A stretch of 64,000 nt of DNA. It comes from a bacterium. GTDB taxonomy: Bacteria; Hydrothermota; UBA3073; JACQXS01; JAQTXJ01. How positions within the stretch are numbered: the stretch's first letter is position 1; every line of letters begins with the position of its first letter. Under the pieces are notes generated by a model. The model was not told the origin of the DNA, ran no database searches, and worked only from the letters and a program-made list of their open reading frames with translations. A program made the position numbers and the translations under genes. The stretch covers positions 12,225-76,224 of the forward strand of contig JBAZNK010000006.1 in assembly GCA_041649255.1 (NCBI GenBank). Direction: 5' to 3'. Positions 1-64,000 of this stretch are shown in pieces.

Positions 1-918
1 CCAATTATACAAACGACCATAAGTATCGCCTTCGGCTGTATTGTTACCATAATTACAATACGCTCCGGGCGTTAAACTATCCCACTGGGCGCTCTCAGTA
101 ACATTCGGTATACTTGAAGCATTGCGGTATTTAGTGGTTTTAAGATTTTCTGCCATCCATACCTGTGTGCCTATTTGAACTACAGCATAATGATTGCTGT
201 CTGCATCGGTGCAATCAATAAAATTGAAACTCACGGTTTGGGTTTGTGTTGGTACGAGCATAAAAATGGTGCGATAAATCCCTGATTTCCCGGTTATCTT
301 CAATCTATCGCCTGTGGTATATTGCATATTTATTACTGATTTATCACTTTTTGCACTTTTCGTCTTTGTTGTATTTGAAGCTGTGTTTTGTTTATCTATA
401 CTTGACGTTATTCCAACATATCTTATTTCAGTTCGCCCCAGTCGGAATAAATTATTGCTTACTATTTTTGTCATATAGGAATAGTCGTCTGACTTTATTT
501 TCAAAAGATATATACCGCTGCTAAGTCCGCTCAGGTTGTAAGTATGATGTCCTTTTGATAATAATGCCTGCGATTGCAAAATTCTTTTTCCTGTTATATC
601 ATATAGGTTAAGAGTTGTTTTGCTCCGCCTGAGGCGGACTTCAAAATCTATTGAACAATTGCCTGTCATCGGGTTCGGATATATCTGTATAGTATTATCC
701 GGAACGGTATTTAAATCCGATTCGTTTATTCCTATCGCTGTAAGATGTAATGTATCGCTTCCGCTAAGATTTAAACTTGTGCATTGTGTCAGGTTTTCTA
801 CTTTTACCGAATCAACAGTCGTGCTTGCTCCTGTTCCTGCAAAACTGATTTGATAACTCTGCGCATAAGTTTGCGCTGTCGCAAAAACCAACAAAAAGAA
901 GATTGTAACTTTTCTCAT
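1..918 (-). CDS. Secreted protein, 5'-partial in this window (the gene runs past position 1). It has a signal peptide, an internal T9SS-CTD-like beta-sandwich and a Fibrobacter succinogenes major paralogous (FISUMP/TIGR02145-like) domain.
   Basis: Minus-strand ORF starting at the ATG at 916-918, which I translated by hand; it is absent from the ORF track because no stop lies inside the window. N-terminus MRKVTIFFLLVFATAQTYAQ. CTD-like segment IYPNPMTGNCSIDFEV...GIYLLKIKSDDYSYMTKIV. FISUMP segment YAVVQIGTQVWMAENLKTTKYRNASSIP...AYCNYGNN...TYGRLYNW. Confidence 0.7.
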   Translation of the reverse strand, partial: MRKVTIFFLLVFATAQTYAQSYQISFAGTGASTTVDSVKVENLTQCTSLNLSGSDTLHLTAIGINESDLNTVPDNTIQIYPNPMTGNCSIDFEVRLRRSKTTLNLYDITGKRILQSQALLSKGHHTYNLSGLSSGIYLLKIKSDDYSYMTKIVSNNLFRLGRTEIRYVGITSSIDKQNTASNTTKTKSAKSDKSVINMQYTTGDRLKITGKSGIYRTIFMLVPTQTQTVSFNFIDCTDADSNHYAVVQIGTQVWMAENLKTTKYRNASSIPNVTESAQWDSLTPGAYCNYGNNTAEGDTYGRLYNW

Positions 919-1265
919 TTTTTCCCCGTTCCCGCAAATAGTGGGTAATAAAATAATCCGTTAAATTGTTAGGGTGCTAGTTTATGTGTATTGAAATTTT
1001 TTGTCAAGGGAAAACAGGAAAGTTTGTGACTGAGGTAGGTACATGGTGACCACCCCTCTATGCAACTCCATTTAATAAAATCGTCAATCAAAGTATATAA
1101 AATTTCTGTGCCAACTTGAGAACAAAATCAGGCAAAACAGACAAAAACACCGGGAAACCAAAAATAAAAGGCAACTCCACCGAATTGCCATTTTTATCCG
1201 AATCTCTAAAATTTACTCAAAAGGGATTGTCTTAAAAAGCTGTATATTAAAGGGTTTTTAAGCAA

Positions 1266-1340
1266 AAGTTAGGTTATTGTAAATTAGGGACTGAACGGAC
1301 ACGGATCCATTAGCGCGGGGCGGGAAATGTTAAAGTGCTG
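1266..1340. repeat. Conserved intergenic element, family 2, copy A.
   Basis: aagttaggttattgtaaattagggactgaacggacacggatccattagcgcggggcgggaaatgttaaagtgctg. It lies ~350 nt upstream of the start of the 5'-partial FISUMP-domain gene at 918. Confidence 0.5.
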
Positions 1341-1388
1341 ATTACTCTTGATATTGTAACCCCTTCCAGAAGGGTTTCGGTTAGTTGC

Positions 1389-1709
1389 TTATACTGTCTT
1401 TATAAGTTGGGGACGCCGCCCTTTTTTCTTATATTCTATTACCTCAGTTAAAGCATTTCTAAATTTCTCAGCCTCTTTCAAATCCATCTTGCTTATACAT
1501 GGCCAAAAATCTGTATCTTCTATTACTATTGTAATTCTATCATCCTCAAAAAGTTTTTTACCTTTTGTATCCGTTTTCCCGGTATATTTCATTTGTCCTA
1601 TTTTCTTGTCACTGAGAAATTTGCTCAATACTATTAACTTTGATTTTGGAAGCTTTATTATACCTTCTTCACGTACTTTATATTTACCCACATAGAGTGT
1701 ATTTTCCAT
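1389..1709 (-). CDS. Small hypothetical protein of 106 aa, Lys-rich; it may have an AbrB/swapped-hairpin-like N-terminus.
   Basis: Complete ORF. The N-terminus VGKYKVREEGIIKLPK is reminiscent of AbrB/MazE-type beta-barrels, but I see no confirming motif. Confidence 0.4.
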   Translation of the reverse strand: MENTLYVGKYKVREEGIIKLPKSKLIVLSKFLSDKKIGQMKYTGKTDTKGKKLFEDDRITIVIEDTDFWPCISKMDLKEAEKFRNALTEVIEYKKKGRRPQLIKTV

Positions 1710-1734
1710 TTTTCTTACCTCCCTTTCGATGCTT

Positions 1735-3867
1735 TTACCTCATCAATATTAATTTCTTAGTTTCTTTGTAGTCCCCGGCAATAAACTTCACAAAATATAC
1801 TCCCGATGATAAATCGCTTGCCCTCAAATTGACGCTATAACTCCCCGTCGCTTTTTCCCCATTAACTAATGTTTTTACACAACTGCCGGAAATATCGTAA
1901 ACGCTTAATATAACTTGAGTTCTAATGGGCATGAAATACTTGACAACTGTTGATTTAGAGAATGGGTTTTGGGAAACGGACAGATTATAATCTGTCCCTA
2001 CGAGTTTGGATTCTTCTATTCCTATTCCATCATCTTTAAATACCCAGATTCCGCCTGCATTCTGGCAACTCATATATATCAAACTGTCATTTGGATTAAC
2101 TGCCATACATATTGGACCTTCTCCTACCTGTAATGCTTGAATGACTGAATTGCTTGTCCCATCAATAACTAAAATGCTATCACTGGAATAATTAACCGCG
2201 TATATCTTATTTGTTACGGAATTCGCAAATACATTGGAAAAACCGGTTCCAACTGCTATAGTATCAATCACCGAATCACTTGTCCCGTCAATTACAAAAA
2301 TGTTATTACCGTTCGTCGCATAAATTCTATTCGTTACCGGATTTGCAGACATTCTGCCAACCGCGCTCCCAATAACTATGTTATCAACAACATTGTTACT
2401 TGTCCCGTCAAGCACTGAAATACTGGAAGTATTATAATTTGTTACGTAAACCTTATTTGTCACCAGATTTACACATACATCCGGATAGCCGTATCCACTC
2501 GATAATACAGCAATTACCGAATCGTTTCCCCCGTCAATTACTGAAACATAACCGTACATCTCCCAATCAACATTTGTTACGTAAATCTTATTAGTTGAGG
2601 GATTTATATCCATTCCCCAGGGATGACACCCAACAATTATCGTATTAAGCACTGAATAAGTTGTTTCATCAATTACCGAAATGGTAGAATCGTTATTCAA
2701 GACGTAGATTTTATTTGTCGCAGGGTTTAAACATATTTTGAAAGGATTGCTAAGACCACCTGATATTGTATCAATCACCTGTACGCCCTGGATTACCGGA
2801 ATATTATTATACCCGCTATTTACCACATATATTTTGTTTATTGTCGGGTTTACACATATCCCATAAGGATCAGGTCTAATATTTACGCTAAGCATAGTCA
2901 TATTATTCGTTCCGTCAATTACCGAAACGTATTTATTATTCGGTCCATTTGTCACATAGAGTTTGTTTGTTGTTGGATTTACGCATATTCCTCTGGAACC
3001 TGTACAAGTTATGTAAGCAACAACCGAATCCTTTGCTCCATCTATTACTGAAGCCAGGCTTCTCGTTGCAACATAGATTTTATTCGTTACGGGATTTATA
3101 CATATCTCCCTGGGATATTCAAAATTTCCTACGTCTACATTAGTAATCACTGAATCTTTCGTCCCATCAATTACCAAAACATTATCAAAATTATAAACAG
3201 CAACATAGATTTTATTCGTTGCCGGATTTACACCTATTCCATAAGGATTAAGATTATACCCCACAGCTATGGTCTTAATCACTAAATCATTTGTCCCGTC
3301 TATCACTGAAACATTATTGCCGTTATAATTTGACACATAGATTTTATTTGTTGTCGGATTTACGCATATTCCCCTGGGACTATTGCCAACAGCTATCGTA
3401 TCAATCACTGAATTATTCGTCCCATCAATTACCGAAACAGTATTGCTGGAATAATTTGCAACATAGATTTTATTGGTCGTTGGATTTACGCATATTGCCC
3501 AGGGGTAAGTCCCTACAGCTACCGTGGCTATAACTGAATCGTTTGTCCCGTCAATTACTGAAACGTTGTTGCTAATAAATCCATTTGCCACATAGATTTT
3601 ATTGGTCGCCGGGTTTACACATATTCCCCGGGGTTCTACCCCGACGTCTATTGTGGCAATTAATGTGTTTTTGTCTCCATCTATTACCGAAACGTTGCCA
3701 CTGCTATCAGCCACATAAATTTTATTTGTCGTTGGATTTACATCAACAGCAATCGGCCCGAATGCGTTGGGACCTAATAATATACTGTCAACTACTGATA
3801 ACGTCGCCCATACATGCTGGCTCAGAAATGTTATTGTAAATGCTATCAGGACATTTAATTTTTTCAT
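1735..3867 (-). CDS. Secreted YVTN-family beta-propeller repeat protein with a T9SS C-terminal sorting domain.
   Basis: Signal peptide MKKLNVLIAFTITFLSQHVWA. There are 15 or more ~40-residue repeats of the form VNPxTNKIYVxNxxSNxVSVIDGTxxSVIxTIxVG (YVTN/TIGR02276-like). C-terminal CTD ...VYFVKFIAGDYKETKKLILMR. Confidence 0.85.
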   Translation of the reverse strand: MKKLNVLIAFTITFLSQHVWATLSVVDSILLGPNAFGPIAVDVNPTTNKIYVADSSGNVSVIDGDKNTLIATIDVGVEPRGICVNPATNKIYVANGFISNNVSVIDGTNDSVIATVAVGTYPWAICVNPTTNKIYVANYSSNTVSVIDGTNNSVIDTIAVGNSPRGICVNPTTNKIYVSNYNGNNVSVIDGTNDLVIKTIAVGYNLNPYGIGVNPATNKIYVAVYNFDNVLVIDGTKDSVITNVDVGNFEYPREICINPVTNKIYVATRSLASVIDGAKDSVVAYITCTGSRGICVNPTTNKLYVTNGPNNKYVSVIDGTNNMTMLSVNIRPDPYGICVNPTINKIYVVNSGYNNIPVIQGVQVIDTISGGLSNPFKICLNPATNKIYVLNNDSTISVIDETTYSVLNTIIVGCHPWGMDINPSTNKIYVTNVDWEMYGYVSVIDGGNDSVIAVLSSGYGYPDVCVNLVTNKVYVTNYNTSSISVLDGTSNNVVDNIVIGSAVGRMSANPVTNRIYATNGNNIFVIDGTSDSVIDTIAVGTGFSNVFANSVTNKIYAVNYSSDSILVIDGTSNSVIQALQVGEGPICMAVNPNDSLIYMSCQNAGGIWVFKDDGIGIEESKLVGTDYNLSVSQNPFSKSTVVKYFMPIRTQVILSVYDISGSCVKTLVNGEKATGSYSVNLRASDLSSGVYFVKFIAGDYKETKKLILMR

Positions 3868-4144
3868 CTTACCTCCTATTTATTTCATCAACAAGCATCT
3901 TTATACTTAAATATTCTTAAAACCTATCTTTGTCAATCTTTAAATGCCAACTTTTTTCATTTATTCTGTGAATCAAAAAATTGAGAATAAAACTTGTGCA
4001 AATTGGGTAAAAACTACCAATTAAAACCTGAACTCGAGTTCACTCTTCGGGAAAAACTTGTTGTCTGGAACCAGAATATACTTTTTTATTGACGCTAAAC
4101 ATTTTTATAATAAAATAAATACCAAGGGTAAAAAAAGGGATAAA

Positions 4145-4564
4145 ATGAAAAAAAAGACAATACTTTTTGTTTGTATAGAGAATGCTTGCCGCAGTCAAAT
4201 GGCGGAAGGATTTGCAAAAGCGTATGCTGTTGATGCAGTGGATGCTTATAGCACAGGTTCAAGCCCTTCGGGAGTGGTTAATCCGATTGCAGTAAGAGTT
4301 ATGAAAGAAAAAGGAATAGACATGTCATCTCAAATATCAAAAGGTTTGGGGCCATTATTAATCCAAAAGTTTGATTACATCATTACGATAGGATGTAAAG
4401 ATGTCTGTCCTTTCTATCCGGGAGCGAAAAGAATTGAATGGGAAATCCCGGCACCCAAAGGGGAAACCGTAGAAGAATTTAGGGAAATACGAGATAACAT
4501 TGAGAAAAGAGTAATAGAGTTCATAGATTCAACAACAGAAGAAAAGGAAAAGGAAAACGAATAA
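4145..4564 (+). CDS. Low-molecular-weight phosphotyrosine phosphatase family protein; likely a thioredoxin-coupled arsenate reductase (ArsC-like).
   Basis: P-loop CIENACRSQMAEG (CX5R); a downstream Cys pair GCKDVCPFYPG. I chose the start at MKKKTILFVC (4145) rather than the ORF-track start at 4058. Confidence 0.55.
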   Translation: MKKKTILFVCIENACRSQMAEGFAKAYAVDAVDAYSTGSSPSGVVNPIAVRVMKEKGIDMSSQISKGLGPLLIQKFDYIITIGCKDVCPFYPGAKRIEWEIPAPKGETVEEFREIRDNIEKRVIEFIDSTTEEKEKENE

Positions 4565-4585
4565 CAAAATACAGAAAAATAAGAT

Positions 4586-4930
4586 ATGTTGAAAACAAAA
4601 TCAGTTTATGAGGCTAACGTCCCGGAAGATGGGATAAGAATATTAGTTATGAGAAAATGGCCAAGAGGGGTTTCCAAGGATAAGGTAGATAGATGGATAA
4701 AAGAACTGGGACCAAGCACAGAGCTGTTGAATGACTGGACTGAGCACAGGATTAACTGGATAGAGTACGAAAAAAGGTACAGGCGGGAAATGGAAGATAC
4801 TGAAAAACGGCAATCAATAAAAAAAATAGCTGAGTTGTCAGAGAAAAAGGTGGTAAGCTTGCTTTGTTGGGAAAAATCCGATGAGTATTGTCATAGAAAA
4901 TTATTAAAAGAGTTGATCGAGAAATTATAA
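4586..4930 (+). CDS. DUF488 family protein.
   Basis: DGIRILVMRKWPRGVSKDKVDRWIKELGPSTELLNDW is the typical DUF488 core motif (I recall this from memory). Confidence 0.6.
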   Translation: MLKTKSVYEANVPEDGIRILVMRKWPRGVSKDKVDRWIKELGPSTELLNDWTEHRINWIEYEKRYRREMEDTEKRQSIKKIAELSEKKVVSLLCWEKSDEYCHRKLLKELIEKL

Positions 4931-4939
4931 AGGAGAAAA

Positions 4940-5716
4940 ATGCAATTAGATGATATAAAAATTTCAGAAGCAATCATAGAAAGATATATGAAAAAGTTGA
5001 TTGCCTCGCTTGACGTAGACGTTGCCATTGCAGGCGCAGGCCCTTCCGGACTTATTGCTGCCTTTTATCTTGCCAGAAAACATAAAAAAGTAGCGCTTTT
5101 CGAACGTCATCTTTCGGTAGGCGGTGGAATGTGGGGCGGCGGTATGATGTTTAATGAAATTGTAGTCCAGGAAGAAGGTAAGAAAATACTGGAAGAATTT
5201 GATGTTGATACAAAAAAATGGAAACAGGGCTATTATACTGCAAGTTCCGTAGAAACTGTGAGTAGCTTGACACGCGCAGCAGTAAAAGCAGGAACACAAA
5301 TATTCAATCTGATATCCGTAGAAGATGTTATGTTGCAAAAAGGTAGAGTTACAGGGCTTGTATTAAACTGGAGCGCAACACAGATTGCTAATTTACACGT
5401 TGATCCTTTAACTATAAGGTCAAAATACGTAATTGAGGCAACCGGACATCCGACGGAGGTTCTAAAAGTTATAGAGAGAAAATCGGGAAAAAAGCTGTCA
5501 ACTCCTTCCGGTGGAATAGAAGGAGAACGCTCAATGTGGGCGGAAGTTGGAGAAAAATCTCTTATTAAAAATACGAAAGAAGTGTTCCCGGGAGTATGGG
5601 TAACAGGAATGGCGGCAAATGCTGCTTATGACTCACCACGAATGGGACCTATATTTGGAGGAATGCTGTTGTCCGGTAAATACTGTGCAGAACAGATACT
5701 TAAGAAACTGAAATAG
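4940..5716 (+). CDS. thi4: Thiazole synthase Thi4 (archaeal/sulfide-dependent type; thiamine thiazole-moiety biosynthesis).
   Basis: FAD-binding VAIAGAGPSGLIAAFYLA; conserved HLSVGGGMWGGGMMFNEIVV and the C-terminal GMxxNAxxDSPRMGPIFGGMLLSG. Length 258 aa. Confidence 0.8.
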   Translation: MQLDDIKISEAIIERYMKKLIASLDVDVAIAGAGPSGLIAAFYLARKHKKVALFERHLSVGGGMWGGGMMFNEIVVQEEGKKILEEFDVDTKKWKQGYYTASSVETVSSLTRAAVKAGTQIFNLISVEDVMLQKGRVTGLVLNWSATQIANLHVDPLTIRSKYVIEATGHPTEVLKVIERKSGKKLSTPSGGIEGERSMWAEVGEKSLIKNTKEVFPGVWVTGMAANAAYDSPRMGPIFGGMLLSGKYCAEQILKKLK

Positions 5717-5719
5717 CTT

Positions 5720-6142
5720 CTAATTAATCTTTTTTTTAGAGGACTTAAAAGTACGTAATTTGTGTTTTTTTCTGTATTCTAGAGGTGTAGTATGTTCCCT
5801 GTCTTTGAAGATTCTGCAGAAATTTGTATCTTCAAGCCCCACTTTTTCTGCAATATATTTAGATTCAATTTTTGTTTTTACAAGCAATTTTTTTGCTTTT
5901 GCAACCCTCATGTCATTTATAAATTGCGGTAGACTAACTTTCATCGTATTTCCCCAGAGATATGAGAAACTCTTGTAACACATATTGGCGTAAGATGCAA
6001 TTCTTTCCAATGATAAATTTCTTTTTGTATAATTTTTCTCTATGTATTCAAGTCCTGTCCGGATTCTTTTGGAAGCATTTAACAGTTTTTTCTTGTATTT
6101 CCTGAGTTCTTTTGAATATATTTTATCAAGTTTTCGCTTCAT
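5720..6142 (-). CDS. AraC-family HTH transcriptional regulator; the HTH domain stands alone (140 aa).
   Basis: HTH_18-like region KVSLPQFINDMRVAKAKKLLVKTKIESKYIAEKVGLEDTNFCRIFKDREHTTPLEYRKK. It is paralogous to the C-terminus of the response regulator at 26923..27726. Confidence 0.75.
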   Translation of the reverse strand: MKRKLDKIYSKELRKYKKKLLNASKRIRTGLEYIEKNYTKRNLSLERIASYANMCYKSFSYLWGNTMKVSLPQFINDMRVAKAKKLLVKTKIESKYIAEKVGLEDTNFCRIFKDREHTTPLEYRKKHKLRTFKSSKKKIN

Positions 6143-6144
6143 GC

Positions 6145-6414
6145 TTATATTTCTAATGTTTCCTTAATTTTCTCTAAAGCGTTCCCTTTCAGCTTCGTAT
6201 CTGCATTGCAAGAGGAACATTTGTGCAGGGGACAACCTTGCGGATTCTTTATATGGTCTTTTATCCAATCTATGTGGTTACCAATTTTCTGGTCTTCGCA
6301 ATTTTTGCATTGGATTATGACTATTCTGTTTTCTTCGTGTGTCCCTTTTTGAATATCTAATAGGGTTATGTAGTTGATTGACATTCGGTTAAGATATCTT
6401 AACAGTAATTCCAC
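6145..6414 (-). CDS. Small Cys-rich hypothetical protein of 89 aa; possibly a zinc ribbon.
   Basis: CKNCEDQ...GCPLHKCSSCN cysteine cluster. It is tightly packed between the flanking ORFs (2-3 nt gaps). Confidence 0.4.
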   Translation of the reverse strand: MELLLRYLNRMSINYITLLDIQKGTHEENRIVIIQCKNCEDQKIGNHIDWIKDHIKNPQGCPLHKCSSCNADTKLKGNALEKIKETLEI

Positions 6415-6415
6415 T

Positions 6416-7000
6416 TTATCTAAATCGTTTTACTTGTTCCCCCACAAAAAAAATTGCTCCGAAAAAGACAAAAGCTTCAATTCCATCTATAATCCATCTG
6501 AAACTGTAATATATGAAAGTAACCTTGTGTATTTTAAAATGCCCGACCCCTATTGCTAAGAAGGCTATCAATAAAAAAAGACTAATAATGGCTTTATAAT
6601 TCCAAATTAATTGTGGCGTTTTCCCGTCTGGTTGATTTTCCCTCAACCAACTTTCCCACATTAAAGCGTTAGATTTTTCTTTGAAAAAATGATTGACCTT
6701 TCCCTCAAGTTTGGCAAGAAATCTCCCAGCACGCATCATTCTTGCAACCTCCCCCGTCCAGGTAATTAATACCAAATAACTAACCAAAGGCACAAAAACT
6801 AAAAATATTAGCTCTGGTAACCATGCTTTATCCCATACATTAAAACCTGCCACTACCATTATACCTAACGTCGTTGTGCCGTAATGTAAGACAGATTGTT
6901 GTGTTTGCATTGATGTTAAGCTTTCTTCTCTGACTGTTTTGTATTCTTCGATGACTACAGATATCCAATCCATTTTAGTTTTCCTCCTATACTTTATCAT
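6416..7000 (-). CDS. Hypothetical integral membrane protein, 194 aa.
   Basis: Several hydrophobic helices (LGIMVVAGF, LIFLVFVPLVSYLVLI, IISLFLLIAFLAIGV, AFVFFGAIFFV). Confidence 0.45.
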   Translation of the reverse strand: MIKYRRKTKMDWISVVIEEYKTVREESLTSMQTQQSVLHYGTTTLGIMVVAGFNVWDKAWLPELIFLVFVPLVSYLVLITWTGEVARMMRAGRFLAKLEGKVNHFFKEKSNALMWESWLRENQPDGKTPQLIWNYKAIISLFLLIAFLAIGVGHFKIHKVTFIYYSFRWIIDGIEAFVFFGAIFFVGEQVKRFR

Positions 7001-7110
7001 AAAGTTTTTAATAATACAAAAAGCTCATCAAACAAAATATAGTCTAACTCGTTCATAGCTGAACTTAACTTAACTATCCTTTTTGTCAAGACCCCGTTGT
7101 TACCACTTTT

Positions 7111-7837
7111 TCACAATCCCCACTTCCCCTTCTCCACCTTCCCCTCTATAGCATTTTCCAGTGAATCAGGAAGTGCCGGGAAGAAATCAATCCCTGTCAA
7201 AACCTCCACAGAATCTATCGTAACAGCATAAGACGATAATGGCTTAGTTGATGATTTATTGGGCAAAACGAACCCGATGCATTTGAGTTCAGGCTCGTCA
7301 TAGTCAAGGATAACCTTATAATAGTATTTTGGCACTGCAACCTTGTCTTTTCCTATTGTAGGGAGTCCATCTTTTCAGTACTGGTCCTGTAACTATGTGA
7401 ATTTCGTCATTATCTCTCGCCCATGCCCTTGCTTTGTCTTCAAGACGCTTCCATATGCCTCGATTGAATCCTGCCATCTGAGGGCTCATATTTGACATAT
7501 AGAACGATTCTGACATTGATCCTGCAGAATATGCCATATCTCCTGCTGGGCACAAATGCCCTTTGTCGTAACCTGATTTTGCATAATCTGATGGCTTTGC
7601 AGAGCCTGTTTTTACCAAAGGATCTGCACGGAACTTGTTTGTTCTTTTGACTGCAGGTTTTTTCACCATTTCTTTTGTCAGTTTGTATGCTACCCAGTCT
7701 GCCTGTTCATATTTTTCGTCGTATTGAAGGGTGTAGGCAGTGTGGTGGATTATTTCGTCGGTTAATGTGTGGGAGGGGAGGTAGTTTGTGCTACCTCCTA
7801 TTAAAAAATAGTGAAAAACGAATAAACAAAGAATCAT
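7111..7837 (-). pseudogene. DNA/RNA non-specific endonuclease (Endonuclease_NS/NucA family) split by a single-base frameshift.
   Basis: Upstream piece 7316..7837 carries the DKGHLCPAGD (DRGH-type) catalytic motif and ends ...HIVTGPVLKRWTPYNRKRQGCSAKILL*. The -1 frame continues KDGLPTIGKDKVAVPKYYYKVILDYDEPELKCIGFVLPN, the conserved NucA C-terminus, as ORF 7111..7335. The shift sits at the A4 run in ctgaaaagatgg near 7370-7385. Confidence 0.7.
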
Positions 7838-7851
7838 TTACTGAGAGAAGA

Positions 7852-9915
7852 CTATCTTGATGGTTTTTTTAATAAAAATTTCAAAGGCTTCCATAAAAAG
7901 TATGTCCCTATTTCAACAGCAATAACGATAAGTCCAAGAATATTCCACGTTTTTTTACTACCAAGATATTTTAAACATAGTATTAATGTCGCAATTACCG
8001 ATATTGTCCAAACCCATGCCAATATTATGTTAATAGTATTTTTTACTCTAACGCGTCTCTCCTCTTGCTTTTTATCTAGAATCTTTTTTACTTCTTTTTG
8101 TACAGTATCAGGCATTTTATTGATTTCTTCTTGCAAGTTTTTTTCTGATGCTTCTGCACGTATTGTCGCTGTTTTCAAAGCTTGTGTTAGTTTTGTTACG
8201 CTTTCTGTCAATGCCTTTTTTTCATCTTCATTATTATTCGTAATTTTTTCTTGTGAAAAACGTTCTTCTATTCCATTTAACTTTTTCGATAACTTATAAG
8301 TTAATTCTTTTTTTAATTCTTCATTATATGGACGGCCTTTACGAATCTCATTTTTAATTAATTGAGTATACTCTCTGATTATTGATTCCGGCCATTTTTT
8401 TATATCTACTTCTATATCTGTCCAGAATTTAAAATCTTCTATATCGTAAATTTGTTCAAATGAAAAAAACTCTGATCCTAATACTCCACTGAACACAGAA
8501 GAAAAATTTTCTATTGAATTTTCAGGTACAAAGGGAGATATACACTGTAGCCAACTGTCTAATGTAAAACATGAAGGATTCGCTTCATTTTCAAAAATCA
8601 TTTTATTTGCTGGGGGCAGAGAGGTGTCTAAAGTTAAAAACCACGTTTCAGATTTTTCTTCCCGTTTGTTTTTGATAAGTAAAAAAAGAAATGCATCATG
8701 CAATAAAGTTCCATCTTTTTTTTCTTTTTTTCTTATCTCTTTAGATTTCTTTTGAAGTATGTTTTTTATCCTTTCTATATCTTTATCTTTTAGAATTGTA
8801 TCATAAAGGATATCGTCTTCAATACAAATTTTAAATTTATCCTTTAGCGTATTTTCTAAATCTTCAAAAGGTTCAAACAATTTATCAATCGTAAAGGTTG
8901 GATCCTTTTCTTTCGATTTCTTGTATACTTCATAAAAAGCGTTGTGAATCTGATCTTCCATAGTAGTTGGAATATTGTCATACGTATCTGAAATGCCTCG
9001 TTGATATTTGATTACATCTTTAATTTCTTTTTTAGTAACTTCCGAAACATAAAGAGAAATTCCTATATCTTGGGATATTTTATAAAACTCTTGGAAAGAA
9101 CGGGACATTTCAGCTTCACTTAGCAACCCTGTAATAATAACATTTGAATCTAAATAAATATAAGAATTATTAAAAGCATTTTTGGATAATACTCTGGATT
9201 TAGGGTCAATTCCTAATAATTTTAATATGTAAAAGTTTTGGGTCATATAGAATTTAAGAGAACTATATACAGGGTCTGAGCCTTGAAAAAAATTATAAAA
9301 TTCAGTTTTTATAACAGATATAAGTTCTGGATTAGTGAGTTTGAAAAAAGAAAGTCTTTGATTAAGTTTGTCATTTATTTGAGATGAATATAAGATATCT
9401 TTGTTGGAAAAATTACCTAACATCATTTTTGCGCTTTGTTGCCCAATTTGGGAAAAAACGAACACAATAAATTCTTTAAATAATGTTGATACGGTATTTA
9501 TTTGAGAGGAAGTAATTAATGAATAACGTTCTCTAATTCGAGTAATTATTTTTTCAACACATCTATTTAATATGTTTCCCCGTTCATTTATTTGTGTTTT
9601 TATTTTTTGTTTTTCTTTTATTAAAAAATAATCTCGCCCGTTTTGTTTATTGGATAATATAATATCTTTTTTTAAAAGAGATTCAATACTACTTGAAACT
9701 TGTGAAGTTCTTAACTGGACGGGACATTCGTTTCTCATCTTTTCTCTTATTGTTTCTATTGAAGCGCCTTCTGGATAAGTTTCTTGGAGAGTATACAAGC
9801 AATTTGTTACTATTCTTTCTATAGCTTCTTTTCTAGGATATTCTAATTGTGGACCAAAGGTAAAATTATAGGATAATATTACATCTATGTCTTCGGATAT
9901 GCTATAATCATTCAT
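7852..9915 (-). CDS. Large hypothetical protein of 687 aa, Lys-rich with coiled-coil character, a PIN-like motif and a C-terminal double TM anchor. It may be a defense or abortive-infection nuclease.
   Basis: Markedly AT-rich gene. IYLDSNVIITG ... LLHDAFLFLLIKNK ... WFLTLDTSL suggests a PIN-like fold. C-terminus ILAWVWTISVIATLILCLKYLG and WNILGLIVIAVEIGTYFLW. I recognise no family. Confidence 0.35.
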   Translation of the reverse strand: MNDYSISEDIDVILSYNFTFGPQLEYPRKEAIERIVTNCLYTLQETYPEGASIETIREKMRNECPVQLRTSQVSSSIESLLKKDIILSNKQNGRDYFLIKEKQKIKTQINERGNILNRCVEKIITRIRERYSLITSSQINTVSTLFKEFIVFVFSQIGQQSAKMMLGNFSNKDILYSSQINDKLNQRLSFFKLTNPELISVIKTEFYNFFQGSDPVYSSLKFYMTQNFYILKLLGIDPKSRVLSKNAFNNSYIYLDSNVIITGLLSEAEMSRSFQEFYKISQDIGISLYVSEVTKKEIKDVIKYQRGISDTYDNIPTTMEDQIHNAFYEVYKKSKEKDPTFTIDKLFEPFEDLENTLKDKFKICIEDDILYDTILKDKDIERIKNILQKKSKEIRKKEKKDGTLLHDAFLFLLIKNKREEKSETWFLTLDTSLPPANKMIFENEANPSCFTLDSWLQCISPFVPENSIENFSSVFSGVLGSEFFSFEQIYDIEDFKFWTDIEVDIKKWPESIIREYTQLIKNEIRKGRPYNEELKKELTYKLSKKLNGIEERFSQEKITNNNEDEKKALTESVTKLTQALKTATIRAEASEKNLQEEINKMPDTVQKEVKKILDKKQEERRVRVKNTINIILAWVWTISVIATLILCLKYLGSKKTWNILGLIVIAVEIGTYFLWKPLKFLLKKPSR

Positions 9916-10043
9916 TCTTATCCCCCTAGTTAAGTTTTTTCAACTTCCGATAATATAAGTTATGTATCAACCTTTGCTTATTTTTCGCTTTTTTCATAGC
10001 ATAATAAATTATACATATTTATCATTTTGTTGTTTGGCAAGAG

Positions 10044-10105
10044 AAAAGCATTTGCAAATATCTATATTTATGGACATTTTTCCATATTGGGGTATTTTAG
10101 GGGAT
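10044..10105 (-). promoter_or_regulatory. Conserved upstream element, family 1, copy 1. The first half matches; the second half is degenerate.
   Basis: aaaagcatttgcaaatatctatatttatggacattt matches the copies at 18678, 24321 and 26865. It lies ~130 nt upstream of the start of the minus-strand gene 7852..9915. Confidence 0.5.
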
Positions 10106-10194
10106 AGCGTTTTTGATAAAGGGGCTTAACATTCTCTTTATTTGTTAACGTGTTGCTAGTAAAAAAGTATATTTTTGTGAAAAGTTTGGGCTTG

Positions 10195-11769
10195 TTATTT
10201 TATCAAAATTAGCTTTTGGGTTTCTTTATGAGTGCCTGCAGTAAATTTCATAAAATAAACGCCTGTGGATAAGCCTTTTGCATTTAGAATTAGATTATAA
10301 CTGCCAGCTTCCTTTTCTTCGTTGACAAGAGTTTTAATTGTTCTGCCAGTTGCATCGTAGATTCTTAAAGAGACTTTGCTTTTTGTCGGCAATTGATAAT
10401 TTATAACGGTTGATTGTACAAATGGGTTGCGGGAAATTTGTAATTTAGGATTTAGGATTTGAGATTTTGATTTCTCCTCTATTCCCGGCCCTGTGTATTT
10501 GCAAACCCAGACTTTATTTGGTTTATAATAAATATCATTTGCATAGTTTGAAAACATAATCTCATTTGCGCCATCTCCATTTACATCCCCTGCATTTGCG
10601 ACAGTCCAGCCTATTTGTTGTAAACTATCTGTCCCTATTGCATAAGCTTCTGTTATAGTATCAACGGAAATTCCTCCTAAATATACATAAATTTTGCCTT
10701 TTGCATTATAACAACCAGCAGGATAATGACAACTTCCGATAACTAAAGCTTTTTCTCCAGATGAAAGAACATTTTCTATACCCGCAATGGTATATCCATA
10801 ATAAGTTCCTAAGGGATAAGGGAATGCATCCCCTGCAAAAATTATATCTTTTTTGTTATTCATTGGATTCCCACCCCAATATGCAAGAACTGTATCGTAT
10901 GCAAAAGGAATTCCGATACAAGCATCATCAAATCCATCGCTATTTAAATCAGGTAATAATGCGACATCTTCTCCAAAATCTCCTCCGTTTCCTAACATTT
11001 CAACATCGGGAATAGTATCCATAGAATTGCCACCATAATAAATGTATGCCTTTCCTCTCATACTACCATAATTTAAATCGGATACTAATAAATCTTCATA
11101 CCCATCATTATTTACATCGTATCCACTTGATAAAGACCACCCCAAACTAGCTTCTCCATTTAAAGTGATATGCTGGTTTGTATCACAGGAAGAATTGCCG
11201 AAATATATATCTACTCTTCCTCCTGCCGGGCCTAAACTTGGATTTCCAATTATTATGTCATCATACCCATCATTATTCAAATCTCCCATTTGTGGCGGTA
11301 ATTTCCCTTCATTGCGTCCGAATAGTTTGAAATCACATATTGTATCGGGAGAAACTCCACCTAAGTATACCCAAACTTCTCCTCCCCCTATTGCTATGTC
11401 ATCATACCCATCCCCATTATAATCTCCTATCTCTATATCATGTCCAAAGGACTCTCCGGGATCATATGGGCCTAAGAAAATTATATCCGGGATTGAATCC
11501 ATAGACTGTCCCCCATAATAACCGCATACATAATATTGGATAACAATATTTGTGTCTATGGTACTATACATTCTTCCCCCTACAAAAATATCACTGTATC
11601 CATCTCCATTTATATCTCCGGAAGAAAGTCCACATCCAAAACTACTGCCTACTATAGTGGAATCCAATTCTGTTATTGTCTGCAGCAGTTCCAGATTGTG
11701 CAGTTCCAAAGGATATATGGGGGATAAAAAAACAATATTTCCTAATAAAATACCTATAAAAAATTTCAT
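10195..11769 (-). CDS. Secreted FG-GAP/VCBS-type repeat beta-propeller protein with a T9SS C-terminal sorting domain.
   Basis: Repeats DINGDGYSDIFVGG, DYNGDGYDDIAIGG, DLNNDGYDDIIIGN, DVNNDGYEDLLVSD, DLNSDGFDDACIG, DVNGDGANEIMFSN. CTD ...GVYFMKFTAGTHKETQKLILIK. Confidence 0.8.
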   Translation of the reverse strand: MKFFIGILLGNIVFLSPIYPLELHNLELLQTITELDSTIVGSSFGCGLSSGDINGDGYSDIFVGGRMYSTIDTNIVIQYYVCGYYGGQSMDSIPDIIFLGPYDPGESFGHDIEIGDYNGDGYDDIAIGGGEVWVYLGGVSPDTICDFKLFGRNEGKLPPQMGDLNNDGYDDIIIGNPSLGPAGGRVDIYFGNSSCDTNQHITLNGEASLGWSLSSGYDVNNDGYEDLLVSDLNYGSMRGKAYIYYGGNSMDTIPDVEMLGNGGDFGEDVALLPDLNSDGFDDACIGIPFAYDTVLAYWGGNPMNNKKDIIFAGDAFPYPLGTYYGYTIAGIENVLSSGEKALVIGSCHYPAGCYNAKGKIYVYLGGISVDTITEAYAIGTDSLQQIGWTVANAGDVNGDGANEIMFSNYANDIYYKPNKVWVCKYTGPGIEEKSKSQILNPKLQISRNPFVQSTVINYQLPTKSKVSLRIYDATGRTIKTLVNEEKEAGSYNLILNAKGLSTGVYFMKFTAGTHKETQKLILIK

Positions 11770-11874
11770 ATATTTTGCTCTTATATAATTATATATACTT
11801 TAAAATCTACCTTTTTGCAACTTATTTCTCAAAAAATCCGAAAAATAAACAAATTATTTTTAAAATTAAGAAGC

Positions 11875-11904
11875 CCTCCTCATCGTTGGGGAGGGCTTCA
11901 GTTG
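11875..11904 (-). terminator. Probable rho-independent terminator after the 2207-aa gene.
   Basis: Stem gaagccctcc / ggagggcttc with a 9-nt loop. On the minus strand it is followed by TTAATTTTAAAAATAATTTGTTTATTTTT. Confidence 0.55.
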
Positions 11905-11917
11905 ACTTATTTGCTTC

Positions 11918-14900
11918 CTACTTCATCAAAATCAATTTCTTTGTCTCTTTGTATTCACCAGCATTGAATTTCGCAAAGTAAATACCCGTTGGATAGTTCT
12001 TTGATTCAAGCGTTTCTTTGTAATAGCCGGGCAATCTTTCTCCTTCTACAAGAGTTTTTACGCATCGTCCTGTAAGGTCGTAGAGTTTCAAAGATACTTT
12101 GCTTGTTTTCGGTAGTGAATATTGAATCGTCGTTTTGTTCCTAAATGGATTTGGATAATTCTGATAGAGTTTGAAAACAAGCGGTTTAGAGATAGTTCCT
12201 TGTGGTCCGCCGCTTCCAAGTTCGCCTCTGCAAATCTTTCCATCTCCACCATCTGTAGCATTATCGGGGCCTACCCCATGAGTTACCAAAACATTTCCCG
12301 TAAAAGTCTCTACATTTCTTATAAGCGCAATTCTTCCACCAGCCGAGCCACCACCGTCTGCCTGTGTATTATTTGCTCCGTCATTTCCATTTGCCTCTAT
12401 GTTTCCTTCTCCTTTTAATGAATCACAGCTTATAAAAATTGAGCCACCGCTTCCAGCACCACCTGCATACCCGCTTGAATATTTATATCCAGCTTCTCCA
12501 TTTGCTGAAACTATTCCATCAATCGTTATCACATTTGCTGAAAGTTTTAATCTTCCTCCACCGGAACCTCCCGGGGCTACTGTATAGTTATCCCCAAAGC
12601 CTCCGCCTGAACCAAGAGATGTAGGATTAAGAGAATCTGCTTCACCATAAGCAACTCCACCTGATATTCCGCTTTCTCCGTTTCCACCTGTATTTCCATA
12701 CCCAGCTCCGCCGGCACCCGCTCCATTTACGCCGTTTGTGCCCTTGCCGGTTCCGTTTGATGTTAAGTAACCTTTTTTATCTGCACTTATTACTGCTCCT
12801 GAACTGACAGTTATCTCATTTGCCGTAATAGAAGCATTGCCTAATAGGGAATCTCCGGAATCAAGCTGGAATTTCACATTACTGAAATTCGCTCCATTAA
12901 CAAATGAAAGCCTGTCATGTGAACCTATTATCGTATTAACCGGAGAAACAAGCAATTCCACGCTTCCATTGGATTGAACTACTTTTATTATCCCGCTCTG
13001 TCCATCTTGTGCTCTATCAGGATATATTGATCCTGCTCCAACTCCTCCGTTTGCTAATAACTTTCCGCTAAAAGATGAATTTCTGTAATTAATTCTTAAA
13101 TAACCTGCGCCACCACCGCCACCTTGGGCTGTGCTTCTATATGCGCCATCTCCTCCATTTGTTTCCGCGATTCCGCTTCCAGAAATAGAATCACAGATTA
13201 TATAAATTGACCCTGCTCCACCGCCACCACCGGCATAAGATGAGCCACCTGCTTCTCCGTCTGTTCCATTCGATTCTATTTTTCCTGAAAGTGTTAATGT
13301 GGCTGTTGAGAGTTTAATTCTTCCTCCACCTGCTCCACCCCAAGCCGAATAAGAGCTGCCATTTCCACCACCACAGCCAAGGTAAGACATTGGAGAAAGA
13401 GTATCTGAATAAGCAACTCCACCCGATATTTCCGTTTCTCCTAAACCGCCTTGCCCACAGCATGCTCCACCGCCTGCTCCCGCGCCATTTGTACCATTTG
13501 AGCCTTTTCCCGGTCCGCTGGCTTTTGGATTCCCTTTGCCTGTAGAGCTTAAAGTGCCTAATAGTTGCATTGTTTGAGCTTCTACGTCTATGATACCGGT
13601 AGTAGAGTCAGTGCCATTGAATGCAACACTATTCATCGTAGCACCTGAATTTATCTTAAATAAACCGATATTGTAATGTCTGCCTGAAACGAGTCTTGTG
13701 CTGTCGGTCGTCCAAACCCAGTCAGCTCCGCCATGATTCGTTCCGCCAAGTCCTACACTTAACTGGAAGTGACGCACTCCGCCTGCTCCGGAGTTATAAA
13801 CATAGTTCGGATTAGTACGTAAGTTCTGTGTAGCCCCATTTCCAAGATCAAGCAAATATATGCCGTATCCCGAAGGCACATCGGACGGTAAAATGTTAAG
13901 TGTTATATTTTCGTTTGATTTATCCGTATTGACTTCAAAATTCCATACCATTGTGGAATCCGTAAGGTCAAGTGTTTTCCTGACATCCTGACAGAATTTA
14001 TCTCCCAATGGATGATTCCATTCGGAATGCGGGAAATAAAGATATACATAATTAGAAGGTGGAATGGAATATTTTGGAATATCATATCCTTCATCACAGC
14101 TGTCGGAAGCTTCTCCAATTACGCCTGCATAATTAGAAGTATCATTACCGAAACTTGCCGTGGCTTTGACTTGCACTTTCCAATCAAGAGGTAGAATAGT
14201 TTTTATCGGCATAAAAGTAATAGGACCTGAAACAGTACTTGCTATAGTAGCCGAGTCATTAATTCCCCAGTAGTTATTTTGAGTTAATATATTGTCTCCA
14301 GCTTGATTTAAAAAGTTCCATGTTGCGTTGCTATAGATGCTATTATTTCCCGGAGTATACTCTGCGCTTTGACAATTTATGTTCCCAAAGTTGAACCCTA
14401 TAGCTGAATTAGTGGATACCCCGATGTCATTAGCTATTATTGTATTCTCTCTTCCCATTAGGGAAGAATTTTCTGCTTTTATACCTGTTTCATTGTGATG
14501 TATTGTGTTTCCCCATAATTCTCCATGAGGAGCATTTGAGTACAATATCCCTGCTTCATTACAGTCTTTTATTTCAAAACCACAGATAGAAATATAAGAT
14601 TTTCCATTTACATTAAATCCATAGTCTCGAGAATTGTCACCAGTAATTACTACTCTTTCTCCCGGAACTGCAATATATGCAATAATACCACTATCAGGAT
14701 AACCTGAATTATAAGGTGTTATTGTTTCGTGGTATACGCCTTCTCTGACGGCAACTGCTTCGTCGGCTTTTAATACACTAGCAGCTTTTTGAATAGTTGC
14801 AAAAGGTTGTCCCTCAGTGCCTGGGTTCATATCACTGCCATTTGTACAATCTGCATAATACAACTTTTTATATTTAGAAACAGTTTTTTTAAGACTCCAT

Positions 14901-17900
14901 GGTCCCATTTGTCCTGACCTATGCATTGCACAGACAAAGAAAGTAATGTCCTGATGGAAAGGATTTTTTTCTAAATATTCATACCATGTCCTTTGAATTG
15001 GAGCGAATGATTGAAGATAATAATTTGCAGTTGCTTTTTGTCCCACCATTCTTCCTATAGGACAAACCCAATAGCCACCAAGATAGGGTTCGTAAGCAGA
15101 AGAACTTGCCCCAGTGAATGGTATCGGATCCCATACAAGACGGTAAATTTTTTGATTCGGAGATGTAAGAGTTTGGGATTGCCCTTTAAGGTTTGTTACT
15201 CGAGGAGGAATGGCATTATTTACAGCTAGAGTTGTGTTATAATTGGAAAAATCCGAAGGCATATCGTCACAGAGATCAGAAGGATTATTATCGTCAACCG
15301 CACGAATTCTATAAAAATAAGTCCTTCCAATTTCACCTGTCTTATCTTTATAATATACCGATCCTCCTGTCCCAGAGAGTTCATCAATATATTCAAATGG
15401 GCCATTTTGACTTATCTCTGAACGATAAATCCAATATTTCATGCTTGCTGTAGTTTGCCATGTTAAAACATCTTTACTTTCTTCCCCATGCTCACCTAAT
15501 GCAACTAAAAACATCGGTACGTTTGGGGCAGGAACAGATACCCAGGGAAGATTATAGGGAGTAGCTTTAAACGCACGCGTTTCAAGTACTGGCCTTCTTA
15601 ATAGTGATACTGAGTTGTCTTTCCAAACGATTTTAATTTTATAGTAGTAAGGTGTATCCCAAATTACCTTATCGTCCAAATAGGTATAATAATTATAGTT
15701 AGGTTCAGCATTTGATGGAGTGATATTATTTGTTAAACAATGGTAAGGGCCTTCTTCGCATACGCTGCGCCACACTTCATAATGGTCTATAATATCACTT
15801 GCACCACTACTTATATCCAACCAAGATTCTTTTTCAGTAATCCAACTTATTCTGACTTTTTGATCGTCACTGAAAACAAAGACCTTTCCTAAGGAAGGAG
15901 CGTAGTATCTACCAAGAAGTGTTCCTGTCTCGTAAGATCCGGCAGGAACCGGGTGTCTCCCTCCAGCCCAGGACATCCAACCTATATTTCCTTTACAATA
16001 TATGCTATAAAGGTCATCATTCTTCAGAAAATATTCCCGAGTTGGACCTTCAGCATTATAAATAACATCGGATGTTCCGACATAAAATCGTCTTCCCTCT
16101 ATCCCCAGATTTTCATGCCAAACATTCATAATCCATGTCGGGAACATTGCTCTTCCTGAAATAATTTCATCTATATTTTCTTTAGCCCATGATGGAGAAC
16201 TGTATTTTCCTACGCTTCCCGTAGATATTCCTATCCAAGAAGTAGCAGGGTCATTTTCTTTCCCTGAAATTCCGAAGTTTGCATGCCTTACATCATACCA
16301 TTCTACAGGAGTTCCGTTCCCAAAATCCCAGTCAGCGACACTCCATCCATCCGGATGAGAAGGCTCTTCATTCTCAAAAAGTGTCCATGCATTTGTTGCA
16401 TCCATTCTATTCCAAGTCGCTCCTCCATCTGTTGTTCGGGCAATGCCGGTATTTTTCGTTGTCATTGTCTCATCTCTTCCTTGATTGTCCATAGTTACCC
16501 AAACATACTGATAATTAGCTTTGTCAACCCATATGCTTCTGACACAGTCGGAAAGGGTTTTTATATCCCCATTTATTGCATAAGGGACAGGTTGTTGTAC
16601 TGCTGCCCACGTAGCTCCTCCTAAATTACTTCCGTTGTTTGTTTTTAAAACATACCCTTCAGAAGCCCCTATATATCCATTATTTACATCTGCGAAATCT
16701 ACACAGAAAAATGTAAGATTGTATGGAATCGATGAAGACACAAGGGATGTTGAGTTTATACAATCCCATGAGGAGCCACCATTCAAACTTCGCAATATAA
16801 TTCCTCTAGGTTGGGAAGAAATAGCTCCATACGCTTCATTCACACTTACTTGTTTATTTACTCCGACGATAAATATGGTGTTATTTGGAGAATTAGGTAT
16901 TTCACACACTCCTTGGAAATCCCAATCAGCTGGATTGATACCAGCAGAACTTAAAGAGGATGATTTGTCAGACCATGAAAAATCCGTATTCCTTCCAAGC
17001 ACCAATCCGTTATCTCCTACTGCCCAGTGTCCATTAACAGACCTTACAATTTGGTTCGTATTAATAGGTGCCTGTTGGTCAAACCAACCATATCTGGATA
17101 AAGTATCAAATGAAACTTGCGTAAGCCAGGTATTGTGATATTCCCATGATTTAGGCTCAAGTTTTGGTACACCAAGGTCATTATTAATATTGGATATGTG
17201 GTAACTATAGCAGGAGAATTGATCTCTACAAGATGCCCAACTTGACGAAGTTAGTATATCAACTCCTGTATTGTTAGAAATTGCCACTATCTCTGCATGT
17301 CCATCATTATTTATATCAGCTACAGCAGGATGTTCCCATCCAGTTCGAGATGTGAAAGTATTATCAATGATATCCATCCCCCCAGTGCCTCCCCTTATAA
17401 CATCATAGGCATATAAAGCATTAGTCCCTTCCCATATTATCTCCTTTATGCCATCTTTATCAATATCGCAAATAACAGGAGCAGGGGCCGAACCAGTCGT
17501 TCCATCAATTACATTTACTTGACGATATATAGTTGGTTGAACAGAAGGTCCGTTATCCCGAAGAACAAAGAGCATATCTTCCATATTATCAAAACTTGTA
17601 TTTGAAAATACTACAATTTCAGGTTTACTTTGATCATCTGCTTCATTTAAGTCGGCAATAGCCACCATAGACATGGTTTCCGCAGAATTTGTGCCTGAGG
17701 GGGTATGTATAAACCTCCATCTTTCTCGTAAGCTTGATAGTCCTGTATTCCATTCAAGACAATATAATACATTTTCATCTCCACCATGTACACCATCTGA
17801 CACTAAAATTTCAGGTTTTAAGTCACCATCAACGTCAGCTATTGCTACAGCTCCCATCATAGGAGTCGGTAAAACTGCCATCCACGTATGTTTCTGACCT

Positions 17901-18541
17901 CCAGAACCATTGAGACAATATACCGTACGACCACTCCCAAATATTATTTCCATGTCTCCATCTTCATCAATATCTGCAACTGCAGGAGATGTTGCATGTG
18001 TGGTAGTTGGAAATACCCAATCTTGTTGCAAGCTGTTAGTGCCATCCCAAGAAGCACAATGCAACCCATTATTTCCTCCTGCTAAAACTTTTGGGAAAAT
18101 ATCGCCGTTACTTACATAAGCAACCGTTAATCCCCCCCGTGCATAATTTTGTCCAGTCGGGATTGAATTCCCTAATTGTGCTAAAGTATTATCTAGACAA
18201 TAAATTCCTGCGTTAGTAGTATTGCCAGAACTGTTAAATAAAACTTCCGGAACATTATCATTGTTTATATCTGCTATTACTGGATGAAGAGGCTCATTGC
18301 CATTAGGTTCCCCGAATGCATACAGTAATGTACCTGTACTACTAAGACAATAAATAAAAGAATTTGAATTACCTATAACGATTTCTGAACCAGGTCCTAC
18401 GTTTGTTAAATCACTCACTGCTGGCGAACAAAGAAAAGTGTTTCCCGCCGCATTAAATGGCCATACTCCAAAACTATCTCCAACCATAAACCCCAACATT
18501 CCCACTATTACAACTACTTGCTTCAATAATCTCATCTCCAC
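11918..18541 (-). CDS. Giant secreted multidomain protein of 2207 aa. It has FG-GAP repeats, a pectate-lyase-like parallel beta-helix, FN3-like regions, two Gly-rich solenoid-like modules and a T9SS C-terminal sorting domain.
   Basis: FG-GAP: ADINNDNVPEVLF, ADIDEDGDMEIIFGSG, ADVDGDLKPEILVSDG, CDIDKDGIKEIIWEG, ADINNDGHAEIVAIS. Beta-helix: FATIQKAASVLKADEAVAVREGVYHE...GFEIKDCNEAGILYSN...NTIHHNETGIKAE. Two ~150-aa Gly-rich modules (GGGRIKLS...GGGGGAGSIYIICDS...; GGGRLKLSAN...GGAGSGGSIFISCDS...). CTD NYPNPFRNKTTIQY...IYFAKFNAGEYKETKKLILMK. Confidence 0.85.
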   Translation of the reverse strand: MEMRLLKQVVVIVGMLGFMVGDSFGVWPFNAAGNTFLCSPAVSDLTNVGPGSEIVIGNSNSFIYCLSSTGTLLYAFGEPNGNEPLHPVIADINNDNVPEVLFNSSGNTTNAGIYCLDNTLAQLGNSIPTGQNYARGGLTVAYVSNGDIFPKVLAGGNNGLHCASWDGTNSLQQDWVFPTTTHATSPAVADIDEDGDMEIIFGSGRTVYCLNGSGGQKHTWMAVLPTPMMGAVAIADVDGDLKPEILVSDGVHGGDENVLYCLEWNTGLSSLRERWRFIHTPSGTNSAETMSMVAIADLNEADDQSKPEIVVFSNTSFDNMEDMLFVLRDNGPSVQPTIYRQVNVIDGTTGSAPAPVICDIDKDGIKEIIWEGTNALYAYDVIRGGTGGMDIIDNTFTSRTGWEHPAVADINNDGHAEIVAISNNTGVDILTSSSWASCRDQFSCYSYHISNINNDLGVPKLEPKSWEYHNTWLTQVSFDTLSRYGWFDQQAPINTNQIVRSVNGHWAVGDNGLVLGRNTDFSWSDKSSSLSSAGINPADWDFQGVCEIPNSPNNTIFIVGVNKQVSVNEAYGAISSQPRGIILRSLNGGSSWDCINSTSLVSSSIPYNLTFFCVDFADVNNGYIGASEGYVLKTNNGSNLGGATWAAVQQPVPYAINGDIKTLSDCVRSIWVDKANYQYVWVTMDNQGRDETMTTKNTGIARTTDGGATWNRMDATNAWTLFENEEPSHPDGWSVADWDFGNGTPVEWYDVRHANFGISGKENDPATSWIGISTGSVGKYSSPSWAKENIDEIISGRAMFPTWIMNVWHENLGIEGRRFYVGTSDVIYNAEGPTREYFLKNDDLYSIYCKGNIGWMSWAGGRHPVPAGSYETGTLLGRYYAPSLGKVFVFSDDQKVRISWITEKESWLDISSGASDIIDHYEVWRSVCEEGPYHCLTNNITPSNAEPNYNYYTYLDDKVIWDTPYYYKIKIVWKDNSVSLLRRPVLETRAFKATPYNLPWVSVPAPNVPMFLVALGEHGEESKDVLTWQTTASMKYWIYRSEISQNGPFEYIDELSGTGGSVYYKDKTGEIGRTYFYRIRAVDDNNPSDLCDDMPSDFSNYNTTLAVNNAIPPRVTNLKGQSQTLTSPNQKIYRLVWDPIPFTGASSSAYEPYLGGYWVCPIGRMVGQKATANYYLQSFAPIQRTWYEYLEKNPFHQDITFFVCAMHRSGQMGPWSLKKTVSKYKKLYYADCTNGSDMNPGTEGQPFATIQKAASVLKADEAVAVREGVYHETITPYNSGYPDSGIIAYIAVPGERVVITGDNSRDYGFNVNGKSYISICGFEIKDCNEAGILYSNAPHGELWGNTIHHNETGIKAENSSLMGRENTIIANDIGVSTNSAIGFNFGNINCQSAEYTPGNNSIYSNATWNFLNQAGDNILTQNNYWGINDSATIASTVSGPITFMPIKTILPLDWKVQVKATASFGNDTSNYAGVIGEASDSCDEGYDIPKYSIPPSNYVYLYFPHSEWNHPLGDKFCQDVRKTLDLTDSTMVWNFEVNTDKSNENITLNILPSDVPSGYGIYLLDLGNGATQNLRTNPNYVYNSGAGGVRHFQLSVGLGGTNHGGADWVWTTDSTRLVSGRHYNIGLFKINSGATMNSVAFNGTDSTTGIIDVEAQTMQLLGTLSSTGKGNPKASGPGKGSNGTNGAGAGGGACCGQGGLGETEISGGVAYSDTLSPMSYLGCGGGNGSSYSAWGGAGGGRIKLSTATLTLSGKIESNGTDGEAGGSSYAGGGGGAGSIYIICDSISGSGIAETNGGDGAYRSTAQGGGGGAGYLRINYRNSSFSGKLLANGGVGAGSIYPDRAQDGQSGIIKVVQSNGSVELLVSPVNTIIGSHDRLSFVNGANFSNVKFQLDSGDSLLGNASITANEITVSSGAVISADKKGYLTSNGTGKGTNGVNGAGAGGAGYGNTGGNGESGISGGVAYGEADSLNPTSLGSGGGFGDNYTVAPGGSGGGRLKLSANVITIDGIVSANGEAGYKYSSGYAGGAGSGGSIFISCDSLKGEGNIEANGNDGANNTQADGGGSAGGRIALIRNVETFTGNVLVTHGVGPDNATDGGDGKICRGELGSGGPQGTISKPLVFKLYQNYPNPFRNKTTIQYSLPKTSKVSLKLYDLTGRCVKTLVEGERLPGYYKETLESKNYPTGIYFAKFNAGEYKETKKLILMK

Positions 18542-18677
18542 CTCCTTTGCCCTAAAAAGAGCAATTTACTTTTCAAAAAAGTTCTAATTAATAAAATCAT
18601 TCTATAAATCAATGATTAAATAAAATATTATATTAAGAATTTGAGTTTATTCCCCCTATCTGTCAATAAAATTTCAT

Positions 18678-18752
18678 GTGCAAATATCTATATTTATGGA
18701 CATTTATCTATATTTATTTGCAAATATCTATGTGGGGAATTTTTCGAAGCGT
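18678..18752 (-). promoter_or_regulatory. Conserved upstream element, family 1, copy 2 (full length).
   Basis: gtgcaaatatctatatttatggacatttatctatatttatttgcaaatatctatgtggggaatttttcgaagcg. It lies ~135 nt upstream of the start of the giant gene (18541). Confidence 0.55.
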
Positions 18753-18804
18753 TAGCGGACAGTGGTAATTAAAAAAAATAGGGGGTGTTGATTTTTACAA
18801 TCCC

Positions 18805-18856
18805 TGTCTAAGTTCTGGGATAAAAGTTAGGTTGTTGTAAATTAGCAACTGAACAG
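18805..18856. repeat. Conserved intergenic element, family 2, copy C.
   Basis: ctgtctaagttctggg...aaagttaggttgttgtaaattagcaactgaaca matches 1266-1340 and 28096-28192. Confidence 0.45.
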
Positions 18857-18932
18857 ATATTATGCTATTCGCAGTTTGAATAATGTGTGTTTGTGTAAAC
18901 TTGCTATAATAAAAATCCTTTTTCTATATGTG

Positions 18933-20645
18933 TTATTTCATTAGCACTAATTTTTTCGTTTCTGTATAATTATCTGCTTGGAATTTCAGGAAATAAACTC
19001 CTTTGGCAACTTCATCCTCTCTTATATTAACTGTGTGGTAGCCTTTTTCTTGACTGCCGGAGTAAAAAGTTTTAACCAACCTGCCTGATATATTGTAAAG
19101 ACTTAAAGCTACATTTAATTTTTCAGGTAAGCCATACTTAATCACAACATCTTCCATAGAAGGGTTTGGGGTTATTGAAATTTGAGTTGTGAATTTTGAA
19201 TTGTGAGTTGTTTCTTCTATTTCTACAAGGCGTAAAGATGCCCTATTTTTGTAATTTACATTTCCGCTACTATCCACTAACCAGACAAACAAAGACTCGT
19301 TTGCCGCCAGAGTAATTGTATCCGGCGGGTAATGGAATGCGCTGGTGGTATCAAAGTCAGAAGTCGGTGCAGAACCTACCTTGGCGGAACCGATCTTATA
19401 GTAATATTCTGAAATACCACTTGGGTCAGTAGGGTTAATCCAGTTGATTTCAAAAGTAGAATCACTGCCTAATTTATTAGCAGTGAGGTTGATTGGTGCC
19501 GGAGGGGCAATCGTATCGCTGAACGGAGCAGAAAGGAATGGACGATAAAAAGCTATACCATAAAAATTAGAATCATAATAATCATAAATTTTTGTATCAA
19601 TTATACTTGAACTTGTAGTGTTCCAGTAATTATATTTTGCATCAATATTCAGAGTGTCATTGTTATATACAGCGTAGCCAGTAGAAGAAATATTGTTTGT
19701 ACGAACGAAAAGAATCCCCCCGTTATTGTAGATTGCAGAAGTAGTAATATCTATTATAGCGTTATATTTAATTGTGGCTTTTTTGCCATAATTATATACA
19801 CTCCCCCCGCCATAATAAGCCGAGTTATTAGATAGTGTGTTGTTAATTATTGTAGCTGTACCAAAATTACAGACACCGCCACCACCACCATAACCAGAAG
19901 AAGCGGAGTTGTTAGATATTGTGTTATTTGTTATTGTAGCTGTCCCAGAATTAAAGATACCCCCACCATAATAATTAGCTAAGTTGTTAGATATTGTGTT
20001 GTTGTTTATTATTGCCGAGTCATAATTAAAGATACCGCCACCATAACAAGTAGTTGAGTTATTAGATATTATGTTGTTCGTTATTGTAGCTTTGCCATAA
20101 TTACAGACGCCACTACCAGCTCCATAGCCATAAGAAGCTGAGTTGTTAGATATTGTGTTGTTAGTTATTGTAGCTCTGCCAGAATAATTATAGATTCCCC
20201 CACCATAAGAAGCCGAATTATTAGATATTGTATTATATCCAATGTAGAGCGAATTACTACCTTCATTGTATATAGCTGAACTACCGGCATACTCAATTCT
20301 GCAGTATTTCAAACTACATCTTGAAGTTGATTGAAACCATAGTCTCTGCCATCGCTGTGTGGTGTTTTGTGCGGATATTATAATCGAATCACTTGGTGTA
20401 CCGATTGCATTCAAAACTCCTTTTACCAGTATGCACTTTCCACTATTAAGTTTTACTTCAACTCCTGGCTCAATAGTAAGTGTTGCGGAAGTATCTACTA
20501 GAACATTTTCCGTAATAATATACGGACTACCTGCCTTATTCCATACTGTATTTGTGCTGATAGCCATGTCTGCATTTGTGCTTGCGATTACAGGCAAAGA
20601 TATAATAAATTGGGTTATTACAGTTATGCTAAAAATTTTTTTCAT
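18933..20645 (-). CDS. Secreted parallel beta-helix (PbH1) repeat protein with an FN3-like domain and a T9SS C-terminal sorting domain.
   Basis: Start chosen at MKKIFSIT, preceded by ggaggt. Beta-helix coils: NNTISNNSASYGGGIYNY, TITNNTISNNSASYGYGAGSGVCNY, TITNNIISNNSTTCYGGGIFNY and others. CTD ITPNPSMEDVVIKY...GVYFLKFQADNYTETKKLVLMK. Confidence 0.8.
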   Translation of the reverse strand: MKKIFSITVITQFIISLPVIASTNADMAISTNTVWNKAGSPYIITENVLVDTSATLTIEPGVEVKLNSGKCILVKGVLNAIGTPSDSIIISAQNTTQRWQRLWFQSTSRCSLKYCRIEYAGSSAIYNEGSNSLYIGYNTISNNSASYGGGIYNYSGRATITNNTISNNSASYGYGAGSGVCNYGKATITNNIISNNSTTCYGGGIFNYDSAIINNNTISNNLANYYGGGIFNSGTATITNNTISNNSASSGYGGGGGVCNFGTATIINNTLSNNSAYYGGGSVYNYGKKATIKYNAIIDITTSAIYNNGGILFVRTNNISSTGYAVYNNDTLNIDAKYNYWNTTSSSIIDTKIYDYYDSNFYGIAFYRPFLSAPFSDTIAPPAPINLTANKLGSDSTFEINWINPTDPSGISEYYYKIGSAKVGSAPTSDFDTTSAFHYPPDTITLAANESLFVWLVDSSGNVNYKNRASLRLVEIEETTHNSKFTTQISITPNPSMEDVVIKYGLPEKLNVALSLYNISGRLVKTFYSGSQEKGYHTVNIREDEVAKGVYFLKFQADNYTETKKLVLMK

Positions 20646-20920
20646 CTTACCTCCTATCTTGCAAATACGAAGCAAGTTGATACGAATATCACATACCGTA
20701 TCTCTACAATTATAATAAATTCAGATTATATATATTAGTAATTTTTATTTATAATATATTTTTAACAAAAATGAAGAGATTTTATTCATATTAAAATATC
20801 GATGAGAAATGTCAAGACATCTTTATGCTTAAAATTAAATTTAATTTGTATATTTAGATAAACAAGAATAAAAGGATTTTTATTCTGTTCTTTTTTCGCC
20901 ACAATTCTTTTAAGAATTAT

Positions 20921-20951
20921 TATGTAGGGGCGGATTTTCCGCCCCTACATA
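20921..20951 (-). terminator. Probable intrinsic terminator hairpin directly after the stop of gene 20958..23612.
   Basis: Perfect 13-bp stem tatgtaggggcgg / ccgcccctacata with loop atttt. The downstream U-tract on the minus strand is only moderate (ATAATTCTT). Confidence 0.5.
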
Positions 20952-20957
20952 ATTCGC

Positions 20958-23612
20958 TTAATCTAAACTAATCTGTTTGATTTTTTCCTTCTTATTATGT
21001 TTCAGTTGCTCTTGCTGAATCTTGTAATCTTTTCCTAGTGTCTCTGAATAACTATAAGCTCTCGGATAAAGTAGTTCGCCCTTTTCGCAAGTCTTGTCTT
21101 TCCCCTTATACTCTTCTACTGGTTTCCGTAATTCTTTTATTACTGGGTCATCTCTATCCGCAAGAACAGTATAGGAAATTTCTTTGTTAGCCTCGCCGTA
21201 AACAGTAAATTTTGTATTACCGGATTGCCATTCATATCCTACCTGGAAAGGCTTACCGATTGGTGTTAAAGTTACTATTGCTTCATTTTCTTTTGTAAGC
21301 GCTGCAAAATAATTTGGCATTTCTACTGTTGCTTCACCGTTAGCATTTAATTTTACTTTCCCCTTATATAAACAAAGATTTTCGGGTGATTCAACAGAAT
21401 TGTACCGCAAAGTCTTATTCATTGGGTCAAGAGGATGGTCAATAAGCAATGAATTATTTCCTGCAGCCGAAATTCCTGTGATTCCTACGTTTCCCCCAAA
21501 ATATCCGGCAAAATTGCTACTATTGCTCGAAGAACCTTTAAAATTTCCTCCAGTGCTAGAGTATACCCCGTATTTTATTGTCCCGTCTCCAGTCGCTAGA
21601 AAATACCCACCATATTTTCTATAACTTCCGTTGCCAGCAGCCCATCCTAATACTCCATATCTATCATCGTAACTACCTGAACCATTCGCGTAAAAATATC
21701 CTCCGTAAACATCTCCTTCATTCGAATAAGAGGAAATAGCATCTCCATGAACGCCCATCATTTCCGAACAGGAACCTTCTGTATACCCCCATACACCTTT
21801 TTTATTCCCTGTCCCTGAGCCTTTTCCTTCAAAATAACCACCATATGAAACACCTGTACTTGTCTGGTTGGAACTACCATAAACTCCATATGAAGCACCT
21901 GTGCTTGAATGGCTGACACTGCCATAAACGCCATATCCTGAACTGCCTGTGCTTGGACTTAAGGTGCTATACAAACCATATTGGGTTCCACTCCCCCCTG
22001 TAGTTGTATATATTCCATATTTATCACCTGAACCTGCACCTTCTGCAGAAAAATAACCTCCGGCGGCGTAGCCTGTCCCTGAATGAGAACCATAACCGTA
22101 AACTCCCCTTACAGATCCTGAACCGGAACCACCTGTATGAGTAGCCTCACCTTCACTTCCTATTATGCTGGCACTTGAAGTTGAAGTTGCCTTACCCCAT
22201 GAGCCCCTTCTAGTTCCTGTTCCTGAGCCATTTGCCTCAAAATATCCTCCTGTCTCATCCCCTGAACCTGCATTAGTGGCGCCACCATAAACTCCATATG
22301 CCGGATTGCTTGAACCTGCAGGTGCAGTTGCAATACTTCTAACACCTACTTTAGCCCCTGTTCCTGAGCCTTTCCCCTCAAAATAACCTCCGTATGTATT
22401 TCCGTTACCTGTATTACTGGCATTACCATAAATTGCAAATGACGGGCCCGAGCCTGCGTGTTGAGCAGAGCCATAAACTCCGTATGCATCATTGCTTGAA
22501 CCTGCGGGTGCGGTAGCTCCGCTATACAAACCATATTTATATCCTGTCCCTGAGCCTTTTCCTTCAAAATAACCACCATAAGCTTTACCTGTGCTTGTAT
22601 GGTCAGTGCTTCCATAAACCGCGAATCCATCATAGCTGTAGAAACCGTTTGCTTCACAGTATACACCATATCTTTTTCCGCCTTCTCCGCTTCCCCATCC
22701 GGCAAAATATCCTCCTATTGCATCACCTGTACTCGTTTGATTTGCACTGCCCGTCATTCCATATGCAGTGCCTGAACCCAGATGCATAGCATAACCATAC
22801 GCTCCATTGGCACTATTACTCGACCCTGAAGGACCTACTCCCTTACTATATAAACCAAATTTATTGCCTGTGCCTGAGCCTCCAGCCTCAAGATACCCTC
22901 CGTATGTATTGCCTGTACCTGTATTATTATTGTATGCTCCATCATATTCACAATATATATCGCTCGTAGTGCTTACAGTCAATGTTTTAGCTAACCCTAT
23001 ACCGCCACTAGTTGCCTCCCAACTTTGTCCTAAATGATTATGGGCAGCTTCGTCCGTACAAAAAGCCTTATAATCATTCTTGCTTTTGCCATCAAGATAA
23101 ATGACGCTTCTTGCAAAGTCAGCAGTATCGGAATGTGTTGCTTTTTCTGCTTTTATTGCATAACCCACGCTGGCTAGTTTCTTGCGCGGGGTAAGAATAT
23201 CGTCGCCTACCTGTGTTTCAAGCCATAATGATGCACCCGTAAAAATATCAGTAGGAATAGGCTTGACGCTTCCAAGCACTGCATTGAACAGCCCGTTATC
23301 TACCTGGATATTAGTTTGTGTTTCACTCCACAATTCCTTTCCTCCCGTTGACTCACTATATAACCTGAAAATCATTCCCATTGTCCCTGTAATACCTGCT
23401 CCTGTAGTATCTTTTGCAGCAGCTATCCATCCCTGGTAATTAAGCTCGTGTAAGTTTGTAAGTGTAGAATTCGTATTTCTTTTTGCCTCTTCTTCTACAC
23501 GAATAGGAGCGGTATTTGTTGCAGCGCGGATAGGACTCGCATTTCTCTGAGCTGCCTGCAATCCACCAAATAATGGAATACACATCGCAATGGTACTCAA
23601 TATTTTTCTCAT
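20958..23612 (-). CDS. Secreted Gly/Tyr/Ser-rich tandem-repeat protein of 884 aa with a distinct C-terminal domain that is not a T9SS CTD.
   Basis: Signal peptide MRKILSTIAMCIPLFGGLQAAQ. About 8 or more repeats of ~55-60 aa: TYGGYFEGKGSGTGxKxGxxSxATAPAGSSNxAYGVYGSAxHAGSG. C-terminus LLIDHPLDPMNKTLRYNSVESPENLCLYKGKVKLNANGEATVEMPNYFAALTKENEAIVTLTPIG. From memory, this resembles the conserved C-terminal domain of Bacteroidetes proteins annotated as tail fiber domain-containing. Confidence 0.6.
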   Translation of the reverse strand: MRKILSTIAMCIPLFGGLQAAQRNASPIRAATNTAPIRVEEEAKRNTNSTLTNLHELNYQGWIAAAKDTTGAGITGTMGMIFRLYSESTGGKELWSETQTNIQVDNGLFNAVLGSVKPIPTDIFTGASLWLETQVGDDILTPRKKLASVGYAIKAEKATHSDTADFARSVIYLDGKSKNDYKAFCTDEAAHNHLGQSWEATSGGIGLAKTLTVSTTSDIYCEYDGAYNNNTGTGNTYGGYLEAGGSGTGNKFGLYSKGVGPSGSSNSANGAYGYAMHLGSGTAYGMTGSANQTSTGDAIGGYFAGWGSGEGGKRYGVYCEANGFYSYDGFAVYGSTDHTSTGKAYGGYFEGKGSGTGYKYGLYSGATAPAGSSNDAYGVYGSAQHAGSGPSFAIYGNASNTGNGNTYGGYFEGKGSGTGAKVGVRSIATAPAGSSNPAYGVYGGATNAGSGDETGGYFEANGSGTGTRRGSWGKATSTSSASIIGSEGEATHTGGSGSGSVRGVYGYGSHSGTGYAAGGYFSAEGAGSGDKYGIYTTTGGSGTQYGLYSTLSPSTGSSGYGVYGSVSHSSTGASYGVYGSSNQTSTGVSYGGYFEGKGSGTGNKKGVWGYTEGSCSEMMGVHGDAISSYSNEGDVYGGYFYANGSGSYDDRYGVLGWAAGNGSYRKYGGYFLATGDGTIKYGVYSSTGGNFKGSSSNSSNFAGYFGGNVGITGISAAGNNSLLIDHPLDPMNKTLRYNSVESPENLCLYKGKVKLNANGEATVEMPNYFAALTKENEAIVTLTPIGKPFQVGYEWQSGNTKFTVYGEANKEISYTVLADRDDPVIKELRKPVEEYKGKDKTCEKGELLYPRAYSYSETLGKDYKIQQEQLKHNKKEKIKQISLD

Positions 23613-23677
23613 TTTCTCCCTCCTTAGTTAGACTTTGCCACACAGTGGCATTAGACTAACTTATCAGTGTTCCTGAC

Positions 23678-24205
23678 TTACTTCATTAATATCATTTTTT
23701 TCGTTGCTCTGAATTCAGAAGCAGACATACGTACAAAATAAATTCCCTGCGCTACTTTTTCTCCCTGCTTGTTAGTCCCGTCCCATAACATATTATACAT
23801 TCCCGGTATTTGTTCCCCGGAAACCAGTGTTTGCACAACACTGCCTGCAAGATTGTAAACCTTTATGCTGACATTACTTGTTTTCGGAATCCCGTATCTA
23901 ATCGTCACACTGCTATTTGTAATCGGATTTGGCCACGGATGAGCCATACTGAATACCTTCGGAATAAGCGGGTTATCCGATACGCCCACCTTTGGACGCG
24001 TTAGACAGGTATAAAACCCCGCCTGCTCAATACGGTTAGCTGCCCGGGACTGCCCGATAACGGATTGGCCTGCCGCATCTTTCATAGAGTAGTTAGCCGA
24101 ACTTGACTTTCCACCCGTAACTGAGAATGCGGATTTCACAAGCACATATTGGGCTCCAAAAACCTGAGTAGCCCCAAAAAGCACTGCGAGAGCGAAACAC
24201 TTCAT
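23678..24205 (-). CDS. Small secreted protein of 175 aa, essentially a signal peptide plus a T9SS C-terminal sorting domain.
   Basis: MKCFALAVLFGATQVFGA. CTD HPWPNPITNSSVTIRYGIPKTSNVSIKVYNLAGSVVQTL...GIYFVRMSASEFRATKKMILMK. Confidence 0.7.
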   Translation of the reverse strand: MKCFALAVLFGATQVFGAQYVLVKSAFSVTGGKSSSANYSMKDAAGQSVIGQSRAANRIEQAGFYTCLTRPKVGVSDNPLIPKVFSMAHPWPNPITNSSVTIRYGIPKTSNVSIKVYNLAGSVVQTLVSGEQIPGMYNMLWDGTNKQGEKVAQGIYFVRMSASEFRATKKMILMK

Positions 24206-24320
24206 CTTTACCTCCTTTTCTCCTTGCTGTTACTCATAAAAATAAGTCTGTAAAACAAACTTTCTTTCACCTCCTTTTATTATATTGAAAAATAACTTTT
24301 TCTTGCTTTATTGCAAGGGA

Positions 24321-24400
24321 AAAGGCTTTGCAAATATCTATATTTATGGACATTTATCTATATTTATTTGCAAATATCTATGTGGGAAATTTTTCGAATA
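24321..24400 (-). promoter_or_regulatory. Conserved upstream element, family 1, copy 3.
   Basis: aaaggctttgcaaatatctatatttatggacatttatctatatttatttgcaaatatctatgtgggaaatttttcgaata. It lies ~115 nt upstream of the start of 23678..24205. Confidence 0.55.
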
Positions 24401-24653
24401 TGAATTTCTGTATTTAAAATGTTGTTGTATTGTAAGAATTTATAAAAAAACAAATCAAAATTTGTGGGAAAACGTTCTCATTTCTTGTTTAAGAGTCTAT
24501 GAAATTTAATGATAATGGAGATATGACCAAAGCATTTTTTTGAAAAGAGGTTTTTAGAGTTGTTGATAATCTCAGTAGTTATACAGGAAAATCTCTAAAA
24601 AGAGATTGTTTTTTGAATGATTAAGCGATAATTTTTTCCATTTTTCCTGAGGA

Positions 24654-26693
24654 TTATTTTGTTTTTAACCGCTGTAAATATTCTAGATTTTTCCTTGATG
24701 CTTCACAAGTTGAGTCTATTGTTAAAGCTTTATTGTACTCATATATGGCTGAATCAATTGCCCCTTTAGCTCTATAGGCATTTCCAAGAGTATTATATGC
24801 TTCTGCCAGATCAGGCTTTAGTTTTATTGCCTCCTTAGATTCGTTTATTGCTTTATCAAACAATCCTTTTCTTTCATAAACATCTCCAAGATTGTTGTGT
24901 ATCTCCGGTGAATCGGGATTTAGTATTAAAGCTTTTTTGTATTCCTGAATTGCTTCGTCAAACAATCCTTTTTGTGCATAAATATTTCCAAGATTGTTAT
25001 GTATTTCAGGAAAATTGGGGTTTAGTATTAACTCTTTTTTGTATTCTTGAATTGCTTCTTCAAATAATCCTTTTTTTGTATAAATATTCCCAAAATTATT
25101 GTGTATACCAGGCGTATTAGGATTTAGCATTAAAGTTTTTTTGTACTTTTGGATTGCTTCATCTAATAATCCTTTTCTTTCATAAACATCTCCAAGATTG
25201 TTGTGTATATCCGGTGAATCGGGATTTAGTATTAAAGCTTTTTTGTATTCTTGGATTGCTTCATCCAACAATCCTTTTTGTGCATAAATATTTCCAAGAT
25301 TATTATATGTTTCAGGGCAAAAAGAATTATATTTCAATATATTCTGAAATAAAGTAATTTGGTTTTTCCAAATATTGTTTTGCCGTATAGTAAGTCCGGC
25401 ATACATAAGAATTACCGCAGCGATAAAGAACTTTATAATGTTTTTGAACCCTGTTGTAAAAGGCAACCTAAGAGTTTTATCAATGCCTGTTGCCAGAATC
25501 ATAAAGAACCCTATGGATGGAAGATATATCCAATGCTCAAGCATTCCTCTTGGTAGAGGTACTATAAGATGAGAGGTAGGGATAAAGAACAACAAAAACC
25601 ATAATGCACCAAAGAAAACAATTCTATTATATTTGTATGCCATAATTACTCCTATTCCTATAATTATAAATACTAAAACTGCAGGATCAAATATAGAAGT
25701 TGTTATAGTTAAAATGCGGTCCATGTATAACCCAAATGGAAGAAAAAGTAATTTCAAATATAGAACAATACTTTTACAGGTAGTAAGCAGTCTTAAGTAA
25801 AAGTTGATTTTACCAGAAGGCCAATTACCAAAGGTTAAAACATAAATCCTCAACAATATATACAGTAAAGTTCCTAAGAAAAAAGGGGCATATAAAAACA
25901 AAAAAGAGTAATTATTTTTTATTTTTTCTCTTAAAGTTAAAACATTTATGTTTAACCCTAATGAGTAATCATACAATACTAGTATAAATGGAAGCATTAC
26001 TGCTGTCTCTTTGGATAACAGGGCAAATATGAAAGAAAAAATTGCACCAGTATAGTAGTAATACTTTTTTTGATTACGCAAGTTAAAACCTGTTTCTATT
26101 GATGAAGTTTGGCGATATTTAATAAACAATATAAGCGTTAATAATATAAAACTGCTTACCATTAAGTCTGTCCTGCCTGAAATATAGGCTACCGCTTCCG
26201 TATGTAGGGGATGCACGACAAAAAGCAAACCTGTAATTAACGAAACTCTTGGGGTGCGGGAGATTAAATTTACAAAGAAATACACAAGTACTGCAGTCAG
26301 TAAATGCCATAGTAAATTACTAAAATGATAACCTGTTGGATTAAGTCGCCACAAATAATAATCAAGCATATTAGATATAGACTGAAAAGGACGATAGTAG
26401 TAATAATGATTAGTGTTTTTATTGTTTCTGTGAGAAGGATCGTCTTTCATACAAAAGATATCTGTAGTGAAGATTTTAGGAATATATTTCCAATTTTTAA
26501 TATAAGGGTTTTTTTCTATAATAGGAATATCATCATAAACGAATTCATTTCTGAAAGAATTGACATATACGATTATACCAAGGATAATTATTGCAAGGAT
26601 GTGGATAAAACGTTTCCCTCTTAAAAGTCCTTTTGATTTTTGTAGTAAGTAACTTATACCTGTTTGCCTATCGTACAAGTTTTGTCTTTTCAT
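24654..26693 (-). CDS. PMT/TMTC-like polytopic membrane glycosyltransferase (GT39-like) with a C-terminal TPR repeat array.
   Basis: N-terminal ~450 aa with more than 10 TM segments and a YDDIPIIEKNPY loop motif. C-terminal 6-7 TPR units (AxQEYKKALILNPDSPxIHNNLGxVYxRKGLxDEA) are encoded by near-identical 102-bp DNA repeats at 24848-25360. Confidence 0.75.
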   Translation of the reverse strand: MKRQNLYDRQTGISYLLQKSKGLLRGKRFIHILAIIILGIIVYVNSFRNEFVYDDIPIIEKNPYIKNWKYIPKIFTTDIFCMKDDPSHRNNKNTNHYYYYRPFQSISNMLDYYLWRLNPTGYHFSNLLWHLLTAVLVYFFVNLISRTPRVSLITGLLFVVHPLHTEAVAYISGRTDLMVSSFILLTLILFIKYRQTSSIETGFNLRNQKKYYYYTGAIFSFIFALLSKETAVMLPFILVLYDYSLGLNINVLTLREKIKNNYSFLFLYAPFFLGTLLYILLRIYVLTFGNWPSGKINFYLRLLTTCKSIVLYLKLLFLPFGLYMDRILTITTSIFDPAVLVFIIIGIGVIMAYKYNRIVFFGALWFLLFFIPTSHLIVPLPRGMLEHWIYLPSIGFFMILATGIDKTLRLPFTTGFKNIIKFFIAAVILMYAGLTIRQNNIWKNQITLFQNILKYNSFCPETYNNLGNIYAQKGLLDEAIQEYKKALILNPDSPDIHNNLGDVYERKGLLDEAIQKYKKTLMLNPNTPGIHNNFGNIYTKKGLFEEAIQEYKKELILNPNFPEIHNNLGNIYAQKGLFDEAIQEYKKALILNPDSPEIHNNLGDVYERKGLFDKAINESKEAIKLKPDLAEAYNTLGNAYRAKGAIDSAIYEYNKALTIDSTCEASRKNLEYLQRLKTK
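24848..25360 (-). repeat. Tandem ~102-bp near-identical coding repeats (TPR units) inside 24654..26693.
   Basis: For example atctccaagattgttgtgtat(c/a)tccggtgaatcgggatttagtattaaagcttttttgtattc occurs at ~24883 and ~25189. Confidence 0.8.
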
Positions 26694-26864
26694 TCGATGA
26701 TAATAGTTTATGTATATAAAAAATGTAAAAAACTTCGGATTTAATATTGTTACAAAAAAAGGAGTAACAAAAACATATTATTAATAATTAATGTATTTAC
26801 TCCGCATAATTTTACTAAATAGTAAAAAATAATATTACATTCGGCTTTCTATTCTTGTCAAAAT

Positions 26865-26945
26865 AAAAGCATTTGCAAATATCTATATTTATGGACATTT
26901 ATCTATTTTTATTTGCAAATATCTATGTGGGGAATTCTTGAGAAT
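26865..26945 (-). promoter_or_regulatory. Conserved upstream element, family 1, copy 4. A similarity tail extends to ~26972 and overlaps the 3' end of the response-regulator gene.
   Basis: aaaagcatttgcaaatatctatatttatggacatttatctatttttatttgcaaatatctatgtggggaattcttg. It lies ~170 nt upstream of the start of the TPR/PMT gene (26693). Confidence 0.55.
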
Positions 26946-27726
26946 GGGAATTTCTATATTTAAGTGGCGAAGTTCCCATTTTTGTTTTGAAAACCCGATT
27001 GAAATTGTGGAAGTCAAATCCTACGCTATGAGCTATTTGAGATGTATAATTTGTTGTTTCTAAAAGCAGTCTCTTTGCATTTGTTGTTCTAATGTCATTT
27101 ATAAAATCAGGTAAGCTAACTTTTGTTGTCGTGTTCCATAAAAAAGAAAAACGTTTAGGATTTAGAGTTACCGAAGAAGCAATCTCTTTTAAACCTAAAT
27201 CCGGATTTGCATAATTCTTTTTTATATATTCAACTGCTTTCTGAACCTTGAAGGGTAAATTTTGGGGAAGCGCAATCTCCTGTGTATTTGATTCCCCTGT
27301 ATTCTTTGTATTCAACGAAGTTTTATTTTGTTCTTCAATTAGCGCATGAATTTTTGTAAGTAGTTCTTCTATGTTGAACGGTTTTTCAAAATAATATGAT
27401 GCCCCGTTGTTTAAGGCATGGAGAATATTCTCTTTGGTAGAGTGCCCTGTCATCATTACTATTTTTATATCAGGATGTATCTTTTTAAAAACAGGAATCA
27501 ACGCTGTCCCTTCAATGTCCGGCAGTTTAATATCAAGCAAAGCAACGTTGAATTTTTTCCACTCAAGTTTTTTTATTGCTTCTTTCCCTGTCAGCACATA
27601 ACTTACTTCATACCGTTCTTTTTCAAAGAGCATTTTCAGCGTTTTACAAAATTCCGGCTCGTCATCTACCACAAGAACACTTCGATTATGCTCCATTTTC
27701 TTAAGAAACTCCTGTCTTGCATTCAT
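26923..27726 (-). CDS. Response regulator with a receiver domain and an AraC-type HTH output domain.
   Basis: REC: VLVVDDEPEFCKTLKMLF...ALLDIKLPDIEGTALIPVFKK...IVMMTGHSTKE...GASYYFEKPFNIEEL. C-terminal AraC HTH: KVSLPDFINDIRTTNAKRLLLETTNYTSQIAHSVGFDFHNFNRVFKTKMGTSPLKYR. Confidence 0.85.
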   Translation of the reverse strand: MNARQEFLKKMEHNRSVLVVDDEPEFCKTLKMLFEKERYEVSYVLTGKEAIKKLEWKKFNVALLDIKLPDIEGTALIPVFKKIHPDIKIVMMTGHSTKENILHALNNGASYYFEKPFNIEELLTKIHALIEEQNKTSLNTKNTGESNTQEIALPQNLPFKVQKAVEYIKKNYANPDLGLKEIASSVTLNPKRFSFLWNTTTKVSLPDFINDIRTTNAKRLLLETTNYTSQIAHSVGFDFHNFNRVFKTKMGTSPLKYRNSHSQEFPT

Positions 27727-27912
27727 TATCCTCCGGTAATTCTTTTATTTTTTTCCTTTATTCTATGTTTTATTGTTTCCCTCCAAACCTCCTATCAACT
27801 TTACAAACATAGCAATATTTGTGACAACTGAAAACAAACTTGCCAAAACACATTATAAATAAAGGAATTTTATCAATAGCAACAATTATGAATATCACTA
27901 GATTTGTGTAAA

Positions 27913-28003
27913 CCTTGTTGACATGTTTTTTATGGAAGCCTATTAAATAATGACTTGTGAACAAAAGTCAACTTTGTTGACATGCGTCAATTTTGTTGAC
28001 TTG
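27913..28003. promoter_or_regulatory. Cluster of GTTGAC-type sites, including two near-palindromes, in the 5' region of the response-regulator gene.
   Basis: ccttgttgacatg (27913-27925); gtcaactttgttgacatg (27967-27984: GTCAAC-TTT-GTTGAC); gtcaattttgttgacttg (27986-28003). Each also contains a TTGACA-like -35 hexamer. Confidence 0.4.
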
Positions 28004-28095
28004 TTTTGTATGTTTTGGTTTTTGGAATCCAAAGTCGGAGTATTGGCAGTCAGTAACAATTTTAAAAAATAGGAGAGAGACAATTTTACAGTCTC

Positions 28096-28192
28096 TATCT
28101 AAGTTTCGAGGCAGAAGTCAGGTTGTTGTAAACTAGGGAATGAACACACAAAGATCCATGAGTACGGTCTGGGAAAATGTTAAAAGTGCTGT
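28096..28192. repeat. Conserved intergenic element, family 2, copy B.
   Basis: ctatctaagtttcgagg...aagtcaggttgttgtaaactagggaatgaacacacaaagatccatgagtacggtctgggaaaatgttaaaagtgctg. About 80% matches 1266-1340 and partly matches 18805-18856. Confidence 0.5.
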
Positions 28193-28226
28193 GTTAACAC
28201 AACCTCAAAATGTCTCCGTTGAAAAA

Positions 28227-28259
28227 GGGGTTACTTTTTCCAATCCTTGCTGAGCGCTT
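28227..28259. repeat. 33-nt exact repeat (copy 1, non-coding), identical to 38166-38198.
   Basis: aaaaaggggttactttttccaatccttgctga, with similar flanks (ctccgttg / ctcgttaa). Confidence 0.8.
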
Positions 28260-28413
28260 GAGACGACAAAAATTCATTAGATAGCAGGACTTATCCCGAC
28301 AGGAAAAGGAACTATAGGAACCAGACCATTTCAATTACCACATCTGCCACCATATAAATTTATCCTATAGTATTTTTCCAAACTGTCAAACTTTTGTCTG
28401 ACACCTCTTTAAT

Positions 28414-31400
28414 TTACTTCAATAAGACCGTCTTACGAGTAAGTCTGTTGTTGTCTTTATTTAGCCTAATAAAATAGACTCCGCTTGATACTTTTTCTCC
28501 CCTGTTATTGCATCTGTCCCATACTATTGTATAATACCCCGGTTTATATTCTTTATTCGCAACAAGGTTTTTCACTGTCCTTCCTGTAATATCGTAAACA
28601 GTAAGGTTTACTGTTCCTGCACTCGGAATACCAAATCGTATGTTTGTAGAACTTAAAGCAGGATTTGGATAATTTTGGGATAAGAAAAATACTTTTGGAA
28701 TCCTTTGGTCTGAATCTTCGCCAATGGTGCGAACATAGATTGCTTTTTTCGCAATATTATTAGTTGTATCGGTTTCCGGCAAATCTGTCTCGGTAATTTT
28801 CACTATTATAGTATCTTTTACAGATACTGTAGGTGTCCACAAAGTTAGAATCTGGGCTGTACTATTTGCTTCAATCGATATTGCCTCGCTTTTTAGTTCG
28901 TGAGCAGAATCGCATAGATTTATATAGATGGTTCCAATACAGTTTACATCCCTGATGCCATTGTGTATGGTAGCACGAATGTAACAGGTATCAAGAATTC
29001 CAACAGTGTCTGGTGCGTTTATGTCTTGTTCAGCAATAAAGAGGTCAGGCAAAGTATCTGCAACAACAAAAAGTGTAATTGTATCTATTGTTTCTGCATC
29101 ATTATTGTCAACCCCTGAAAAATATATCTGGTGTGCCCCAAGAGATAAGGTACTTTTTATTGAACTTCCTCTACCAAGAGTATCATCTATGTTTGAAATC
29201 CACACAAGGCATGATTCCGGAAGAGTCCCATCTTCTTGGTCGTAAGCACTTCCTGAAAGCATTATTTCTTGAGTATGCGCAAAGCTTGAACTATCGGAAG
29301 GTTTACTTATAGAGAGAGACGGAAAGCGATTCGCTATCCCAGAAGCTGCATCCGAAGAGTCTTCTGTGCTATTAATGCCATCCGTAGCAATTATTTTGAA
29401 AAAGGCACTATCTGAGTTCAGCCAGTTGGCATCTACCGTATAACTTGTATCCTTAAGGTCAGATACAAGCGGCATCCATCCCGCACCTGATGAGCTTTTA
29501 TATAAAACAGCATAGGCAAGTGTATCCCCATCCGGGTCATCAGCAGACCACGCAACTACGATACTGTCCTGAATACTTCCGCCGGTCGGACTGAGGAGTT
29601 TAACTGTAGGAGAACTTGGAGTCAGTATCCTCTGAAATATATTTTGAGCACCGTGTTTCAGTACAATTCTGGCCGTATTCACGGGATATTCCAGCCCAAC
29701 ACAGACGTAAAACACTCCAAGACCACACGATGTATCAATCTCTGAAAAGTCCGCATTGAACTTCATACTGGCAAGCACATTACTCGTTGCATTGAGACAC
29801 TGTAGTTCATAATCTCCCTGGGTGCCGATATCTGGGTTACCTGGTTGGAGTTCGTAGAAAGGCATGGCAACGGTCGAGTCATTCGCATACAAAATAAGGT
29901 TTACAAGAAGACGTCTATCCACTTGGCTCTTCTTGGTAACACACAGTTTGGTGTACAGCGCATCAAAATCTACTTTGGGTATCCAGTGTTTTATGTTAGC
30001 ATTGTTCCCCATAAAACTGTAAACATTCGCGCCTGATGCCGAATCTTTCGGGCAGATGTTATAGATACAACCATCTCTCTTCTTCTCTGCCCACCAACCA
30101 TTACTCGCCATATACCCATTGGGATAACGTTTTTCCAGTTCCTTCCAGGGGAGAGTCTCTGGATTGTCAATATCATAGTATTCATCAAGGATGTCAAAGG
30201 AATGACTTAGTTCGTGAGCAGCACACCATTGATCGTCTTTGTAATCTCTGTAAGTTACAAGCGCAGTATATCGGTAAATCCCGCCAGCCGAGATTCCGTG
30301 CTCCGGCATATAATCTGCCGGCACGATGCCCACGGCAAGCGCATTCCCATAAGTTAAGAGGAGTTTGCTTTTCAGATACGCCATCGCACTTACTGTGATT
30401 CCGGCTGCCCCCGGGGCAGACCAGCCTTGATGGATAGCTAAGAAACGACAAGGATAAGCACTTTCCAGAAAAGAATGATTCTTCATTGAAAATTCCTTTA
30501 TTTCTTCTTCTGTAGGTCCGCTCCCTGGAAAAGACCATGCCCCCCCACGCAATCCATAATAGTAGACTATCCATTGGGGCGGCACAGGTTTGATTGTCCC
30601 GGAGGTATCCACTTCATTGTTATCTTCGTCTCTCTCGGAGATACTGTTGAGGTGGTCTACTTCAGCATTGATACTCAGACTCCCTTCATTAACAAGCCTG
30701 TAAGGTATGTAGAAATTGATAGTGTTTTGTCCATCCAGTAGTTCACGTGTTACCCAACTCTGGGAACACTTGATTGTCTTTGGACCGTCAGAGTTTACGT
30801 CAAACGCAGAAGAAAAATACTGCCCATTGAAATCCAGACGTGCAATTACGTCCTCCACCTCTTTACACCGGCCAATATTTAGGAATAACCGTACTGTGGC
30901 ACCTTTGCCGGCTTGAATCATATCCATATCATCAGTGGCTTGCATGACCTTGATTGAATCTATCCTTAAGTCAATAGAAGCCGTGCTAACATTGTAGGGA
31001 CCATCTTTTTTGAAGTTTTGGTAATTAACATAGTCACTCACTTTTTCACCAAGCTTTGCATATTTATTACCCGAATGGACTGGCCCCGTAATATTCCCCC
31101 ACCAGCAGTTTTGTGCATTTATAGTAACGGATGGGTCTGTATTGTTAATAGCGAAACTATCACTGCAAGCAAAATTATTGCCATTAGCTACAGGAGTTGC
31201 CCCACCACCCGATTGTATCCCCGACAAGGTATTATTAACTATTTCACATTGGCTTATAACAGGAGCTGAATTGCTGGTGCAGTGAATTCCTACAAGATTA
31301 TCAGCAATAAAACAATTGTTTATGGTAGGAACACCGTCAGAGCAGACTATTCCCGAGTAGTAGCAGTTTGTAATTGATGTATTGGATACGTTTGAGGAAA

Positions 31401-32034
31401 AAGTTTTCTCGAGATGGATACCCCAGTAACCACGACGTATCTCAGCCCACTGCATAGAAATCTCCGAATGGTCTGTCTCATCTCCCCATATAAATATACC
31501 ATTGAAATAGGATGTTGGTGTCTCAGGGCCAAAAAATACCGGAGTCCCTTGGGTGCCCGCTACCTCAAGAAGACCTTTTTGAACCATAATGCTCCCAAAT
31601 GTGTCTCTAAAGAAAACCTTAACACCCGGCTCTATTGTGAGTTTCCCCGAATCACCACTTACAGTAATCCCACCTTCCTCTACATAAAATGGGCTTTCAG
31701 TAGTACGCCAGATAGTGGGATACTCTATCCAGCCTTTTACCTGGCCTGTTGTGATATTTACTACTTTTGTAGAGATAGAAGTATCCTCATGAAAGTAGGC
31801 AGTGTAAGTGTACGGTGTGTTTTTTGTGAGTCCCTTGTCTCTATAGATAAGGTTCTCGCTGAAGGTTCCCAAGCAAGAACTGCCTCTGTAGAGAACACAC
31901 GAATCAGCAGTAACGAAATCTACTACGATGTGAACTTCTGTGTTTCCAACGTACCACCCTGTGATATTGTCTTCCAGTGAATAACAGATTCCTGTCCATA
32001 AAAACAAAACGCAAGCGAATAAAAGCTTATACAT
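28414..32034 (-). CDS. Secreted multidomain protein of 1206 aa. It has a parallel beta-helix, an M6 (immune inhibitor A)-like HExxH...DEY zinc-metallopeptidase motif, an FN3-like domain, two CARDB-like domains and a T9SS C-terminal sorting domain.
   Basis: AAHELSHSFDILDEYYD (compare InhA HEfGHdLGLPDEY). FN3-like LLSPTGGSIQDSIVVAWSADDPDGDTLAYAVLYK. CARDB-like blocks around ...ATVRLFLNIGRCKEVEDV... and ...LPDLFIAEQDINAPDTVGILDTCYIRATIHNG.... CTD NYPNPALSSTNIRFGIP...GVYFIRLNKDNNRLTRKTVLLK. Confidence 0.75.
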   Translation of the reverse strand: MYKLLFACVLFLWTGICYSLEDNITGWYVGNTEVHIVVDFVTADSCVLYRGSSCLGTFSENLIYRDKGLTKNTPYTYTAYFHEDTSISTKVVNITTGQVKGWIEYPTIWRTTESPFYVEEGGITVSGDSGKLTIEPGVKVFFRDTFGSIMVQKGLLEVAGTQGTPVFFGPETPTSYFNGIFIWGDETDHSEISMQWAEIRRGYWGIHLEKTFSSNVSNTSITNCYYSGIVCSDGVPTINNCFIADNLVGIHCTSNSAPVISQCEIVNNTLSGIQSGGGATPVANGNNFACSDSFAINNTDPSVTINAQNCWWGNITGPVHSGNKYAKLGEKVSDYVNYQNFKKDGPYNVSTASIDLRIDSIKVMQATDDMDMIQAGKGATVRLFLNIGRCKEVEDVIARLDFNGQYFSSAFDVNSDGPKTIKCSQSWVTRELLDGQNTINFYIPYRLVNEGSLSINAEVDHLNSISERDEDNNEVDTSGTIKPVPPQWIVYYYGLRGGAWSFPGSGPTEEEIKEFSMKNHSFLESAYPCRFLAIHQGWSAPGAAGITVSAMAYLKSKLLLTYGNALAVGIVPADYMPEHGISAGGIYRYTALVTYRDYKDDQWCAAHELSHSFDILDEYYDIDNPETLPWKELEKRYPNGYMASNGWWAEKKRDGCIYNICPKDSASGANVYSFMGNNANIKHWIPKVDFDALYTKLCVTKKSQVDRRLLVNLILYANDSTVAMPFYELQPGNPDIGTQGDYELQCLNATSNVLASMKFNADFSEIDTSCGLGVFYVCVGLEYPVNTARIVLKHGAQNIFQRILTPSSPTVKLLSPTGGSIQDSIVVAWSADDPDGDTLAYAVLYKSSSGAGWMPLVSDLKDTSYTVDANWLNSDSAFFKIIATDGINSTEDSSDAASGIANRFPSLSISKPSDSSSFAHTQEIMLSGSAYDQEDGTLPESCLVWISNIDDTLGRGSSIKSTLSLGAHQIYFSGVDNNDAETIDTITLFVVADTLPDLFIAEQDINAPDTVGILDTCYIRATIHNGIRDVNCIGTIYINLCDSAHELKSEAISIEANSTAQILTLWTPTVSVKDTIIVKITETDLPETDTTNNIAKKAIYVRTIGEDSDQRIPKVFFLSQNYPNPALSSTNIRFGIPSAGTVNLTVYDITGRTVKNLVANKEYKPGYYTIVWDRCNNRGEKVSSGVYFIRLNKDNNRLTRKTVLLK

Positions 32035-32046
32035 AAAAACACCCCC

Positions 32047-35000
32047 CTATTCCAAAAGAATAGTTTTTTTAACGTTTTTAAAATCACCTGCCTCAAAAAA
32101 TAGAAAATATACTCCCGATGCAATATTTTTTGCGTTCCATTTCACTGTGTAGTATCCCGGCGCTTGCTCTTTATCCATTAAACTCATTACCAGCCTTCCT
32201 GATAAGTCGTATAATTTTATTTTTACTTTACTCTTTTGAGGAATTTGATATCTAATATTGGTAATTTTGGAGAAGGGATTTGGATGATTTCCCAAAAACT
32301 TAAATACAAGAGGACGAACCGTACTATCTTCTGTCCCTACTTCAAAAATACGGAATGACCTGATTTCTTCACTCCATCTAAATGCATCTGTTGTATCATA
32401 TGCCAGTACTCTCCAATAATAAGTTCCTTTAGATAACGATGTAGTTATTTGATAATTTTCAGTAGATACGGAATCATAGATTACTGTAGCCGTATCACTA
32501 AAAACTGAATCCCTACTTATATGCAAAGCAAAGAGGAAGGGGTCGCTATTGGGGTCATCCGTGTTTTCCCAGGAAAAATCAGGCGTGTATGTAGAAAGAG
32601 TCTCGCCATCTGCCGGAGAAAGAAGTGAAAACTGATTTGGGGCGCTGAGCAACCATGCAAGAGACCTGTTCAAGAGTTTCTTCTTATCCCAATCATTTTC
32701 AATGTCCTCAATTCCGAAAGAGAGAAATATTCGTCTTGATGAGTTTACCTCTATGCTTAGACCGGCATGTATAGACTTAGCCTGGAATTCTATACCTTTG
32801 TCGTGCCGTCCGGGCATCTTCATGTTGGAGAATTCCTTGTTAATAAAGGGCGAATTGATAAGTGTAGTCGAATAAGTTTTCATTGATTTTTGAGCACTTG
32901 GTTGAGGAATATTGCCATCTTTCTTTGAATCATACCACAGAATCGAACTGGCAGGACTTGAATAGCTAAGCGTTTGATATGCCTGCCCGGAGATTAACCC
33001 AAGGGTAAGTCCATCACTAATGGGGTCACTACTATAGCCACTGATCTTGGTGTAGCCAATGGTGGAACTACTATATCCCGCACCCAGATAATCGCTAATA
33101 AAATCACTACTTTTTATGTCCTCGGCAATATCATGCCCGGTTATAAGAAGTTTTCCACTACCATCCAGATAACTACTAAGTGAGTCGAATACTGAGTACA
33201 TAACGCTGTTTGGACCACTCCACCAGATAACAGCATCATACGGTTTATAACTCAAGTTCCATGGTTCACCTCTGTAAGAGCAATCATATGCTCCATAGGA
33301 ATATCCGGCAAATGGCTGTTTTATGACTTCGCGTCCAAGGTCGTCAAGAACCAAAAGAAGTCCGGATGTTGGCAGAGGCACAGTCGTGAATCTACCAATA
33401 TCCGAAGTGTCCAATCCATTGCCGATGGAATCAAGAGCTTTCAGATTTATCTTGTAATTCTTGCTCGCAAGCTTCGTTCCCCAGAAGTTCCCGTAAACCA
33501 TGTCGTTAGATAAACTGTCGTTATGCATACCATCGTCATATAATTGCGCCGAATCAACTATCGTACTAATATCGCCATCCTCAAAATAGATAGTCATATT
33601 TTTGATTCCACTTCCTTCTAAAAGCCTTACATTGAATCCAAGCGTATCTCCAGGGTTGAGAGACCTCTTTGATAGTCGGTACGGATAAAACTGGATTCTG
33701 GGAGGCGTATCATCAATTATTACAATGTTAAAAGTATTCTCCCAAATGTTAGTGCCTGCATCAAAAATTGTTAAATCAACCGGAATTACTTTGTCGTGAG
33801 GGCATAACTTATTAATATTATTAATATAGAAAGAATAAGAAGGGCTAACTACCGTAGAATCAGCAAGTATAGTGCCAAAATTAACCGTATCGTTCTTAAC
33901 GGAAATATACGGACTGGAAGTTCGTATACTTGCCATTACATTATTACAATTAACCGGACCTACATTTTTTAAGGCAATAGTAAATGGAAGATAGTTGTCT
34001 CCGGGAGAAGGTATAGTGTCTGTGCCTTGGAACTTAAAAACTTCAAACTTAACCCATGGTTCATTTATGGTTGTAAACCAGATACTGTTGTTTACCGTAT
34101 TTGTGTCTGACTTTGCATCTATAGCAATAATGTCCACAAGATATCTATAAGGAGTAGGAGAGAGTGTTGTCCAGCTATTCCCATAGATTCCATCCCCGGC
34201 TGTTGAATCGTTATGTGCGCCGTCATCGTATAAAGTTAGTGAAGCCCGAATTGTTTCATCCGGAGATTCAATCTCTGCTATTACTTTTCCTATACCATCT
34301 TCATCCCAAACATTTGCCCTTATAACCACGGTCTCCCCGGGATTACACCATCCGGGAGTAACTTTTGTACAGCTTACTATGGGGATAAGACTGGGAACGA
34401 AGTCATATACACCTGTATTCCACGCATCATGCCGCCACTTTCCCCATTCTGCCATACCTGTGTTGTTTCCTATATCCCAAGCGAGAATGTAATCTTTTAT
34501 GCCAAGGATAATTTCCATGTCACTATCTTTATCCAAATCCGCCACAGCAAGCGGAGGATGGTCTCCAGTTGGTTTATTTAGAGGAAACCCATTCACCAAT
34601 GAGCCATCGGTATTAAATGCAAATAGCTTGTCCTTTGATGAACTAGCCAATATTTCCGGCTTTGAATCCCCACCTATATCCGCGATGATTGGAGAAATAA
34701 GCGTAGAATCGCCCACAGGGAAATTGGGATAGATGTTGCCATCAGATTTTATAGTATAAAGCACTCCTTGATTCGTAGTAAGTGCAATTTCTGGATTTCC
34801 GTTGCCATCAAAATCTCCAAGAGTAACTTCAAAGTGGATAGTATTTGTGTCCCCGGGAGTAACTTGAACCGGGAATCCACTCAAAAGAGTCCCATTATAT
34901 TTCCATGCAAATACACTGTCCCCGTATGCAATTACTTCTAAAGAATCATCTCCATTAATATCCCCTAATGCAGGGACGCTCCGAGAACGGTATCCACAAA

Positions 35001-38000
35001 CATGTTTGGACCAACCGGATAAGAGATTGCCATCATAGCTATATGCATATACCTTGCTTCCCGACGCAGAAGTTGTTTGAATTATTATCTCCATTTTGCC
35101 GTCACCGGTTAAATCACCAACACATGGAGGGGCAAATATATTTTCTCCGATTGATTGTGGCCAGCCCGAAATTATCTGTCCACTTGAGGAGTATATAGAT
35201 ATCTCTCCTCCTCCGGTAATAATAATTTCCAATAATCCATCATTCTGGATATCGGAAATAGCGATATAATCTCCCGTTATTACCGGCCATAATATTAGCG
35301 GGATTCCTTTGTGGTCAAAAGCATATATCTCCCCCCCGGTCGCTACAAAAATTTCCAAATCACCGTCTCTATCTATATCAACTATACATGAAGAATTAAT
35401 ATCTCCACTTTGTGATATATTCCTATCCCAGAAAGAACCATCCATAGAGGATACACAGAGTCGGCTTGCCCAATCATTGAGCAAGCTGTCATAATAACTG
35501 ACAAATCCTACAATATCCAAGTCGCCATCTTTATCAAGGTCAATGACCTGGAGATTAGATTTAAGCGCGCTCCACATACCCGTACCGGGAAAAAATTGTC
35601 CGTTAATTTTCTTTGGGAATCCTACCAAAAACAGAGAGTCAATCCCAATTGTGGAGTAACCCGTATGTTCATAATTTGCAGTAAACTCTCTCACTCTTAT
35701 TGTATAATATCCTTGCCCTGTTATACTTGCTAAATCTAAGGTAGCAAGAACACCGTCTTTCACGGGAGTGGATGATGAAACAAGGGTATCCCAGAAAACA
35801 GGTTGTTTACCTTTTCCGTATTCTACGACATAATGGTTAAATGTAGTTGATGAAGCATTACCTATGATATTTATACTCTTATCATTACGGAAGAATTCGT
35901 ATTCTGCCGGGGATGTAATGTATGCATTGTCAATTTCAACAACAATTCTCTCATCTACCGAAGACTTTCCGGTTGAGTCTAACACTACCAGTTTCAAGGT
36001 AACTGTCGTATCCGGCAGTAAACTTGAATCCAGAGTATCAAGAATCCCGGATGTAACCGGGGTATATGAAATGTCACCTATGGCAAACCATTGGGTTGGC
36101 TCAACACCCACGCCGTATTCAAAATGATAAGACGCAAACGTAGCCCCGGAAGCACCACCTTTTGTAGCACTTCCCTTTACCGTAAAAAAACCACACAGGG
36201 TATCATGGAAATCAGGAGAACTAATGTCGGCAATAGGCGCTTCATACTCTGTGATAATAGGAGTTTCCGGGTCACCTAATAAATTTATTGTGAAATAACA
36301 CCACCTCATAGTACCGGTTGCTCCAATAGAGGAGACTAAATCGTTTTTTGCATCGTTAAGTCCGGCTCCTATATTTTTTATACCTTCAGTAAATACTGCA
36401 TCAAGAAATTCTCTATCAAATGCTTCTCCAGGTCCTTCTCCTTTACCCGACATATACCAACCCACTCTTGTATTTCCTATATATGCAAACGCACCTCCCT
36501 GAGCAAAAATAAAATGCTCTGCAACTGCGTCGCTATAGTCAAAAGCAGCTGTAACACATCCCTGGGAGTAAAGCAAAAAGTATTCCGTATTTGTAAGGGC
36601 ATCAATAGTTGAGCCATCTAACTTCATAACTATGCTTGAATTTGCATGTCCAAGGTGATTAATTATATGCGGTCCCTGATTTAAATGTCCCAGGATATCG
36701 TTGAACGTGCCATCTCTTTCATATAATCGCGTTATACTGAATTGAGGAAGTAAATAAGCAACAGAATCTTTTTTATCGCATCCCCATGTATATACATCTA
36801 AAGATTCACCCACAAACAGCGCCTTATTCAAATGCTCCATATCAAGGGAATTCTCATAATGAAGCACTTTCTTGATATAATTTCCTGCTTCTGCAGGAGT
36901 ATTTACAGTAATTCTACCAACTGCAACCTCAGCCAGAAAATCCGCTTCTTCTCCTGAAGTACCGGTGCCCCCATTTGCTGAGTTTCCTTCCCCGTATACT
37001 TTGTCTCCATCTGTATCCCAATTGCCGTCTAATCCGGCATAATACAAATCGCTTGCCATTGTTGAATCCATATATGGTATGGAACCATCCGTTGCCCATG
37101 CAAACAAACCTCTTACAGGCACTATTTCAACATCCCCTCCGAGAGTTACCCATTTAAGCGGATGAGCTGTACTTCCCCATGTCTGATAACAATCAATTAT
37201 AAAATTCCTTAGCTTTTCCTGGTTATCACTTCCGGAATAATTCGCATATATTGAATCTGTTGTAAATATTTTTGCTTGTAACCCTCTTGAAATCTTCCAG
37301 TTTGTGAGAAGCTGAAAAGTATCTTTTAACCCGGAACCAGTTATTAATATATAATCATACGGATTTGATTGTGAAACAAGAGAAGATTTTGAAGTGTGTA
37401 CAGATTTTGATGTTTGTGAATAAGAAGTAATTGTATTCTTATTGTCTACCATAGCGCTTATTCTATTTAAAATACGATTGTCCCGGAAAATCATTAATTC
37501 CTGCTCTTTTTGGACTTTAAAATCAGGTGAAGTAATAACTTCTATTGTTATTCTTTTATAATAAAATATTTTTCCCTCTTTAGGAATATACCGAACGGGA
37601 TAAAATTTCGTATTTAATATATCAAAACCATTCAACCTATTAGTCATATAAGGTGACAGTGATTCGCCGGGGTATGGAGTTGATTGATTATATATTACAA
37701 GATTTTTTGATGGTTTTTTGTTTATTTTTTGTGATGTAGGGAATATTGGAGCGCCCGGTTGAATATTATAATACCCCTCAAGTGTTTCAGCTTCATAAGG
37801 AATAAAATTAATATTTGTAACCCGTTCACCAAAAGGAATTAGTATTTCTATAGGTCTCACAGGTAAAACTGGCTTTCCGGGTTCAGGCAAATCTTTCAGC
37901 CCCTGGATGTTAACACAGTCATAACTTGTCTGATGATTTTTGTAAACAGTGGGTTTTTGAAATTCATACTCAACCCTGATAACTTCTCCGTGCGCTTTTA

Positions 38001-38040
38001 TAGATAAGAGAATCAACATTAAGAAAACAGTCTTTTTCAT
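32047..38040 (-). CDS. Giant secreted protein of 1997 aa. It has an N-terminal peptidase C25 (gingipain-like) domain, multiple FG-GAP repeats, Ig-like regions and a T9SS C-terminal sorting domain.
   Basis: C25-like: YDYILITGSGLKDTFQLLTNWKISRGLQAKIF...IINHLGHANSSIVMKL. FG-GAP: IDLDKDGDLDIVGF, VDIDRDGDLEIFVATGG, DIQNDGLLEIIITGGG, GDLTGDGKMEIIIQ, GDINGDDSLEVIAYG, GDFDGNGNPEIALT, ADIGGDSKPEILAS, ADLDKDSDMEIILG. CTD GNHPNPFSKITNIRYQIP...GVYFLFFEAGDFKNVKKTILLE. Confidence 0.8.
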   Translation of the reverse strand: MKKTVFLMLILLSIKAHGEVIRVEYEFQKPTVYKNHQTSYDCVNIQGLKDLPEPGKPVLPVRPIEILIPFGERVTNINFIPYEAETLEGYYNIQPGAPIFPTSQKINKKPSKNLVIYNQSTPYPGESLSPYMTNRLNGFDILNTKFYPVRYIPKEGKIFYYKRITIEVITSPDFKVQKEQELMIFRDNRILNRISAMVDNKNTITSYSQTSKSVHTSKSSLVSQSNPYDYILITGSGLKDTFQLLTNWKISRGLQAKIFTTDSIYANYSGSDNQEKLRNFIIDCYQTWGSTAHPLKWVTLGGDVEIVPVRGLFAWATDGSIPYMDSTMASDLYYAGLDGNWDTDGDKVYGEGNSANGGTGTSGEEADFLAEVAVGRITVNTPAEAGNYIKKVLHYENSLDMEHLNKALFVGESLDVYTWGCDKKDSVAYLLPQFSITRLYERDGTFNDILGHLNQGPHIINHLGHANSSIVMKLDGSTIDALTNTEYFLLYSQGCVTAAFDYSDAVAEHFIFAQGGAFAYIGNTRVGWYMSGKGEGPGEAFDREFLDAVFTEGIKNIGAGLNDAKNDLVSSIGATGTMRWCYFTINLLGDPETPIITEYEAPIADISSPDFHDTLCGFFTVKGSATKGGASGATFASYHFEYGVGVEPTQWFAIGDISYTPVTSGILDTLDSSLLPDTTVTLKLVVLDSTGKSSVDERIVVEIDNAYITSPAEYEFFRNDKSINIIGNASSTTFNHYVVEYGKGKQPVFWDTLVSSSTPVKDGVLATLDLASITGQGYYTIRVREFTANYEHTGYSTIGIDSLFLVGFPKKINGQFFPGTGMWSALKSNLQVIDLDKDGDLDIVGFVSYYDSLLNDWASRLCVSSMDGSFWDRNISQSGDINSSCIVDIDRDGDLEIFVATGGEIYAFDHKGIPLILWPVITGDYIAISDIQNDGLLEIIITGGGEISIYSSSGQIISGWPQSIGENIFAPPCVGDLTGDGKMEIIIQTTSASGSKVYAYSYDGNLLSGWSKHVCGYRSRSVPALGDINGDDSLEVIAYGDSVFAWKYNGTLLSGFPVQVTPGDTNTIHFEVTLGDFDGNGNPEIALTTNQGVLYTIKSDGNIYPNFPVGDSTLISPIIADIGGDSKPEILASSSKDKLFAFNTDGSLVNGFPLNKPTGDHPPLAVADLDKDSDMEIILGIKDYILAWDIGNNTGMAEWGKWRHDAWNTGVYDFVPSLIPIVSCTKVTPGWCNPGETVVIRANVWDEDGIGKVIAEIESPDETIRASLTLYDDGAHNDSTAGDGIYGNSWTTLSPTPYRYLVDIIAIDAKSDTNTVNNSIWFTTINEPWVKFEVFKFQGTDTIPSPGDNYLPFTIALKNVGPVNCNNVMASIRTSSPYISVKNDTVNFGTILADSTVVSPSYSFYINNINKLCPHDKVIPVDLTIFDAGTNIWENTFNIVIIDDTPPRIQFYPYRLSKRSLNPGDTLGFNVRLLEGSGIKNMTIYFEDGDISTIVDSAQLYDDGMHNDSLSNDMVYGNFWGTKLASKNYKINLKALDSIGNGLDTSDIGRFTTVPLPTSGLLLVLDDLGREVIKQPFAGYSYGAYDCSYRGEPWNLSYKPYDAVIWWSGPNSVMYSVFDSLSSYLDGSGKLLITGHDIAEDIKSSDFISDYLGAGYSSSTIGYTKISGYSSDPISDGLTLGLISGQAYQTLSYSSPASSILWYDSKKDGNIPQPSAQKSMKTYSTTLINSPFINKEFSNMKMPGRHDKGIEFQAKSIHAGLSIEVNSSRRIFLSFGIEDIENDWDKKKLLNRSLAWLLSAPNQFSLLSPADGETLSTYTPDFSWENTDDPNSDPFLFALHISRDSVFSDTATVIYDSVSTENYQITTSLSKGTYYWRVLAYDTTDAFRWSEEIRSFRIFEVGTEDSTVRPLVFKFLGNHPNPFSKITNIRYQIPQKSKVKIKLYDLSGRLVMSLMDKEQAPGYYTVKWNAKNIASGVYFLFFEAGDFKNVKKTILLE

Positions 38041-38108
38041 TCCATCCCCCTATTTTTTTATTCCTTAGAATAATATAATACTATAACTTAAACTTGAAAC
38101 TAAAACTG

Positions 38109-38552
38109 TCAAACTTTTTTATGGAATGATAGGGGATAACTATCTAAATAAACACACAAAAAGTTTCTCGTTAAAAAAGGGGTTACTTTTTCCAATCCTT
38201 GCTGAATGCTAACAACGGAAGTCAGCATCAAACCTGTAATACTTTTCCACATATACGTGCTGAGGTTTACTGGCTGTGATTTTCCGGTTTTATTTTTATA
38301 TTTCAGGTTATAGGTGCTAATTTTTTTAACAGCCAGACATAAACAGTCCTGAAGAATATCTTCCCCGTATTGTTTGACGATTGAAGGATAGAGAGTGGTC
38401 TTAATCCGAAACAAAAAGAATCCAATTAAATGGAGTAACAGTTCTGATTGTGCTGAAGAGTTTCCCTTTTGGGCAAGTACAATAAGTTTTCTTTCTTGTT
38501 TGAGAGGAAGTTTTTTATATTCTCTGATTATTTTTTGATAGGGCTCGAACAA
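38109..38552 (-). pseudogene. Truncated ECF-type sigma-70 family gene. Region 2 is present and region 4 is absent; the 3' end runs into a repeated 33-mer.
   Basis: Region-2-like LIVLAQKGNSSAQSELLLHLIGFFLFRI...YGEDILQDCLCLAVKKISTYNL...NLSTYMWKSITG. The C-terminal tail ...SIQQGLEKVTPFLTRNFLCVYLDSYPLSFHKKV has no region-4 HTH and is encoded across the repeat at 38166-38198. Confidence 0.5.
38166..38198. repeat. 33-nt exact repeat (copy 2), embedded in the 3' end of the sigma-like ORF.
   Basis: aaaaaggggttactttttccaatccttgctga, identical to 28227-28259. Confidence 0.8.
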
Positions 38553-38603
38553 GTTTTTCTGCGATGTTCTTTAAACTCTGTATTTTATATAAGTACCAAC
38601 GAT

Positions 38604-38636
38604 AGAAGCCCTTCCAGAAAATTCCAGAAGGGCTTC
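38604..38636. terminator. Hairpin between the giant GH gene's stop and the sigma-like ORF; possibly a bidirectional terminator.
   Basis: agaagcccttc ... gaagggcttc stem with loop cagaaaattcca. The plus-strand side is followed by gtatctgttttaaaattttttt; the U-tract on the minus-strand side is weak. Confidence 0.35.
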
Positions 38637-38656
38637 GTATCTGTTTTAAAATTTTT

Positions 38657-41600
38657 TTATTTCATCAATATGAGTTTCTTTGTCTCCTTATAGTCGCCCG
38701 CTTTGAACTTCGCAAAGTAAATACCCGTTGGATAGTCTTTTGAGTTGAGTTCTGCTTTGTAATATCCCGGTATTTGTTCTTCGTTGACTAATGCCTTTAC
38801 ACACCTCCCGGTTAAATCATAAAGTCTTAATGATACTTTACTTGTTGTTGGTATTGAGTATTGAATTATTGTCCTGTTTTTGAATGGATTCGGATAATTC
38901 TGGTATAGTTTGAATACCAAAGGTTTTCCGGTTTTATCCATATATGATGCAGGGGTATAACCATCAGGAATCGTATCTGAAAAAATAATACCCACCGTTC
39001 CATCTGTTGCTGTCCCGCCCCCCTTCGTTCCTTCTGTTACTAAAATCGTTCCTGTAAAGTTATTAGTGTCTCGATAAACCGTTACTATTCCTCCTGAACC
39101 TCCACCACCATAGCAGTTTGAGATTGCTCCTCCAGTCCCTCCGATTGCATTTATGTTTCCCGTGCCTGCAAGAATTTTAGCATAAATTAATATGCTTCCC
39201 CCGGATGCGCCTCCTCCGGCATACGAAGTTTTGGATATACCTGAAGAGCCGTTTGCAGAAAGACTTCCGTTTAACAGTATTTTTCCACTTTCACAACTTA
39301 AGATTATCCTGCCTCCACCTGAACCTCCACCCCACCAATATCCACTTGTTGTCCCCCAGTCTCCTCCTCCCGAACCTAAAATATTGGGATTCAGCGTGTC
39401 ATCATACGTTGCTCCGTGATCTCCCGTGCCTCCGGGAGTATAGTAGTTACCGTGTCCTCCAAAAGTAAAATGCGATGCTCCACCGCCTGCGTGCATCGAG
39501 CTTCCCGCGTGTCCTGCTCCCTCTCCGGTATTATGACCATATCCCTTGGAATTTGCTAAAATGTATGAATTTGAATTAATTATCAAACTATCCACTGGTG
39601 AAAGTTCTACGTTGCCGACTATAGAATCATTTGCAGTCAACCTTATCCAGTTATCTGCGAGTTCTACCCCTTTAATAAACCCTTCTTTACTGTTAGAATT
39701 TGTTGCTGTGTTTACAGGCGATAATAGTGCTATAGTTCTATCTTGCGTCCGGACTAAAATCGTTCCCGGCTGGCCGTCACAGGCATTGTAAAAACCGTCT
39801 CCTCCACTGGCGTCAAGCCTTCCCGCCCAATTTGAATTTTTATATTGTATAAAAATCCTGCCCGCTCCGCCGCCACCGCCATCCGTGTAAGCAGGACTGG
39901 AAGAGTGAGCTCCGTCTCCACCTTTCACACTTATTACTCCATTCCCCGATAATGAATCCGTTTCTATAGATATGCCACCGCCAGAGCCTCCTCCGCCAAC
40001 TTTTCCATCGCTTCCTGTCCCGAATCCTCCATTGGAACGGAGACTTCCGGATATATTTATATTTCCAGAGCACATCAGTTTTATTGCCGCTCCGCCTTTT
40101 CCACCTTTTCCCCAGAGCGTAACATCTGAATTCCCACCCCCGGAACCACGTTCCCATGTTGTATTGTCTCCATAAACATACCCGCCATACTGTGTCGTAT
40201 CGTAAACGTTATTTCCGCCGTGTCCACCTCTACCCCCAAATCCAGCTCCTGATGAGCCGTGCGAGACTGAACCTCGTACTCCTGCACCCGGTCCATTTTC
40301 TGCGTCATATCCTGCGGAATCCCCGCTAAATGTGCCTGCTATACTTATTGATTTTGCATGTATTATTACATCTCCGTATTCTGAGCCATTCCAGGGTTTA
40401 ACTTTCATTGTAACCCCTGAGCCTATGCTGAAACTGCCCAAATTCCACTGTCCCCCTGAAACTTCTCTTGTACTGTCAGCAGTCCACGTCCAGTTATCTC
40501 CTTTATAATCCTTACCCGTGCAAATGGAAAATACGGAATCGCTCATATCCGAAGCACTGTGCCCGGCAGGGTCATACGCTATCGCTTTTATCTTATAAGC
40601 ATCAAAAGTTGAGTCAATGGCATCCGTAATGTTAAAATCTATTTCAAAAGTATCTCCCATTATATGCGGGAAAACTGTTTTTATACAGGTATCCGACATC
40701 CCTGTTTTCGTTAACCATATTTGCAATGATTCAACCGCTACACTGTCTTCAGCTCTTATTTTAACCTGATAGGTATCGCCTATTGCCAGATATTCGCCGC
40801 CATTCGGATATATAATACTGATTTCAGGAGGCAATGTATCTACCAATAACCTTAAGTTGTCAAACCATGCCTGTCCTTTGAAAGACATATCTCCAAACAA
40901 ACCTATCCGGAGAGTATCGAATCTATTTGAGTTCCAGCCATTATAAGAATATGTCCAATCCATACTATCACCTGTATATTTATCAGTATGGAAAGTATCT
41001 CCGACACTCCATACACCGATTCCAACTCCTACAGCACCTGCTTCGGGCTGAACTTTTTGCCACCATGTAAGCCAATATGTTGTGCTATCATTACAGGGAA
41101 TATTGTTTTGATAAAATCCTGGCCAATCGTCTAACGTATCGCTATGTATGTAAGCGCAGGAATCTCCATGTTGGACATTATTGGCAGAAGCTTCCAGAGT
41201 TGCTTTGCCCCTTAGCTCCCAGCAAATAACGCCTTCTTCAAAATCGGGATTGAATATCCATTCGTCAGTCGCTGTAAATACCTGAGATATGGCATAACCC
41301 ATATTGTCTAGGCTATCCCACGCTTTTACTTTTATCCTATAGTCTCCTTTGCTAACATTGACAGTCCAGTTATATAAAGTATCCTGCGAAGATACCTGTC
41401 CTGACCCGATTTGTGAAACATCTGCTCCCGCAGTATCCGCAAGCCACACCTGTTGGGAAGTAACGCCGTTATTAGATAAAACAATCCATTTAATCGACAT
41501 ATTATAGCCGATTCTCCATTTATGGCACTTATTATCGTATTCCTGAGGTGAAGTGATAGCAACTTTTGGAGGAGCAATATTTTTAGGACTAAACGTAATA

Positions 41601-44251
41601 TCAAAGATGGGATTATTATTCTCAGACCAGATAGTATAAAGCCATTCGCTGTCAGGAGACAATGCTATATGAGGAAATTCGGATAATACCCCTGAACTGC
41701 CGCTTATGTTGCAGGGTGTTGACCAGTCGTTTGCGGATATCCGCCGGCTGAAATATATGTCTTTCCCAGTGCTTCCCGTATTTGACCATGCGACAACTGC
41801 CCCATATTCAGGATTTATAACTACAGGATACCCGTTACCTCCTGAACTGATTGTAGCTATCGTTTCATAACTACTCCAGCTTGTCCCGTTATAACTCGAA
41901 AAACAAATAGTATGATTGCTAAAATCAGTCCATACGGCAGTTACTTTACCTGAATCCGCGTATGCAATTGAGGGGAAATGAGAATCATGTCCTGTAACTG
42001 ATATTACATTAGTAGTATTCCAATTGTCTTTCCCGTTTCTTATCGCGCTATGTATTCTCATATACCCGCCGTATTCCTGCCATTCCTGCCATATTATGTG
42101 TACAGTCCCGTTGCTTACGGCTATTGACTGGTCATTCAACAATTGAGTTTCGTCTTTATCTTTGTAAAACTGGTCTTCCAAATCCGGTTCGGTATCTGGC
42201 GAATTTGATGGGAAATTATAATAACATATTTTTCTTGCCGGATTACCCCAATTCAAATAATGCGCAACCCAAGCGATATGCGCAGTGTTTCCCTCTGTGG
42301 CAATAGAAGGTGCTGAAGTCCCGAATATGCTATAGTATTGAAGAACTGGATTATGCCACGTATTTCCATCATCACTATAGGTATACCAGATACGCCAGCG
42401 CCAGCTGTTGCTCCTGAACACAACACATCTTCTTCCTGAAGCATCTATTGCAATGCTTGGATTATATGCATAATATGTCATTTTCCCGCTGATGCACTTT
42501 TTTGTGGACCAGGAAGTTCCACCATTGCTTGATTCTTCATAGTATATTTTGTTGTCGGATTCATAGACTCTGCATATTGTTCCATCCGACATAACTGCCA
42601 TTTTATTGCCGTTATTGTACGCAATCGCTTCAGAGTGGTTACTCTTACTGTTGATATTATTGAAGTTGTTAATGCAATCACGGACGCTGTCAAACGCCGG
42701 TTTATACGAAAGTGCAACCGGCGGGTCGGGTTCAAGCACTCTTTCAAAACCCACAACAGAATCGGCTAATAGATTTACGCTTGGGTTTGATAAAGTATGC
42801 AAATGAATATCGTCCCATTTAACTTCCCCTTTCCCATAATTTAAACAAAGTCCAACACGAAAACTATCACTGCCGGAAGGAGTGGTAAATCGAAGACTAT
42901 CTCGGAACCAATCAATATGAGTTAGTGTAATTGGTGGCATCGCAAACCACTGCTCGCCATAGTTTCCTTTAACCCATATTCCCATAATTGCTCCTTTGGG
43001 ATTAGAGGAAGTACCCGTTGCAATATTACTGTTTTTAAGCCATACCGATACTTCATATGTGTCCGGCTGGCAGGTAACCCAGTTAGACCGCATTATCATT
43101 TCTTTATCATTAAATTCTTGCATATTCATATCACAACTGTAACTTCCTGAATGATAGTCAGTGGACATTTTTATTGTCCCGTTATTCCATTTTACGTTTT
43201 GCCAGCCTAAGAAAGTATTGTCTTTCGGGTATCTCAGAAGCCCATGGTCCCAGTTATTCTCCCACGGCACATCCCACATTTCATATAAGAATGTCTTGTT
43301 AAACCATTCCCTTTGCAACATTCCCTTGAAAACACCAACAAAATAACTTGCCTGTTGCTGTTCGGTATATTGTCCTTGTGGAGTTGTGCTTAAACCCGTT
43401 TCCGTTACCCAGAACGGGTGGTCACCTACTCCTTTATTTACCATATAACGTCTTACGCTATCAATATCATTACAAAAAATAGCAGCATCAAGCGTGGAAC
43501 AATTTTTAACCGTATAGATATGATATGAAAAAACATCTATATAGTCAAACCCGCCTAAAGTATCTAATCTTTCTATCCATTCGTTTCCCCAATGAGGTGT
43601 TCCTGTATTGTCATGATAATTAAACCAGTAAGTTTCCGGTCCGCTGACGAAACAGCTTGAGTCAACGTTTTTTAGTGCCTCATAGCCCGGCTTCAGGATT
43701 TTATTGAAATAATCGTCTGCCGTTCCGGCAAAAAACTCGTGATAATTGGGCTCATTCCACATCCCGTAATGTTTGATAGGATAGGGAAAGCCATTATCAT
43801 CGTAATTCACATCATATCTTTCAACTAATGCCGCTATAAATTCTCCCCAATATGTTGCATCATCCGGGGGATAATTGCTTGAATCTCTCCACATTTTTTC
43901 AGTTATACTGTCAGGTCTAGGATTAGAATTTGCTCTTGCCCATACTGGAGTGTAGTGTATATCCGCAAGGATATGCAATCCTCTTGACTCTGCCGCATAA
44001 ACCCTTCCGTCTATTTCAGTCCAGTTATAGCAGTTTCTCGTAGTTTCAATGTCGCTCCACGTGAACAGCATTCTTACCCACGTCATATTGCAGGCGACAA
44101 CGGAATCAAGCGGCGCATAAATGTTGTCACCGCTTGTCGCATTCCCATTAACCCCAAATGGAGTATCATATAATATCTCTGTTGCCGGACACTTATTGAC
44201 TGAAAACGCAACAAGCGCCATAATCCATAAATACAAAGCAATCCTTTTCAT
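38657..44251 (-). CDS. Giant secreted protein of 1864 aa. It has an N-terminal clan GH-A (GH5/GH39-like) glycoside hydrolase domain, BNR/sialidase-like repeats, Ig-like regions, two Gly-rich solenoid-like modules and a T9SS C-terminal sorting domain. It is a paralog of 11918..18541 over the C-terminal ~450 aa.
   Basis: Catalytic acid motif HYGMWNEPN and nucleophile motif FWVTETGLST. BNR-like SNGGTSWS, SDDGNTWH. Gly-rich modules GGGNSDVTLWGKGGKGGAAIKLMCSG...GGGGSGGGISIETDS... and GGGSGGGRIILSCES...GGGASGGSILIYAK.... CTD KPLVFKLYQNYPNPFKNRTIIQYSIP...IYFAKFKAGDYKETKKLILMK, ~80% identical to the CTD of the 2207-aa protein. Confidence 0.85.
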   Translation of the reverse strand: MKRIALYLWIMALVAFSVNKCPATEILYDTPFGVNGNATSGDNIYAPLDSVVACNMTWVRMLFTWSDIETTRNCYNWTEIDGRVYAAESRGLHILADIHYTPVWARANSNPRPDSITEKMWRDSSNYPPDDATYWGEFIAALVERYDVNYDDNGFPYPIKHYGMWNEPNYHEFFAGTADDYFNKILKPGYEALKNVDSSCFVSGPETYWFNYHDNTGTPHWGNEWIERLDTLGGFDYIDVFSYHIYTVKNCSTLDAAIFCNDIDSVRRYMVNKGVGDHPFWVTETGLSTTPQGQYTEQQQASYFVGVFKGMLQREWFNKTFLYEMWDVPWENNWDHGLLRYPKDNTFLGWQNVKWNNGTIKMSTDYHSGSYSCDMNMQEFNDKEMIMRSNWVTCQPDTYEVSVWLKNSNIATGTSSNPKGAIMGIWVKGNYGEQWFAMPPITLTHIDWFRDSLRFTTPSGSDSFRVGLCLNYGKGEVKWDDIHLHTLSNPSVNLLADSVVGFERVLEPDPPVALSYKPAFDSVRDCINNFNNINSKSNHSEAIAYNNGNKMAVMSDGTICRVYESDNKIYYEESSNGGTSWSTKKCISGKMTYYAYNPSIAIDASGRRCVVFRSNSWRWRIWYTYSDDGNTWHNPVLQYYSIFGTSAPSIATEGNTAHIAWVAHYLNWGNPARKICYYNFPSNSPDTEPDLEDQFYKDKDETQLLNDQSIAVSNGTVHIIWQEWQEYGGYMRIHSAIRNGKDNWNTTNVISVTGHDSHFPSIAYADSGKVTAVWTDFSNHTICFSSYNGTSWSSYETIATISSGGNGYPVVINPEYGAVVAWSNTGSTGKDIYFSRRISANDWSTPCNISGSSGVLSEFPHIALSPDSEWLYTIWSENNNPIFDITFSPKNIAPPKVAITSPQEYDNKCHKWRIGYNMSIKWIVLSNNGVTSQQVWLADTAGADVSQIGSGQVSSQDTLYNWTVNVSKGDYRIKVKAWDSLDNMGYAISQVFTATDEWIFNPDFEEGVICWELRGKATLEASANNVQHGDSCAYIHSDTLDDWPGFYQNNIPCNDSTTYWLTWWQKVQPEAGAVGVGIGVWSVGDTFHTDKYTGDSMDWTYSYNGWNSNRFDTLRIGLFGDMSFKGQAWFDNLRLLVDTLPPEISIIYPNGGEYLAIGDTYQVKIRAEDSVAVESLQIWLTKTGMSDTCIKTVFPHIMGDTFEIDFNITDAIDSTFDAYKIKAIAYDPAGHSASDMSDSVFSICTGKDYKGDNWTWTADSTREVSGGQWNLGSFSIGSGVTMKVKPWNGSEYGDVIIHAKSISIAGTFSGDSAGYDAENGPGAGVRGSVSHGSSGAGFGGRGGHGGNNVYDTTQYGGYVYGDNTTWERGSGGGNSDVTLWGKGGKGGAAIKLMCSGNINISGSLRSNGGFGTGSDGKVGGGGSGGGISIETDSLSGNGVISVKGGDGAHSSSPAYTDGGGGGAGRIFIQYKNSNWAGRLDASGGDGFYNACDGQPGTILVRTQDRTIALLSPVNTATNSNSKEGFIKGVELADNWIRLTANDSIVGNVELSPVDSLIINSNSYILANSKGYGHNTGEGAGHAGSSMHAGGGASHFTFGGHGNYYTPGGTGDHGATYDDTLNPNILGSGGGDWGTTSGYWWGGGSGGGRIILSCESGKILLNGSLSANGSSGISKTSYAGGGASGGSILIYAKILAGTGNINAIGGTGGAISNCYGGGGSGGIVTVYRDTNNFTGTILVTEGTKGGGTATDGTVGIIFSDTIPDGYTPASYMDKTGKPLVFKLYQNYPNPFKNRTIIQYSIPTTSKVSLRLYDLTGRCVKALVNEEQIPGYYKAELNSKDYPTGIYFAKFKAGDYKETKKLILMK

Positions 44252-45912
44252 TTCAGCCCTCCCATTTTTATTATTTTTGTTAATTTACTATCGTTTACTT
44301 TTACGAAATATACACCTGATTTTAATTTTTTGCCTATGGAACATCCCACCTTGGCGGTGATGATATTATCTTTAGTTTCTTCCACTAACTTGCCTGCAAT
44401 ATCATAAATCTGTATTTTACTTTTTACTGATCCGCCTGAGGCGGAATAACTAATCACTGTTGACTGAATGAAAGGATTCGGCTCTGCTTTCAATTCCCAA
44501 ATCCGAAATCCAAAATCCAAATTTGGTGATTTTTCTTCTATCCCATATGCCTTTCCAGATAGACACCATACTTCCCCACCGTCACTTCCTCCATAAGTTA
44601 CCGCAACCACATCATCAAACCCGTCTCCATTAACATCTTTTATACCTGTAAGCCCCATAATATCCCCATAATCTGAAGTGTCTTTTCCTGAATATGACCA
44701 AATCGGAGTTCCGCTATCGCCTTTTAAACAATAGACATATCCATTCCAACATCCGGCTACTACTTCCTGAACTGAATCACCATTGATATCAGGTATTACA
44801 TCTAAATGACTAACAAGATGAGATGCCCGAAATGTCCATAAAACATTTGCTGAAGTGTCGATTCCCCCTTTTATACAAAGAAGAGAATCACTATCAAAAG
44901 ATGTAAAAATAGAAGCCAATATATCTGGAATACTATCCCCACTAACATCATTTATAGAGACAATAACACCTGTATTTATAGGATAGTTCCATACGATATT
45001 TCCTTTACTCCCTTCAAAAAGATATAATCCCGCTCCGCTATTTCCTCCAAGAATTTCTGGAATTCCGTTGCCAGATATATCACTTATTGAAGCAACAAGC
45101 ACAATATCTCCCGTCTCAGGAGGCTTATGAGACCATATTATACTATCTCCTTTTCCGCTTACGCAATAAATCTTATTTTCTGGACTTGTCTGTTTTTTCG
45201 TAGCACTTGATTTTACACTAAACTCAATAGATAGGTAACGGTTAGAGGATAAACTATTTTTTGGTCCATTATTAACGCACACTATAATATCTCTGATGCC
45301 ATCCCCATCAAGGTCTTCTGAAGTAGTAAGTGAACGATAACTATTCGTATATCCATTCAATGGGAACTCCCATAATATAGTGGCAGTATCTTTACTTGCT
45401 CCGTCAATACAATAGAGATTAAATGTTTGTTTTACTTCTATTGCTATATCACATATTCCGTCTCCATTTACATCTCCCATAGGTTCTACAAAGGTATAGA
45501 ATCCTGCCGTAGAATCAGTAAATCGCCATATAACACTTCCATCTGCACCACTAAGACAAAATGCAGGATAGGGACCTCCACTACATAAAACTACATCTGG
45601 AATACCATCCCCATTCACATCAGGAATGGAATCTACATCTACGACCATATTGGGAGCCTTGAATTTCCATATACTAACAGCACTATCCTGACTTGCTCCT
45701 TCAAAACAATACAGCGTATCATTGGCATTCCCTGCAAGCACGTCGTTAATCCCATTTCCATTTACATCTCTAATTGAAGATACGCACAACATTCTATCGC
45801 TTCCCTGAAACGACCACAATAGCGTGCCTTTATCTTCTGCATAAGAAGTTGAAATTAAGACCCCGCATAAAAACAAACTAAATAGTGTTTTCATTTGTCT
45901 CCTCTGGCGCAA
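44248..45912 (-). CDS. Secreted beta-propeller (FG-GAP/PQQ-like, DVNGDG-type repeats) protein of 554 aa with a T9SS-CTD-like C-terminus; tandem paralog 1.
   Basis: EDKGTLLWSFQGSDRMLCVSSIRDVNGNGINDVLAG; repeated D(V/I)NGDGIxD blades. C-terminus PNPFIQSTVISYSASGG...GVYFVKVNDSKLTKIIKMGGLK. Its stop overlaps the start of 38657..44251 by 4 nt. Confidence 0.75.
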   Translation of the reverse strand: MRQRRQMKTLFSLFLCGVLISTSYAEDKGTLLWSFQGSDRMLCVSSIRDVNGNGINDVLAGNANDTLYCFEGASQDSAVSIWKFKAPNMVVDVDSIPDVNGDGIPDVVLCSGGPYPAFCLSGADGSVIWRFTDSTAGFYTFVEPMGDVNGDGICDIAIEVKQTFNLYCIDGASKDTATILWEFPLNGYTNSYRSLTTSEDLDGDGIRDIIVCVNNGPKNSLSSNRYLSIEFSVKSSATKKQTSPENKIYCVSGKGDSIIWSHKPPETGDIVLVASISDISGNGIPEILGGNSGAGLYLFEGSKGNIVWNYPINTGVIVSINDVSGDSIPDILASIFTSFDSDSLLCIKGGIDTSANVLWTFRASHLVSHLDVIPDINGDSVQEVVAGCWNGYVYCLKGDSGTPIWSYSGKDTSDYGDIMGLTGIKDVNGDGFDDVVAVTYGGSDGGEVWCLSGKAYGIEEKSPNLDFGFRIWELKAEPNPFIQSTVISYSASGGSVKSKIQIYDIAGKLVEETKDNIITAKVGCSIGKKLKSGVYFVKVNDSKLTKIIKMGGLK

Positions 45913-45922
45913 TGCACCATAT

Positions 45923-47587
45923 TCACCTCAATTTAACCAATTTCTGTAAACTATTTTCATTTGTATTTGATTTGATAAAATATATCCCGGCAGGCAATGT
46001 TTTATTGTTATTGTCCTTCCCGTCCCATTTTATTTCGTTATTCGTCAATTGTGAACTGTTAGCCGGGAATTGACGGACTAAGCGTCCGGAAACATCATGA
46101 ATCGTTATTTTCGCTTTCTTATCGCCAGCAGGCAGGAGATAACGGATAGTAGTTGAATTTACAAATGGATTAGGCAAAGCCGTTATTTTTGATCCCGCCT
46201 TGGCGGGATTTGGTTTTTCCTCTATCCTGTATGCTTTTCCCGAAATACACCACACTTCCCCGTGATGGCTTCCGCCTCCGTAAGTTACACCAACTACTTC
46301 ATCAAACCCATCGCCGTTCACATCTTTAAGCGTTGTCATACCCATAATATCTCCGAATGACGTAGTATCTGTGCCTGAATATGACCAAATCGGAGTTCCG
46401 GTTTTCCCGGATATGCAAAAGATATGTCCATTCCACGTCCCTACTGCTATGTCACGAATCAAATCCCCATCTATGTCTGATGTTTGTTCAAGATGATTTA
46501 CGATATAGCCGGCGGGAAAAGACCAGAGCAAATGACCTAAGCTATCACTGTCGCCTTCTATGCAAGCAACTAAATAACCGCCACTACCGCTACCGCACCC
46601 TAAAATTGCTTCACGCTTTCCATCTCCATTTATGTCATCAATAGAAATGATTTTTAACATATTTGCTCCGGCGCTATATTCCCATATAACTTTACCGGTA
46701 TTTCCTTCAAGACAATAAGCTTTATAAGGAGTAAGTTGAGTTCCCAACAAAACATCTTGTGTCCCGTTGTTGTTTACATCTTCTATTGTGCTAACACACT
46801 CCGCTGCCATTTCGGGATTATCATATATCCACAAAGTATCTCCTGTTTTCCCGCTTATACAATAGACGCAACTTACAGGGTGTCCGCTGCTTTCACTTGC
46901 TCCTATTACAGCCTCTGCAACACTGTCCCCGTTAACGTCTTTTAGTGAAGTAACGCTATAAGAACTTCTTGCATACCCGCTTAACGGAAAACTCCACAAC
47001 ACAGTTGCTGAATCTTTGCTTGCCCCGTCAATACAAAAAGCTTTATAAAGTTCACGAGGCACCACTACCACATCACATATGCCATCCCCATTTACGTCTC
47101 CCATCGGCTGAAGCCATGTATAAGTAGATGATTTTTCTTTCGGAAATAGGTTCTTTACAGAATTAGCATAAAACATCCATATAGTATCCCCGCTCTGCCC
47201 ATCAAGACAAAAGACCTCATGCCCAAAACTGGATACCACCACATCACATATCCCGTCCCCGTTCACATCGGAAATTGTATCTGTATCCGTTATTAAATCA
47301 TCAAACCTTCCAAAAGTAAACGTCCATAATATTATTGCGCTATCCTGACTCTTCCCTTCAAAGCAGAATAGCGTATCATTCCAAGTCCCCACAAGCACAT
47401 CATTAAATCCATTTCCATTTACATCTCGGATTGAAGATACGCAAGTCATTGATTCAGTCCCATGAAACGACCATAGAAGCGTGCCTTTGTCTTCTGCTCT
47501 ACATTGCGATACTTGTTGACTGATACAAATACATATCAAAAAGATAACTTTTTTTCCGCCTGAGGCGGATTTCACTATGCTCAACAT
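45923..47587 (-). CDS. Secreted beta-propeller protein of 554 aa with a T9SS-CTD-like C-terminus; tandem paralog 2.
   Basis: AEDKGTLLWSFHGTESMTCVSSIRDVNGNGFNDVLVG; the blades are homologous to the neighbour. C-terminus LPNPFVNSTTIRYLLP...GIYFIKSNTNENSLQKLVKLR. Confidence 0.75.
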   Translation of the reverse strand: MLSIVKSASGGKKVIFLICICISQQVSQCRAEDKGTLLWSFHGTESMTCVSSIRDVNGNGFNDVLVGTWNDTLFCFEGKSQDSAIILWTFTFGRFDDLITDTDTISDVNGDGICDVVVSSFGHEVFCLDGQSGDTIWMFYANSVKNLFPKEKSSTYTWLQPMGDVNGDGICDVVVVPRELYKAFCIDGASKDSATVLWSFPLSGYARSSYSVTSLKDVNGDSVAEAVIGASESSGHPVSCVYCISGKTGDTLWIYDNPEMAAECVSTIEDVNNNGTQDVLLGTQLTPYKAYCLEGNTGKVIWEYSAGANMLKIISIDDINGDGKREAILGCGSGSGGYLVACIEGDSDSLGHLLWSFPAGYIVNHLEQTSDIDGDLIRDIAVGTWNGHIFCISGKTGTPIWSYSGTDTTSFGDIMGMTTLKDVNGDGFDEVVGVTYGGGSHHGEVWCISGKAYRIEEKPNPAKAGSKITALPNPFVNSTTIRYLLPAGDKKAKITIHDVSGRLVRQFPANSSQLTNNEIKWDGKDNNNKTLPAGIYFIKSNTNENSLQKLVKLR

Positions 47588-48133
47588 TTTAACTCTCCTT
47601 ATTTTTAATACAGAAAATCAAAATAAATAAATTTATAATTCATAAACGTTATTCCTTACTATAATTCATTGTTTGTTTTGTCAAATGTTTTTTAGTTACT
47701 AAGGGACAGGTATAAAATCTTAAATTCAAGGATATAAAATTCTATGCCAACTTTGATAAACTACCAAATAGGGGAGACTAAACTCTCGTAATCTCTTTCT
47801 CTACCTCAAATTCAACAGAGGGTGAATTGCGTCTCCAACACCAAGACATTATAGTCACTCAACTCACAATTAGATTACGTTTCTTGTTAGGGGGAACAGA
47901 TAAATAACAGATGGTTTTATACTCTATATTATTGGTTCTGTATCTCCAGCTGAGAAACGCCGCCATTTATACTAATAAAAAATCAACCATTAGATTAAAT
48001 TATTTTTTTCTTCTTGTCAACGGTTAACTTTTTTCTTGTATATGAAACCTTCAAAACATACTCATACCAATATAAAAATAAGTATATAAAATAGCAGGTA
48101 TAAAATTTGATTCTCTTATTAACTGGCTTTCTG

Positions 48134-48511
48134 TCACACAGATTTCCAAAACCCATGCACGTTACAATACGCTCTTGCCCATACAGTGCCAGAATTGACT
48201 TCGAATTCAACTTCAGGTTTATCACCGGGTTTTAAAAACTTTAGAAGGGTACCTTCTCCGGTAATTAACTCTACCCATTCTATATAATGCTTCTCTTCCA
48301 TAGGATGAGGAATAGAACCAACTTTAACCCTTACTGTATTCCCTGATTTTTCTACTACGGGAATATGTTTTTCTTTTCCCACGTCTTCGGTCTTTTCTTT
48401 TAATAACTCCATTGGTTTCCCACAACAAACAAGAATCCCGCCGCCAACATGCAAGACTTCTACAATATTCCCACAAATACTGCATTTATATGTCTGAAGT
48501 CTTTCTATCAT
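48134..48511 (-). CDS. dfx: Desulfoferrodoxin (2Fe superoxide reductase).
   Basis: N-terminal desulforedoxin site YKCSICGNIVEV...VCCG; C-terminal SOR domain EKHIPVVE...H...C..H (CNVHGFW). 125 aa. Confidence 0.85.
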   Translation of the reverse strand: MIERLQTYKCSICGNIVEVLHVGGGILVCCGKPMELLKEKTEDVGKEKHIPVVEKSGNTVRVKVGSIPHPMEEKHYIEWVELITGEGTLLKFLKPGDKPEVEFEVNSGTVWARAYCNVHGFWKSV

Positions 48512-48924
48512 TTTGCCCCCTTGCCATCACTATCTGCAAAGTCTTTTACGGATTTCGCTTTATAATCTTTAATCGCTTCATGAAGAGCATCTGCTGCTAA
48601 ATTAGAACAATGCATTTTTTGAGGAGGTAACCCCTCAAGCTCATTTGCCACATCATTACGGGTTATCTTCATTGCCTCATCAATATGCTTTCCCTTAGCC
48701 ATTTCCGTTACCATACTGCTGGTAGCTATCGCGGAACCACACCCAAAAGTCCTGAACTTTATATCCGTTATAATATCCTTTTCTACTTTAATATATATTT
48801 CCATTAAATCCCCGCAAACCGGGTTTCCAACTTTCCCATACCCATCAGCATTTTCTATAACCCCAACATTCCTTGGGTTCTGAAAATGCTCCATAACCTT
48901 ATCGGTATAGCCTATTTGTGCCAT
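48508..48924 (-). CDS. NifU/IscU-type Fe-S cluster assembly scaffold protein.
   Basis: HFQNPRNVGVIENADGYGKVGNPVCGDLMEIYIKV...FGCGSAIATSSMVTEM...HCSNLAADALHEAIKDY, the three conserved Cys of IscU. Confidence 0.85.
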   Translation of the reverse strand: MAQIGYTDKVMEHFQNPRNVGVIENADGYGKVGNPVCGDLMEIYIKVEKDIITDIKFRTFGCGSAIATSSMVTEMAKGKHIDEAMKITRNDVANELEGLPPQKMHCSNLAADALHEAIKDYKAKSVKDFADSDGKGAK

Positions 48925-48940
48925 ACAAATCCCCCCCTTT

Positions 48941-50092
48941 CTATAATGGTGATAGTTTTCTCAATCTTTCCACGGTTTCTTTTACTGCTTTTACCACAAC
49001 AGGTATTTCCTCCGGATTATTTGTGCGACCAAGCGTAAGTACCATTGAACCATGAGCTTCTTCGTGTTTTAAACCTATTGCCAATAAAGTATGTGACGGC
49101 TCCAATGTTTTTGAAGAACAGGCTGACCCTGTTGCTATTTGAATACCGTACATATCCATATTTAATAAAATACTTTCGCCTTCTATGCGATTAAACCTAA
49201 AACTTGCCTGATAGGGTAATCTTTGTGTAGGATGTCCCGTAAGATAAGAATTTTCTATTTTCAATATTCCGTCAATAAGCTCGTCCCTCATTTTTATAAG
49301 CCTCTTCGCTTCTTCATCCATTTCTTTTTTTGCTATTCTTGAAGCTTCTCCCATCCCGGCAATTGCAAATAAGTTTTCGGTTCCGGAACGTATTCCCTTC
49401 TCCTGTCCCCCCCCTAAAATTATTGGTTGAATCTTTACTCCCGGTTTTATATACAACGCGCCTATTCCTTGTGGACCATACATATCATTAGACGACAATG
49501 TCAATAAATCTATCCCGTCTTTTTGCACATCTATTAGTATATGTCCCGCCGCCGCCGTTGCATCACTGTGAAAATACCCACCTTTTTTATGAACCATTTC
49601 ACTTATCTCTTTCACAGGCTCTATGGTTCCTATTTCACTGTTTGCATACATTACGGAAGTTATTACAACATCGCTGCTCAGAATATTGTTTAACTTCTCA
49701 ATATCCACGACGCCATAAGAATCTACAGGTACGATACTAAACTCAATTCCGATTTTCAGCAGTTCTTTCATAGAGTTAAGAACCGAAATGTGCTCTATAT
49801 CACTGGAAACAACTCTTCTTTTCTTTTCTTTGTTCCTAAGCGCCACTCCTTTAATGGCTAAATTATTGGTTTCTGTCGCTCCACTTGTAAATATAATACA
49901 ATTTTCATTTTCCGCATTAATAAGTTCTGCAACTTTTACTCTTGCCTCTTCTATAACTCTTTTAGCTTCTAATCCCGCCGAATGAAGAGACGACGGATTG
50001 CCAAAAGTATCTTTAAGGTATTCCCCTATAAATTCAGATACTCTGGGGTCAACAGGTCTTGCAGAAGCATTATCCAAATATATGTTTTTCAT
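48941..50092 (-). CDS. Cysteine desulfurase (NifS/IscS family, class V aminotransferase).
   Basis: Start chosen at MKNIYLDNASARPVDP. SSLHSAG, FTSGATETNNLAIKG, SDIEHISVL, and the C-terminal catalytic-loop region ATGSACSSKTLEPSHTLLAIG. Confidence 0.85.
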   Translation of the reverse strand: MKNIYLDNASARPVDPRVSEFIGEYLKDTFGNPSSLHSAGLEAKRVIEEARVKVAELINAENENCIIFTSGATETNNLAIKGVALRNKEKKRRVVSSDIEHISVLNSMKELLKIGIEFSIVPVDSYGVVDIEKLNNILSSDVVITSVMYANSEIGTIEPVKEISEMVHKKGGYFHSDATAAAGHILIDVQKDGIDLLTLSSNDMYGPQGIGALYIKPGVKIQPIILGGGQEKGIRSGTENLFAIAGMGEASRIAKKEMDEEAKRLIKMRDELIDGILKIENSYLTGHPTQRLPYQASFRFNRIEGESILLNMDMYGIQIATGSACSSKTLEPSHTLLAIGLKHEEAHGSMVLTLGRTNNPEEIPVVVKAVKETVERLRKLSPL

Positions 50093-50096
50093 TTTA

Positions 50097-50456
50097 TTAA
50101 AAACTAATAACCCTATCTGCTTCAAGGGCTAAATCATTAAGCGTTGCTGCTCCGGAAATCTTTACTTCGGGAATAAAATCCCCTCTTGCCATTCCAAAAA
50201 GTTGCGTACTCTGCTCACACACGAACAATTTAACTCCGGCAGCTATTGCCTGGTCCATAAACTTTTTAACCGGAGGCATATTTCCTATTTTAACTTTCTC
50301 TGCCTCGCCTTTTTTAACAACCGTTACTCCTTTAATAAGAAAAAATATGGATGTCTCCACATTCATAGAAGCAGCTGCAATTGAAAGCACAAACGGAGCA
50401 TATAAACGTTCAGGAGTATCTACTCCGCTACTCTGTACATAAAGTATCTTGCTCAT
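50097..50456 (-). CDS. DsrE/DsrF/TusD-like sulfur-relay family protein.
   Basis: 119 aa. PFVLSIAAASMNVETSIFFLIKGVTVV...GVKLFVCEQSTQLFGM has the typical DsrE fold pattern with a conserved Cys. Confidence 0.6.
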   Translation of the reverse strand: MSKILYVQSSGVDTPERLYAPFVLSIAAASMNVETSIFFLIKGVTVVKKGEAEKVKIGNMPPVKKFMDQAIAAGVKLFVCEQSTQLFGMARGDFIPEVKISGAATLNDLALEADRVISF

Positions 50457-50469
50457 AGTTCTCCTTGTA

Positions 50470-50709
50470 TTAGTTAAGCTTTTTTATAAAAAAAGTCAAT
50501 ATTGTTTCTTCTTTTTTAAATTCAACAATCTCCTGCCCCATTCTTTTCGCCCATCTTTTTATATCTTCTTCCGCTGCAGGGTCATCCGTTGTTACTTTTA
50601 ATATCTTTCCTATATCAAGCTTTTCTATTTCTTCTTTTGTCATAGCAATAGGCATAGGGCAGTAAAGCCCAATACAATCTAATTCGGCATCCGGTATAAT
50701 ATTCGACAT
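50470..50709 (-). CDS. TusA-like sulfurtransferase (SirA/YedF/YeeD family).
   Basis: 79 aa. LDCIGLYCPMPIAMTKEEIEKLDIGKILKVTTDDPAAEEDIKRWAKRMGQEIV with the CPxP motif. Confidence 0.8.
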   Translation of the reverse strand: MSNIIPDAELDCIGLYCPMPIAMTKEEIEKLDIGKILKVTTDDPAAEEDIKRWAKRMGQEIVEFKKEETILTFFIKKLN

Positions 50710-50711
50710 TT

Positions 50712-51200
50712 CTACTTTCTCCTCGATAGCTCTTTATCAAATACTGCTAACTTACTTTTAGAATTGCCTATAAGTTTAAGTCTTTTTACAATCTTACTTG
50801 CATTTTCTTCTTCCTCAACCTGTTCTTTTACAAACCACTGCAAGAAAGCTTTTGTTTCAGAATCTTTTTCCATTCCGGCAAGTTCAATAAGTTTATTTAT
50901 TAATCCTGTCACCTTTTTCTCATGTCTATACGTATCTTCAAACACATCAAGCGGAGATTTCCAGTCTGAAGGCGGAGAAGCAATACCTGAAAGTATTACT
51001 CTATTTTTTTGCTCAACCAGATAATTAAACATCTTCATCGCATGTTCTAACTCTTCCCGCGCCTGAACTTTCATCCAGTTAGCAAACCCGCTAAGATTAA
51101 TAGATTCAAAATAAGTAGCCATTGATAGATAAAAATAAGAAGAATATAGTTCCCAATTTATTTGCTTATTCAGTGCTTTTTCCATTTTCTTTTTAATCAT
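50712..51200 (-). CDS. Ferritin (non-heme, Ftn-like).
   Basis: Ferroxidase ligand pattern EELEHAMKMFNYL...EDTYRHEKKVTGLINKL...FLQWFVKEQVEEE. Confidence 0.8.
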   Translation of the reverse strand: MIKKKMEKALNKQINWELYSSYFYLSMATYFESINLSGFANWMKVQAREELEHAMKMFNYLVEQKNRVILSGIASPPSDWKSPLDVFEDTYRHEKKVTGLINKLIELAGMEKDSETKAFLQWFVKEQVEEEENASKIVKRLKLIGNSKSKLAVFDKELSRRK

Positions 51201-51217
51201 AAATTCTCCTTACAATC

Positions 51218-51379
51218 CTATTCCATCTTGTCAAACTGGTCTTTACCAACCCCGCATAACGGACATACCCAATTATCCGGTATTTCTTCAAAAGATGTTC
51301 CGGGTGTTATTCCTGAATCAGGATCACCTGCGTCAGGGTCATAAATATACCCACAAACTTTGCATATATATTTATCCAT
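51218..51379 (-). CDS. Rubredoxin of 53 aa; not in the supplied ORF track because it is under 60 aa.
   Basis: Hand translation: [53 protein letters not shown], with CxxCG...CPxCG motifs. It lies between the ferritin and FDP genes. Confidence 0.85.
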
Positions 51380-51452
51380 TTTCTTCTCCTTAGTTGGACT
51401 TTCCCGCCATGGCGGGATTAGACCAACTTATCCAGCTATGTTGGGCTGGATT

Positions 51453-52637
51453 TTAACTGTTTATTAAACTTTTATGGTTTTCAAAAACACTGTCTGCCAA
51501 TCTATCCAGCGCTTCAAAATCTTCTTTCTTTGGTAAGCCTTTACATAATACGGCATCCAATATTTTCACTTCCAATCCTGAAATAATACTTGCAAGTTGT
51601 TCAACTGTCTTTCCACCCCAACCATAAGAACCAATTAAAGAAACAAATCTTAATTTAGGCCTTAATATTTTTACAAGATACGTTGCATAAACAGCAAGCG
51701 GATGCGCTCCGGCTAATACAGTAGGCACACCTATTACAACGGTAGCAGCATCTACTAACGACATTGCCAATTCCCCTATGTCACTGTCTGCAAGGTTAAA
51801 CTGCTTAACGGCTATTCCTCTTGCAATCAAAGCTTCTGCAAAATATTCTACCATTTTTCTTGTGCTATTATGCATACTCACATAAGGAATTACAACTATA
51901 TTTTGCGGTGCATCAAATATCCAGTGTTTATAAGCATCAATTATAAAAGTAGGTTTATTGTGTATGGGACCATGACTTGGCGCGATAATATCTATATTTA
52001 TACCCTCTATTTTTTCTAAATTCTTCTGTATTATCGTTCTAAAAGGCATCATAATTTCTGCATAATACCTTTTTGCCGATTCATAAATCTTTGTTTCATC
52101 TTTTACAAATAAATCACTTGTTGCAAAATGAGCGCCAAAAAGGTCACACGAAAATAAAATCTTATCTTCCCTTAAATAAGTTATCATTGTTTCAGGCCAG
52201 TGAACCCAAGGGAAATGCATAAATTCAAGTGTTTTATCACCTAATGACAACGTTTCTCTATCTTCCACAGATATAATCTTATCTTCAGACACTTCCAATA
52301 AATTAATAAGCATAGTTTTGCATTTGGAAGTAGTTACTACTTTGGCTTCCGGATATATTTTTAAAATATCGGGCAAACTGCCGGAATGGTCTTGCTCGGC
52401 ATGATTAATTATAACATAATCTATTTTTTTTACGCTTAACTGATTCAACCTATCTATAAGGATGTATGTTTTAGACGGGTCAACAGTATCTACCAATGCC
52501 GTTTTATCACTACCTTTAATTAAATAAGAATTATAACTTGTTCCGTTTGGCAAAGGTATAAGCTCGTCAAATAATCTTCTATCCCAATCAACGGCTCCAA
52601 CCCAGTAAACATTTGGTTTCAACTCTCTCGCGTTCAT
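51453..52637 (-). CDS. Flavodiiron protein (FprA/ROO-type O2/NO reductase).
   Basis: Metallo-beta-lactamase-like diiron domain ...TSYNSYLIKGSDKTALVDTVD...IDYVIINHAEQDHSGSLP... plus a C-terminal flavodoxin-like domain. 394 aa. Confidence 0.85.
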   Translation of the reverse strand: MNARELKPNVYWVGAVDWDRRLFDELIPLPNGTSYNSYLIKGSDKTALVDTVDPSKTYILIDRLNQLSVKKIDYVIINHAEQDHSGSLPDILKIYPEAKVVTTSKCKTMLINLLEVSEDKIISVEDRETLSLGDKTLEFMHFPWVHWPETMITYLREDKILFSCDLFGAHFATSDLFVKDETKIYESAKRYYAEIMMPFRTIIQKNLEKIEGINIDIIAPSHGPIHNKPTFIIDAYKHWIFDAPQNIVVIPYVSMHNSTRKMVEYFAEALIARGIAVKQFNLADSDIGELAMSLVDAATVVIGVPTVLAGAHPLAVYATYLVKILRPKLRFVSLIGSYGWGGKTVEQLASIISGLEVKILDAVLCKGLPKKEDFEALDRLADSVFENHKSLINS

Positions 52638-52658
52638 TTTAACCTCACTTTCATTTTG

Positions 52659-53006
52659 TTAAGCCCTTATCATTACTAACATCATTTTATATTGAGTTAT
52701 TGCTTTTAATGAATGCGGCTGATTAGCCGGCATTATCATCGTCTCGCCTGTTTTAACTATAGACGGTTTCCCGGATATGGTAATTTCCGCTTCCCCATCA
52801 ATAATGCAAACCATAGCATCAAAAGAAGCTGTATGTTCGCTTAATCCTTGTCCTTTATCAAAAGAGAATACGGTTACCGTTCCTATTTTTTTATCTATAA
52901 TAGTTTTACTTACAACTGAATCCTTTTGATATTCTACAAAATCAACTAACTTATGTGGTTTTAATGATAAACATTCCGAGCATAATTGTTCTTTGTTACA
53001 TTCCAC
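52659..53006 (-). CDS. Cupin-domain protein.
   Basis: GLSEHTASFDAMVCIIDGEAEITISGKPSIVKTGETMIMPANQPHSL is a cupin_2-like two-motif core. Confidence 0.65.
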   Translation of the reverse strand: MECNKEQLCSECLSLKPHKLVDFVEYQKDSVVSKTIIDKKIGTVTVFSFDKGQGLSEHTASFDAMVCIIDGEAEITISGKPSIVKTGETMIMPANQPHSLKAITQYKMMLVMIRA

Positions 53007-53019
53007 TTTCCCTCCAATT

Positions 53020-54306
53020 TTAAGACAATATCTCTTTTATATCTTTGTCCGGTTCGCTTATAAGTCTTATATCGTAATTATCCTGAAGGACTTTTAATAT
53101 ATCTCCATTTACCCATGCCGGCAATATCGGACCAAGATATATTCCTTTTATCCCGAGCGACAAAAGACTCCATAAAATAGCCACTGCTTTTTGTTCTGTC
53201 CAACTCAATACCAGAGTCAAAGGCAATTTATTAATTTCAACTCCAAACAACTCGAAAAGCGCTGCAGCAATTTCAATCGCCACTATTGAATCGTTACACT
53301 GCCCAAGGTCTATCAATCTTGGGATACCTTCAATATCACCTAAATCCAAATCATTTATCCTGTATTTCCCACAGGCAAGAGTAAGAATAATCGTATCTTT
53401 AGGTAGTTTTTTTGCAAACTCTCTATAATATTCACCTTTTCCAATCGGCGAATCACATCCACCTATAAGAAAGAAATGACGGATTTTCCCGCTCATTACC
53501 AGTTCTTTGATTTTTCCCGCAAGAGACATAATAACCGATTTGGAAAATCCTGTTGTAAACACCACATCTCCCTTACTTTCTTCAAGCTCGGGTAAAGATT
53601 TCGCTTTTTCTATAACAGGCGTAAAATCATAATTATCTATATGTTTTACATCGGGCAACCTTACGGGACCGGTTGTAAACATTCTATCCTTATAATCGTC
53701 TTTTGGTATAAGAGCGCAGTTTGATGTTGCAAGAATAGCCATTGGATATTGCGAAAATATTTTTTTCTGGTCAAACCAGGCTTTACCAATGTTACCAACA
53801 AGATGTTTGTATTTTTTCAATCCAGGATAACCATGAGCAGGCAACATTTCGGAATGAGTGTAAACGTTTATTCCCATACCTTCCGTTTGCTTTAGTAAAT
53901 GCTCAAGAGCTTTTAATCCGTGTCCGGTAACGATAATGCCACGTCCTTTGAATATCCCCGTCTGAACTTTAACCGGAATAGGTTCTCCATACGTATCAAT
54001 ATATGCTTTTTTTAGGAGTTTCATTGTCTTTATGTTCATTTGCCCTGCCTCAACAGCCAATTGAACATAACTTCCTGCATCAAAATTTACGTTCGTAAAC
54101 GTAGAATAAAATGCTTTTTCTAAAAATCCGTCTATATCAGGATCAGTAAAACCAAGCTCCCTTGCGTGATATAAATAAGCAGACATACCTTTGATTATAA
54201 ATATTAAATTATCAAGCAATTTCGCTACTGTAGGACTTTTTCCACATACACCCTTTACAGTACATCCGGTTCCGTTTGCAGTCTGGGAACATTGATAACA
54301 AAACAT
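53020..54306 (-). CDS. hcp: Hybrid-cluster protein / hydroxylamine reductase (Hcp; short class).
   Basis: Start chosen at [23 protein letters not shown] (N-terminal Cys cluster); conserved ...[16 protein letters not shown]...NCALIP... regions. Confidence 0.8.
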
Positions 54307-54358
54307 ATCTATAGTTTTCTGTCGGCAGTCAGTTTTTTCCATCGCCTCCCCCTATTTG

Positions 54359-54802
54359 CTATTTTTTATTATTTTTCTTTATATCTTTCTTATTACAATT
54401 CGAACATAATCCGTATAAATACGCCTGAATTTCTCCTACCTTACATCCTTCCAATTGCCCTGCCTTTACTATTGGACAGGTATTTATACATTCGGACTCA
54501 ATATCAATTATATTATCACAATTCAAACACAAAAAATGATGATGATTTTTGGAATTAAAATCAAAACAAGCCTTCCCCCTCTTTCTAATGGAAAGCTCCT
54601 GAATATATCCATTCGCTTTCAATAATTCTAACGTAGAATATACGGTAGCTATAGACATAGAAGGATATTTCTCTTCAAGCGCTTTGTAAATATCTTCAGC
54701 AGTGGGATGATTAAAATTGTTCTTCAAAAACTCTATTATCGCCATTCTTTGCGGAGTCAAAGTTATTCCCTTCACCTTCAAATCCTTAATAATATGTTTC
54801 AT
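54359..54802 (-). CDS. Fur-family transcriptional regulator, probably PerR-like given the operon context.
   Basis: TPQRMAIIEFLKNNFNHPTAEDIYKAL...IATVYSTLELLKANGYIQE...HHHFLCLNCDNIIDIE...CSNC. It is the first gene of the minus-strand operon 54802 to 48134. Confidence 0.8.
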   Translation of the reverse strand: MKHIIKDLKVKGITLTPQRMAIIEFLKNNFNHPTAEDIYKALEEKYPSMSIATVYSTLELLKANGYIQELSIRKRGKACFDFNSKNHHHFLCLNCDNIIDIESECINTCPIVKAGQLEGCKVGEIQAYLYGLCSNCNKKDIKKNNKK

Positions 54803-54917
54803 AGTATTTGTGAAATTAAATTAAAATAATACTTTGTCAAGAAAAAATTCAGAATTGAAATGATTTTAATCTAAGAATGATATTAGAGAGTATCTATGCT
54901 GAGTAGATTATGTTTTT

Positions 54918-55682
54918 TTACACTTTTAATATAAAAGAGCTGAAAATAATAAACATCATGCCTATGATGATGCCTAATATTGGTAAGTGTTCCTCCCCGA
55001 AACTTTTTGATAGTGGAATCAATTCGTCAAGTGATATAAAAATCATAATTCCGGCCACAATTCCAAGCGTCCAACCTAATACGGTTGCATTTAAAATTGG
55101 AGCAAGTATAAAACATGCCATTAATGCACCCAGTGGTTCTGCAAGTCCGGGAAAAAAAGACCATAAGAAAGCTTTTCTACGATTACAGGTTGCCGCATAA
55201 ACAGGAATTGCAACTGCCAACCCTTCCGGAATATTATGTAATGCAATTGCAACTGCAATCATACCCCCTAATTTCACATCTTTCAGTGTGCTTACAAAAG
55301 TAACGATACCTTCAGGGAAATTATGAATTCCTATGCCTAATGCAATAAGTAATCCTGCACGAAGAAGTTTATCGCTTTGTTTCATCGGGAAACAGTCTTT
55401 CTGACCAATATATTCATGCGGAATAAAATAATCAATTAAAAACATAACGCCCATCCCAACAAGAAATCCAATATTTGCAGATAAAAACCCAATAGATTCA
55501 ATACTATTAGCTAACAATTCAACAAAAGACACCATAATCATTACACCTGCTGAAAAACCTAGCACAAAACTCATAAGGCGGTCGCTCGGTTTTTTTATAG
55601 ATATGCCAAATAAACTGCCTATTGTAGTAGACAACCCTGCCATTGCGCTCATTAATAAAGCAATTTCTATATGATTATTCAT
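54918..55682 (-). CDS. zupT: ZIP-family metal transporter (ZupT-like).
   Basis: LGIGIHNFPEGIVTFVS...AIALHNIPEGLAVAIPVYAAT; 8 TM segments; 254 aa. Confidence 0.8.
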   Translation of the reverse strand: MNNHIEIALLMSAMAGLSTTIGSLFGISIKKPSDRLMSFVLGFSAGVMIMVSFVELLANSIESIGFLSANIGFLVGMGVMFLIDYFIPHEYIGQKDCFPMKQSDKLLRAGLLIALGIGIHNFPEGIVTFVSTLKDVKLGGMIAVAIALHNIPEGLAVAIPVYAATCNRRKAFLWSFFPGLAEPLGALMACFILAPILNATVLGWTLGIVAGIMIFISLDELIPLSKSFGEEHLPILGIIIGMMFIIFSSFILKV

Positions 55683-55700
55683 TTAATATTTTTTTATACT

Positions 55701-56627
55701 CTATTTTTCCATTATAACTGTATTTTGTAAAATACCAAGTTTTTCTACTTCTATAGTAATTTTATCGCCTTCTTTAAGAAAAACCGGCGGGTTACGAAAA
55801 ACTCCCACCCCATTCGGAGTTCCCGTTGTAACAACATCTCCCGGGACTAAAGGAAATACATTGGATATGAAATTTACAAGATACGGGATATTAAATATCA
55901 TATTTTTCGTATTCGAGTCCTGCATAGTATTTTTATTCAAAGTTACTTTTATATTGAGGTTATGCGGGTCTTCTATTTCATCTTTAGTAACTAAAAATGG
56001 CCCCATAGGAGCAAACGTATCAAAACTTTTTCCTCTTAACCATTGTTTGTCGGAGAATTGTATGTCTCTTGCGCTTACGTCATTGCAAATAGTATATCCA
56101 AAAATATAATCCATAGCGTCTTCTATGGGAATATTTTTTCCTTTTTTCCCTATAACAAAGGCTAGTTCACCTTCGAAATCCAATTGTTCCGTTTGCCGGG
56201 GGCGTATGATATTATCCCCATATCCTATTATAGCTGTGTTAAACTTCGAAAAAAGTATTGGATTTTTAGGAATCGTTATATTCTGTTCTAAACAATGGTC
56301 TTTATAATTCAACCCGATACAAATGAGTTTATGTGGGTTTAAAATTGGGGCAGCTATTTGCACATCACTAACTTTGTATATTATATCTTTTTTTGATAAT
56401 TCATTATATTTATCAGGATCTGTTATAATACTCTGTAGTTTTTCATTTAATTCTTTTAGTTCACTTAAAATATCTTCCCTTTCAATTAAAGAGAGCATGT
56501 CTTTTAACCATATAGGCGAGAGCTTTTCGGTAAAATAGGTGTACGTTTTATCAAGTCTAAATAAATTATCTCCAAGTTTTAAACCTATAAAAATTTTATT
56601 GTTAAATTTGAAAGTCGCAAGGTACAT
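55701..56627 (-). CDS. Fumarylacetoacetate hydrolase (FAH) family protein.
   Basis: ICIGLNYKDH...FEGELAFVIGKKGKNI...GYTICNDVSARD...RGKSFDTFAPMGPFLVT...PGDVVTTGTPNGVG. Confidence 0.8.
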   Translation of the reverse strand: MYLATFKFNNKIFIGLKLGDNLFRLDKTYTYFTEKLSPIWLKDMLSLIEREDILSELKELNEKLQSIITDPDKYNELSKKDIIYKVSDVQIAAPILNPHKLICIGLNYKDHCLEQNITIPKNPILFSKFNTAIIGYGDNIIRPRQTEQLDFEGELAFVIGKKGKNIPIEDAMDYIFGYTICNDVSARDIQFSDKQWLRGKSFDTFAPMGPFLVTKDEIEDPHNLNIKVTLNKNTMQDSNTKNMIFNIPYLVNFISNVFPLVPGDVVTTGTPNGVGVFRNPPVFLKEGDKITIEVEKLGILQNTVIMEK

Positions 56628-56645
56628 TATATCCCCCTTTGTTTT

Positions 56646-57566
56646 TTACTCTTTTCGCAAGCCTATCCATAAAAATTTCTTATAAATATCGCGTGTAGCA
56701 AATATTCTGGTTATTGTAAATGCTACGATAGCTTTAGTTGCTATAATCCATATCAGGTTTCCCCCTAAAAGTCCGAATAACATTGTATCTTCCACTGCCG
56801 CATGTGCTACACATAAAAAAGTAGTTATTAAACACACATCCCTGTGATTAAGTTTTTGATTTTTTGTGAGTTGAAAAAGTATCCCTGCGCTATATGCAAT
56901 TCCAACAATAAATGCTATAATCCACGGTACAAAAGCTGAATCACTAAAACCAATTATTTTAGAGATTGGTTTGAATTTCTGTTTTATAACGCCCTTATGC
57001 TTCCACAACATTACTAATTCATACATTAACATTATTAAAAATATAATAACTACTATCTGAAGACATGTAATCCCTATTTTTTGAAAACTTTTAAGCCAGG
57101 AGAAATCGTTTGCCTTATAATATGGGCTTAATCTTACTCCTTTTATATTTTGAGGTAGTATCAAATTTATGAGAACTCCGGTTATGAGTCCAACGGCTAT
57201 TCTGAAAAAAGCAATCCTAAAGTTTGCCATCTTTAATTTAATCAGAACCCCTGTTTCCACAATTAAATTATGTGATATCCCTATTACAATCCCGAGAATT
57301 GTAACCTGTCTGGGTGTTAAATCAAATGCAGCCATTGTTCCAAGTGCTGCATATATGTTGTTCGTGAATCCTGCAATCAAAGTAATGGCAGTTTCTCCCG
57401 GCAATCCTATTAATCTCATCATTGGAGCAAAAAAAGGAGCGATAAAATCAATGAATCCTATTTGTTTAAGAAAAATAGTTAACAGGGATAATGGAATATA
57501 TACCTGTATTAACATCCACGATACTTTTAATGAATCCTTTAATGCCTTTTGAAAAGCTTCTTTCAT
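56646..57566 (-). CDS. Membrane protein with nucleoside-recognition (Gate) domains.
   Basis: Start chosen at MKEAFQK. FAPMMRLIGLPGETAITLIAGFTNNIYAALGTM; the repeated Gate-like halves are typical of YjiH/SpmA/B-like transport proteins. Confidence 0.55.
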   Translation of the reverse strand: MKEAFQKALKDSLKVSWMLIQVYIPLSLLTIFLKQIGFIDFIAPFFAPMMRLIGLPGETAITLIAGFTNNIYAALGTMAAFDLTPRQVTILGIVIGISHNLIVETGVLIKLKMANFRIAFFRIAVGLITGVLINLILPQNIKGVRLSPYYKANDFSWLKSFQKIGITCLQIVVIIFLIMLMYELVMLWKHKGVIKQKFKPISKIIGFSDSAFVPWIIAFIVGIAYSAGILFQLTKNQKLNHRDVCLITTFLCVAHAAVEDTMLFGLLGGNLIWIIATKAIVAFTITRIFATRDIYKKFLWIGLRKE

Positions 57567-57571
57567 ATGTT

Positions 57572-58495
57572 TTATGTCAGAAAAATAATAGCAGACCCTG
57601 CAACTGCAATAAGAGTTCCGATTACTGCCCAAAAATTGACCTTTTCCTTAAAAACCCAGTATGCTACCGGTAACAACATAATAGGAGGTAATGCCATAAG
57701 CGTTGAAGCGATGCCGATACTTGTCCATTTAATAGCAACCATCGACATCCATATTCCTAAAAATGGCCCTCCGAATGCAGCTCCGGCAATAAACAAATTA
57801 GCTTTTTTATTATTTAATTTTTGAAATGTTTGTTTAACGTTCCCGCTAAAAATAGTCCATATCCATATAACAATTGCCCCTGTTAGTACTCTTATGAGAG
57901 TTACCGACAATCCCGATAAATTACCCATACCTTTTTTGGCAACTACAAGACCTATTGCCTGTCCAAAAGCTCCTCCAATAGCGCAAAGAATACCTATTTT
58001 GAGTTGCCGTAAGGCAATTAAGTATTTTTTACGGTCAGATATGCCTGATAAAAAATTCTGCTTTTGTAATAGTACTATAATTATGCCGCTTATAGTTAAA
58101 ATTATGGCGAATATTTCAATAGGTTTTAATGTTTCTTTTAAGAAAATCCATGCTATCAATGCGCTTATAATAGGAACAAGTGACATAATCAACATTGATA
58201 ATTGCGTTCCTATAAGAACAAAAGACTGGAAAAGAAAAGCATCCCCCAAAGCAAGTCCAATTATCCCTGATAATCCAAGCCATCCCAGTTGAGATAATTC
58301 AATATGTATTGGAAAAAAATATCCTTCTATAAAAAAATGAGCAATTAAAAGATAAAATACGGCTACGGCTAAACGTGTTCTATTTACTACCCCGGCTCCA
58401 ACATATCTTGAAGCTATAGTAAAAGCAGTGGATGTAAAAGTCCAGCACAAAGCAGTCGCTAATGCTGCAAATTCACCCGTATAACTATTTACCAT
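57572..58495 (-). CDS. DMT-superfamily (EamA-like) permease.
   Basis: 10 TM segments; two EamA-like halves (ALATALCWTFTSTAF...; ...GIASTLMALPPIMLLPVAYWVFKE). Confidence 0.7.
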   Translation of the reverse strand: MVNSYTGEFAALATALCWTFTSTAFTIASRYVGAGVVNRTRLAVAVFYLLIAHFFIEGYFFPIHIELSQLGWLGLSGIIGLALGDAFLFQSFVLIGTQLSMLIMSLVPIISALIAWIFLKETLKPIEIFAIILTISGIIIVLLQKQNFLSGISDRKKYLIALRQLKIGILCAIGGAFGQAIGLVVAKKGMGNLSGLSVTLIRVLTGAIVIWIWTIFSGNVKQTFQKLNNKKANLFIAGAAFGGPFLGIWMSMVAIKWTSIGIASTLMALPPIMLLPVAYWVFKEKVNFWAVIGTLIAVAGSAIIFLT

Positions 58496-58656
58496 CTTTT
58501 CAGATTTTTAGTATACCCATAACTTTGAAAGCGTCAATGTTTTTCAAATTCTAATCTAAAAAAAAGATGGGGACGTAATTTTTAGAGGAGAGTTTTTTTC
58601 TAATAACTCATAGAAAAAGTAAAAAATTGTAATACAAGCATCTTACTTATGATTTG

Positions 58657-61548
58657 TTAAAACTCCGGGGAAAGTGAAATATAATAACATGGTTGTGAAA
58701 TACTATGCATTAAATCCGTACTCCATGCGCAATCCATCTTTAAGTAGAATTGATATAAATTCATTCTTATCCCTGTCCCAAAACTCATTTTCAAATCTTT
58801 TAACTCACCATTCTGCATGATTTTCATTTCCTTGAAATTAAAATTATCCTTTCCATAACCAAAATCCACAAAAGTTCCTCCTCTTATTCCACCCAATATA
58901 AGAGGCAATGGAAAAGCTATTTTTACTTCATCTATAAAAGGATACCTGAACTCCATACTAAAAAGTCCAAGATTCTTGCCTTCTACCAAATCTACGCCCC
59001 ATCCCGTTCTCAAATAATCTGCATCAGTGATATATGTAGATATTTCATCTCTTCCCCATATTCCAATGTTCATAAATCGCATAGCAAAAGAAAAATTATT
59101 TGTTATCCTCAAGTATCTTCTTAAATCTATTGAATAAAGATTGTATGCGCGACTATATCTCTCCCCCGGCATATCTTCCAATGGTAATTTACTACTTAAA
59201 GAAATTTTCATTCTCTCCCCATTATAAGGCCCCGTCTGATTCCATATTGAATTATCCAAAACAAAAGAAATACTAGGTCCTGTAATATAATACCACTCCG
59301 CCCCCAAACTACTATCGGCAATTCCATCCGTATGAAAACCTTCTTCCTCTGTAAGAAAGCCCTGCCAGTCTAATTCTATTCTTCTGAATTTATCCACCGG
59401 ATATTGAGCTAAAAAAGCCCCCCCTGTTTCACTATGTTTTTTCCACTCATAATAAGAAGAGGTATAATACCCATATTCTTCTCTTGCAAAAGCAATTCCA
59501 TAATCCCAACGATGTGGACGATACAAATAACTCACATAAAAGTTACCCAATAAATTATCTGGACTATTGGATTGCAGATAAAGCTGATGGTTGCCTGCCC
59601 AATCCGACATCAAAAATTCTGCATATATTGAACTTCCGCTTGAAGAATAAGCTAATCCCCCGCTTGCCCAATCCGGAGTAATCCTTAAGCCAAGTTTTTT
59701 CCCCGAATCCGGAGTCGTATCTTTATTAATTATATTATATTTCAAGGAAAAAACTTTCTCCGAATCAGCTACAAATCCCTTACTTGTTGGGTTCTTTATA
59801 GCATATATATCCCAGCCACCTTTACAATATAATGAAAATGTAAGATATTTGCCGTCTTTTGTCACTGATGGAGTAAAAACGCCCCCTATAACATCAGTAA
59901 GTTGTAATAATTTTTTGTCCCGACTATGAAACACAAACAAATTATTTGCCCCTGTATAATTTGATACAAATAAAACACATGTATCTCCCGTTGAATCTCC
60001 AACTACCTGCATAGGCGATACAACACAACTTGCCCGGGGCATATCTATAGGCATTTTTTCTACCACATTATCAAAAGCACCTACACGAAACACTGAATAA
60101 TAACCATATCGCCACACACTATCTTCGCAAGGTCTATCGGACGAAAAAAGTATATATTTTCCATCCAACGACCACGATGGAGTCATATCATCATACATAT
60201 CTTCCGTAATTTGCTCCATATCACCACTTTTCAAATCAATAACATATATATCCGCAGCACCTTCTTTTACTCCTCTTATAGCTATTTTTTTACCATCCGG
60301 CGAGAACGACGGGGAAAAGACTCTATCCAGATCAGGTACAATTTTCTTTGTTATCTTACGACTATGTGAATTCATAATATATAAAACATCTTTACCTGCA
60401 TTTTTTGCAACCATAACTATTTTCTGGTTATCAGGAGACCAACCTATTCCTCCTTGCATAATATGAAATGATTCAAATGCCTCTGTTTTTCCGCCTCCTA
60501 TTAACTTAGCTTTTACTTCACCGTTTATTGCGGACATCAGATAAAGACTTTCATAATCGTCCCTGTCAGAAAAAAATGCTATTTCACTTCCATCCGGAGA
60601 TATTACGGGACTAGTATTAAAGGCATATTTGCCATCTCTATCCGTAAGTTGTCTAGTGTTTTCTGGAACCGGCAGTTTACCGGCACATTCTTTCCAATAC
60701 TTAGTTTTTAATTCTTGCATCCATAAACGATTTAATTCTTTTTCATCTATCCCAAGAACCTGTTCCAGGGAACCTTCAAAATTTCCTATTATCCCCTGTT
60801 TTTTTAATATTTCTCCTACTTTATTTTCCCCATATCTATTTACGATAAAGTTTAATATTGATTGTCCCTCTTTATACATTAAATATGACCCCTGTATTTC
60901 ATATAGTCTATCTACGGGTCTTATCTTGTCCCAATATAAAGCATCTCTTATTACCATATCTGCTTCCGCATTCCACCCGAGTGAAAAATATTCCGCCATA
61001 CCTTCCATATACCATAATGGAATTTGAGAAACTTTCAATGCAAGAACCTGAGTAAATCCATCTCCTTTTAACACACTAAACTGAAACGCATGCACAAGTT
61101 CGTGTGAGAGCACATGTCTAAAAACCTCGTAAGAACCATCAAATGGGACAACAACTCTACTCTTAAAAATTTCGGTAAATCCGCCTACGCTTTCATCTAC
61201 TTCAGTAGTAATATTTGTCTGCTCAAAATCGTTATGAGAATTATACATTATAACAGGAACCCGTCCCTTAGGTTTATGATTTAAAGCTTTACAATACCTT
61301 TCATAATTCTCTGTTATTACGTTATGTGCAAATTTTTCAAGTTCCTCTCCGCCAGGATAATAGACCAAACTGAATTCGTCAGTATCTACAACTTTCCAGT
61401 CAAATCCCTTATATTGAACTTTGTTCTTTCCAAATTCCCAATATTGAGAATATGCAAAAGGAATAAAACTCAACAGCAGAAAAAGACAAAAAGAAAAGCG
61501 AAACATACTTGGCCAGAAACGAATCTGTCTTTGATGGAAAAATCTCAT
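58657..61548 (-). CDS. Large outer-membrane-associated protein of ~963 aa. It has an N-terminal HExxH-containing domain, TolB/PD40-like beta-propeller repeats and a C-terminal Omp85/surface-antigen-like beta-barrel ending in Phe.
   Basis: HVLSHELVHAFQFSVL. PD40-like SPDGSEIAFFSDRDDYESLYLM, SPDNQKIVMVAKNAGKDVLYIM, SPDGKKIAIRGVKEGAADIYVIDL, SLDGKYILFSSDRP. C-terminus GGTFVDFGYGKDNF...GIRMNL...YYISLSPEF. The true start may be the internal MFRFSFCLFLLLSF. Confidence 0.6.
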   Translation of the reverse strand: MRFFHQRQIRFWPSMFRFSFCLFLLLSFIPFAYSQYWEFGKNKVQYKGFDWKVVDTDEFSLVYYPGGEELEKFAHNVITENYERYCKALNHKPKGRVPVIMYNSHNDFEQTNITTEVDESVGGFTEIFKSRVVVPFDGSYEVFRHVLSHELVHAFQFSVLKGDGFTQVLALKVSQIPLWYMEGMAEYFSLGWNAEADMVIRDALYWDKIRPVDRLYEIQGSYLMYKEGQSILNFIVNRYGENKVGEILKKQGIIGNFEGSLEQVLGIDEKELNRLWMQELKTKYWKECAGKLPVPENTRQLTDRDGKYAFNTSPVISPDGSEIAFFSDRDDYESLYLMSAINGEVKAKLIGGGKTEAFESFHIMQGGIGWSPDNQKIVMVAKNAGKDVLYIMNSHSRKITKKIVPDLDRVFSPSFSPDGKKIAIRGVKEGAADIYVIDLKSGDMEQITEDMYDDMTPSWSLDGKYILFSSDRPCEDSVWRYGYYSVFRVGAFDNVVEKMPIDMPRASCVVSPMQVVGDSTGDTCVLFVSNYTGANNLFVFHSRDKKLLQLTDVIGGVFTPSVTKDGKYLTFSLYCKGGWDIYAIKNPTSKGFVADSEKVFSLKYNIINKDTTPDSGKKLGLRITPDWASGGLAYSSSGSSIYAEFLMSDWAGNHQLYLQSNSPDNLLGNFYVSYLYRPHRWDYGIAFAREEYGYYTSSYYEWKKHSETGGAFLAQYPVDKFRRIELDWQGFLTEEEGFHTDGIADSSLGAEWYYITGPSISFVLDNSIWNQTGPYNGERMKISLSSKLPLEDMPGERYSRAYNLYSIDLRRYLRITNNFSFAMRFMNIGIWGRDEISTYITDADYLRTGWGVDLVEGKNLGLFSMEFRYPFIDEVKIAFPLPLILGGIRGGTFVDFGYGKDNFNFKEMKIMQNGELKDLKMSFGTGIRMNLYQFYLKMDCAWSTDLMHSISQPCYYISLSPEF

Positions 61549-61617
61549 AGTTTCTATTTTACTTTATTAAAACTTTTTGTCAATTTTATCTTATTGCTTT
61601 ACTTGAAAAAATTCTAC

Positions 61618-62838
61618 TTATCCCAATTTTATCACTATCATAACAATAGCCACAAGCATTACAAAAGCGGTTGAGGGTATAAGCATTTTATAAACTCCCC
61701 ATAAATTTGCTTTAAAATATTCCTTTGTTATTGCAAGGCAAAGATGGACTGGGGAAAGTAAAACTCCGGCAAATCCGAATGCATATGCAAACATAACATA
61801 AGTCGGGTTATTATGTAATAACGGCATCAACATAGGAAACGCAATTCCCACAAATGCGGTAGTTACACCGGTTAAAAATCCGACAATAAAAGGTATAAAG
61901 GCAAGCAGGGCTAAAGATGAAGTATTAGAATTCCCCAAAAATTGAGTAATAGAAGTAAGCGCTCCCGAATTCTCCAGAACTTTTTTAAATATCATAACGG
62001 CAACAAGTAATAAACTTATATCCAAAGACAAACCAGATTTTAATCCCGGTAAGATATTTTTTGGGAAAGGTTTTTGTAGGAAAATTAACATTATTACGGT
62101 AATTGCAAGCGCTATAATAACATCCAATTTTGCAACAACCACAAACACAAAAACCAAAAGAATCGGTAAAATACTGATAAAAAATGTTCCCAAATCTCTG
62201 CTCTTTTTTGTTTTTAAGTTGGAAGTTTGAGGTATGTTTTTTGCTTCTTTAGGGAACATTATAGAACATACAACAATACCCACGACTATAATGGCAATAG
62301 ATAACGGATATTGATTTAAACTAAGGGTGCGAACAGGCATATTAAGAACACTTGAAGCAAGAATCATTCCAAGATAAACAGGCCAGCAATATTCCCAGGG
62401 ATGCCTGAACCAGTAACTTATAAACGTTTTTAACTCAGGCGATAAGTTCATCCCCTTGCTGGCTTCTTCAACCATAGGAGCGGATAACATTGCACCGGCA
62501 GGCATCGGAATAAAACCTACAATAGCAGGAGGAATTGCGATTGTAATGTTTCTATTATGAATTAAGTTTTCAAGTGAGATTTTCATTTTATTAAAATAGC
62601 CAAATTCCTTTAGAAAATGTCCGAACGTTAAGGTAAGATAAACAGTAGCGAGTAATTTTAAGGTGTCTAAATTGAAAGTCCCGGAAGCAAAACTTTTAAG
62701 AATATTCATAGGAGACATCAGAAAAAATATTCCCATTAATAATGAACTAAAAAGCATTATTAATCCGATATTTAATTTTCTGGATACGAGGAATATAAAA
62801 ATAAAAACAACGATTAATAATTTAATAAGTGAAAGCAT
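61618..62838 (-). CDS. Polytopic integral membrane protein of ~11 TM segments; family not confidently identified (possibly DUF401-like).
   Basis: Hydrophobic throughout; 406 aa. Confidence 0.4.
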   Translation of the reverse strand: MLSLIKLLIVVFIFIFLVSRKLNIGLIMLFSSLLMGIFFLMSPMNILKSFASGTFNLDTLKLLATVYLTLTFGHFLKEFGYFNKMKISLENLIHNRNITIAIPPAIVGFIPMPAGAMLSAPMVEEASKGMNLSPELKTFISYWFRHPWEYCWPVYLGMILASSVLNMPVRTLSLNQYPLSIAIIVVGIVVCSIMFPKEAKNIPQTSNLKTKKSRDLGTFFISILPILLVFVFVVVAKLDVIIALAITVIMLIFLQKPFPKNILPGLKSGLSLDISLLLVAVMIFKKVLENSGALTSITQFLGNSNTSSLALLAFIPFIVGFLTGVTTAFVGIAFPMLMPLLHNNPTYVMFAYAFGFAGVLLSPVHLCLAITKEYFKANLWGVYKMLIPSTAFVMLVAIVMIVIKLG

Positions 62839-62882
62839 AATAATTTTTACAATATATCCGGGAAAACATTGAAATACTAATA

Positions 62883-63104
62883 TTATTCAGATATTTTATG
62901 AATACCTTCCACCTTATAATTGCCTTTTTCAATTAATTGTTTTACAATTTCTATACTTTCTTCTTTTATTTTTATAGCCATACCACAATCAGAAGAAAAT
63001 TGACGCGGAACAGGAATTAGTTGGACTCCAATACCTTTTTCCTTTATAGCTTTTTCTGCTTTCATAACAAAGTGAACACTATTGAATAAAATAACGTAAT
63101 GCAT
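62883..63104 (-). CDS. DUF3343 family protein (putative Se/S carrier-like).
   Basis: 73 aa. HFVMKAEKAIKEKGIGVQLIPVPRQFSSDCGMAIKI is the DUF3343 signature with a conserved Cys (from memory). Confidence 0.6.
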   Translation of the reverse strand: MHYVILFNSVHFVMKAEKAIKEKGIGVQLIPVPRQFSSDCGMAIKIKEESIEIVKQLIEKGNYKVEGIHKISE

Positions 63105-63107
63105 TTT

Positions 63108-63515
63108 TTAATTGGATTTTCTACTCTCCGGCGGAAGATTATTTTTCTTCATAATATAACTTACAATGAATAGAATACCCACAATTATAAAGGGTAAGGC
63201 AATTGCCATAACAACGCCAAGACTTTGAAAAACAGAAAAGTGATTCCTTTTATAGTTCAAATTAAATAAAAACGGAGTAATCCCAATGCCTATCAAAGCA
63301 AGAAGAATCCCGCCAATTAATTCTCTTTTCCATGCAACAATAAGAAAAATAATTAAAACATAAACCGGGATAAGATGCATAAAAAATGCTAAAAGTTGCT
63401 GCCAGATTGTAAGATTCGGGGAAAAAGAATCAAAAGCAAACAGACTAACAAAAAGAATAGCCAGAATACAAATAATCCGTGGTAACCAATGAAATAATTT
63501 GATAGATTTTTTCAT
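63108..63515 (-). CDS. Small integral membrane protein of 135 aa, 4 TM segments, unknown function.
   Basis: ICILAILFVSLFAF, VYVLIIFLIVAW, ILLALIGIGITPFLF, MAIALPFIIVGILFIV. Confidence 0.45.
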   Translation of the reverse strand: MKKSIKLFHWLPRIICILAILFVSLFAFDSFSPNLTIWQQLLAFFMHLIPVYVLIIFLIVAWKRELIGGILLALIGIGITPFLFNLNYKRNHFSVFQSLGVVMAIALPFIIVGILFIVSYIMKKNNLPPESRKSN

Positions 63516-63632
63516 TTTGCTCCTATATTAATTTTCCATTTAAATATATTATAACATACGAAAAGTCAAAGGATTTCTCTTCTCATTTGACAAATTTTCT
63601 AAGAATAATTGCAATTCTTGTTTTTACTCCAA

Positions 63633-63974
63633 TTATTTCATCAAAGATTTAACCAAATCACGGTTATTCCAAAGAGCACACCCGCCTTTTCCTTCAACTA
63701 AATATTCGGAATTTTCTCGTACCTTTTTTAAAAAATCAGATTGCAAAGCTTCTTTTAATGATATATTACTCAAATTCGTATCTGAATATGGAGCAAAAGG
63801 ACAGGGTTCAAGATTGCCTTCTGGACTGATATGAATAAAACCACGTCCTGCGGCAAGACATCCGCCATACTCTATTTCATCGCCGGGAAAAGCAATAAAT
63901 ATACCTCTGAATTGAGCATTAAACCTCTTTATTATCTTTTCCAATTCTTGTTTCTGAACATCAGCAAGAACCAT
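63633..63974 (-). CDS. SPASM/twitch-domain fragment, the C-terminal auxiliary Fe-S domain of a radical SAM enzyme. It may be a truncated gene.
   Basis: GGCLAAGRGFIHISPEGNLEPCPF...GGCAL. Only 113 aa, with an in-frame TAG ~15 nt upstream of the ATG, so the radical-SAM core is missing. Confidence 0.4.
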   Translation of the reverse strand: MVLADVQKQELEKIIKRFNAQFRGIFIAFPGDEIEYGGCLAAGRGFIHISPEGNLEPCPFAPYSDTNLSNISLKEALQSDFLKKVRENSEYLVEGKGGCALWNNRDLVKSLMK

Positions 63975-64000
63975 ATTTTCAGTTTTCTGTTCTATAGGAA

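Follow-up and report, generated by a model that had tools for sequence, protein, structure and literature searches.

A previously unnamed family of predicted membrane-tethered PIN-domain proteins with a possible role in defence or genetic conflict

The 687-aa protein described here, encoded in the window (the whole 64,000-nucleotide stretch of bacterial DNA that was analysed), is a member of a previously unnamed and sizeable family that is absent from the defence catalogue, the curated families and the literature that we searched. We are highly confident that its members combine an N-terminal winged helix-turn-helix (wHTH), a PIN core, a stalk and a transmembrane (TM) anchor. For the function, our preferred reading, to which we give a probability of roughly 45%, is that they are horizontally mobile, single-gene, membrane-tethered nucleases with a role in defence or genetic conflict. 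The genomic contexts of the relatives make a defence role plausible at the level of the family.

The gene and its surroundings

The gene is complete (Table 1), with a GGGGG ribosome-binding site 6-7 nt upstream of its start codon, and the product is identical to the NCBI MAG protein WC614_05520, annotated as 'hypothetical protein [bacterium]'. An earlier note, made from the sequence of the window, had described the gene as AT-rich and the product as rich in Lys and Glu, and both descriptions were borne out. The GC (0.282) and GC3 (0.201) of the gene were the lowest among the 30 main ORFs of the window (z = -2.3 and -2.1, respectively; window GC 0.371), and Lys and Glu made up 11.2% and 9.2% of the residues. 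The note had also regarded the gene as compositionally foreign. The low GC stands, but it is not specific to a recent transfer here: the GC of the family gene was lower than that of its flanks in 13 of 13 loci. Because the AT shift is common to the whole family, it gives no specific evidence for recent transfer into this genome, and we rejected the idea that the GC deviation proves such a transfer. Low GC is a reported trait of defence genes (PMC13092281).

Table 1. Features of the PIN gene and its surroundings (positions are those of the window; residues are those of the protein)
Feature	Position	Residues	Strand	Basis or detail
PIN gene, 687-aa ORF	7852..9915		minus	ORF list; ATG start; stop codon 7852-7854; complete
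Winged helix-turn-helix domain	9616..9825	~31-100	minus	three helices, then beta hairpin; pLDDT 90-96
All-helical linker domain	9166..9615	~101-250	minus	AF2 helices 102-248; pLDDT 75-98
Predicted PIN core, PIN_12/DUF4935-like	8530..9165	~251-462	minus	invariant residues, model, Pfam matches in relatives, hhalign, Foldseek
Codon of predicted catalytic residue	9148-9150	D256
Codon of predicted catalytic residue	9025-9027	E297
Codon of predicted catalytic residue	8695-8697	D407
Codon of predicted catalytic residue	8626-8628	D430
Further invariant codon	8719-8721	K399
Further invariant codon	8698-8700	H406
Conserved post-PIN helical segment	8323..8529	~463-531	minus	pLDDT 66-85
Charged alpha-helical stalk	8032..8322	~532-628	minus	one helix 532-600, continuing 603-650
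C-terminal TM hairpin	7855..8031		minus	hydropathy; 7-residue loop
TM1	7972-8028	630-648		Kyte-Doolittle 2.54
TM2	7894-7950	656-674		Kyte-Doolittle 1.63
Single box ATAGATATTTGCA, probable operator	10053-10065		minus	in element 10035..10065; 'half copy' of shared upstream element
Endonuclease_NS, broken	7316..7837 and 7111..7335			adjacent; split, apparently by a frameshift

A 279-bp intergenic region lies upstream of the gene. The single box ATAGATATTTGCA contains the palindrome ATTTGCAAAT, and TTGCCA (10035-10040) lies some 12 nt downstream of it. Seven copies of this 13-mer box were present in the window, where 0.28 would be expected. Three other genes have two upstream copies each and the PIN gene has one, so that the earlier description of a half copy was apt. 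The element is probably the promoter/operator of the PIN gene; a scan of positions 6900-10300 for sigma-70 promoters and terminators gave no excess over shuffles. The box is of host type and is common to the PIN gene and T9SS cargo genes. This suggests that the PIN gene has been integrated into a host regulon, which is atypical of constitutive defence genes.

Downstream of the gene, a broken nuclease was indeed present, as the earlier note had said, in the form of an apparently frameshifted Endonuclease_NS gene. We rejected a functional pairing of the two, since such a neighbour was found in no homolog. The adjacency of the frameshifted nuclease is coincidental, because no neighbouring gene is conserved in the family. 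There were no recognisable defence genes in the window neighbourhood of the PIN gene.

Domain architecture and the PIN assignment

The AlphaFold model, built on a deep alignment (mean pLDDT 87.1, pTM 0.70), placed in order a winged helix, a helical domain, a PIN core with helical inserts, a stalk of about 100 residues and a TM hairpin. For the winged helix, Foldseek gave matches with a probability of 1.0 to F-93, AF1382, MecI, PadR and the WH domain of KAT6A, which point to a similarity to BlaI/MecI/PadR-type repressors. Weak matches to AspA, histone H1 and PadR came from the PDB profile search, Penicillinase_R matched 2 relatives, and JGI labels of relatives include 'MarR family regulator' and, for some members, 'transcriptional regulator'. 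The helical linker domain (aa 101-250) closes with a conserved segment (alignment consensus FFxxxDPxxxxLKFxLxQxYYxxxLLGxD), and it matched no family or fold. The same was true of the post-PIN segment (aa 463-531), in which F475 and, in close relatives, E493 and P509 are conserved columns.

The coiled-coil-like character that the note had ascribed to the protein was confined to the C-terminal stalk, in which 43% of the residues are charged and which, judging from the model, is probably a coiled coil. Weak matches to DUF4164, LeoBC, ZorA and PomB all fell on this stalk. Two C-terminal TM helices had been proposed, and both were recovered by hydropathy. The flanks of the hairpin are positively charged (+5, +3, +5), at least one TM segment was present within the last 130 aa in 144 of 145 full-length relatives, and DUF2207_C matched the hairpin region in 11 of 66 relatives.

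The assignment of the PIN core is carried by conserved residues, by profile matches and by the structure model. D256, E297, K399, H406, D407 and D430 were invariant among 76 sequences that are only ~20-25% identical to the window protein, and T/S294, T/S428 and N258 were nearly invariant. T/S428-x-D430 is conserved, and the positions of the D-E-D-D residues relative to the model strands (252-255, 287-291, 364-366, 424-428 and 449-451; pLDDT 92-98) fit the PIN pattern, in which one acidic residue stands behind strand 1, one in each of the helices that follow strands 2 and 3, and one behind strand 4. The three segments that the earlier note had likened to PIN motifs, IYLDSNVIITG (253-263), LLHDAFLFLL (404-413) and FLTLDTSL (426-433), hold D256, H406/D407 and D430, respectively. 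The invariant E297, the fourth PIN residue, was overlooked there.

In Pfam searches, PIN_3, PIN_12 and PIN matched 16, 12 and 12 of 66 relatives (best E-values 1e-6 to 6e-5), with alignments beginning at the position equivalent to YLDTNV, and the window protein by itself gave no PIN match. The individually examined matches were all below the gathering threshold. For PIN_12 (PF16289, the former DUF4935) this threshold is 32 bits, which neither the window protein nor any relative scored individually reached; relative P0034 covered positions 1-169 of the 172 of PIN_12 with 28.8 bits, and other relatives scored 17-18 bits. Relative P0033 is labelled 'DUF4935 domain-containing' in UniRef. When the family profile was aligned by hhalign with a bona fide PIN_3 VapC (E 2.9e-5, probability 74%), D256 and E297 were paired with the catalytic D and E of VapC in an alignment that covers the first beta-alpha-beta unit. 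Foldseek, which the note had proposed as a check, matched the model to the PIN structures 2fe1 (probabilities 0.99 and 0.94), 5x3t_B VapC (0.92) and 1w8i (0.77), with target-normalised TM-scores of 0.49-0.61 and PDB E-values that were all above 0.1. The best structural match overall was a phage 'PIN like domain' protein in BFVD (E 4.5e-3, probability 1.0, 321 columns). Taken by themselves, these structural matches support the assignment without being statistically decisive. The 76-sequence profile returned winged-helix and coiled-coil/TM matches from the PDB sequences and no PIN, and searches with the single sequence (Pfam, NCBIfam, PADLOC, PDB sequences) gave weak matches only, mostly on the coiled-coil/TM tail. 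With its D-E-D-D site intact, the PIN nuclease of the window protein would appear to be active.

Within the PIN fold, the closest description is that of DUF4935, which has a helical insert after S2, two helices after S3 and monocistronic genes (PMC5499597). In the core described here, strand 2 is followed by a long helical insert (helices 292-361 after 287-291) and strand 3 by further helices (helices 370-420 after 364-366), and the gene has no conserved neighbour. This core shares with DUF4935/PIN_12 the D-E-D-D residues, the S2 insert, the extra helices after S3, the monocistronic genes and the lack of an assigned function (PMC5499597). However, the described DUF4935 proteins have about 350 aa and are without the wHTH, the helical domain, the ~100-aa stalk and the TM hairpin.

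The pattern of conservation bears on another explanation, in which the protein is a membrane-tethered transcription regulator that works through its wHTH, and binding of a ligand or RNA is all that the PIN-like domain does. A winged helix is clearly present at the N terminus, some members bear regulator names from JGI, and catalytically dead PIN domains do occur in defence proteins, with Menshen NsnC as a precedent (PMC12065111). We nevertheless consider this highly improbable: the four catalytic acidic residues, K399 and H406 are invariant family-wide, conservation along the protein peaks in the PIN core and is comparatively low in the wHTH, and no external sensor domain is attached to the TM hairpin.

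Distribution and genomic neighbourhoods of the family

The first homolog search yielded 6 relatives and a picture close to the ORFan label of the earlier note. This picture was overturned by the profile search, which recovered 975 cluster representatives at E<=1e-3, of which 344 also passed E<=1e-30. Among the matches listed, most are 650-780 aa long and are aligned over most of their length; the family median is 704 aa. We rejected P0007 as a long-form relative, since it aligns over about 283 N-terminal residues only; the gene was probably miscalled as a chimera or across a frameshift. No NCBIfam model or PHROG family matched the window protein, and our literature search found no paper describing a wHTH/PIN/stalk/TM-hairpin architecture; DUF4935 turned up in two papers only.

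The family is patchily spread over an archaeon-labelled MAG, an Acidobacteriota MAG, Herpetosiphon and unclassified bacteria, including T9SS-bearing MAGs, and its clusters are small (1-6 members). A locus search with a single peptide pattern, derived from 11 sequences, gave 2 genome loci and 9 metagenome loci; by this pattern, 2 of 185,579 species-representative genomes were matched. Herpetosiphon gulosus (WP_345721243.1) is a cultured carrier. We found no relatives in viral contigs or PHROGs, and no copies in annotated phage and plasmid records when the window protein and P0033 were used as queries.

Genes for restriction-modification (R-M), toxin-antitoxin or Abi systems or for mobile elements were present in 8 of 14 classifiable independent neighbourhoods, a small sample with no background rate alongside it. 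They comprise NotI R-M, SocA and HNH genes (L001/L002); a TnpB fragment and N6_Mtase (L005); AbiEii (L012); an Eco57I-type MTase with an SMC/AAA_15 ATPase on one side of the family gene and Schlafen-AlbA_2, SNF2 and Fic on the other (L018); VapBC, HNH and an integrase fragment before the family gene and an MTase and helicase after it (L019); a mobile element in Herpetosiphon with an adjoining HEPN gene, a primase, a ParM-like protein and Replic_Relax (L023); an REase and MTase directly upstream (L024); and a prophage-like element with terminase, resolvase, integrase and Prim-Pol (L025). The other six contexts were plainly of a housekeeping kind (PFOR, TonB/AsmA, rubrerythrin, RuvABC, lipoate/sigma factor and toast-rack/SatD).

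The note had advised a look at the gene neighbourhoods of homologs. No neighbour was conserved across divergent loci, and neighbours were held in common only within syntenic contigs. The PIN gene is thus a single-gene unit without a conserved partner. The earlier suggestion of a defence module or horizontally acquired cargo survives at family level, where it is favoured by these contexts only, but not as a module with the endonuclease.

The two elements in L023 and L025, with their primase, ParM-like protein, Replic_Relax, Prim-Pol, terminase, resolvase and integrase, might instead suggest that the nuclease serves the life cycle of integrative or conjugative elements, for example in DNA processing at the membrane during transfer or replication. 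A membrane site would suit a DNA-transfer apparatus, and wHTH domains commonly bind dsDNA. However, no transfer or replication gene is consistently linked to the family, many copies lie among R-M or housekeeping genes without transfer machinery, and the PIN core groups with VapC-like PINs and not with the FEN-like PINs of DNA processing. We regard this possibility as quite unlikely.

It is also possible that the family is a selfish, toxin-like addiction or exclusion module that benefits the mobile element and not the immunity of the host. The PIN domain would be a VapC-like RNase toxin, the wHTH would regulate its own gene as VapB does, and sequestration at the membrane would take the place of an antitoxin. 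The PIN core is related to VapC-group PINs (PMC5499597), several copies lie within integrated elements or beside integrase or resolvase genes, the wHTH is akin to BlaI/MecI/PadR-type repressors, and a separate antitoxin is not present. The fold and catalytic tetrad are common to VapC (2fe1, PAE0151; 5x3t, M. tuberculosis VapBC) and the window protein. However, VapC has about 130 aa, compared to 687 aa here with ~110 residues of inserts in the core, and the window protein is membrane-bound with fused wHTH, stalk and TM modules. No small, co-transcribed antitoxin gene of the kind that adjoins VapC in VapBC systems was present beside the PIN gene, which lies between the 279-bp intergenic region and the broken Endonuclease_NS, and no neighbour was conserved across divergent loci. 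Further points against such a module are that no copies were found on sequenced plasmids, phages or viral contigs, that about half of the contexts were without marks of mobile elements, and that the known toxins of toxin-antitoxin systems are far simpler than this 700-aa protein of four modules, in which both the stalk and the TM hairpin are conserved. On this evidence an addiction module seems unlikely, although it overlaps with a defence role and is hard to separate from it computationally.

Known systems and the proposed role

The comparison with PADLOC-DB v2.0.0, another check advised in the note, did not reveal a known defence system. Only weak matches were obtained, none of them over the PIN or wHTH domains: LeoBC (2.3e-5) over aa 533-675 of the coiled-coil/TM tail of the window protein, LeoC in 8 of 66 relatives, and scattered LmuC, PbeC and JetC. 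We rejected membership in Eleos (LeoA/LeoBC), a dynamin-like defence system, since the match joins LeoBC positions 356-497 to the stalk and TM region, and there is neither a GTPase domain nor a conserved partner. DS-3, which was validated by DefensePredictor, is a one-protein PIN defence system that requires its catalytic residues and has no cognate antitoxin (PMC13092281). Going by its description only, DS-3 differs in having its PIN domain split between the N and C termini, and no anchor or wHTH is described for it.

Membrane-bound PIN proteins are known in COG4956 (PMC5499597). An attachment of the PIN domain to the membrane is shared with COG4956/YacL (PMC5499597), and a layout of anchor, coiled coil and nuclease like that of RNase Y or COG4956/YacL might mean that the family is a housekeeping membrane ribonuclease for RNA turnover or processing. 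The six housekeeping contexts and the host-type operator box of the window copy could be cited in its favour. However, in COG4956/YacL proteins four TM helices at the N terminus are followed by the PIN domain and then by a TRAM domain, and these proteins belong to a different PIN subfamily and have the opposite topology; the window protein has TM helices only at its C terminus (630-674) and gave no TRAM match. The rarity of the family, its scatter over an archaeon-labelled MAG and several unrelated bacterial groups, its GC below that of the flanks everywhere and its frequent place in R-M or mobile-element islands also argue against it. A housekeeping role is hence improbable.

SNIPE offers a different parallel. 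This nuclease, a single protein bound to the membrane, cuts phage DNA while it is being injected, and its anchor prevents self-cleavage (PMC13190303). In both SNIPE and the window family, a stand-alone gene encodes one protein that combines a nuclease with a membrane anchor and a module for binding nucleic acid. In both, conservation is highest in the nuclease, and the anchor region, although usually there, varies most in sequence. There is no homology between them, however: SNIPE has an N-terminal TM segment, DUF4041 and GIY-YIG, compared to an N-terminal wHTH, PIN and a C-terminal TM hairpin here. Neither DUF4041 nor GIY-YIG was matched by the window protein (E<=1), among the families listed for relatives or in PADLOC. 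The likeness is one of layout, with a putative analogy of mechanism. Taken further, it would mean that spatial discrimination between self and non-self was invented independently, with an active D-E-D-D PIN nuclease tethered at the inner face of the membrane by the hairpin and the long stalk, which would destroy incoming phage or plasmid nucleic acid where it enters. The family might then be a functional analogue of SNIPE, assembled from unrelated parts in reverse order and common to bacteria and archaea. We consider this extension rather doubtful.

Our preferred reading, a mobile membrane-tethered nuclease in defence or genetic conflict, would work as follows. The TM hairpin would hold the soluble part of the protein on the cytoplasmic face of the membrane, and the stalk would probably mediate oligomerisation. 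By this anchor a dangerous nuclease could be kept off the bulk of cellular nucleic acid and near the entry point of foreign nucleic acid. Selection or retention of the substrate, RNA or DNA, may be aided by the winged helix, and the PIN site would then cleave it. The protein would act alone as mobile accessory cargo, and defence against phages or mobile elements would be its most likely role.

Since Herpetosiphon gulosus is cultured, the defence idea is directly testable. If the idea is wrong, what is left is a well-defined family of accessory proteins that is as yet uncharacterised. If it is true, the family would be a new single-gene immune system, with an architecture that is absent from the catalogue, curated families and literature searched, and would for the first time place the DUF4935/PIN_12 branch, which has been without an assigned function since 2017, in a functional context. 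It would also be a second, structurally unrelated membrane-tethered nuclease after SNIPE, and would bear on the question of whether tethering is a general means of keeping non-specific nucleases safe for their hosts.

Predicted PIN core and membrane anchor

The PIN gene starts with ATG, preceded 6-7 nt upstream by a GGGGG ribosome-binding site, and its product is identical to the NCBI MAG entry WC614_05520 ('hypothetical protein [bacterium]') on a 146-kb contig. The AT-richness and the Lys/Glu-rich product described in the earlier note were both borne out: GC (0.282) and GC3 (0.201) are the lowest among the 30 main ORFs of the window (z about -2.3 and -2.1; window GC 0.371), and Lys and Glu make up 11.2% and 9.2% of the protein. 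The three PIN-like motifs were all found (aa 253-263, 404-413 and 426-433), as were the two C-terminal TM helices, present as hydrophobic segments.

Sequence comparison and structural modelling make a well-supported case for a PIN domain in the core, its predicted active site intact, and five independent lines concur in this. Across 76 sequences, whose identity to the window protein is only about 20-25%, D256, E297, D407 and D430 did not vary, nor did K399 and H406; T/S294, T/S428 and N258 were nearly invariant. The four acidic residues lie at the end of strand 1, in the helix past strand 2, in the helix past strand 3 and in a T-x-D past strand 4, and they fit the canonical D-E-D-D pattern of PIN domains (PMC12065111). 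The window protein itself had no Pfam PIN match, and among 66 relatives PIN_3 was matched by 16, PIN_12 by 12 and PIN by 12, starting at the position equivalent to YLDTNV. In the relative P0034, residues 243-422 aligned to positions 1-169 of the 172 in PIN_12 (28.8 bits against a 32-bit threshold). When the family profile was aligned by hhalign to a genuine PIN_3 VapC from locus L019 (E 2.9e-5), D256 was paired with the aspartate of the VapC LDTNV motif and E297 with its conserved glutamate. Foldseek matched the model in the PDB to 2fe1 (prob 0.99 and 0.94), which is PAE0151 of the VapC-like PIN.COG4113 cluster (PMC5499597), to the M. tuberculosis VapBC chain 5x3t_B (0.92) and to 1w8i; its best match overall was a 366-aa phage protein, 'PIN like domain' (E 4.5e-3, prob 1.0, 321 columns). 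The predicted core also agrees with the published description of DUF4935 (PMC5499597). Because the individually examined Pfam PIN scores were all under the gathering threshold and the PDB Foldseek E-values were all >0.1, we place the family, by sequence and model, near PIN_12/DUF4935 as a divergent relative and stop short of calling it a member. The PIN-like call of the earlier note is supported with this limit.

AlphaFold gave a poor model from a six-sequence alignment (pLDDT 62) and a confident one from the 76-sequence alignment (pLDDT 87.1, pTM 0.70). In this model the winged helix was matched by Foldseek (prob 1.0) to F-93, AF1382, MecI, PadR and the KAT6A WH domain, with which weak profile matches to AspA, H1 and PadR agree; searches with the all-helical domain found no match. 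Long helical inserts keep the strands of the core apart. By domain, the core was the best conserved (0.50) and the stalk (0.25) and hairpin (0.22) the least; even so, at least one TM segment was predicted in the last 130 residues of 144 of the 145 full-length relatives. Because the flanks of the hairpin are positive (+5 ahead of TM1, +5 past TM2) and the N-terminal 630 residues are free of hydrophobic segments, an N-in/C-in hairpin with every domain in the cytoplasm would be the simplest topology.

The stalk and hairpin (aa 533-675, window ~7891-8319) also drew weak recurrent matches to PADLOC LeoBC/LeoC of the Eleos dynamin-like system (LeoBC 2.3e-5 for the window protein, LeoC in 8/66 relatives), to Pfam DUF2207_C in 11/66 relatives and to WRB/GET1 in the PDB. 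These matches are probably compositional, reflecting a coiled coil plus a hairpin, and they may have a membrane-insertion 'paddle' design in common with this region.

Coordinates of the features discussed (nt in the window, aa in the window protein)
Feature	Position	Strand	Details
PIN gene ORF	7852..9915	(-)	ATG start, 687 aa
Winged helix	aa ~31-100		AlphaFold model; Foldseek; weak profile matches
All-helical domain	aa ~101-250		AlphaFold model
Alpha/beta core	aa ~251-462		strands 252-255, 287-291, 364-366, 424-428, 449-451
Helical segment	aa 463-531		AlphaFold model
Stalk	aa 532-600, going on at 603-650		helix, AlphaFold model
TM hairpin	aa 630-648, 656-674		C-terminal
Endonuclease_NS pieces	7316..7837, 7111..7335	(-)	AAAA run at ~7372-7375
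AraC-type HTH protein	5720-6142	(-)	140 aa; after the 89-aa protein
Response regulator + AraC HTH protein	26923-27726	(-)	gene 3' end overlaps one box pair
Single box	10053-10065	(-)	upstream of PIN gene
Box pair, 40 bp apart	18679-18691, 18719-18731	(-)	upstream of 11918..18541 (2207-aa protein, T9SS-type C-terminal tail)
Box pair, 40 bp apart	24329-24341, 24369-24381	(-)	upstream of 23678..24205 (small T9SS-tailed protein)
Box pair, 40 bp apart	26874-26886, 26914-26926	(-)	upstream of 24654..26693 (TPR protein gene, (-))
Tandem 102-nt repeats (four)	24678-25283		3' end of TPR protein gene

Family spread and homolog neighbourhoods

The gene had been taken for an ORFan, and a word-indexed search found six relatives only. 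This label no longer holds, since an exhaustive profile search with HMMER, run over 1.84 billion cluster representatives, returned 975 at E<=1e-3, of which 693 reached E<=1e-10 and 344 reached E<=1e-30, most of the listed matches extending along most of the protein (median length 704 aa, interquartile range 681-743). The relatives, where named at all, are called 'hypothetical protein', 'predicted nucleic acid-binding protein' or 'MarR family / predicted transcriptional regulator', and one from Herpetosiphon gulosus (WP_345721243.1) is a 'DUF4935 domain-containing protein'; none of the NCBIfam, PHROG or PADLOC models searched covers the family. Carriers include an Acidobacteriota MAG, Herpetosiphon and an archaeon-labelled MAG, and no copy was found in the viral contigs, sequenced phages and plasmids searched. 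The closest relatives (54% identity) lie on contigs of ~33-34% GC and include those of L001/L007 (GCA_964654075.1, record label 'uncultured archaeon'). P0007 (ENA, 877 aa, 3.1-kb contig) matched over the first ~283 residues only, with complete divergence after them; as a probable chimeric or frameshifted gene call, it was left out of the alignments.

In the window, FG-GAP and other T9SS-tailed proteins are encoded upstream (10195..), and the frameshifted Endonuclease_NS follows downstream on the same strand after a 14-bp gap. This nuclease is indeed in two pieces, as the earlier note had it, and the split is a single-base frameshift; removal of one A from the AAAA run restores an uninterrupted 241-aa nuclease (...VTGPVLKDGLPTIGKDKVAVPKYYYKVILDY...), and the frameshift may be a homopolymer assembly error of the MAG and not a true pseudogene. 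Beyond it lie a 194-aa protein without a Pfam match, which its hydrophobic stretches mark as a possible membrane protein, an 89-aa protein whose Cys-containing motifs suggest a zinc ribbon, an AraC-type HTH protein and, farther away on the other strand, genes for Thi4, DUF488 and LMWPc. A PADLOC scan of four products around the PIN gene gave no match. The proposal that the two nucleases form one module failed when ORFs within 5 kb of the homologs at 16 loci were compared all-against-all: neighbours were held in common only by near-identical syntenic contigs, so that the PIN gene forms a unit by itself and Endonuclease_NS adjoins it by coincidence.

The further suggestion of a defence gene or acquired cargo stands in part. 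Within about 5 kb, eight independent contexts hold R-M, TA, Abi or mobile-element genes, whereas six (L004, L008, L016, L017, L021, L022) are housekeeping; the window and L014 (unclassifiable), and L013 and L015 (too short), were kept outside this count. The eight contexts comprise L001/L002/L009/L010 (NotI REase and MTase, SocA_Panacea, HNH), L005 (TnpB-like fragment, N6_Mtase), L012 (AbiEii), L019/L020 (PhdYeFM and PIN_3, HNH and an integrase fragment, then the homolog, then MTase, DUF8370/8371 and helicase), L023 from Herpetosiphon (DUF3987, Toprim, ParM-like, Replic_Relax, HEPN), L024 (RE_endonuc and MTase directly upstream, MT-A70 and PDDEXK downstream), L025 (Prim-Pol, terminase, resolvase, excisionase-type HTH and integrase, in an insertion next to tig-clpP-clpX-lon) and L018 (NCBI GCA_016935765.1, contig JAFGQG010000137.1, 1-18061). 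L018 is a compact defence island in which the gene of the distant homolog P0018 follows an N6_Mtase/Eco57I-type MTase and an SMC/AAA_15 ATPase and precedes SLFN_AlbA_2 (Schlafen-AlbA_2), an SNF2 helicase and Fic. Por_Secre_tail (T9SS cargo) genes lie on either side; the window gene, too, is set among T9SS cargo genes, and this likeness suggests similar host lineages.

In 13 of 13 loci the family gene was lower in GC than its flanks, by 0.008 to 0.134, and the AT shift is therefore a property of the family. At L001/L007 the gene (0.33) is close to its flanks (0.34), whereas the window gene lies 0.09 under its surroundings; this contrast may point to a donor lineage of lower GC from which the gene was transferred.

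Shared upstream boxes

Repeat family D12 corresponds to the 'family-1 upstream element', and its core 13-mer ATAGATATTTGCA, with the palindrome ATTTGCAAAT inside, occurs in 7 copies in the window against 0.28 expected. The PIN gene has one box and three other genes have pairs, which agrees with the half copy reported before. A TTG(A/C)C-like hexamer lies ~12 nt past each proximal box, and the boxes look like a putative operator of a local regulon. Of the genes with pairs, the one for the TPR protein has a GC of 0.305, and only two of the 30 ORFs are more AT-rich.

The 140-aa AraC-type protein lacks a receiver and is paralogous to the response regulator with an AraC HTH (45% identity over 106 aa, E 4e-31), and either could be a candidate binder of the putative boxes. 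The single, host-type putative box suggests that the PIN gene belongs to a host regulon in this genome, which would be somewhat unexpected for a defence gene.

A possible role in defence

The modelled architecture gives good support for a single-gene protein, predicted to be tethered to the membrane, that combines a winged helix for nucleic-acid binding with a PIN nuclease, and the sequence comparisons likewise support well that the predicted active site is under strong purifying selection. An accessory conflict or defence role is favoured by the patchy distribution (an archaeon-labelled MAG and several bacterial groups), the low GC throughout the family, the lack of a partner gene and the placement of the gene within defence islands or integrated elements in roughly half of the independent loci. 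SNIPE, a single-protein nuclease bound to the membrane, cuts phage DNA during injection, and loss of its TM domain makes it toxic through cleavage of self-DNA (PMC13190303). DS-3 is a one-protein PIN system without an antitoxin, whose phage defence needs the catalytic residues (PMC13092281). Given these experimentally validated precedents, a mechanism is plausible in which the stalk with its hairpin would confine the nuclease to the membrane, and the winged helix would bind nucleic acid as it enters; this functional proposal draws on small-sample context statistics and on analogy.

The PIN superfamily, including its DUF4935/PIN_12 branch, is already known; for the conserved four-module architecture and its C-terminal membrane hairpin, Pfam, NCBIfam, PADLOC v2, PHROGs and the searchable literature contain no description. 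As a candidate for a new single-gene defence system, the family is clean and testable.

Follow-up and report, generated by a model that had tools for sequence, protein, structure and literature searches.

Four copies of a short direct-repeat element were found in a 64,000-nt stretch of DNA (hereafter, the window). We read each of these copies as a direct-repeat operator of the AraC type joined to a sigma-70-type promoter and predicted to be bound by a REC-AraC response regulator of the group called clade A here, with a probability of about 0.6. The regulator gene itself lies beside copy 4, with its stop codon inside the element.

The presence of four copies was borne out by three kinds of search, as an earlier note on this DNA had claimed. 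The 16-mer TTGCAAATATCTATRT, allowing up to 2 mismatches, had 7 matches in the window, all on the plus strand and all within the four sites; shuffled sequences gave a mean of 0.31 matches, and 0 of 100 shuffles reached 7. A repeat-family search (family D12) placed the copies at 10035-10118 (61%, partial), 18661-18744, 24311-24394 (86%) and 26856-26939 (90%). With the copy-4 region as the query, blastn recovered copy 3 over 99 nt at 90%, copy 2 over 84 nt at 90% and copy 1 over 55 nt at 89%, and an nhmmer profile of the element found no fifth copy within the window. Copies 1-4 are 55-99 nt long, ~90% identical, intergenic and in the same orientation as the minus-strand gene downstream. The distances from edge to start codon in the ORF table are 129, 137, 116 and 172 nt for copies 1-4 in order, in agreement with the 115-170 nt given earlier. 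Each copy heads one of four consecutive predicted transcription units. With 8.6, 5.7 and 2.5 kb and genes between them, the copies are, as noted before, not a CRISPR repeat.

Read in gene orientation, a full copy consists of three 20-bp direct units with the core ATAGATAWWTG. TRF resolved 2.8-3.0 repeats of period 20 at 18671-18731, 24327-24381 and 26871-26926, and the core occurs 10 times in the window, exclusively within the copies and exclusively on the minus strand. The earlier note had described an internal direct repeat with ~40 bp spacing and paired sites ~4 helical turns apart; TRF and the core scan instead give three units at 20 bp, about two turns. Copy 4 (26843..26943, minus strand), the presumed parental copy, has unit cores at 26916-26926, 26896-26906 and 26876-26886, a -35-like TTGACA at 26856-26861 and a possible -10 TAATAT at 26832-26837. 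In copy 3 (24300..24418, minus strand) the cores are at 24371-24381, 24351-24361 and 24331-24341 and a -35-like TTGCAA is at 24311-24316, while in copy 2 (18648..18749, minus strand) the cores are at 18721-18731, 18701-18711 and 18681-18691 and a -35-like TTGACA is at 18661-18666. Copy 1 (10031..10088, minus strand) has one unit core at 10055-10065, a degenerate unit, ATGGAAAAATG, at 10075-10085 and a -35-like TTGCCA at 10035-10040. It had been called a half copy at 10044-10105; it is indeed partial, but two units are still present, one of them degenerate.

All four downstream gene strings are on the minus strand. Copy 4 heads a unit with the gene of a 679-aa TPR-repeat protein (24654..26693). 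The string under copy 3 (18933..24205) begins with a 175-aa FlgD_ig/Por_Secre_tail protein gene, followed after a 65-nt gap by the gene of an 884-aa repeat protein and possibly by a 580-aa beta-helix cargo gene, which has its own promoter-like site in the 282-nt gap before it. The first gene under copy 2 (10195..18541) is a 2207-aa FG-GAP/Por_Secre_tail cargo gene, and a 524-aa FG-GAP cargo gene follows after 148 nt. Under copy 1 (5720..9915) are genes for proteins of 687 aa, 173 aa (Endonuclease_NS), 194 aa, 89 aa and 140 aa, the last being an HTH-only AraC paralog at 5720-6142. The 687-aa gene had been labeled PIN-like, a label that Pfam did not uphold, since it gave no significant family for this gene. 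The T9SS-type cargo, TPR and REC-AraC annotations were confirmed by Por_Secre_tail, TPR and REC plus HTH_18 matches. The proposal that the element defines a regulon of surface and secreted genes, T9SS cargo in particular, proved too broad. Of the window's 10 Por_Secre_tail genes, only 2 are immediately preceded by the element and 2 more are possibly in element-headed operons, leaving 6 without it, and the copy-1 string (the 687-aa gene, the nuclease and the HTH-only AraC gene) is not obviously surface-related.

Related loci were identified in public genomes. An exact 23-mer scan of the genome collection gave one true match (L001), and a degenerate two-unit scan of the metagenome collection gave one true homolog (L004). 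Two other matches from the degenerate scan (L002 and L003) had no extended similarity and were rejected as chance matches. L001 and L004, plus L005, which was reached via its protein, are the only three public stretches in which exact-pattern scans place the element. Nine instances were aligned (alignment A3): the four window copies, L001, L004, L005, L008 and L011. L010 and L012 are the same loci as L004 and L011, respectively, in another assembly, and each was counted once. The exact 20-bp period with three units is found in copies 2-4, L004, L005 and L008. The alignment has an invariant part, AT.GATATTTG, followed by TT and TG at an almost fixed distance, with a single 1-nt spacing gap, in L008. 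This TG belongs to TTGACA, TTGCAA, TTGCCA, TTGAGA or CTGCTA.

The last unit is followed by 12 nt (11 nt in L008) that include a T run, and then, in the nine instances, by a -35-like hexamer of the TTG type, written TTGMMA in summary form. The -10 box is weak: the hexamers 16-19 nt from the -35-like box are inconsistent, and an indel of 5-6 nt between this box and the best -10 candidate separates L004 from L005. A promoter consensus scan flagged only copy 4 among the copies (TTGACA-18-TAATAT). This single match carries little weight because the total of promoter-like matches, 83 against 67.3 in shuffles (sd 7.3), is only ~2 sd above expectation. In the lineage, canonical promoter sequences of the form TTGACA-17-TATATA do occur, as do GGAGG ribosome-binding sites. 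Two other promoter types were compared by eye and rejected: neither the sigma-54 -24/-12 consensus (GG and GC 10 nt apart) nor the Bacteroidetes -33/-7 consensus (TTTG ... TAnnTTTG) fitted at the spacing it requires, and the lineage has the GGAGG sites and TTGACA/TATATA sequences just named.

The regulator gene (26923..27726, minus strand) encodes a 267-aa protein with Pfam matches to Response_reg (2e-26), HTH_18 (6e-12) and HTH_AraC (3e-6). The acidic pocket VVDDEP and the LLD aspartate are readable in its sequence, and the N-terminal receiver with a C-terminal two-HTH AraC domain is the REC-AraC (YesN-type) arrangement. No cognate histidine kinase adjoins the regulator in the window. The gene had been said to abut copy 4; the two are in contact, but the TAG stop (26923-26925) in fact falls inside unit 1 (26916-26926). 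This protein is probably the one that binds the units. The same junction was seen in all five clade-A genes, which are the window gene, P0002 (L004/L010), P0003 (L005), P0012 (L011) and an HTH-only paralog in L008: in 5/5 the unit contains or directly follows the stop codon, and the downstream genes differ. P0002, P0003 and P0012 are 89%, 73% and 55% identical to the window regulator. Four related metagenome loci, whose regulators are 55-89% identical to that of the window, keep one order, with the regulator stop in or next to the unit and then the TTG-type hexamer. L011 has a single unit and no co-oriented gene downstream. The adjacency of the element to the regulator could partly be inherited gene order.

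Some other features of these loci were recorded. A conserved gene for a 40-aa membrane peptide comes before most of the related regulator genes, and irregular repeats lie downstream of P0006 (L008 10785-10920) and P0012 (L011 10900-11700). In L004, a 1213-aa gene follows the element; it was considered as an ortholog of the 1206-aa cargo gene of the window and rejected, since the match is confined to the C-terminal sorting domain. A search with hydroxylamine reductase, in which candidate division WOR-3 was the best named match, did not place the bacterium reliably.

A sister group of regulators, clade B, has a repeat of its own. The clade-B regulators P0008 (L006) and P0011 (L013) share 78% identity in the HTH region. 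On their 3' side, ATTTTACTAK (motif B) occurs twice with a 20-bp period, with 19 nt from unit start to TTGCMA, and four promoters that precede cargo and secreted-enzyme genes have motif B. The HTH2 recognition-helix segment reads NFNRVFK in clade A versus YFCK(I/V)FK in clade B. Since motif A was found with 5/5 clade-A regulators and motif B with 2/2 clade-B regulators, a small sample, the repeat motif appears to switch together with the regulator group. The original suggestion of a shared promoter or operator is strengthened by the intergenic, co-oriented copies, by the conserved junction in four other loci and by a clade-B repeat of the same architecture.

Another possible explanation is that the copies are a promoter or operator module whose units are bound by some other factor, with the neighboring REC-AraC gene as a bystander. 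That factor could be the HTH-only AraC paralog at 5720-6142, another regulator, or RNA polymerase at an AT-rich, UP-like element. The units are AT-rich, and HTH-only paralogs of the same family exist (window 5720-6142; L008 5683-6075), one of them directly before an element. A bystander would not be expected to have a unit at its stop codon in 5/5 clade-A genes, nor a motif that changes along with the regulator group. The invariance of the 11-nt core across paralogs and its absence from other promoters of the window are also unexpected for a generic UP element. We regard this explanation as unlikely, though it is the most serious of the alternatives.

The copies had been treated as independent sites before otherwise unrelated genes. 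Relics at copies 2 and 3 point instead to segmental duplication. Beside copy 3, 12 codons of an AraC C-terminus (FKYRNSYSKNFP) survive as a relic at 24383-24418. Immediately upstream of copy 2, the flank at 18744..18855 (minus strand) is 71% identical to 28035-28146 (repeat family D19), which separates the 1206-aa cargo gene from the regulator gene. This flank is apparently a scar, left when copy 2 derived from a cargo-regulator-element module that lost its regulator. A hairpin and U-run terminator candidate lies upstream of the regulator in the region (28030-28160) homologous to this flank; terminator folds upstream of the copies are weakly supported. With traces of the regulator's 3' end or of its upstream flank left at copies 2 and 3, the regulon seems to have grown by module duplication and regulator loss.

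The same relics would also be expected if the copies were passive by-products of segmental duplication or gene conversion in a fast-evolving cargo island, with only an ordinary promoter role. The L008 counterpart of the window's 175-aa gene is 95% identical to it, yet the upstream element there is differently arranged, which suggests recent homogenization within the window genome. Among the closest orthologs, identity over the whole element is 75-85% and so no higher than at third codon positions (72-85%), and the evidence for selection therefore comes from deeper paralogs. There, at 55-57% protein identity, where neutral DNA would be saturated, the core and its distance to the hexamer are kept. 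Only a ~55-100-nt module is retained at each site while the surroundings are all different, and the independent motif-B system has the same architecture. These observations make a purely passive origin improbable.

Two further readings, a mobile or selfish intergenic repeat of the MITE or REP kind and a site for site-specific recombination by which cargo cassettes are shuffled, are very improbable in our view. Several ~90%-identical copies that appear homogenized within 17 kb, as direct copies flanking cassette-like gene blocks, would suit such a repeat, and REP/BIME, MITEs and iterons are likewise short, highly similar intergenic sequences, iterons being 17-22-bp tandem direct repeats as well. 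Unlike these, the element has no inverted termini, stable hairpin or replication-initiator gene, is linked to one regulator family and is strictly gene-oriented, all copies having an identical orientation to the downstream gene where MITE and REP repeats are indifferent to it. Alignments of the copy ends showed no terminal inverted repeats or target-site duplications, and the sole hairpin is trivial, arising from the palindrome TATTTGCAAATA that occurs twice. In line with what had been reported before, no transposase or integrase family was found among the Pfam-screened window ORFs, a set that left out several small ORFs. The reach of the exact-pattern scans, only three public stretches, is also narrow for a mobile repeat.

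A structured RNA, whether a 5' leader, small RNA or terminator, is the least probable of the alternatives. Folding z-scores reach -3.6 and -4.2 in the copy-3 region, but those of the other copies range from -1.9 to +0.15, and the stem derives wholly from the palindromic sequence in units 1 and 3. Related loci keep the direct-repeat half, ATAGATATTTG, and not the pairing half (TTTGTCC in the units of L004 and L005). Rfam gave 0 matches in the whole window at gathering thresholds.

Under the operator-promoter reading, a full copy has three 20-bp operator units and copy 1 has two, placed 12 nt upstream of what would be a sigma-70-type -35; units and hexamer together would make up an activator-dependent promoter from which a transcription unit is read. 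The phosphorylated clade-A regulator would occupy the units head-to-tail, with one two-HTH domain per ~20 bp, and, bound at about -55, -75 and -95, would recruit RNA polymerase. Activation rather than repression, like the transcription start site, is predicted for the module. The parental module would be the one at the regulator's own 3' end, where the stop codon and the distal unit overlap. The other copies would have arisen when the regulator-plus-operator module was duplicated and the regulator gene then lost, and gene conversion may have kept them alike. The stop-codon region of the regulator contains the distal operator unit, and for this reason regulator and operator may form one heritable cassette, the regulon growing by cassette duplication and then regulator deletion. 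We hold this extension only tentatively, at somewhat less than even odds. As part of it, the lineage would have a small family of REC-AraC/operator pairs with at least two mutually distinct motifs, this family would have diversified and taken on further target genes in that way, and operator-promoter "seeds" would have been left before cargo and accessory genes.

Binding of an AraC-type activator to direct repeats about two helical turns apart is a standard principle. In the classical cases, araI2 and the proximal site at Pm overlap the -35, while the proximal unit in the window ends 12 nt before the -35-like box. The element further differs from AraC/XylS operators in having three units instead of two and a distal unit that overlaps the regulator's own stop codon. 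Its regulator is a classical REC-AraC protein, neither a ligand-binding AraC nor a hybrid kinase, and its binding is predicted here. The likenesses are a position just upstream of the target promoter, putative in the window, a separate repeat for each paralogous regulator and a regulator beside its targets, here candidate targets. Half-sites of such operators are ~15-20 bp long and ~21 bp apart center to center, close to the 20 bp seen here, and covariation with a specific AraC-family regulator was also observed, in a small sample. Tandem direct-repeat half-sites with a ~20-21 bp period are shared with araI1-I2, the XylS sites at Pm and the predicted operators of Bacteroides hybrid systems. 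The predicted operators of the AraC-type hybrid two-component systems in Bacteroides have direct repeats ~21 bp apart (PMC3878776).

The REC-AraC protein XydR of Ruminiclostridium cellulolyticum activates the cluster directly downstream of its own gene and a second, distant target, is not autoregulated, and controls secreted or surface-displayed proteins (PMC3572039). Its binding regions are 240-600 bp upstream of start codons, with no precise repeat operator defined (PMC3572039). The window resembles XydS/XydR in having a REC plus AraC-HTH regulator with candidate targets immediately downstream of its gene. Unlike XydR, the window regulator has no adjacent histidine kinase, and the phylum and secretion route (cellulosome) of that system are unrelated to those of the window. 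In the PorY-PorX-SigP system of Porphyromonas gingivalis, a response regulator is likewise tied to T9SS-related gene expression, a tie that is predicted here (PMC4800418). That cascade controls secretion-machinery genes via an ECF sigma factor (PMC4800418), whereas the window module precedes particular cargo and other genes and appears to act via a DNA-binding AraC domain; no link between its regulator and PorX came to light.

Taken by itself, the four-copy module is a solid but fairly ordinary regulon prediction. To our knowledge, operators of REC-AraC regulators have been little defined, and our impression is that no regulator specific to T9SS cargo genes is known outside Bacteroidota. The prediction provides a testable regulon for an uncultured T9SS-bearing bacterium represented only by metagenome-assembled genomes; it names an operator core of 11 nt, a candidate regulator and four target units. 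The second, orthogonal regulator-operator pair in related genomes offers a built-in specificity control. The regulator scars beside two copies suggest that the copying of a regulator-operator module is one way for a regulon to expand. If true, the cassette reading would add a concrete, traceable way for a regulon to grow, as well as a set of regulator-operator pairs that are orthogonal to one another.

A repeat search of the window grouped four copies of the intergenic element as family D12, at 10035-10118 (copy 1), 18661-18744 (copy 2), 24311-24394 (copy 3), and 26856-26939 (copy 4). This bears out the four copies claimed in the earlier note. The 16-mer described there has 7 matches with at most 2 mismatches in the window, all on one strand and within these copies, compared with 0.31 expected from shuffling. 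By blastn, the copy 4 region matches copy 3 over 99 nt (90% identity), copy 2 over 84 nt (90%), and copy 1 over 55 nt (89%). A profile search across the window for weaker further copies found none. Each copy lies after the stop codon of one gene and before the start of the next, and the neighboring genes are all on the minus strand. Coding sequence takes up about 89% of the window, so the intergenic and co-oriented position of all four copies indicates non-random placement. The distance range given for the downstream gene starts was also confirmed, at 116-172 nt for all four. A mobile element or recombination site is very improbable, as it would leave the strict orientation unexplained; there are no inverted termini, no target-site duplications, and no linked recombinase among the ORFs screened.

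In the orientation of the genes, a full copy reads CAC-ATAGATATTTGCAAATAAAT-ATAGATAAATGTCCATAAAT-ATAGATATTTGCAAAT-GCTTTTATT-TTGACA and contains three 20-bp direct units (TRF: period 20, 2.8-3.0 copies). The unit core, ATAGATAWWTG (motif A), occurs 10 times in the window, only in the copies and only in the gene orientation. A two-site structure had been proposed from a 16-mer repeated 40 bp apart; the repeat exists, as units 1 and 3, but the structure is one of three 20-bp units. Twelve nucleotides with a T run separate unit 3 from a TTG hexamer, which is TTGACA in copies 2 and 4, TTGCAA in copy 3, and TTGCCA in copy 1. In copy 1, unit 1 is missing and unit 2 is degenerate (ATGGAAAAATG). It is hardly credible that the element is a structured RNA: its sole stem is a palindrome, TATTTGCAAATA, present twice, an Rfam search was empty, and relatives keep the direct-repeat half and not the pairing half. 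Copy 4 is adjacent to the REC-AraC regulator gene (26923-27726, minus strand), as had been noted, but does more than abut it, since the TAG stop codon (26923-26925) lies inside unit 1 (26916-26926).

In genome and metagenome collections, scans with exact patterns yielded just two true relatives. One, L001 (MAG STD1_36), has the two-unit form ahead of ParB-like genes and a gene for type IX secretion (T9SS) cargo. In the other, L004, a 1213-aa Por_Secre_tail gene comes after a regulator that is 89% identical to ours and has its stop codon in unit 1. The regulator belongs to a very small family: 12 full-length homologs in 5.8 billion clusters, every one from a MAG. We defined clade A as the window regulator, its homologs P0002 (89%), P0003 (73%), and P0012 (55%), and an HTH-only paralog in locus L008. 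In every clade-A gene, a motif-A unit contains or directly follows the stop codon, and a T run and TTG-type hexamer come after the unit despite differing downstream genes. L008 has three tandem ATGGATATTTGCAAA units, repeating every 20 bp, in front of a 175-aa gene 95% identical to that of the window. When the four window copies were aligned with those of L001, L004, L005, L008, and L011, the columns invariant in all nine sequences were AT.GATATTTG, TT, and TG at an almost fixed distance, the sole deviation being a 1-nt gap in L008. That the copies are purely passive duplication relics is improbable, given that paralogs of about 55% identity retain the core and its spacing. When the closest orthologs are compared, conservation of the element does not exceed that of third codon positions.

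Clade B consists of P0008 (L006) and P0011 (L013), whose HTH regions are 78% identical to each other. After these regulators, two ATTTTACTAK units (motif B) with a 20-bp period are found instead of motif A, followed by TTTTT.TTGCMA; the unit start is 19 nt from TTGCAA or TTGCCA. Motif B, a second operator-like motif, is present at four promoters, those of two cargo genes in L006 (11104-11150 and 16921-16967) and of a CBM9 protein and a C1 peptidase in L013 (~1995-2040 and 7117-7163). The block shared in L006 runs about 90 nt further upstream. The HTH2 recognition-helix segment is NFNRVFK in clade A versus YFCK(I/V)FK in clade B. The strongest argument available that the regulators read these repeats is that two groups each own a repeat within one architecture. 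Reading of the units by a different binding factor, or an UP-like role, is a possible but rather unlikely alternative.

In the mechanism we propose, the element joins a direct-repeat operator of AraC type to a promoter of sigma-70 type. If TTGMMA is taken as the -35 box, the units would be centered near -55, -75, and -95. Promoter sequences of canonical form (TTGACA-17-TATATA) are present in the lineage, as are GGAGG ribosome-binding sites. The -10 boxes are of poor quality and vary from copy to copy, a consensus scan flagging copy 4 only, and a 5-6-nt indel separates L004 from L005 downstream of the -35-like box. The 20-bp period resembles the ~21-bp spacing of operators predicted for AraC-type hybrid two-component systems of Bacteroides (PMC3878776), and a regulator gene directly followed by its target promoter is also seen with XydR (PMC3572039).

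Pfam upheld the earlier gene calls: Response_reg and HTH_18/HTH_AraC in the 267-aa regulator, Por_Secre_tail (the sorting domain for T9SS) in the 2207-aa and 175-aa proteins, and many TPR repeats in the 679-aa protein. The "PIN-like" label of the 687-aa protein was not reproduced, as no Pfam family was significant. Four successive element-headed gene strings tile the region between the regulator gene and 5.7 kb. The copy 1 string runs from the 687-aa gene through an Endonuclease_NS gene and two small genes to a 140-aa HTH-only AraC paralog. GC falls to 28% over the 687-aa gene (7852-10000). This block may be horizontally acquired, accessory or defence-like, and may have captured the element in its two-unit form. 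The element is not a general mark of T9SS cargo, because 6 of the 10 Por_Secre_tail genes in the window are under no copy. Long in-frame DNA tandem repeats occur inside genes at 24847-25301 (102-bp TPR repeats, x4.5), 19804-20236 (75/84-bp, 580-aa beta-helix protein), 21676-22943 (45-140-bp, 884-aa protein), and 2137-3760 (~126-bp NHL/propeller, 710-aa cargo gene).

Before copy 3, 12 codons of an AraC C-terminus remain as a relic (FKYRNSYSKNFP, 24383-24418), and the L008 ortholog of the 175-aa gene still has an intact HTH-only AraC gene in front. About 20 nt of the regulator 3' coding end are common to copies 2, 3, and 4, and the sequence flanking copy 2 upstream (18744-18855) has a match at 28035-28146, in the interval separating the 1206-aa cargo gene from the regulator gene. 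It follows from the relic, shared 3' end, and matching flank that the copies arose when a cargo-regulator-element module was segmentally duplicated and the regulator was then lost. Copies 2-4 are nearly identical, yet the L008 element is arranged differently before its 95%-identical gene, which implies that the window copies have been homogenized within their genome. Families D19/D20 are short conserved intergenic segments downstream of cargo-gene stop codons (1264-1299, 18822-18857, and 28113-28148; 28206-28253 versus 38157-38205), one of which is overlapped by a probably spurious 147-aa ORF (38109-38552). The segment at 28040-28100 includes a candidate hairpin and U-run terminator.

Other features were found near the regulators. 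An inverted-repeat motif, TGTCAACAAnnTTGAC, occurs three times within 95 nt (27908-28001, minus strand; shuffle mean 0.5), beginning ~180-275 nt before the start codon of the REC-AraC gene, and looks like a separate operator for this gene. In the window, the regulator has no neighboring kinase. A gene for a conserved ~40-aa hydrophobic peptide (consensus about MRxAIGEIISxLxMFxIPxLMILGAVFFIFSGKKTxFEID) directly precedes several REC-AraC paralogs, at L005 8928-9050 and ~9874-9996, L008 5539-5661 and 9045-9167 (the latter upstream of single-domain receiver genes), L011 9877-9999, and L004 8060-8155, where it ends early at 31 aa. It is absent upstream of the window's regulator. The peptide may be a membrane partner of otherwise orphan regulators. 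Giant 1650-1700-aa Ser/Thr kinase and TPR proteins (L008 1-2847; L011 3657-8609, also with GAF) and tandem single-domain receiver genes lie beside REC-AraC paralogs and may provide their sensory input. Further repeat arrays lie downstream of the homologs P0006 and P0012 (L008 10785-10920 and 11104-11164; L011 10900-11700), in which TTTTGGATTGAACRG recurs about four times and a 25-bp unit 2.4 times, alongside long purine-rich arrays interrupted by an N run.

The element is real and lineage-restricted, a proposed operator-promoter module that would head four consecutive transcription units and is most likely read by the adjacent REC-AraC regulator. It would be mildly novel in having an operator unit embedded in the regulator stop codon and in making visible a cassette-duplication route of regulon growth.

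What the first reader, a model, noticed from the sequence alone, without database searches (positions are those of the whole stretch)
12400..40350. Two giant T9SS cargo paralogs share a duplicated glycine-rich module plus the CTD, while their N-terminal passenger domains differ
The 2207-aa protein (11918..18541) and the 1864-aa protein (38657..44251) have different N-terminal enzymatic or adhesive parts: a pectate-lyase-like beta-helix with FG-GAP repeats in one, a GH-A glycosidase with BNR repeats in the other. They share a C-terminal ~450-aa cassette. The cassette is two tandem ~150-aa Gly-rich units with the periodicity GGGxGGGR(I/L)xLS...NG..G...GG.GGAGGSIxIxCDSLxGxGxIxAxGGxG...GGGGxGGRIxL..., followed by a near-identical T9SS CTD. 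The CTDs are ~80% identical at the DNA level across 11918-12200 versus 38657-38950. The Gly-rich unit matches no named domain I can recognise; it may be a beta-solenoid stalk or a cell-surface attachment module. The shared cassette suggests exchange by recombination among cargo genes.
Basis: seen in the sequence. Interest (0 to 1): 0.6.

Follow-up and report, generated by a model that had tools for sequence, protein, structure and literature searches.

The report
Shared glycine-rich cassette in secreted proteins
Two giant secreted surface proteins of an uncultured anaerobic bacterium carry the same C-terminal block, two copies of an uncatalogued glycine-rich beta-solenoid domain plus a type IX secretion signal, and this block stays stable while the working ends in front of it are swapped by recombination.

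Summary
Protein A (11918-18541, minus strand, 2207 aa) and protein B (38657-44251, minus strand, 1864 aa) share only their last ~610-630 aa (44% identity, E 5e-90). That block is two tandem glycine-rich units followed by a type-A T9SS C-terminal domain (CTD).

Three figures need correcting:
- The units are ~255-275 aa, not ~150 aa.
- The glycine-rich part totals ~520 aa.
- The CTDs are 72-74% identical in DNA (80-81% in protein), not ~80% in DNA.

The unit is not low complexity. An HMM built only from foreign homologues scores the window units 116-155 bits, against at most -12 bits for shuffles. It has a 34-36-residue coil periodicity and folds confidently in AlphaFold2 (pLDDT 87) as a beta-solenoid. 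It matches no Pfam family and no solved structure.

It belongs to a very large unannotated family: 9,713 cluster representatives, with up to 11 tandem units per protein.

A and B diverged long ago; their synonymous sites are saturated. Comparison with a congeneric genome shows that the cassette and CTD evolve at the genome baseline, whereas the passenger has been replaced by a divergent allele.

Most likely this is a conserved stalk-plus-sorting module for surface display. It is a new member of a known kind and of moderate interest.

The parts
11918..18541 (-). Gene A, 2207-aa T9SS cargo protein (GTG start; signal-peptide-like N-terminus)
   Evidence: ORF list and translation. Ortholog is P0129 / MDD5528694.1 in GCA_028716385.1, 57% identity over 2178 aa.
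11921..12184 (-). A: type-A T9SS C-terminal sorting domain (aa 2120-2207)
   Evidence: PF18962 46 bits (cut-off 27) and TIGR04183 40.8 bits (cut-off 23). 80-81% aa identity to the CTD of B, against 23-52% to the seven other CTDs compared in the window.
12185..12961 (-). A: glycine-rich beta-solenoid unit 2 (aa 1861-2119)
   Evidence: Unit HMM, independent E 1.6e-104. 154.6 bits against the HMM built from foreign units. AF2 pLDDT above 90 over most of the unit.
12962..13744 (-). A: glycine-rich beta-solenoid unit 1 (aa 1600-1860)
   Evidence: Unit HMM, independent E 6.3e-90. 115.6 bits against the foreign-unit HMM. AF2 model.
13745..14281 (-). A: pre-cassette block (aa 1421-1599). Not shared with B, but co-conserved with the cassette between congeners.
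   Evidence: 91% aa identity and 0.64 four-fold-site identity to P0129. Identity falls off upstream of about aa 1450.
14294..14842 (-). A passenger: DUF1565 / Pel9A-like right-handed beta-helix (aa ~1234-1416)
   Evidence: PF07602 E 5.8e-9, PF22842 E 4.1e-5, PF13229 E 2e-3.
17252..18541 (-). A passenger: signal peptide plus FG-GAP-like repeat region (aa 1-430)
   Evidence: PF13517 E 9.8e-19 and PF01839 E 1e-4. Only 32% aa identity to the congener's ortholog, with saturated synonymous sites.
38657..44251 (-). Gene B, 1864-aa T9SS cargo protein
   Evidence: ORF list and translation. Identical to P0124 = GenBank MFA5032472.1, 'MAG: T9SS type A sorting domain-containing protein [bacterium]', on a 146,504-bp contig.
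38660..38926 (-). B: type-A T9SS C-terminal sorting domain (aa 1776-1864)
   Evidence: PF18962 43.2 bits and TIGR04183 44.6 bits.
38927..39751 (-). B: glycine-rich beta-solenoid unit 2 (aa 1501-1775)
   Evidence: Unit HMM, independent E 2.9e-106. 127.6 bits against the foreign-unit HMM. Stand-alone AF2 model with pLDDT 86.9, pTM 0.86.
39752..40516 (-). B: glycine-rich beta-solenoid unit 1 (aa 1246-1500)
   Evidence: Unit HMM, independent E 2.7e-89. 133.5 bits against the foreign-unit HMM.
40703..40828 (-). B: Big_7 bacterial Ig domain just upstream of the cassette (aa 1142-1183)
   Evidence: PF17957, E 1.2e-5 to 2.3e-5.
42344..42565 (-). B passenger: BNR/sialidase-like propeller segment (aa ~563-636; weak)
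   Evidence: PF13088 BNR_2, E 4.9e-6, 26.5 bits, below the cut-off of 31.4. SxDxGxTW-type motifs are visible in the translation.
43337..43903 (-). B passenger: GH39-like (clan GH-A) glycoside hydrolase segment (aa 117-305)
   Evidence: PF01229, E 6.1e-8, 32.3 bits, above the cut-off of 26.

Best explanation
**What the cassette is**
- It consists of two tandem ~260-aa domains followed directly by a type-A T9SS CTD.
- The domains belong to a large, uncatalogued family of extracellular glycine-rich beta-solenoid repeats.
- Each unit has three parts: a short hydrophobic beta-strand cap; a ~75-residue glycine-rich segment containing the motifs G.GY..(4-5 residues)..GPG and YG...P...GSGGG; and then three to four regular ~34-36-residue coils of the form GG.GGG-(I/L).(I/L)...G.(I/L).A.G.

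**How it most likely works (inferred)**
1. The protein crosses the inner membrane through its N-terminal signal peptide.
2. The CTD directs it through the T9SS.
3. The CTD is removed by a PorU-type sortase and the new C-terminus is linked to lipopolysaccharide.
4. The two rigid solenoids then form the cell-proximal stalk. This stalk holds the variable passenger away from the outer membrane. The passenger is GH39-like/BNR in B and FG-GAP plus a pectate-lyase-like beta-helix in A.

**Evolution**
- Cassette plus CTD is a stable display platform inherited vertically.
- Passengers in front of it are replaced by recombination, with junctions at or just upstream of the cassette.
- A and B carry two old cassette lineages (A-type and B-type).

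**Shown vs inferred**
- Shown: homology, domain boundaries, family size, predicted fold, the CTD match, and the mosaic divergence pattern.
- Inferred: secretion, CTD cleavage, LPS anchoring and the stalk role.
For: **Anatomy and homology**
- The shared block and its sharp boundary.
- Four units are mutually alignable, with 49 invariant columns.
- The units score 116-155 bits against an independent HMM, against at most -12 bits for shuffles.
- The coil period is 34-36 residues.

**Fold**
- AF2 gives pLDDT 86.8 for the two-unit model and 86.9 for unit B2 alone. Both show paired strands recurring every ~36 residues.
- The best, non-significant, Foldseek neighbours are beta-helix proteins: EtpA, HMW1, Ag43, ice-binding protein, LpxD, PfbA and pectate lyase.

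**Extracellular structural role**
- The family has 9,713 cluster representatives at E<=1e-3 and 1,782 at E<=1e-30.
- The 150 top-scoring representatives, a list that favours proteins with many units, mostly carry 4-8 tandem units (up to 11). Units cover a median 75% of the protein.
- C-terminal partners are surface anchors or extracellular domains: dockerin, Ig, LamG, T9SS CTD.
- Among family-wide conserved non-Gly residues there is no conserved catalytic set. They are only R, S, Y, P, A, I and T.

**Recurring architecture**
- 'Passenger + 2 units + CTD' recurs in P0129, P0175, P0183, P0238 and L085_1813.
- P0002 is little more than two units and a CTD, with no Pfam-recognised passenger.

**Platform stability**
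- A vs P0129: cassette 93% aa, CTD 90%, four-fold-site identity 0.68.
- Housekeeping baseline: 0.73, with ~90% nt identity.
- Passenger: 32-61% aa, four-fold-site identity 0.40.

**Mechanism from the literature**
- The CTD is cleaved and A-LPS is attached by PorU/PorZ (PMC8545088).
- A CTD is sufficient for LPS-dependent anchoring of fusion proteins in Cytophaga hutchinsonii (PMC12860637).
- The stalk concept for fibrillar adhesins comes from PMC9210967.
Against: - No experiment or expression data exist. T9SS core genes were not seen in the window and could not be searched in the genome.
- I could not inspect model coordinates. Handedness, coil count and the nature of the ~75-residue high-confidence segment without DSSP strands are therefore unknown.
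- In most family members the units make up most of the protein, with no separate 'head'. This suggests the unit may have an activity of its own, such as adhesion.
- Near-invariant Arg (99%), Ser (98%), Tyr (94%) and Pro (92%) are more than a passive spacer obviously needs.
- The recombination inference rests on one congeneric genome plus one metagenomic short variant.
- Bootstrap support for 'unit duplication predates the A/B split' is only 47-49%.
Confidence: 0.55

Rival explanations
1. The solenoid units are themselves the functional surface. They would be an adhesin or ligand-binding module (glycan, mineral, ice, or self-association as in Ag43) rather than a passive stalk. In A and B they would add a binding function next to the enzyme or adhesive passenger.
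For: - In the 150 top-scoring representatives, units cover a median 75% of the protein. These proteins usually start with units right after the signal peptide, with no separate head.
- Near-invariant R, S, Y and P positions exist.
- The weak profile link to the N-terminal domain of AgmC, named by NCBI as an adventurous gliding motility protein.
- The nearest fold-class neighbours include adhesins: EtpA, HMW1, Ag43 and PfbA.
Against: - No significant structural or sequence match to any characterised adhesin. All Foldseek E-values are >=0.08.
- Conserved residues could be purely structural, for example ladders or turn-closing residues.
- Only two units are present here, placed next to the anchor, which is the stalk position.
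Confidence: 0.25
2. The cassette is needed for export or folding. It would act as an intramolecular chaperone or an extended T9SS recognition element that works together with this particular CTD subtype.
For: - The CTDs of cassette-bearing proteins form their own tight subtype: 71-99% identity among themselves, against 23-52% to other CTDs in the same window.
- Cassette and CTD are always contiguous and are inherited as one block.
Against: - In studied systems a CTD alone is sufficient to export and anchor heterologous proteins (PMC12860637).
- The same unit family is used with dockerins, LamG and other C-termini, and in organisms without T9SS CTDs.
- A natural short form keeps only one unit plus the CTD (P0001).
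Confidence: 0.1
3. The similarity between A and B is glycine-rich low complexity, or a disordered linker, rather than a folded homologous domain.
For: The units are 22-27% glycine. Pfam and PDB sequence searches find nothing.
Against: - The foreign-unit HMM scores 116-155 bits, against at most -12 bits for 800 shuffles in total.
- 12 non-Gly positions are conserved in at least 70% of units across 171 foreign units.
- Positional correspondence: A1 matches B1 at 81-89 bits and A2 matches B2 at 77-81 bits. The cross pairs score lower: A1-B2 32 bits and A2-B1 23-40 bits.
- AF2 gives pLDDT >=90 for 364 of 521 residues.
Confidence: 0.02
4. A and B share the cassette because of a recent gene conversion or cassette swap between the two genes within this genome.
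For: The CTDs are 80-81% identical in protein, much closer than any other CTD pair in the window. A 28-nt exact match exists in the CTD.
Against: - Four-fold synonymous sites are at saturation: 0.34 in the units and 0.41 in the CTD, with chance at ~0.32.
- Unit DNA identity is 49%.
- The A-type and B-type cassettes form separate clades that each include sequences from other genomes.
Confidence: 0.02

Closest known systems
[quoted passage not shown] Porphyromonas gingivalis gingipain RgpB)
   Same: N-terminal signal peptide, a variable functional passenger, and a C-terminal PF18962/TIGR04183 sorting domain. In studied species that domain is cleaved and replaced by an LPS anchor (PMC8545088, PMC12860637). 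Both A and B pass the curated CTD thresholds.
   Different: In RgpB the CTD is preceded by a small Ig-like domain (my recollection, not tested here). In A and B it is preceded by ~520 aa of glycine-rich beta-solenoid. No T9SS machinery was examined in this genome.
Stalk domains of fibrillar adhesins (concept of Monzon et al., PMC9210967)
   Same: A tandemly repeated, structurally rigid domain lies between the cell anchor and the functional tip. The same unit is amplified up to 11 times in relatives.
   Different: I recall typical stalk domains as mostly Ig-like or other small beta-sandwich folds. This one is a ~260-aa solenoid absent from Pfam. Only two copies are present here. The stalk function is untested.
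Beta-helical passengers of autotransporters and two-partner-secretion exoproteins (Ag43, HMW1, EtpA)
   Same: Same broad fold class. These are the top, non-significant, Foldseek hits (E 0.08-1.1). They are extracellular and elongated.
   Different: No sequence homology. TM-scores are <=0.3. The secretion pathway and topology differ: the C-terminus is anchored through a CTD rather than a beta-barrel.
NCBIfam NF047640, N-terminal domain of the adventurous gliding motility protein AgmC (Myxococcus)
   Same: All four window units hit the same part of the model (positions ~230-402 of 412), which is the coil region. E-values run from 9e-8 to 8e-3.
   Different: Scores are 15-31 bits against a cut-off of 275. 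Only part of the model matches. No paper on AgmC could be found in the library.
RTX beta-roll and PE_PGRS glycine-rich repeats (GGxGxD nonapeptides)
   Same: Glycine-rich turns alternate with short beta-strands in a parallel solenoid (PMC3034196, PMC5054227).
   Different: The period is 34-36 residues rather than 9. There is no conserved Asp for calcium. No Pfam hit of any kind on the units.
Uncharacterised giant-virus proteins in BFVD (Bathycoccus virus 'PA14 domain-containing protein', Ostreococcus virus, Orpheovirus and Pandoravirus 'collagen-like' proteins)
   Same: Significant Foldseek matches to one unit: E 5e-8 to 4e-4, probability 1.0, 18-25% identity over 240-330 columns.
   Different: These are predicted structures only, of unknown function, and in a different architectural context.

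Membership tests
T9SS type-A C-terminal sorting domain (Pfam PF18962 / TIGR04183) | C-terminal ~70-90 aa domain scoring above the curated thresholds | tested here: met
   A scores 46.0 bits and B 43.2 bits (Pfam cut-off 27). A scores 40.8 and B 44.6 bits (TIGR04183 cut-off 23). The domain lies at the extreme C-terminus in both.
T9SS cargo (functional) | Genome encodes T9SS core components (SprA, PorV, PorU, PorZ etc.), and the protein is exported and its CTD cleaved | not testable with these tools
   Only 64 kb is available. The PorU/PorZ hits on the 175-aa ORF 23678-24205 fall in its C-terminal sorting-domain region. At least 10 CTD-bearing genes in the window make a T9SS likely.
Any Pfam-A family covering the glycine-rich unit (including Beta_helix PF13229, Chlam_PMP PF02415, HemolysinCabind, Gly_rich PF12810) | hmmscan match of the isolated unit | tested here: not met
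   Zero families for all four units even at E<=10. Multi-unit relatives show only terminal-domain hits.
NCBIfam NF047640 gliding_AgmC_N | Score >= 275 bits over the 412-position model | tested here: not met
   15-31 bits, covering only positions ~230-402. This points to a shared sub-domain, not membership.
Solved-structure families (PDB) | Significant sequence-profile or Foldseek match | tested here: not met
Beta-solenoid / parallel beta-helix fold class | Regular coils of constant length, each contributing short parallel strands; periodic sequence profile | tested here: inconclusive
   AF2 strand pairs recur every 33-38 residues with pLDDT above 90. The autocorrelation peak is at lag 34 and 67-68. 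Neighbours in Foldseek are beta-helices, but not significantly so. Coordinates could not be inspected.
Fibrillar-adhesin-type stalk domain | Tandemly repeated domain located between the anchor and the functional domain, projecting the latter from the cell | tested here: inconclusive
   The position (directly before the CTD) and tandem repetition (2 here, up to 11 in relatives) are met. The projection function is not testable.
RTX / beta-roll calcium-binding repeats | Tandem nonapeptides GGxGxDxUx with Asp at position 6 | tested here: not met
   No such Pfam hit. The period is 34-36. No conserved Asp among family-wide conserved positions.

The most novel reading that the evidence does not exclude
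The ~260-aa unit could be a previously undescribed solenoid type. Its ~75-residue glycine-rich segment is confidently predicted yet has no regular beta-strands. That segment might be a polyglycine-like lattice packed against the coils. Together with the near-invariant Arg/Ser/Tyr/Pro, it would form a conserved ligand-binding or self-association site. The cassette would then be an active attachment device, for example binding LPS, exopolysaccharide or a partner surface, and not merely a spacer. It would be reused across bacteria, archaea-like MAGs and giant viruses. In this lineage it would serve as a fixed platform onto which passengers are grafted by recombination.
Probability: 0.2. Interest if true: 0.65.

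Novelty: new member of a known kind. Interest (0 to 1): 0.4.

Why it matters
- The unit defines a very large domain family: about 10,000 50%-identity clusters, with proteins up to 6,562 aa. No Pfam model or solved structure covers it. A model of it would annotate a sizeable slice of 'hypothetical' giant surface proteins in Planctomycetota, Verrucomicrobiota, Bdellovibrio, candidate phyla and giant viruses.
- For T9SS biology, it gives a clear natural example of a conserved 'stalk + CTD' display platform with exchangeable passengers. This is relevant to how cargo repertoires diversify and to engineering surface display.
- It is not a new kind of system. Modular surface proteins with repeat stalks and recombining heads are well known.

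Tried and rejected
**Domain and structure look-ups that found nothing useful**
- Pfam, NCBIfam and PHROGs on isolated units. Only a weak partial AgmC_N match and phrog_13336 (unknown function) turned up.
- PDB sequence-profile search and Foldseek against PDB with both models gave no significant match.

**Collection scans**
- The scan with the cassette plus CTD was swamped by the CTD motif YQNYPNPF. It returned only 32-52%-identical matches, mostly CTDs of Ignavibacteria and Bacteroidota, so no species-level relative exists in the GTDB representatives.
- A metagenome scan without the CTD found only the P0001 locus.
- An exact-sequence look-up of protein A found nothing.

**An interpretation I held and then rejected**
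- I first took the C-terminal block of A/P0129 to be a recently transferred cassette.
- That rested on a single 57%-identical response-regulator pair as the genome baseline.
- The syntenic housekeeping block showed that the two genomes are ~90% identical in DNA. The cassette is therefore at baseline and the passenger is the outlier.

**Resemblances considered and dropped**
- ALK-type glycine-rich domain, phage gp38 polyglycine sandwich, and RTX beta-roll. No sequence-profile or fold match supports any of them.
- The 'knotted solenoid' paper and the Flavobacterium antifreeze-like protein paper are unrelated.

**Literature**
- Searches for AgmC and for descriptions of this repeat found nothing.

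Full report
**1. The observation**

The window carries two long minus-strand ORFs, A (11918-18541, 2207 aa) and B (38657-44251, 1864 aa).

BLASTP aligns only their C-terminal parts. A 1600-2207 matches B 1246-1864 at 44% identity, E 5e-90. In a protein-guided codon alignment, identity rises from 0.08 to 0.43 at A ~1591 / B ~1235, so the boundary is sharp.

Both proteins end in a type-A T9SS sorting domain above the curated thresholds.

- A has FG-GAP repeats and a DUF1565/Pel9A-like beta-helix.
- B has a GH39-like segment, a weak BNR_2 match and a Big_7 Ig domain.

Three details needed correction:
- The repeat unit is ~255-275 aa, not ~150 aa.
- The glycine-rich part totals ~520 aa, followed by an 88-aa CTD.
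- The CTDs are 72-74% identical in DNA and 80-81% in protein.

**2. A real domain, not composition**

- The four units align with 49 invariant columns.
- An HMM built from 171 units of other organisms scores the window units 116-155 bits. Two hundred shuffles of each unit never exceed -12 bits.
- Across those foreign units, 42 Gly columns are conserved in at least 80% of units. Twelve non-Gly positions are conserved in at least 70%, including Arg 99%, Ser 98%, Tyr 94% and Pro 92%.
- Gly and hydrophobic profiles autocorrelate at lag 34 and 67-68. The GG.GGG-I.I coil motifs in the window units are spaced 34-40 residues apart.
- Inside the window only A and B carry the unit.

**3. Fold**

- AlphaFold2 on the 521-aa A cassette, with 120 homologues, gives pLDDT 86.8 and pTM 0.75. 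Unit B2 alone gives 86.9 and 0.86.
- Each unit shows N-terminal strands, then ~75 confidently placed residues with almost no DSSP strands, then strand pairs recurring every 33-38 residues.
- The inter-unit junction has low confidence.
- Foldseek finds no significant PDB match (best E 0.077 and 2.8). The top hits are all beta-helix proteins: EtpA, HMW1, Ag43, an ice-binding protein, LpxD, PfbA and pectate lyase.
- In BFVD, several giant-virus proteins match one unit significantly, with E down to 5e-8.

**4. The family**

- Pfam gives nothing for the units even at E<=10. The PDB sequence-profile search finds nothing.
- NCBIfam gives only a partial, far sub-threshold match of all four units to the coil part of the AgmC N-terminal model.
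- A profile of the four units finds 9,713 cluster representatives at E<=1e-3, 5,427 at <=1e-10 and 1,782 at <=1e-30. Proteins reach 6,562 aa and 11 units.
- The 150 top-scoring representatives, a list that favours proteins with many units, mostly carry 4-8 units. Units cover a median 75% of the protein.
- C-terminal partners are dockerins, Ig and LamG domains. Only 6 of these 150 carry a T9SS CTD.
- Named hosts include Planctomycetota, Verrucomicrobia, Bdellovibrio, candidate phyla and archaeal MAGs.
- In some relatives a G8-like cap precedes the first unit.

**5. The cassette as an architecture**

- 'Passenger + two units + CTD' recurs in P0129, P0175, P0183, P0238 and the 1813-aa gene next to P0129.
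- P0002 is little more than two units and a CTD, with no Pfam-recognised passenger.
- There are two cassette lineages. A-type comprises A, P0129 and P0001. B-type comprises B, P0175, P0181, P0183, P0187, L085_1813 and P0238.
- Identity is 39-50% between types and 47-93% within the B-type.
- Unit 1 copies group together and unit 2 copies group together in a neighbour-joining tree. This fits a duplication older than the A/B split, but bootstrap support is only 47-49%.
- The CTDs of cassette proteins form a tight subtype of 71-99% identity. They are only 23-52% identical to other CTDs in the window.

**6. Recombination**

A and B themselves are old paralogues:
- Four-fold synonymous sites are 0.34 identical in the units and 0.41 in the CTD, with chance at ~0.32.
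- The longest shared exact DNA stretch is 28 nt.

The informative comparison is with GCA_028716385.1:
- A syntenic housekeeping block is 88-91% identical in DNA.
- Eight housekeeping genes are 91-97% identical in protein, with pooled four-fold-site identity 0.726.
- Against that baseline, A vs its ortholog P0129 is at baseline from about aa 1421 to the end. There the protein identity is 90-93% and four-fold identity 0.68 (p=0.087).
- The first 1420 aa are 32-61% identical with saturated synonymous sites (0.40, p=8e-19).
- The passenger has therefore been replaced by a divergent homologous allele, while the cassette and CTD stayed vertical.

Two further cases point the same way:
- Within GCA_028716385.1, two paralogues show a break at the cassette start. 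Four-fold identity is 0.37 before it and 0.62 after it (p=2e-6).
- A metagenomic 535-aa variant, P0001, appears in three assemblies. It joins an A-like signal peptide and a divergent ~140-aa N-terminus directly to the end of unit 1, then unit 2 and the CTD, at 91% DNA identity.

An earlier reading of mine, that the cassette itself was recently transferred, rested on a non-orthologous response-regulator pair and was dropped.

**7. Mechanism**

Established T9SS biology is this: CTD-dependent export, CTD cleavage, and LPS attachment by PorU/PorZ (PMC8545088). CTD-dependent LPS anchoring of fusions has been shown in Cytophaga (PMC12860637).

On that basis the domain just before the CTD ends up nearest the outer membrane. 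I therefore consider the pair of solenoids most likely a cell-proximal stalk and display platform (confidence ~0.55).

The main rival is that the units are themselves adhesive or ligand-binding (~0.25). Two observations favour it: unit-only giant relatives, and the near-invariant R/S/Y/P positions. An export-helper role is less likely (~0.1). Low complexity and recent A-B conversion are effectively refuted.

**8. Verdict**

- The unit is an uncatalogued but very widespread beta-solenoid repeat domain. The cassette is a conserved stalk-plus-sorting module.
- This is a new member of a known kind, of moderate interest (0.4).

Noticed in passing
window 20958-23612 (-): An 884-aa protein with 18% Gly and ~50-aa internal repeats (YGGYFEGKGSGTG.K.G). 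It has no Pfam or PDB match. There is a weak NCBIfam hit to the N-terminus of Bdellovibrio 'mosaic adhesive trimer' fibre proteins (E 3e-4, aa 52-115). Its C-terminal ~130 aa match phrog_17490, of unknown function (E 8e-10). It may be a trimeric fibre or tail-fibre-like protein sitting among the T9SS cargo genes.
   Followed up: partly
window ~1700-47600: A dense island of T9SS cargo genes. At least 10 minus-strand genes carry a type-A CTD: 1735-3867, 10195-11769, A, 18933-20675, 23678-24205, 28414-32034, the C25 peptidase 32047-38040, B, 44248-45912 and 45923-47587. Synteny with the congener GCA_028716385.1 (~90% DNA identity) stops at window ~47,946, so the island is variable between close relatives.
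   Followed up: partly
L001-L003, L087 (P0001); matches window 11918-13040 and 18468-18705: A natural 535-aa short form of an A-like gene. Upstream region and signal peptide are 85% identical in DNA to A. The ~140-aa N-terminus is 41% identical. It is fused at 'GGNDG|AGSIYPD' to the tail of unit 1, then unit 2 and the CTD at 91% DNA identity. The same contig appears in ENA, JGI and Logan assemblies. I did not establish whether these derive from independent samples, so an assembly chimera is unlikely but not excluded.
   Followed up: partly
window 54882-56643: Two genes (a 254-aa ORF and a fumarylacetoacetate-hydrolase-family protein) interrupt an otherwise collinear housekeeping block. They are absent at that position in the congener locus L088.
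   Followed up: no
window 44248-44251 and 45912-45923: The stop codon region of ORF 44248-45912 overlaps the start of gene B by 4 nt, suggesting translational coupling. This ORF and its neighbour 45923-47587 are tandem 554-aa paralogues, each with a CTD-like C-terminal end (CTD regions 35% identical).
   Followed up: no
BFVD hits to model md31a44ce063c: Proteins of giant viruses match one unit significantly, at E 5e-8 to 4e-4 and 18-25% identity. The hits are Bathycoccus and Ostreococcus prasinoviruses, Orpheovirus, and Pandoravirus 'collagen-like' proteins. A mussel protein labelled 'Tenascin-X' (P0068) also appeared among sequence hits.
   Followed up: no
unit consensus positions 92, 98, 103, 189 (e.g. 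A aa ~1965-2070): Near-invariant non-glycine residues occur across 171 foreign units: Tyr 94%, Pro 92%, Ser 98% (in GSGGG) and Arg 99% (in GGGGGGRIA). A ~75-residue segment is also predicted with high confidence but has no DSSP strands. Both features are unexplained if the domain is only a spacer.
   Followed up: partly
window 32047-38040 (-) and L088 11869-15870: A 1997-aa C25 (gingipain-family) peptidase with propeptide, FG-GAP repeats and a T9SS CTD. The congener has a 1333-aa C25 peptidase next to the housekeeping block, with no CTD recorded in its precomputed Pfam hits.
   Followed up: no
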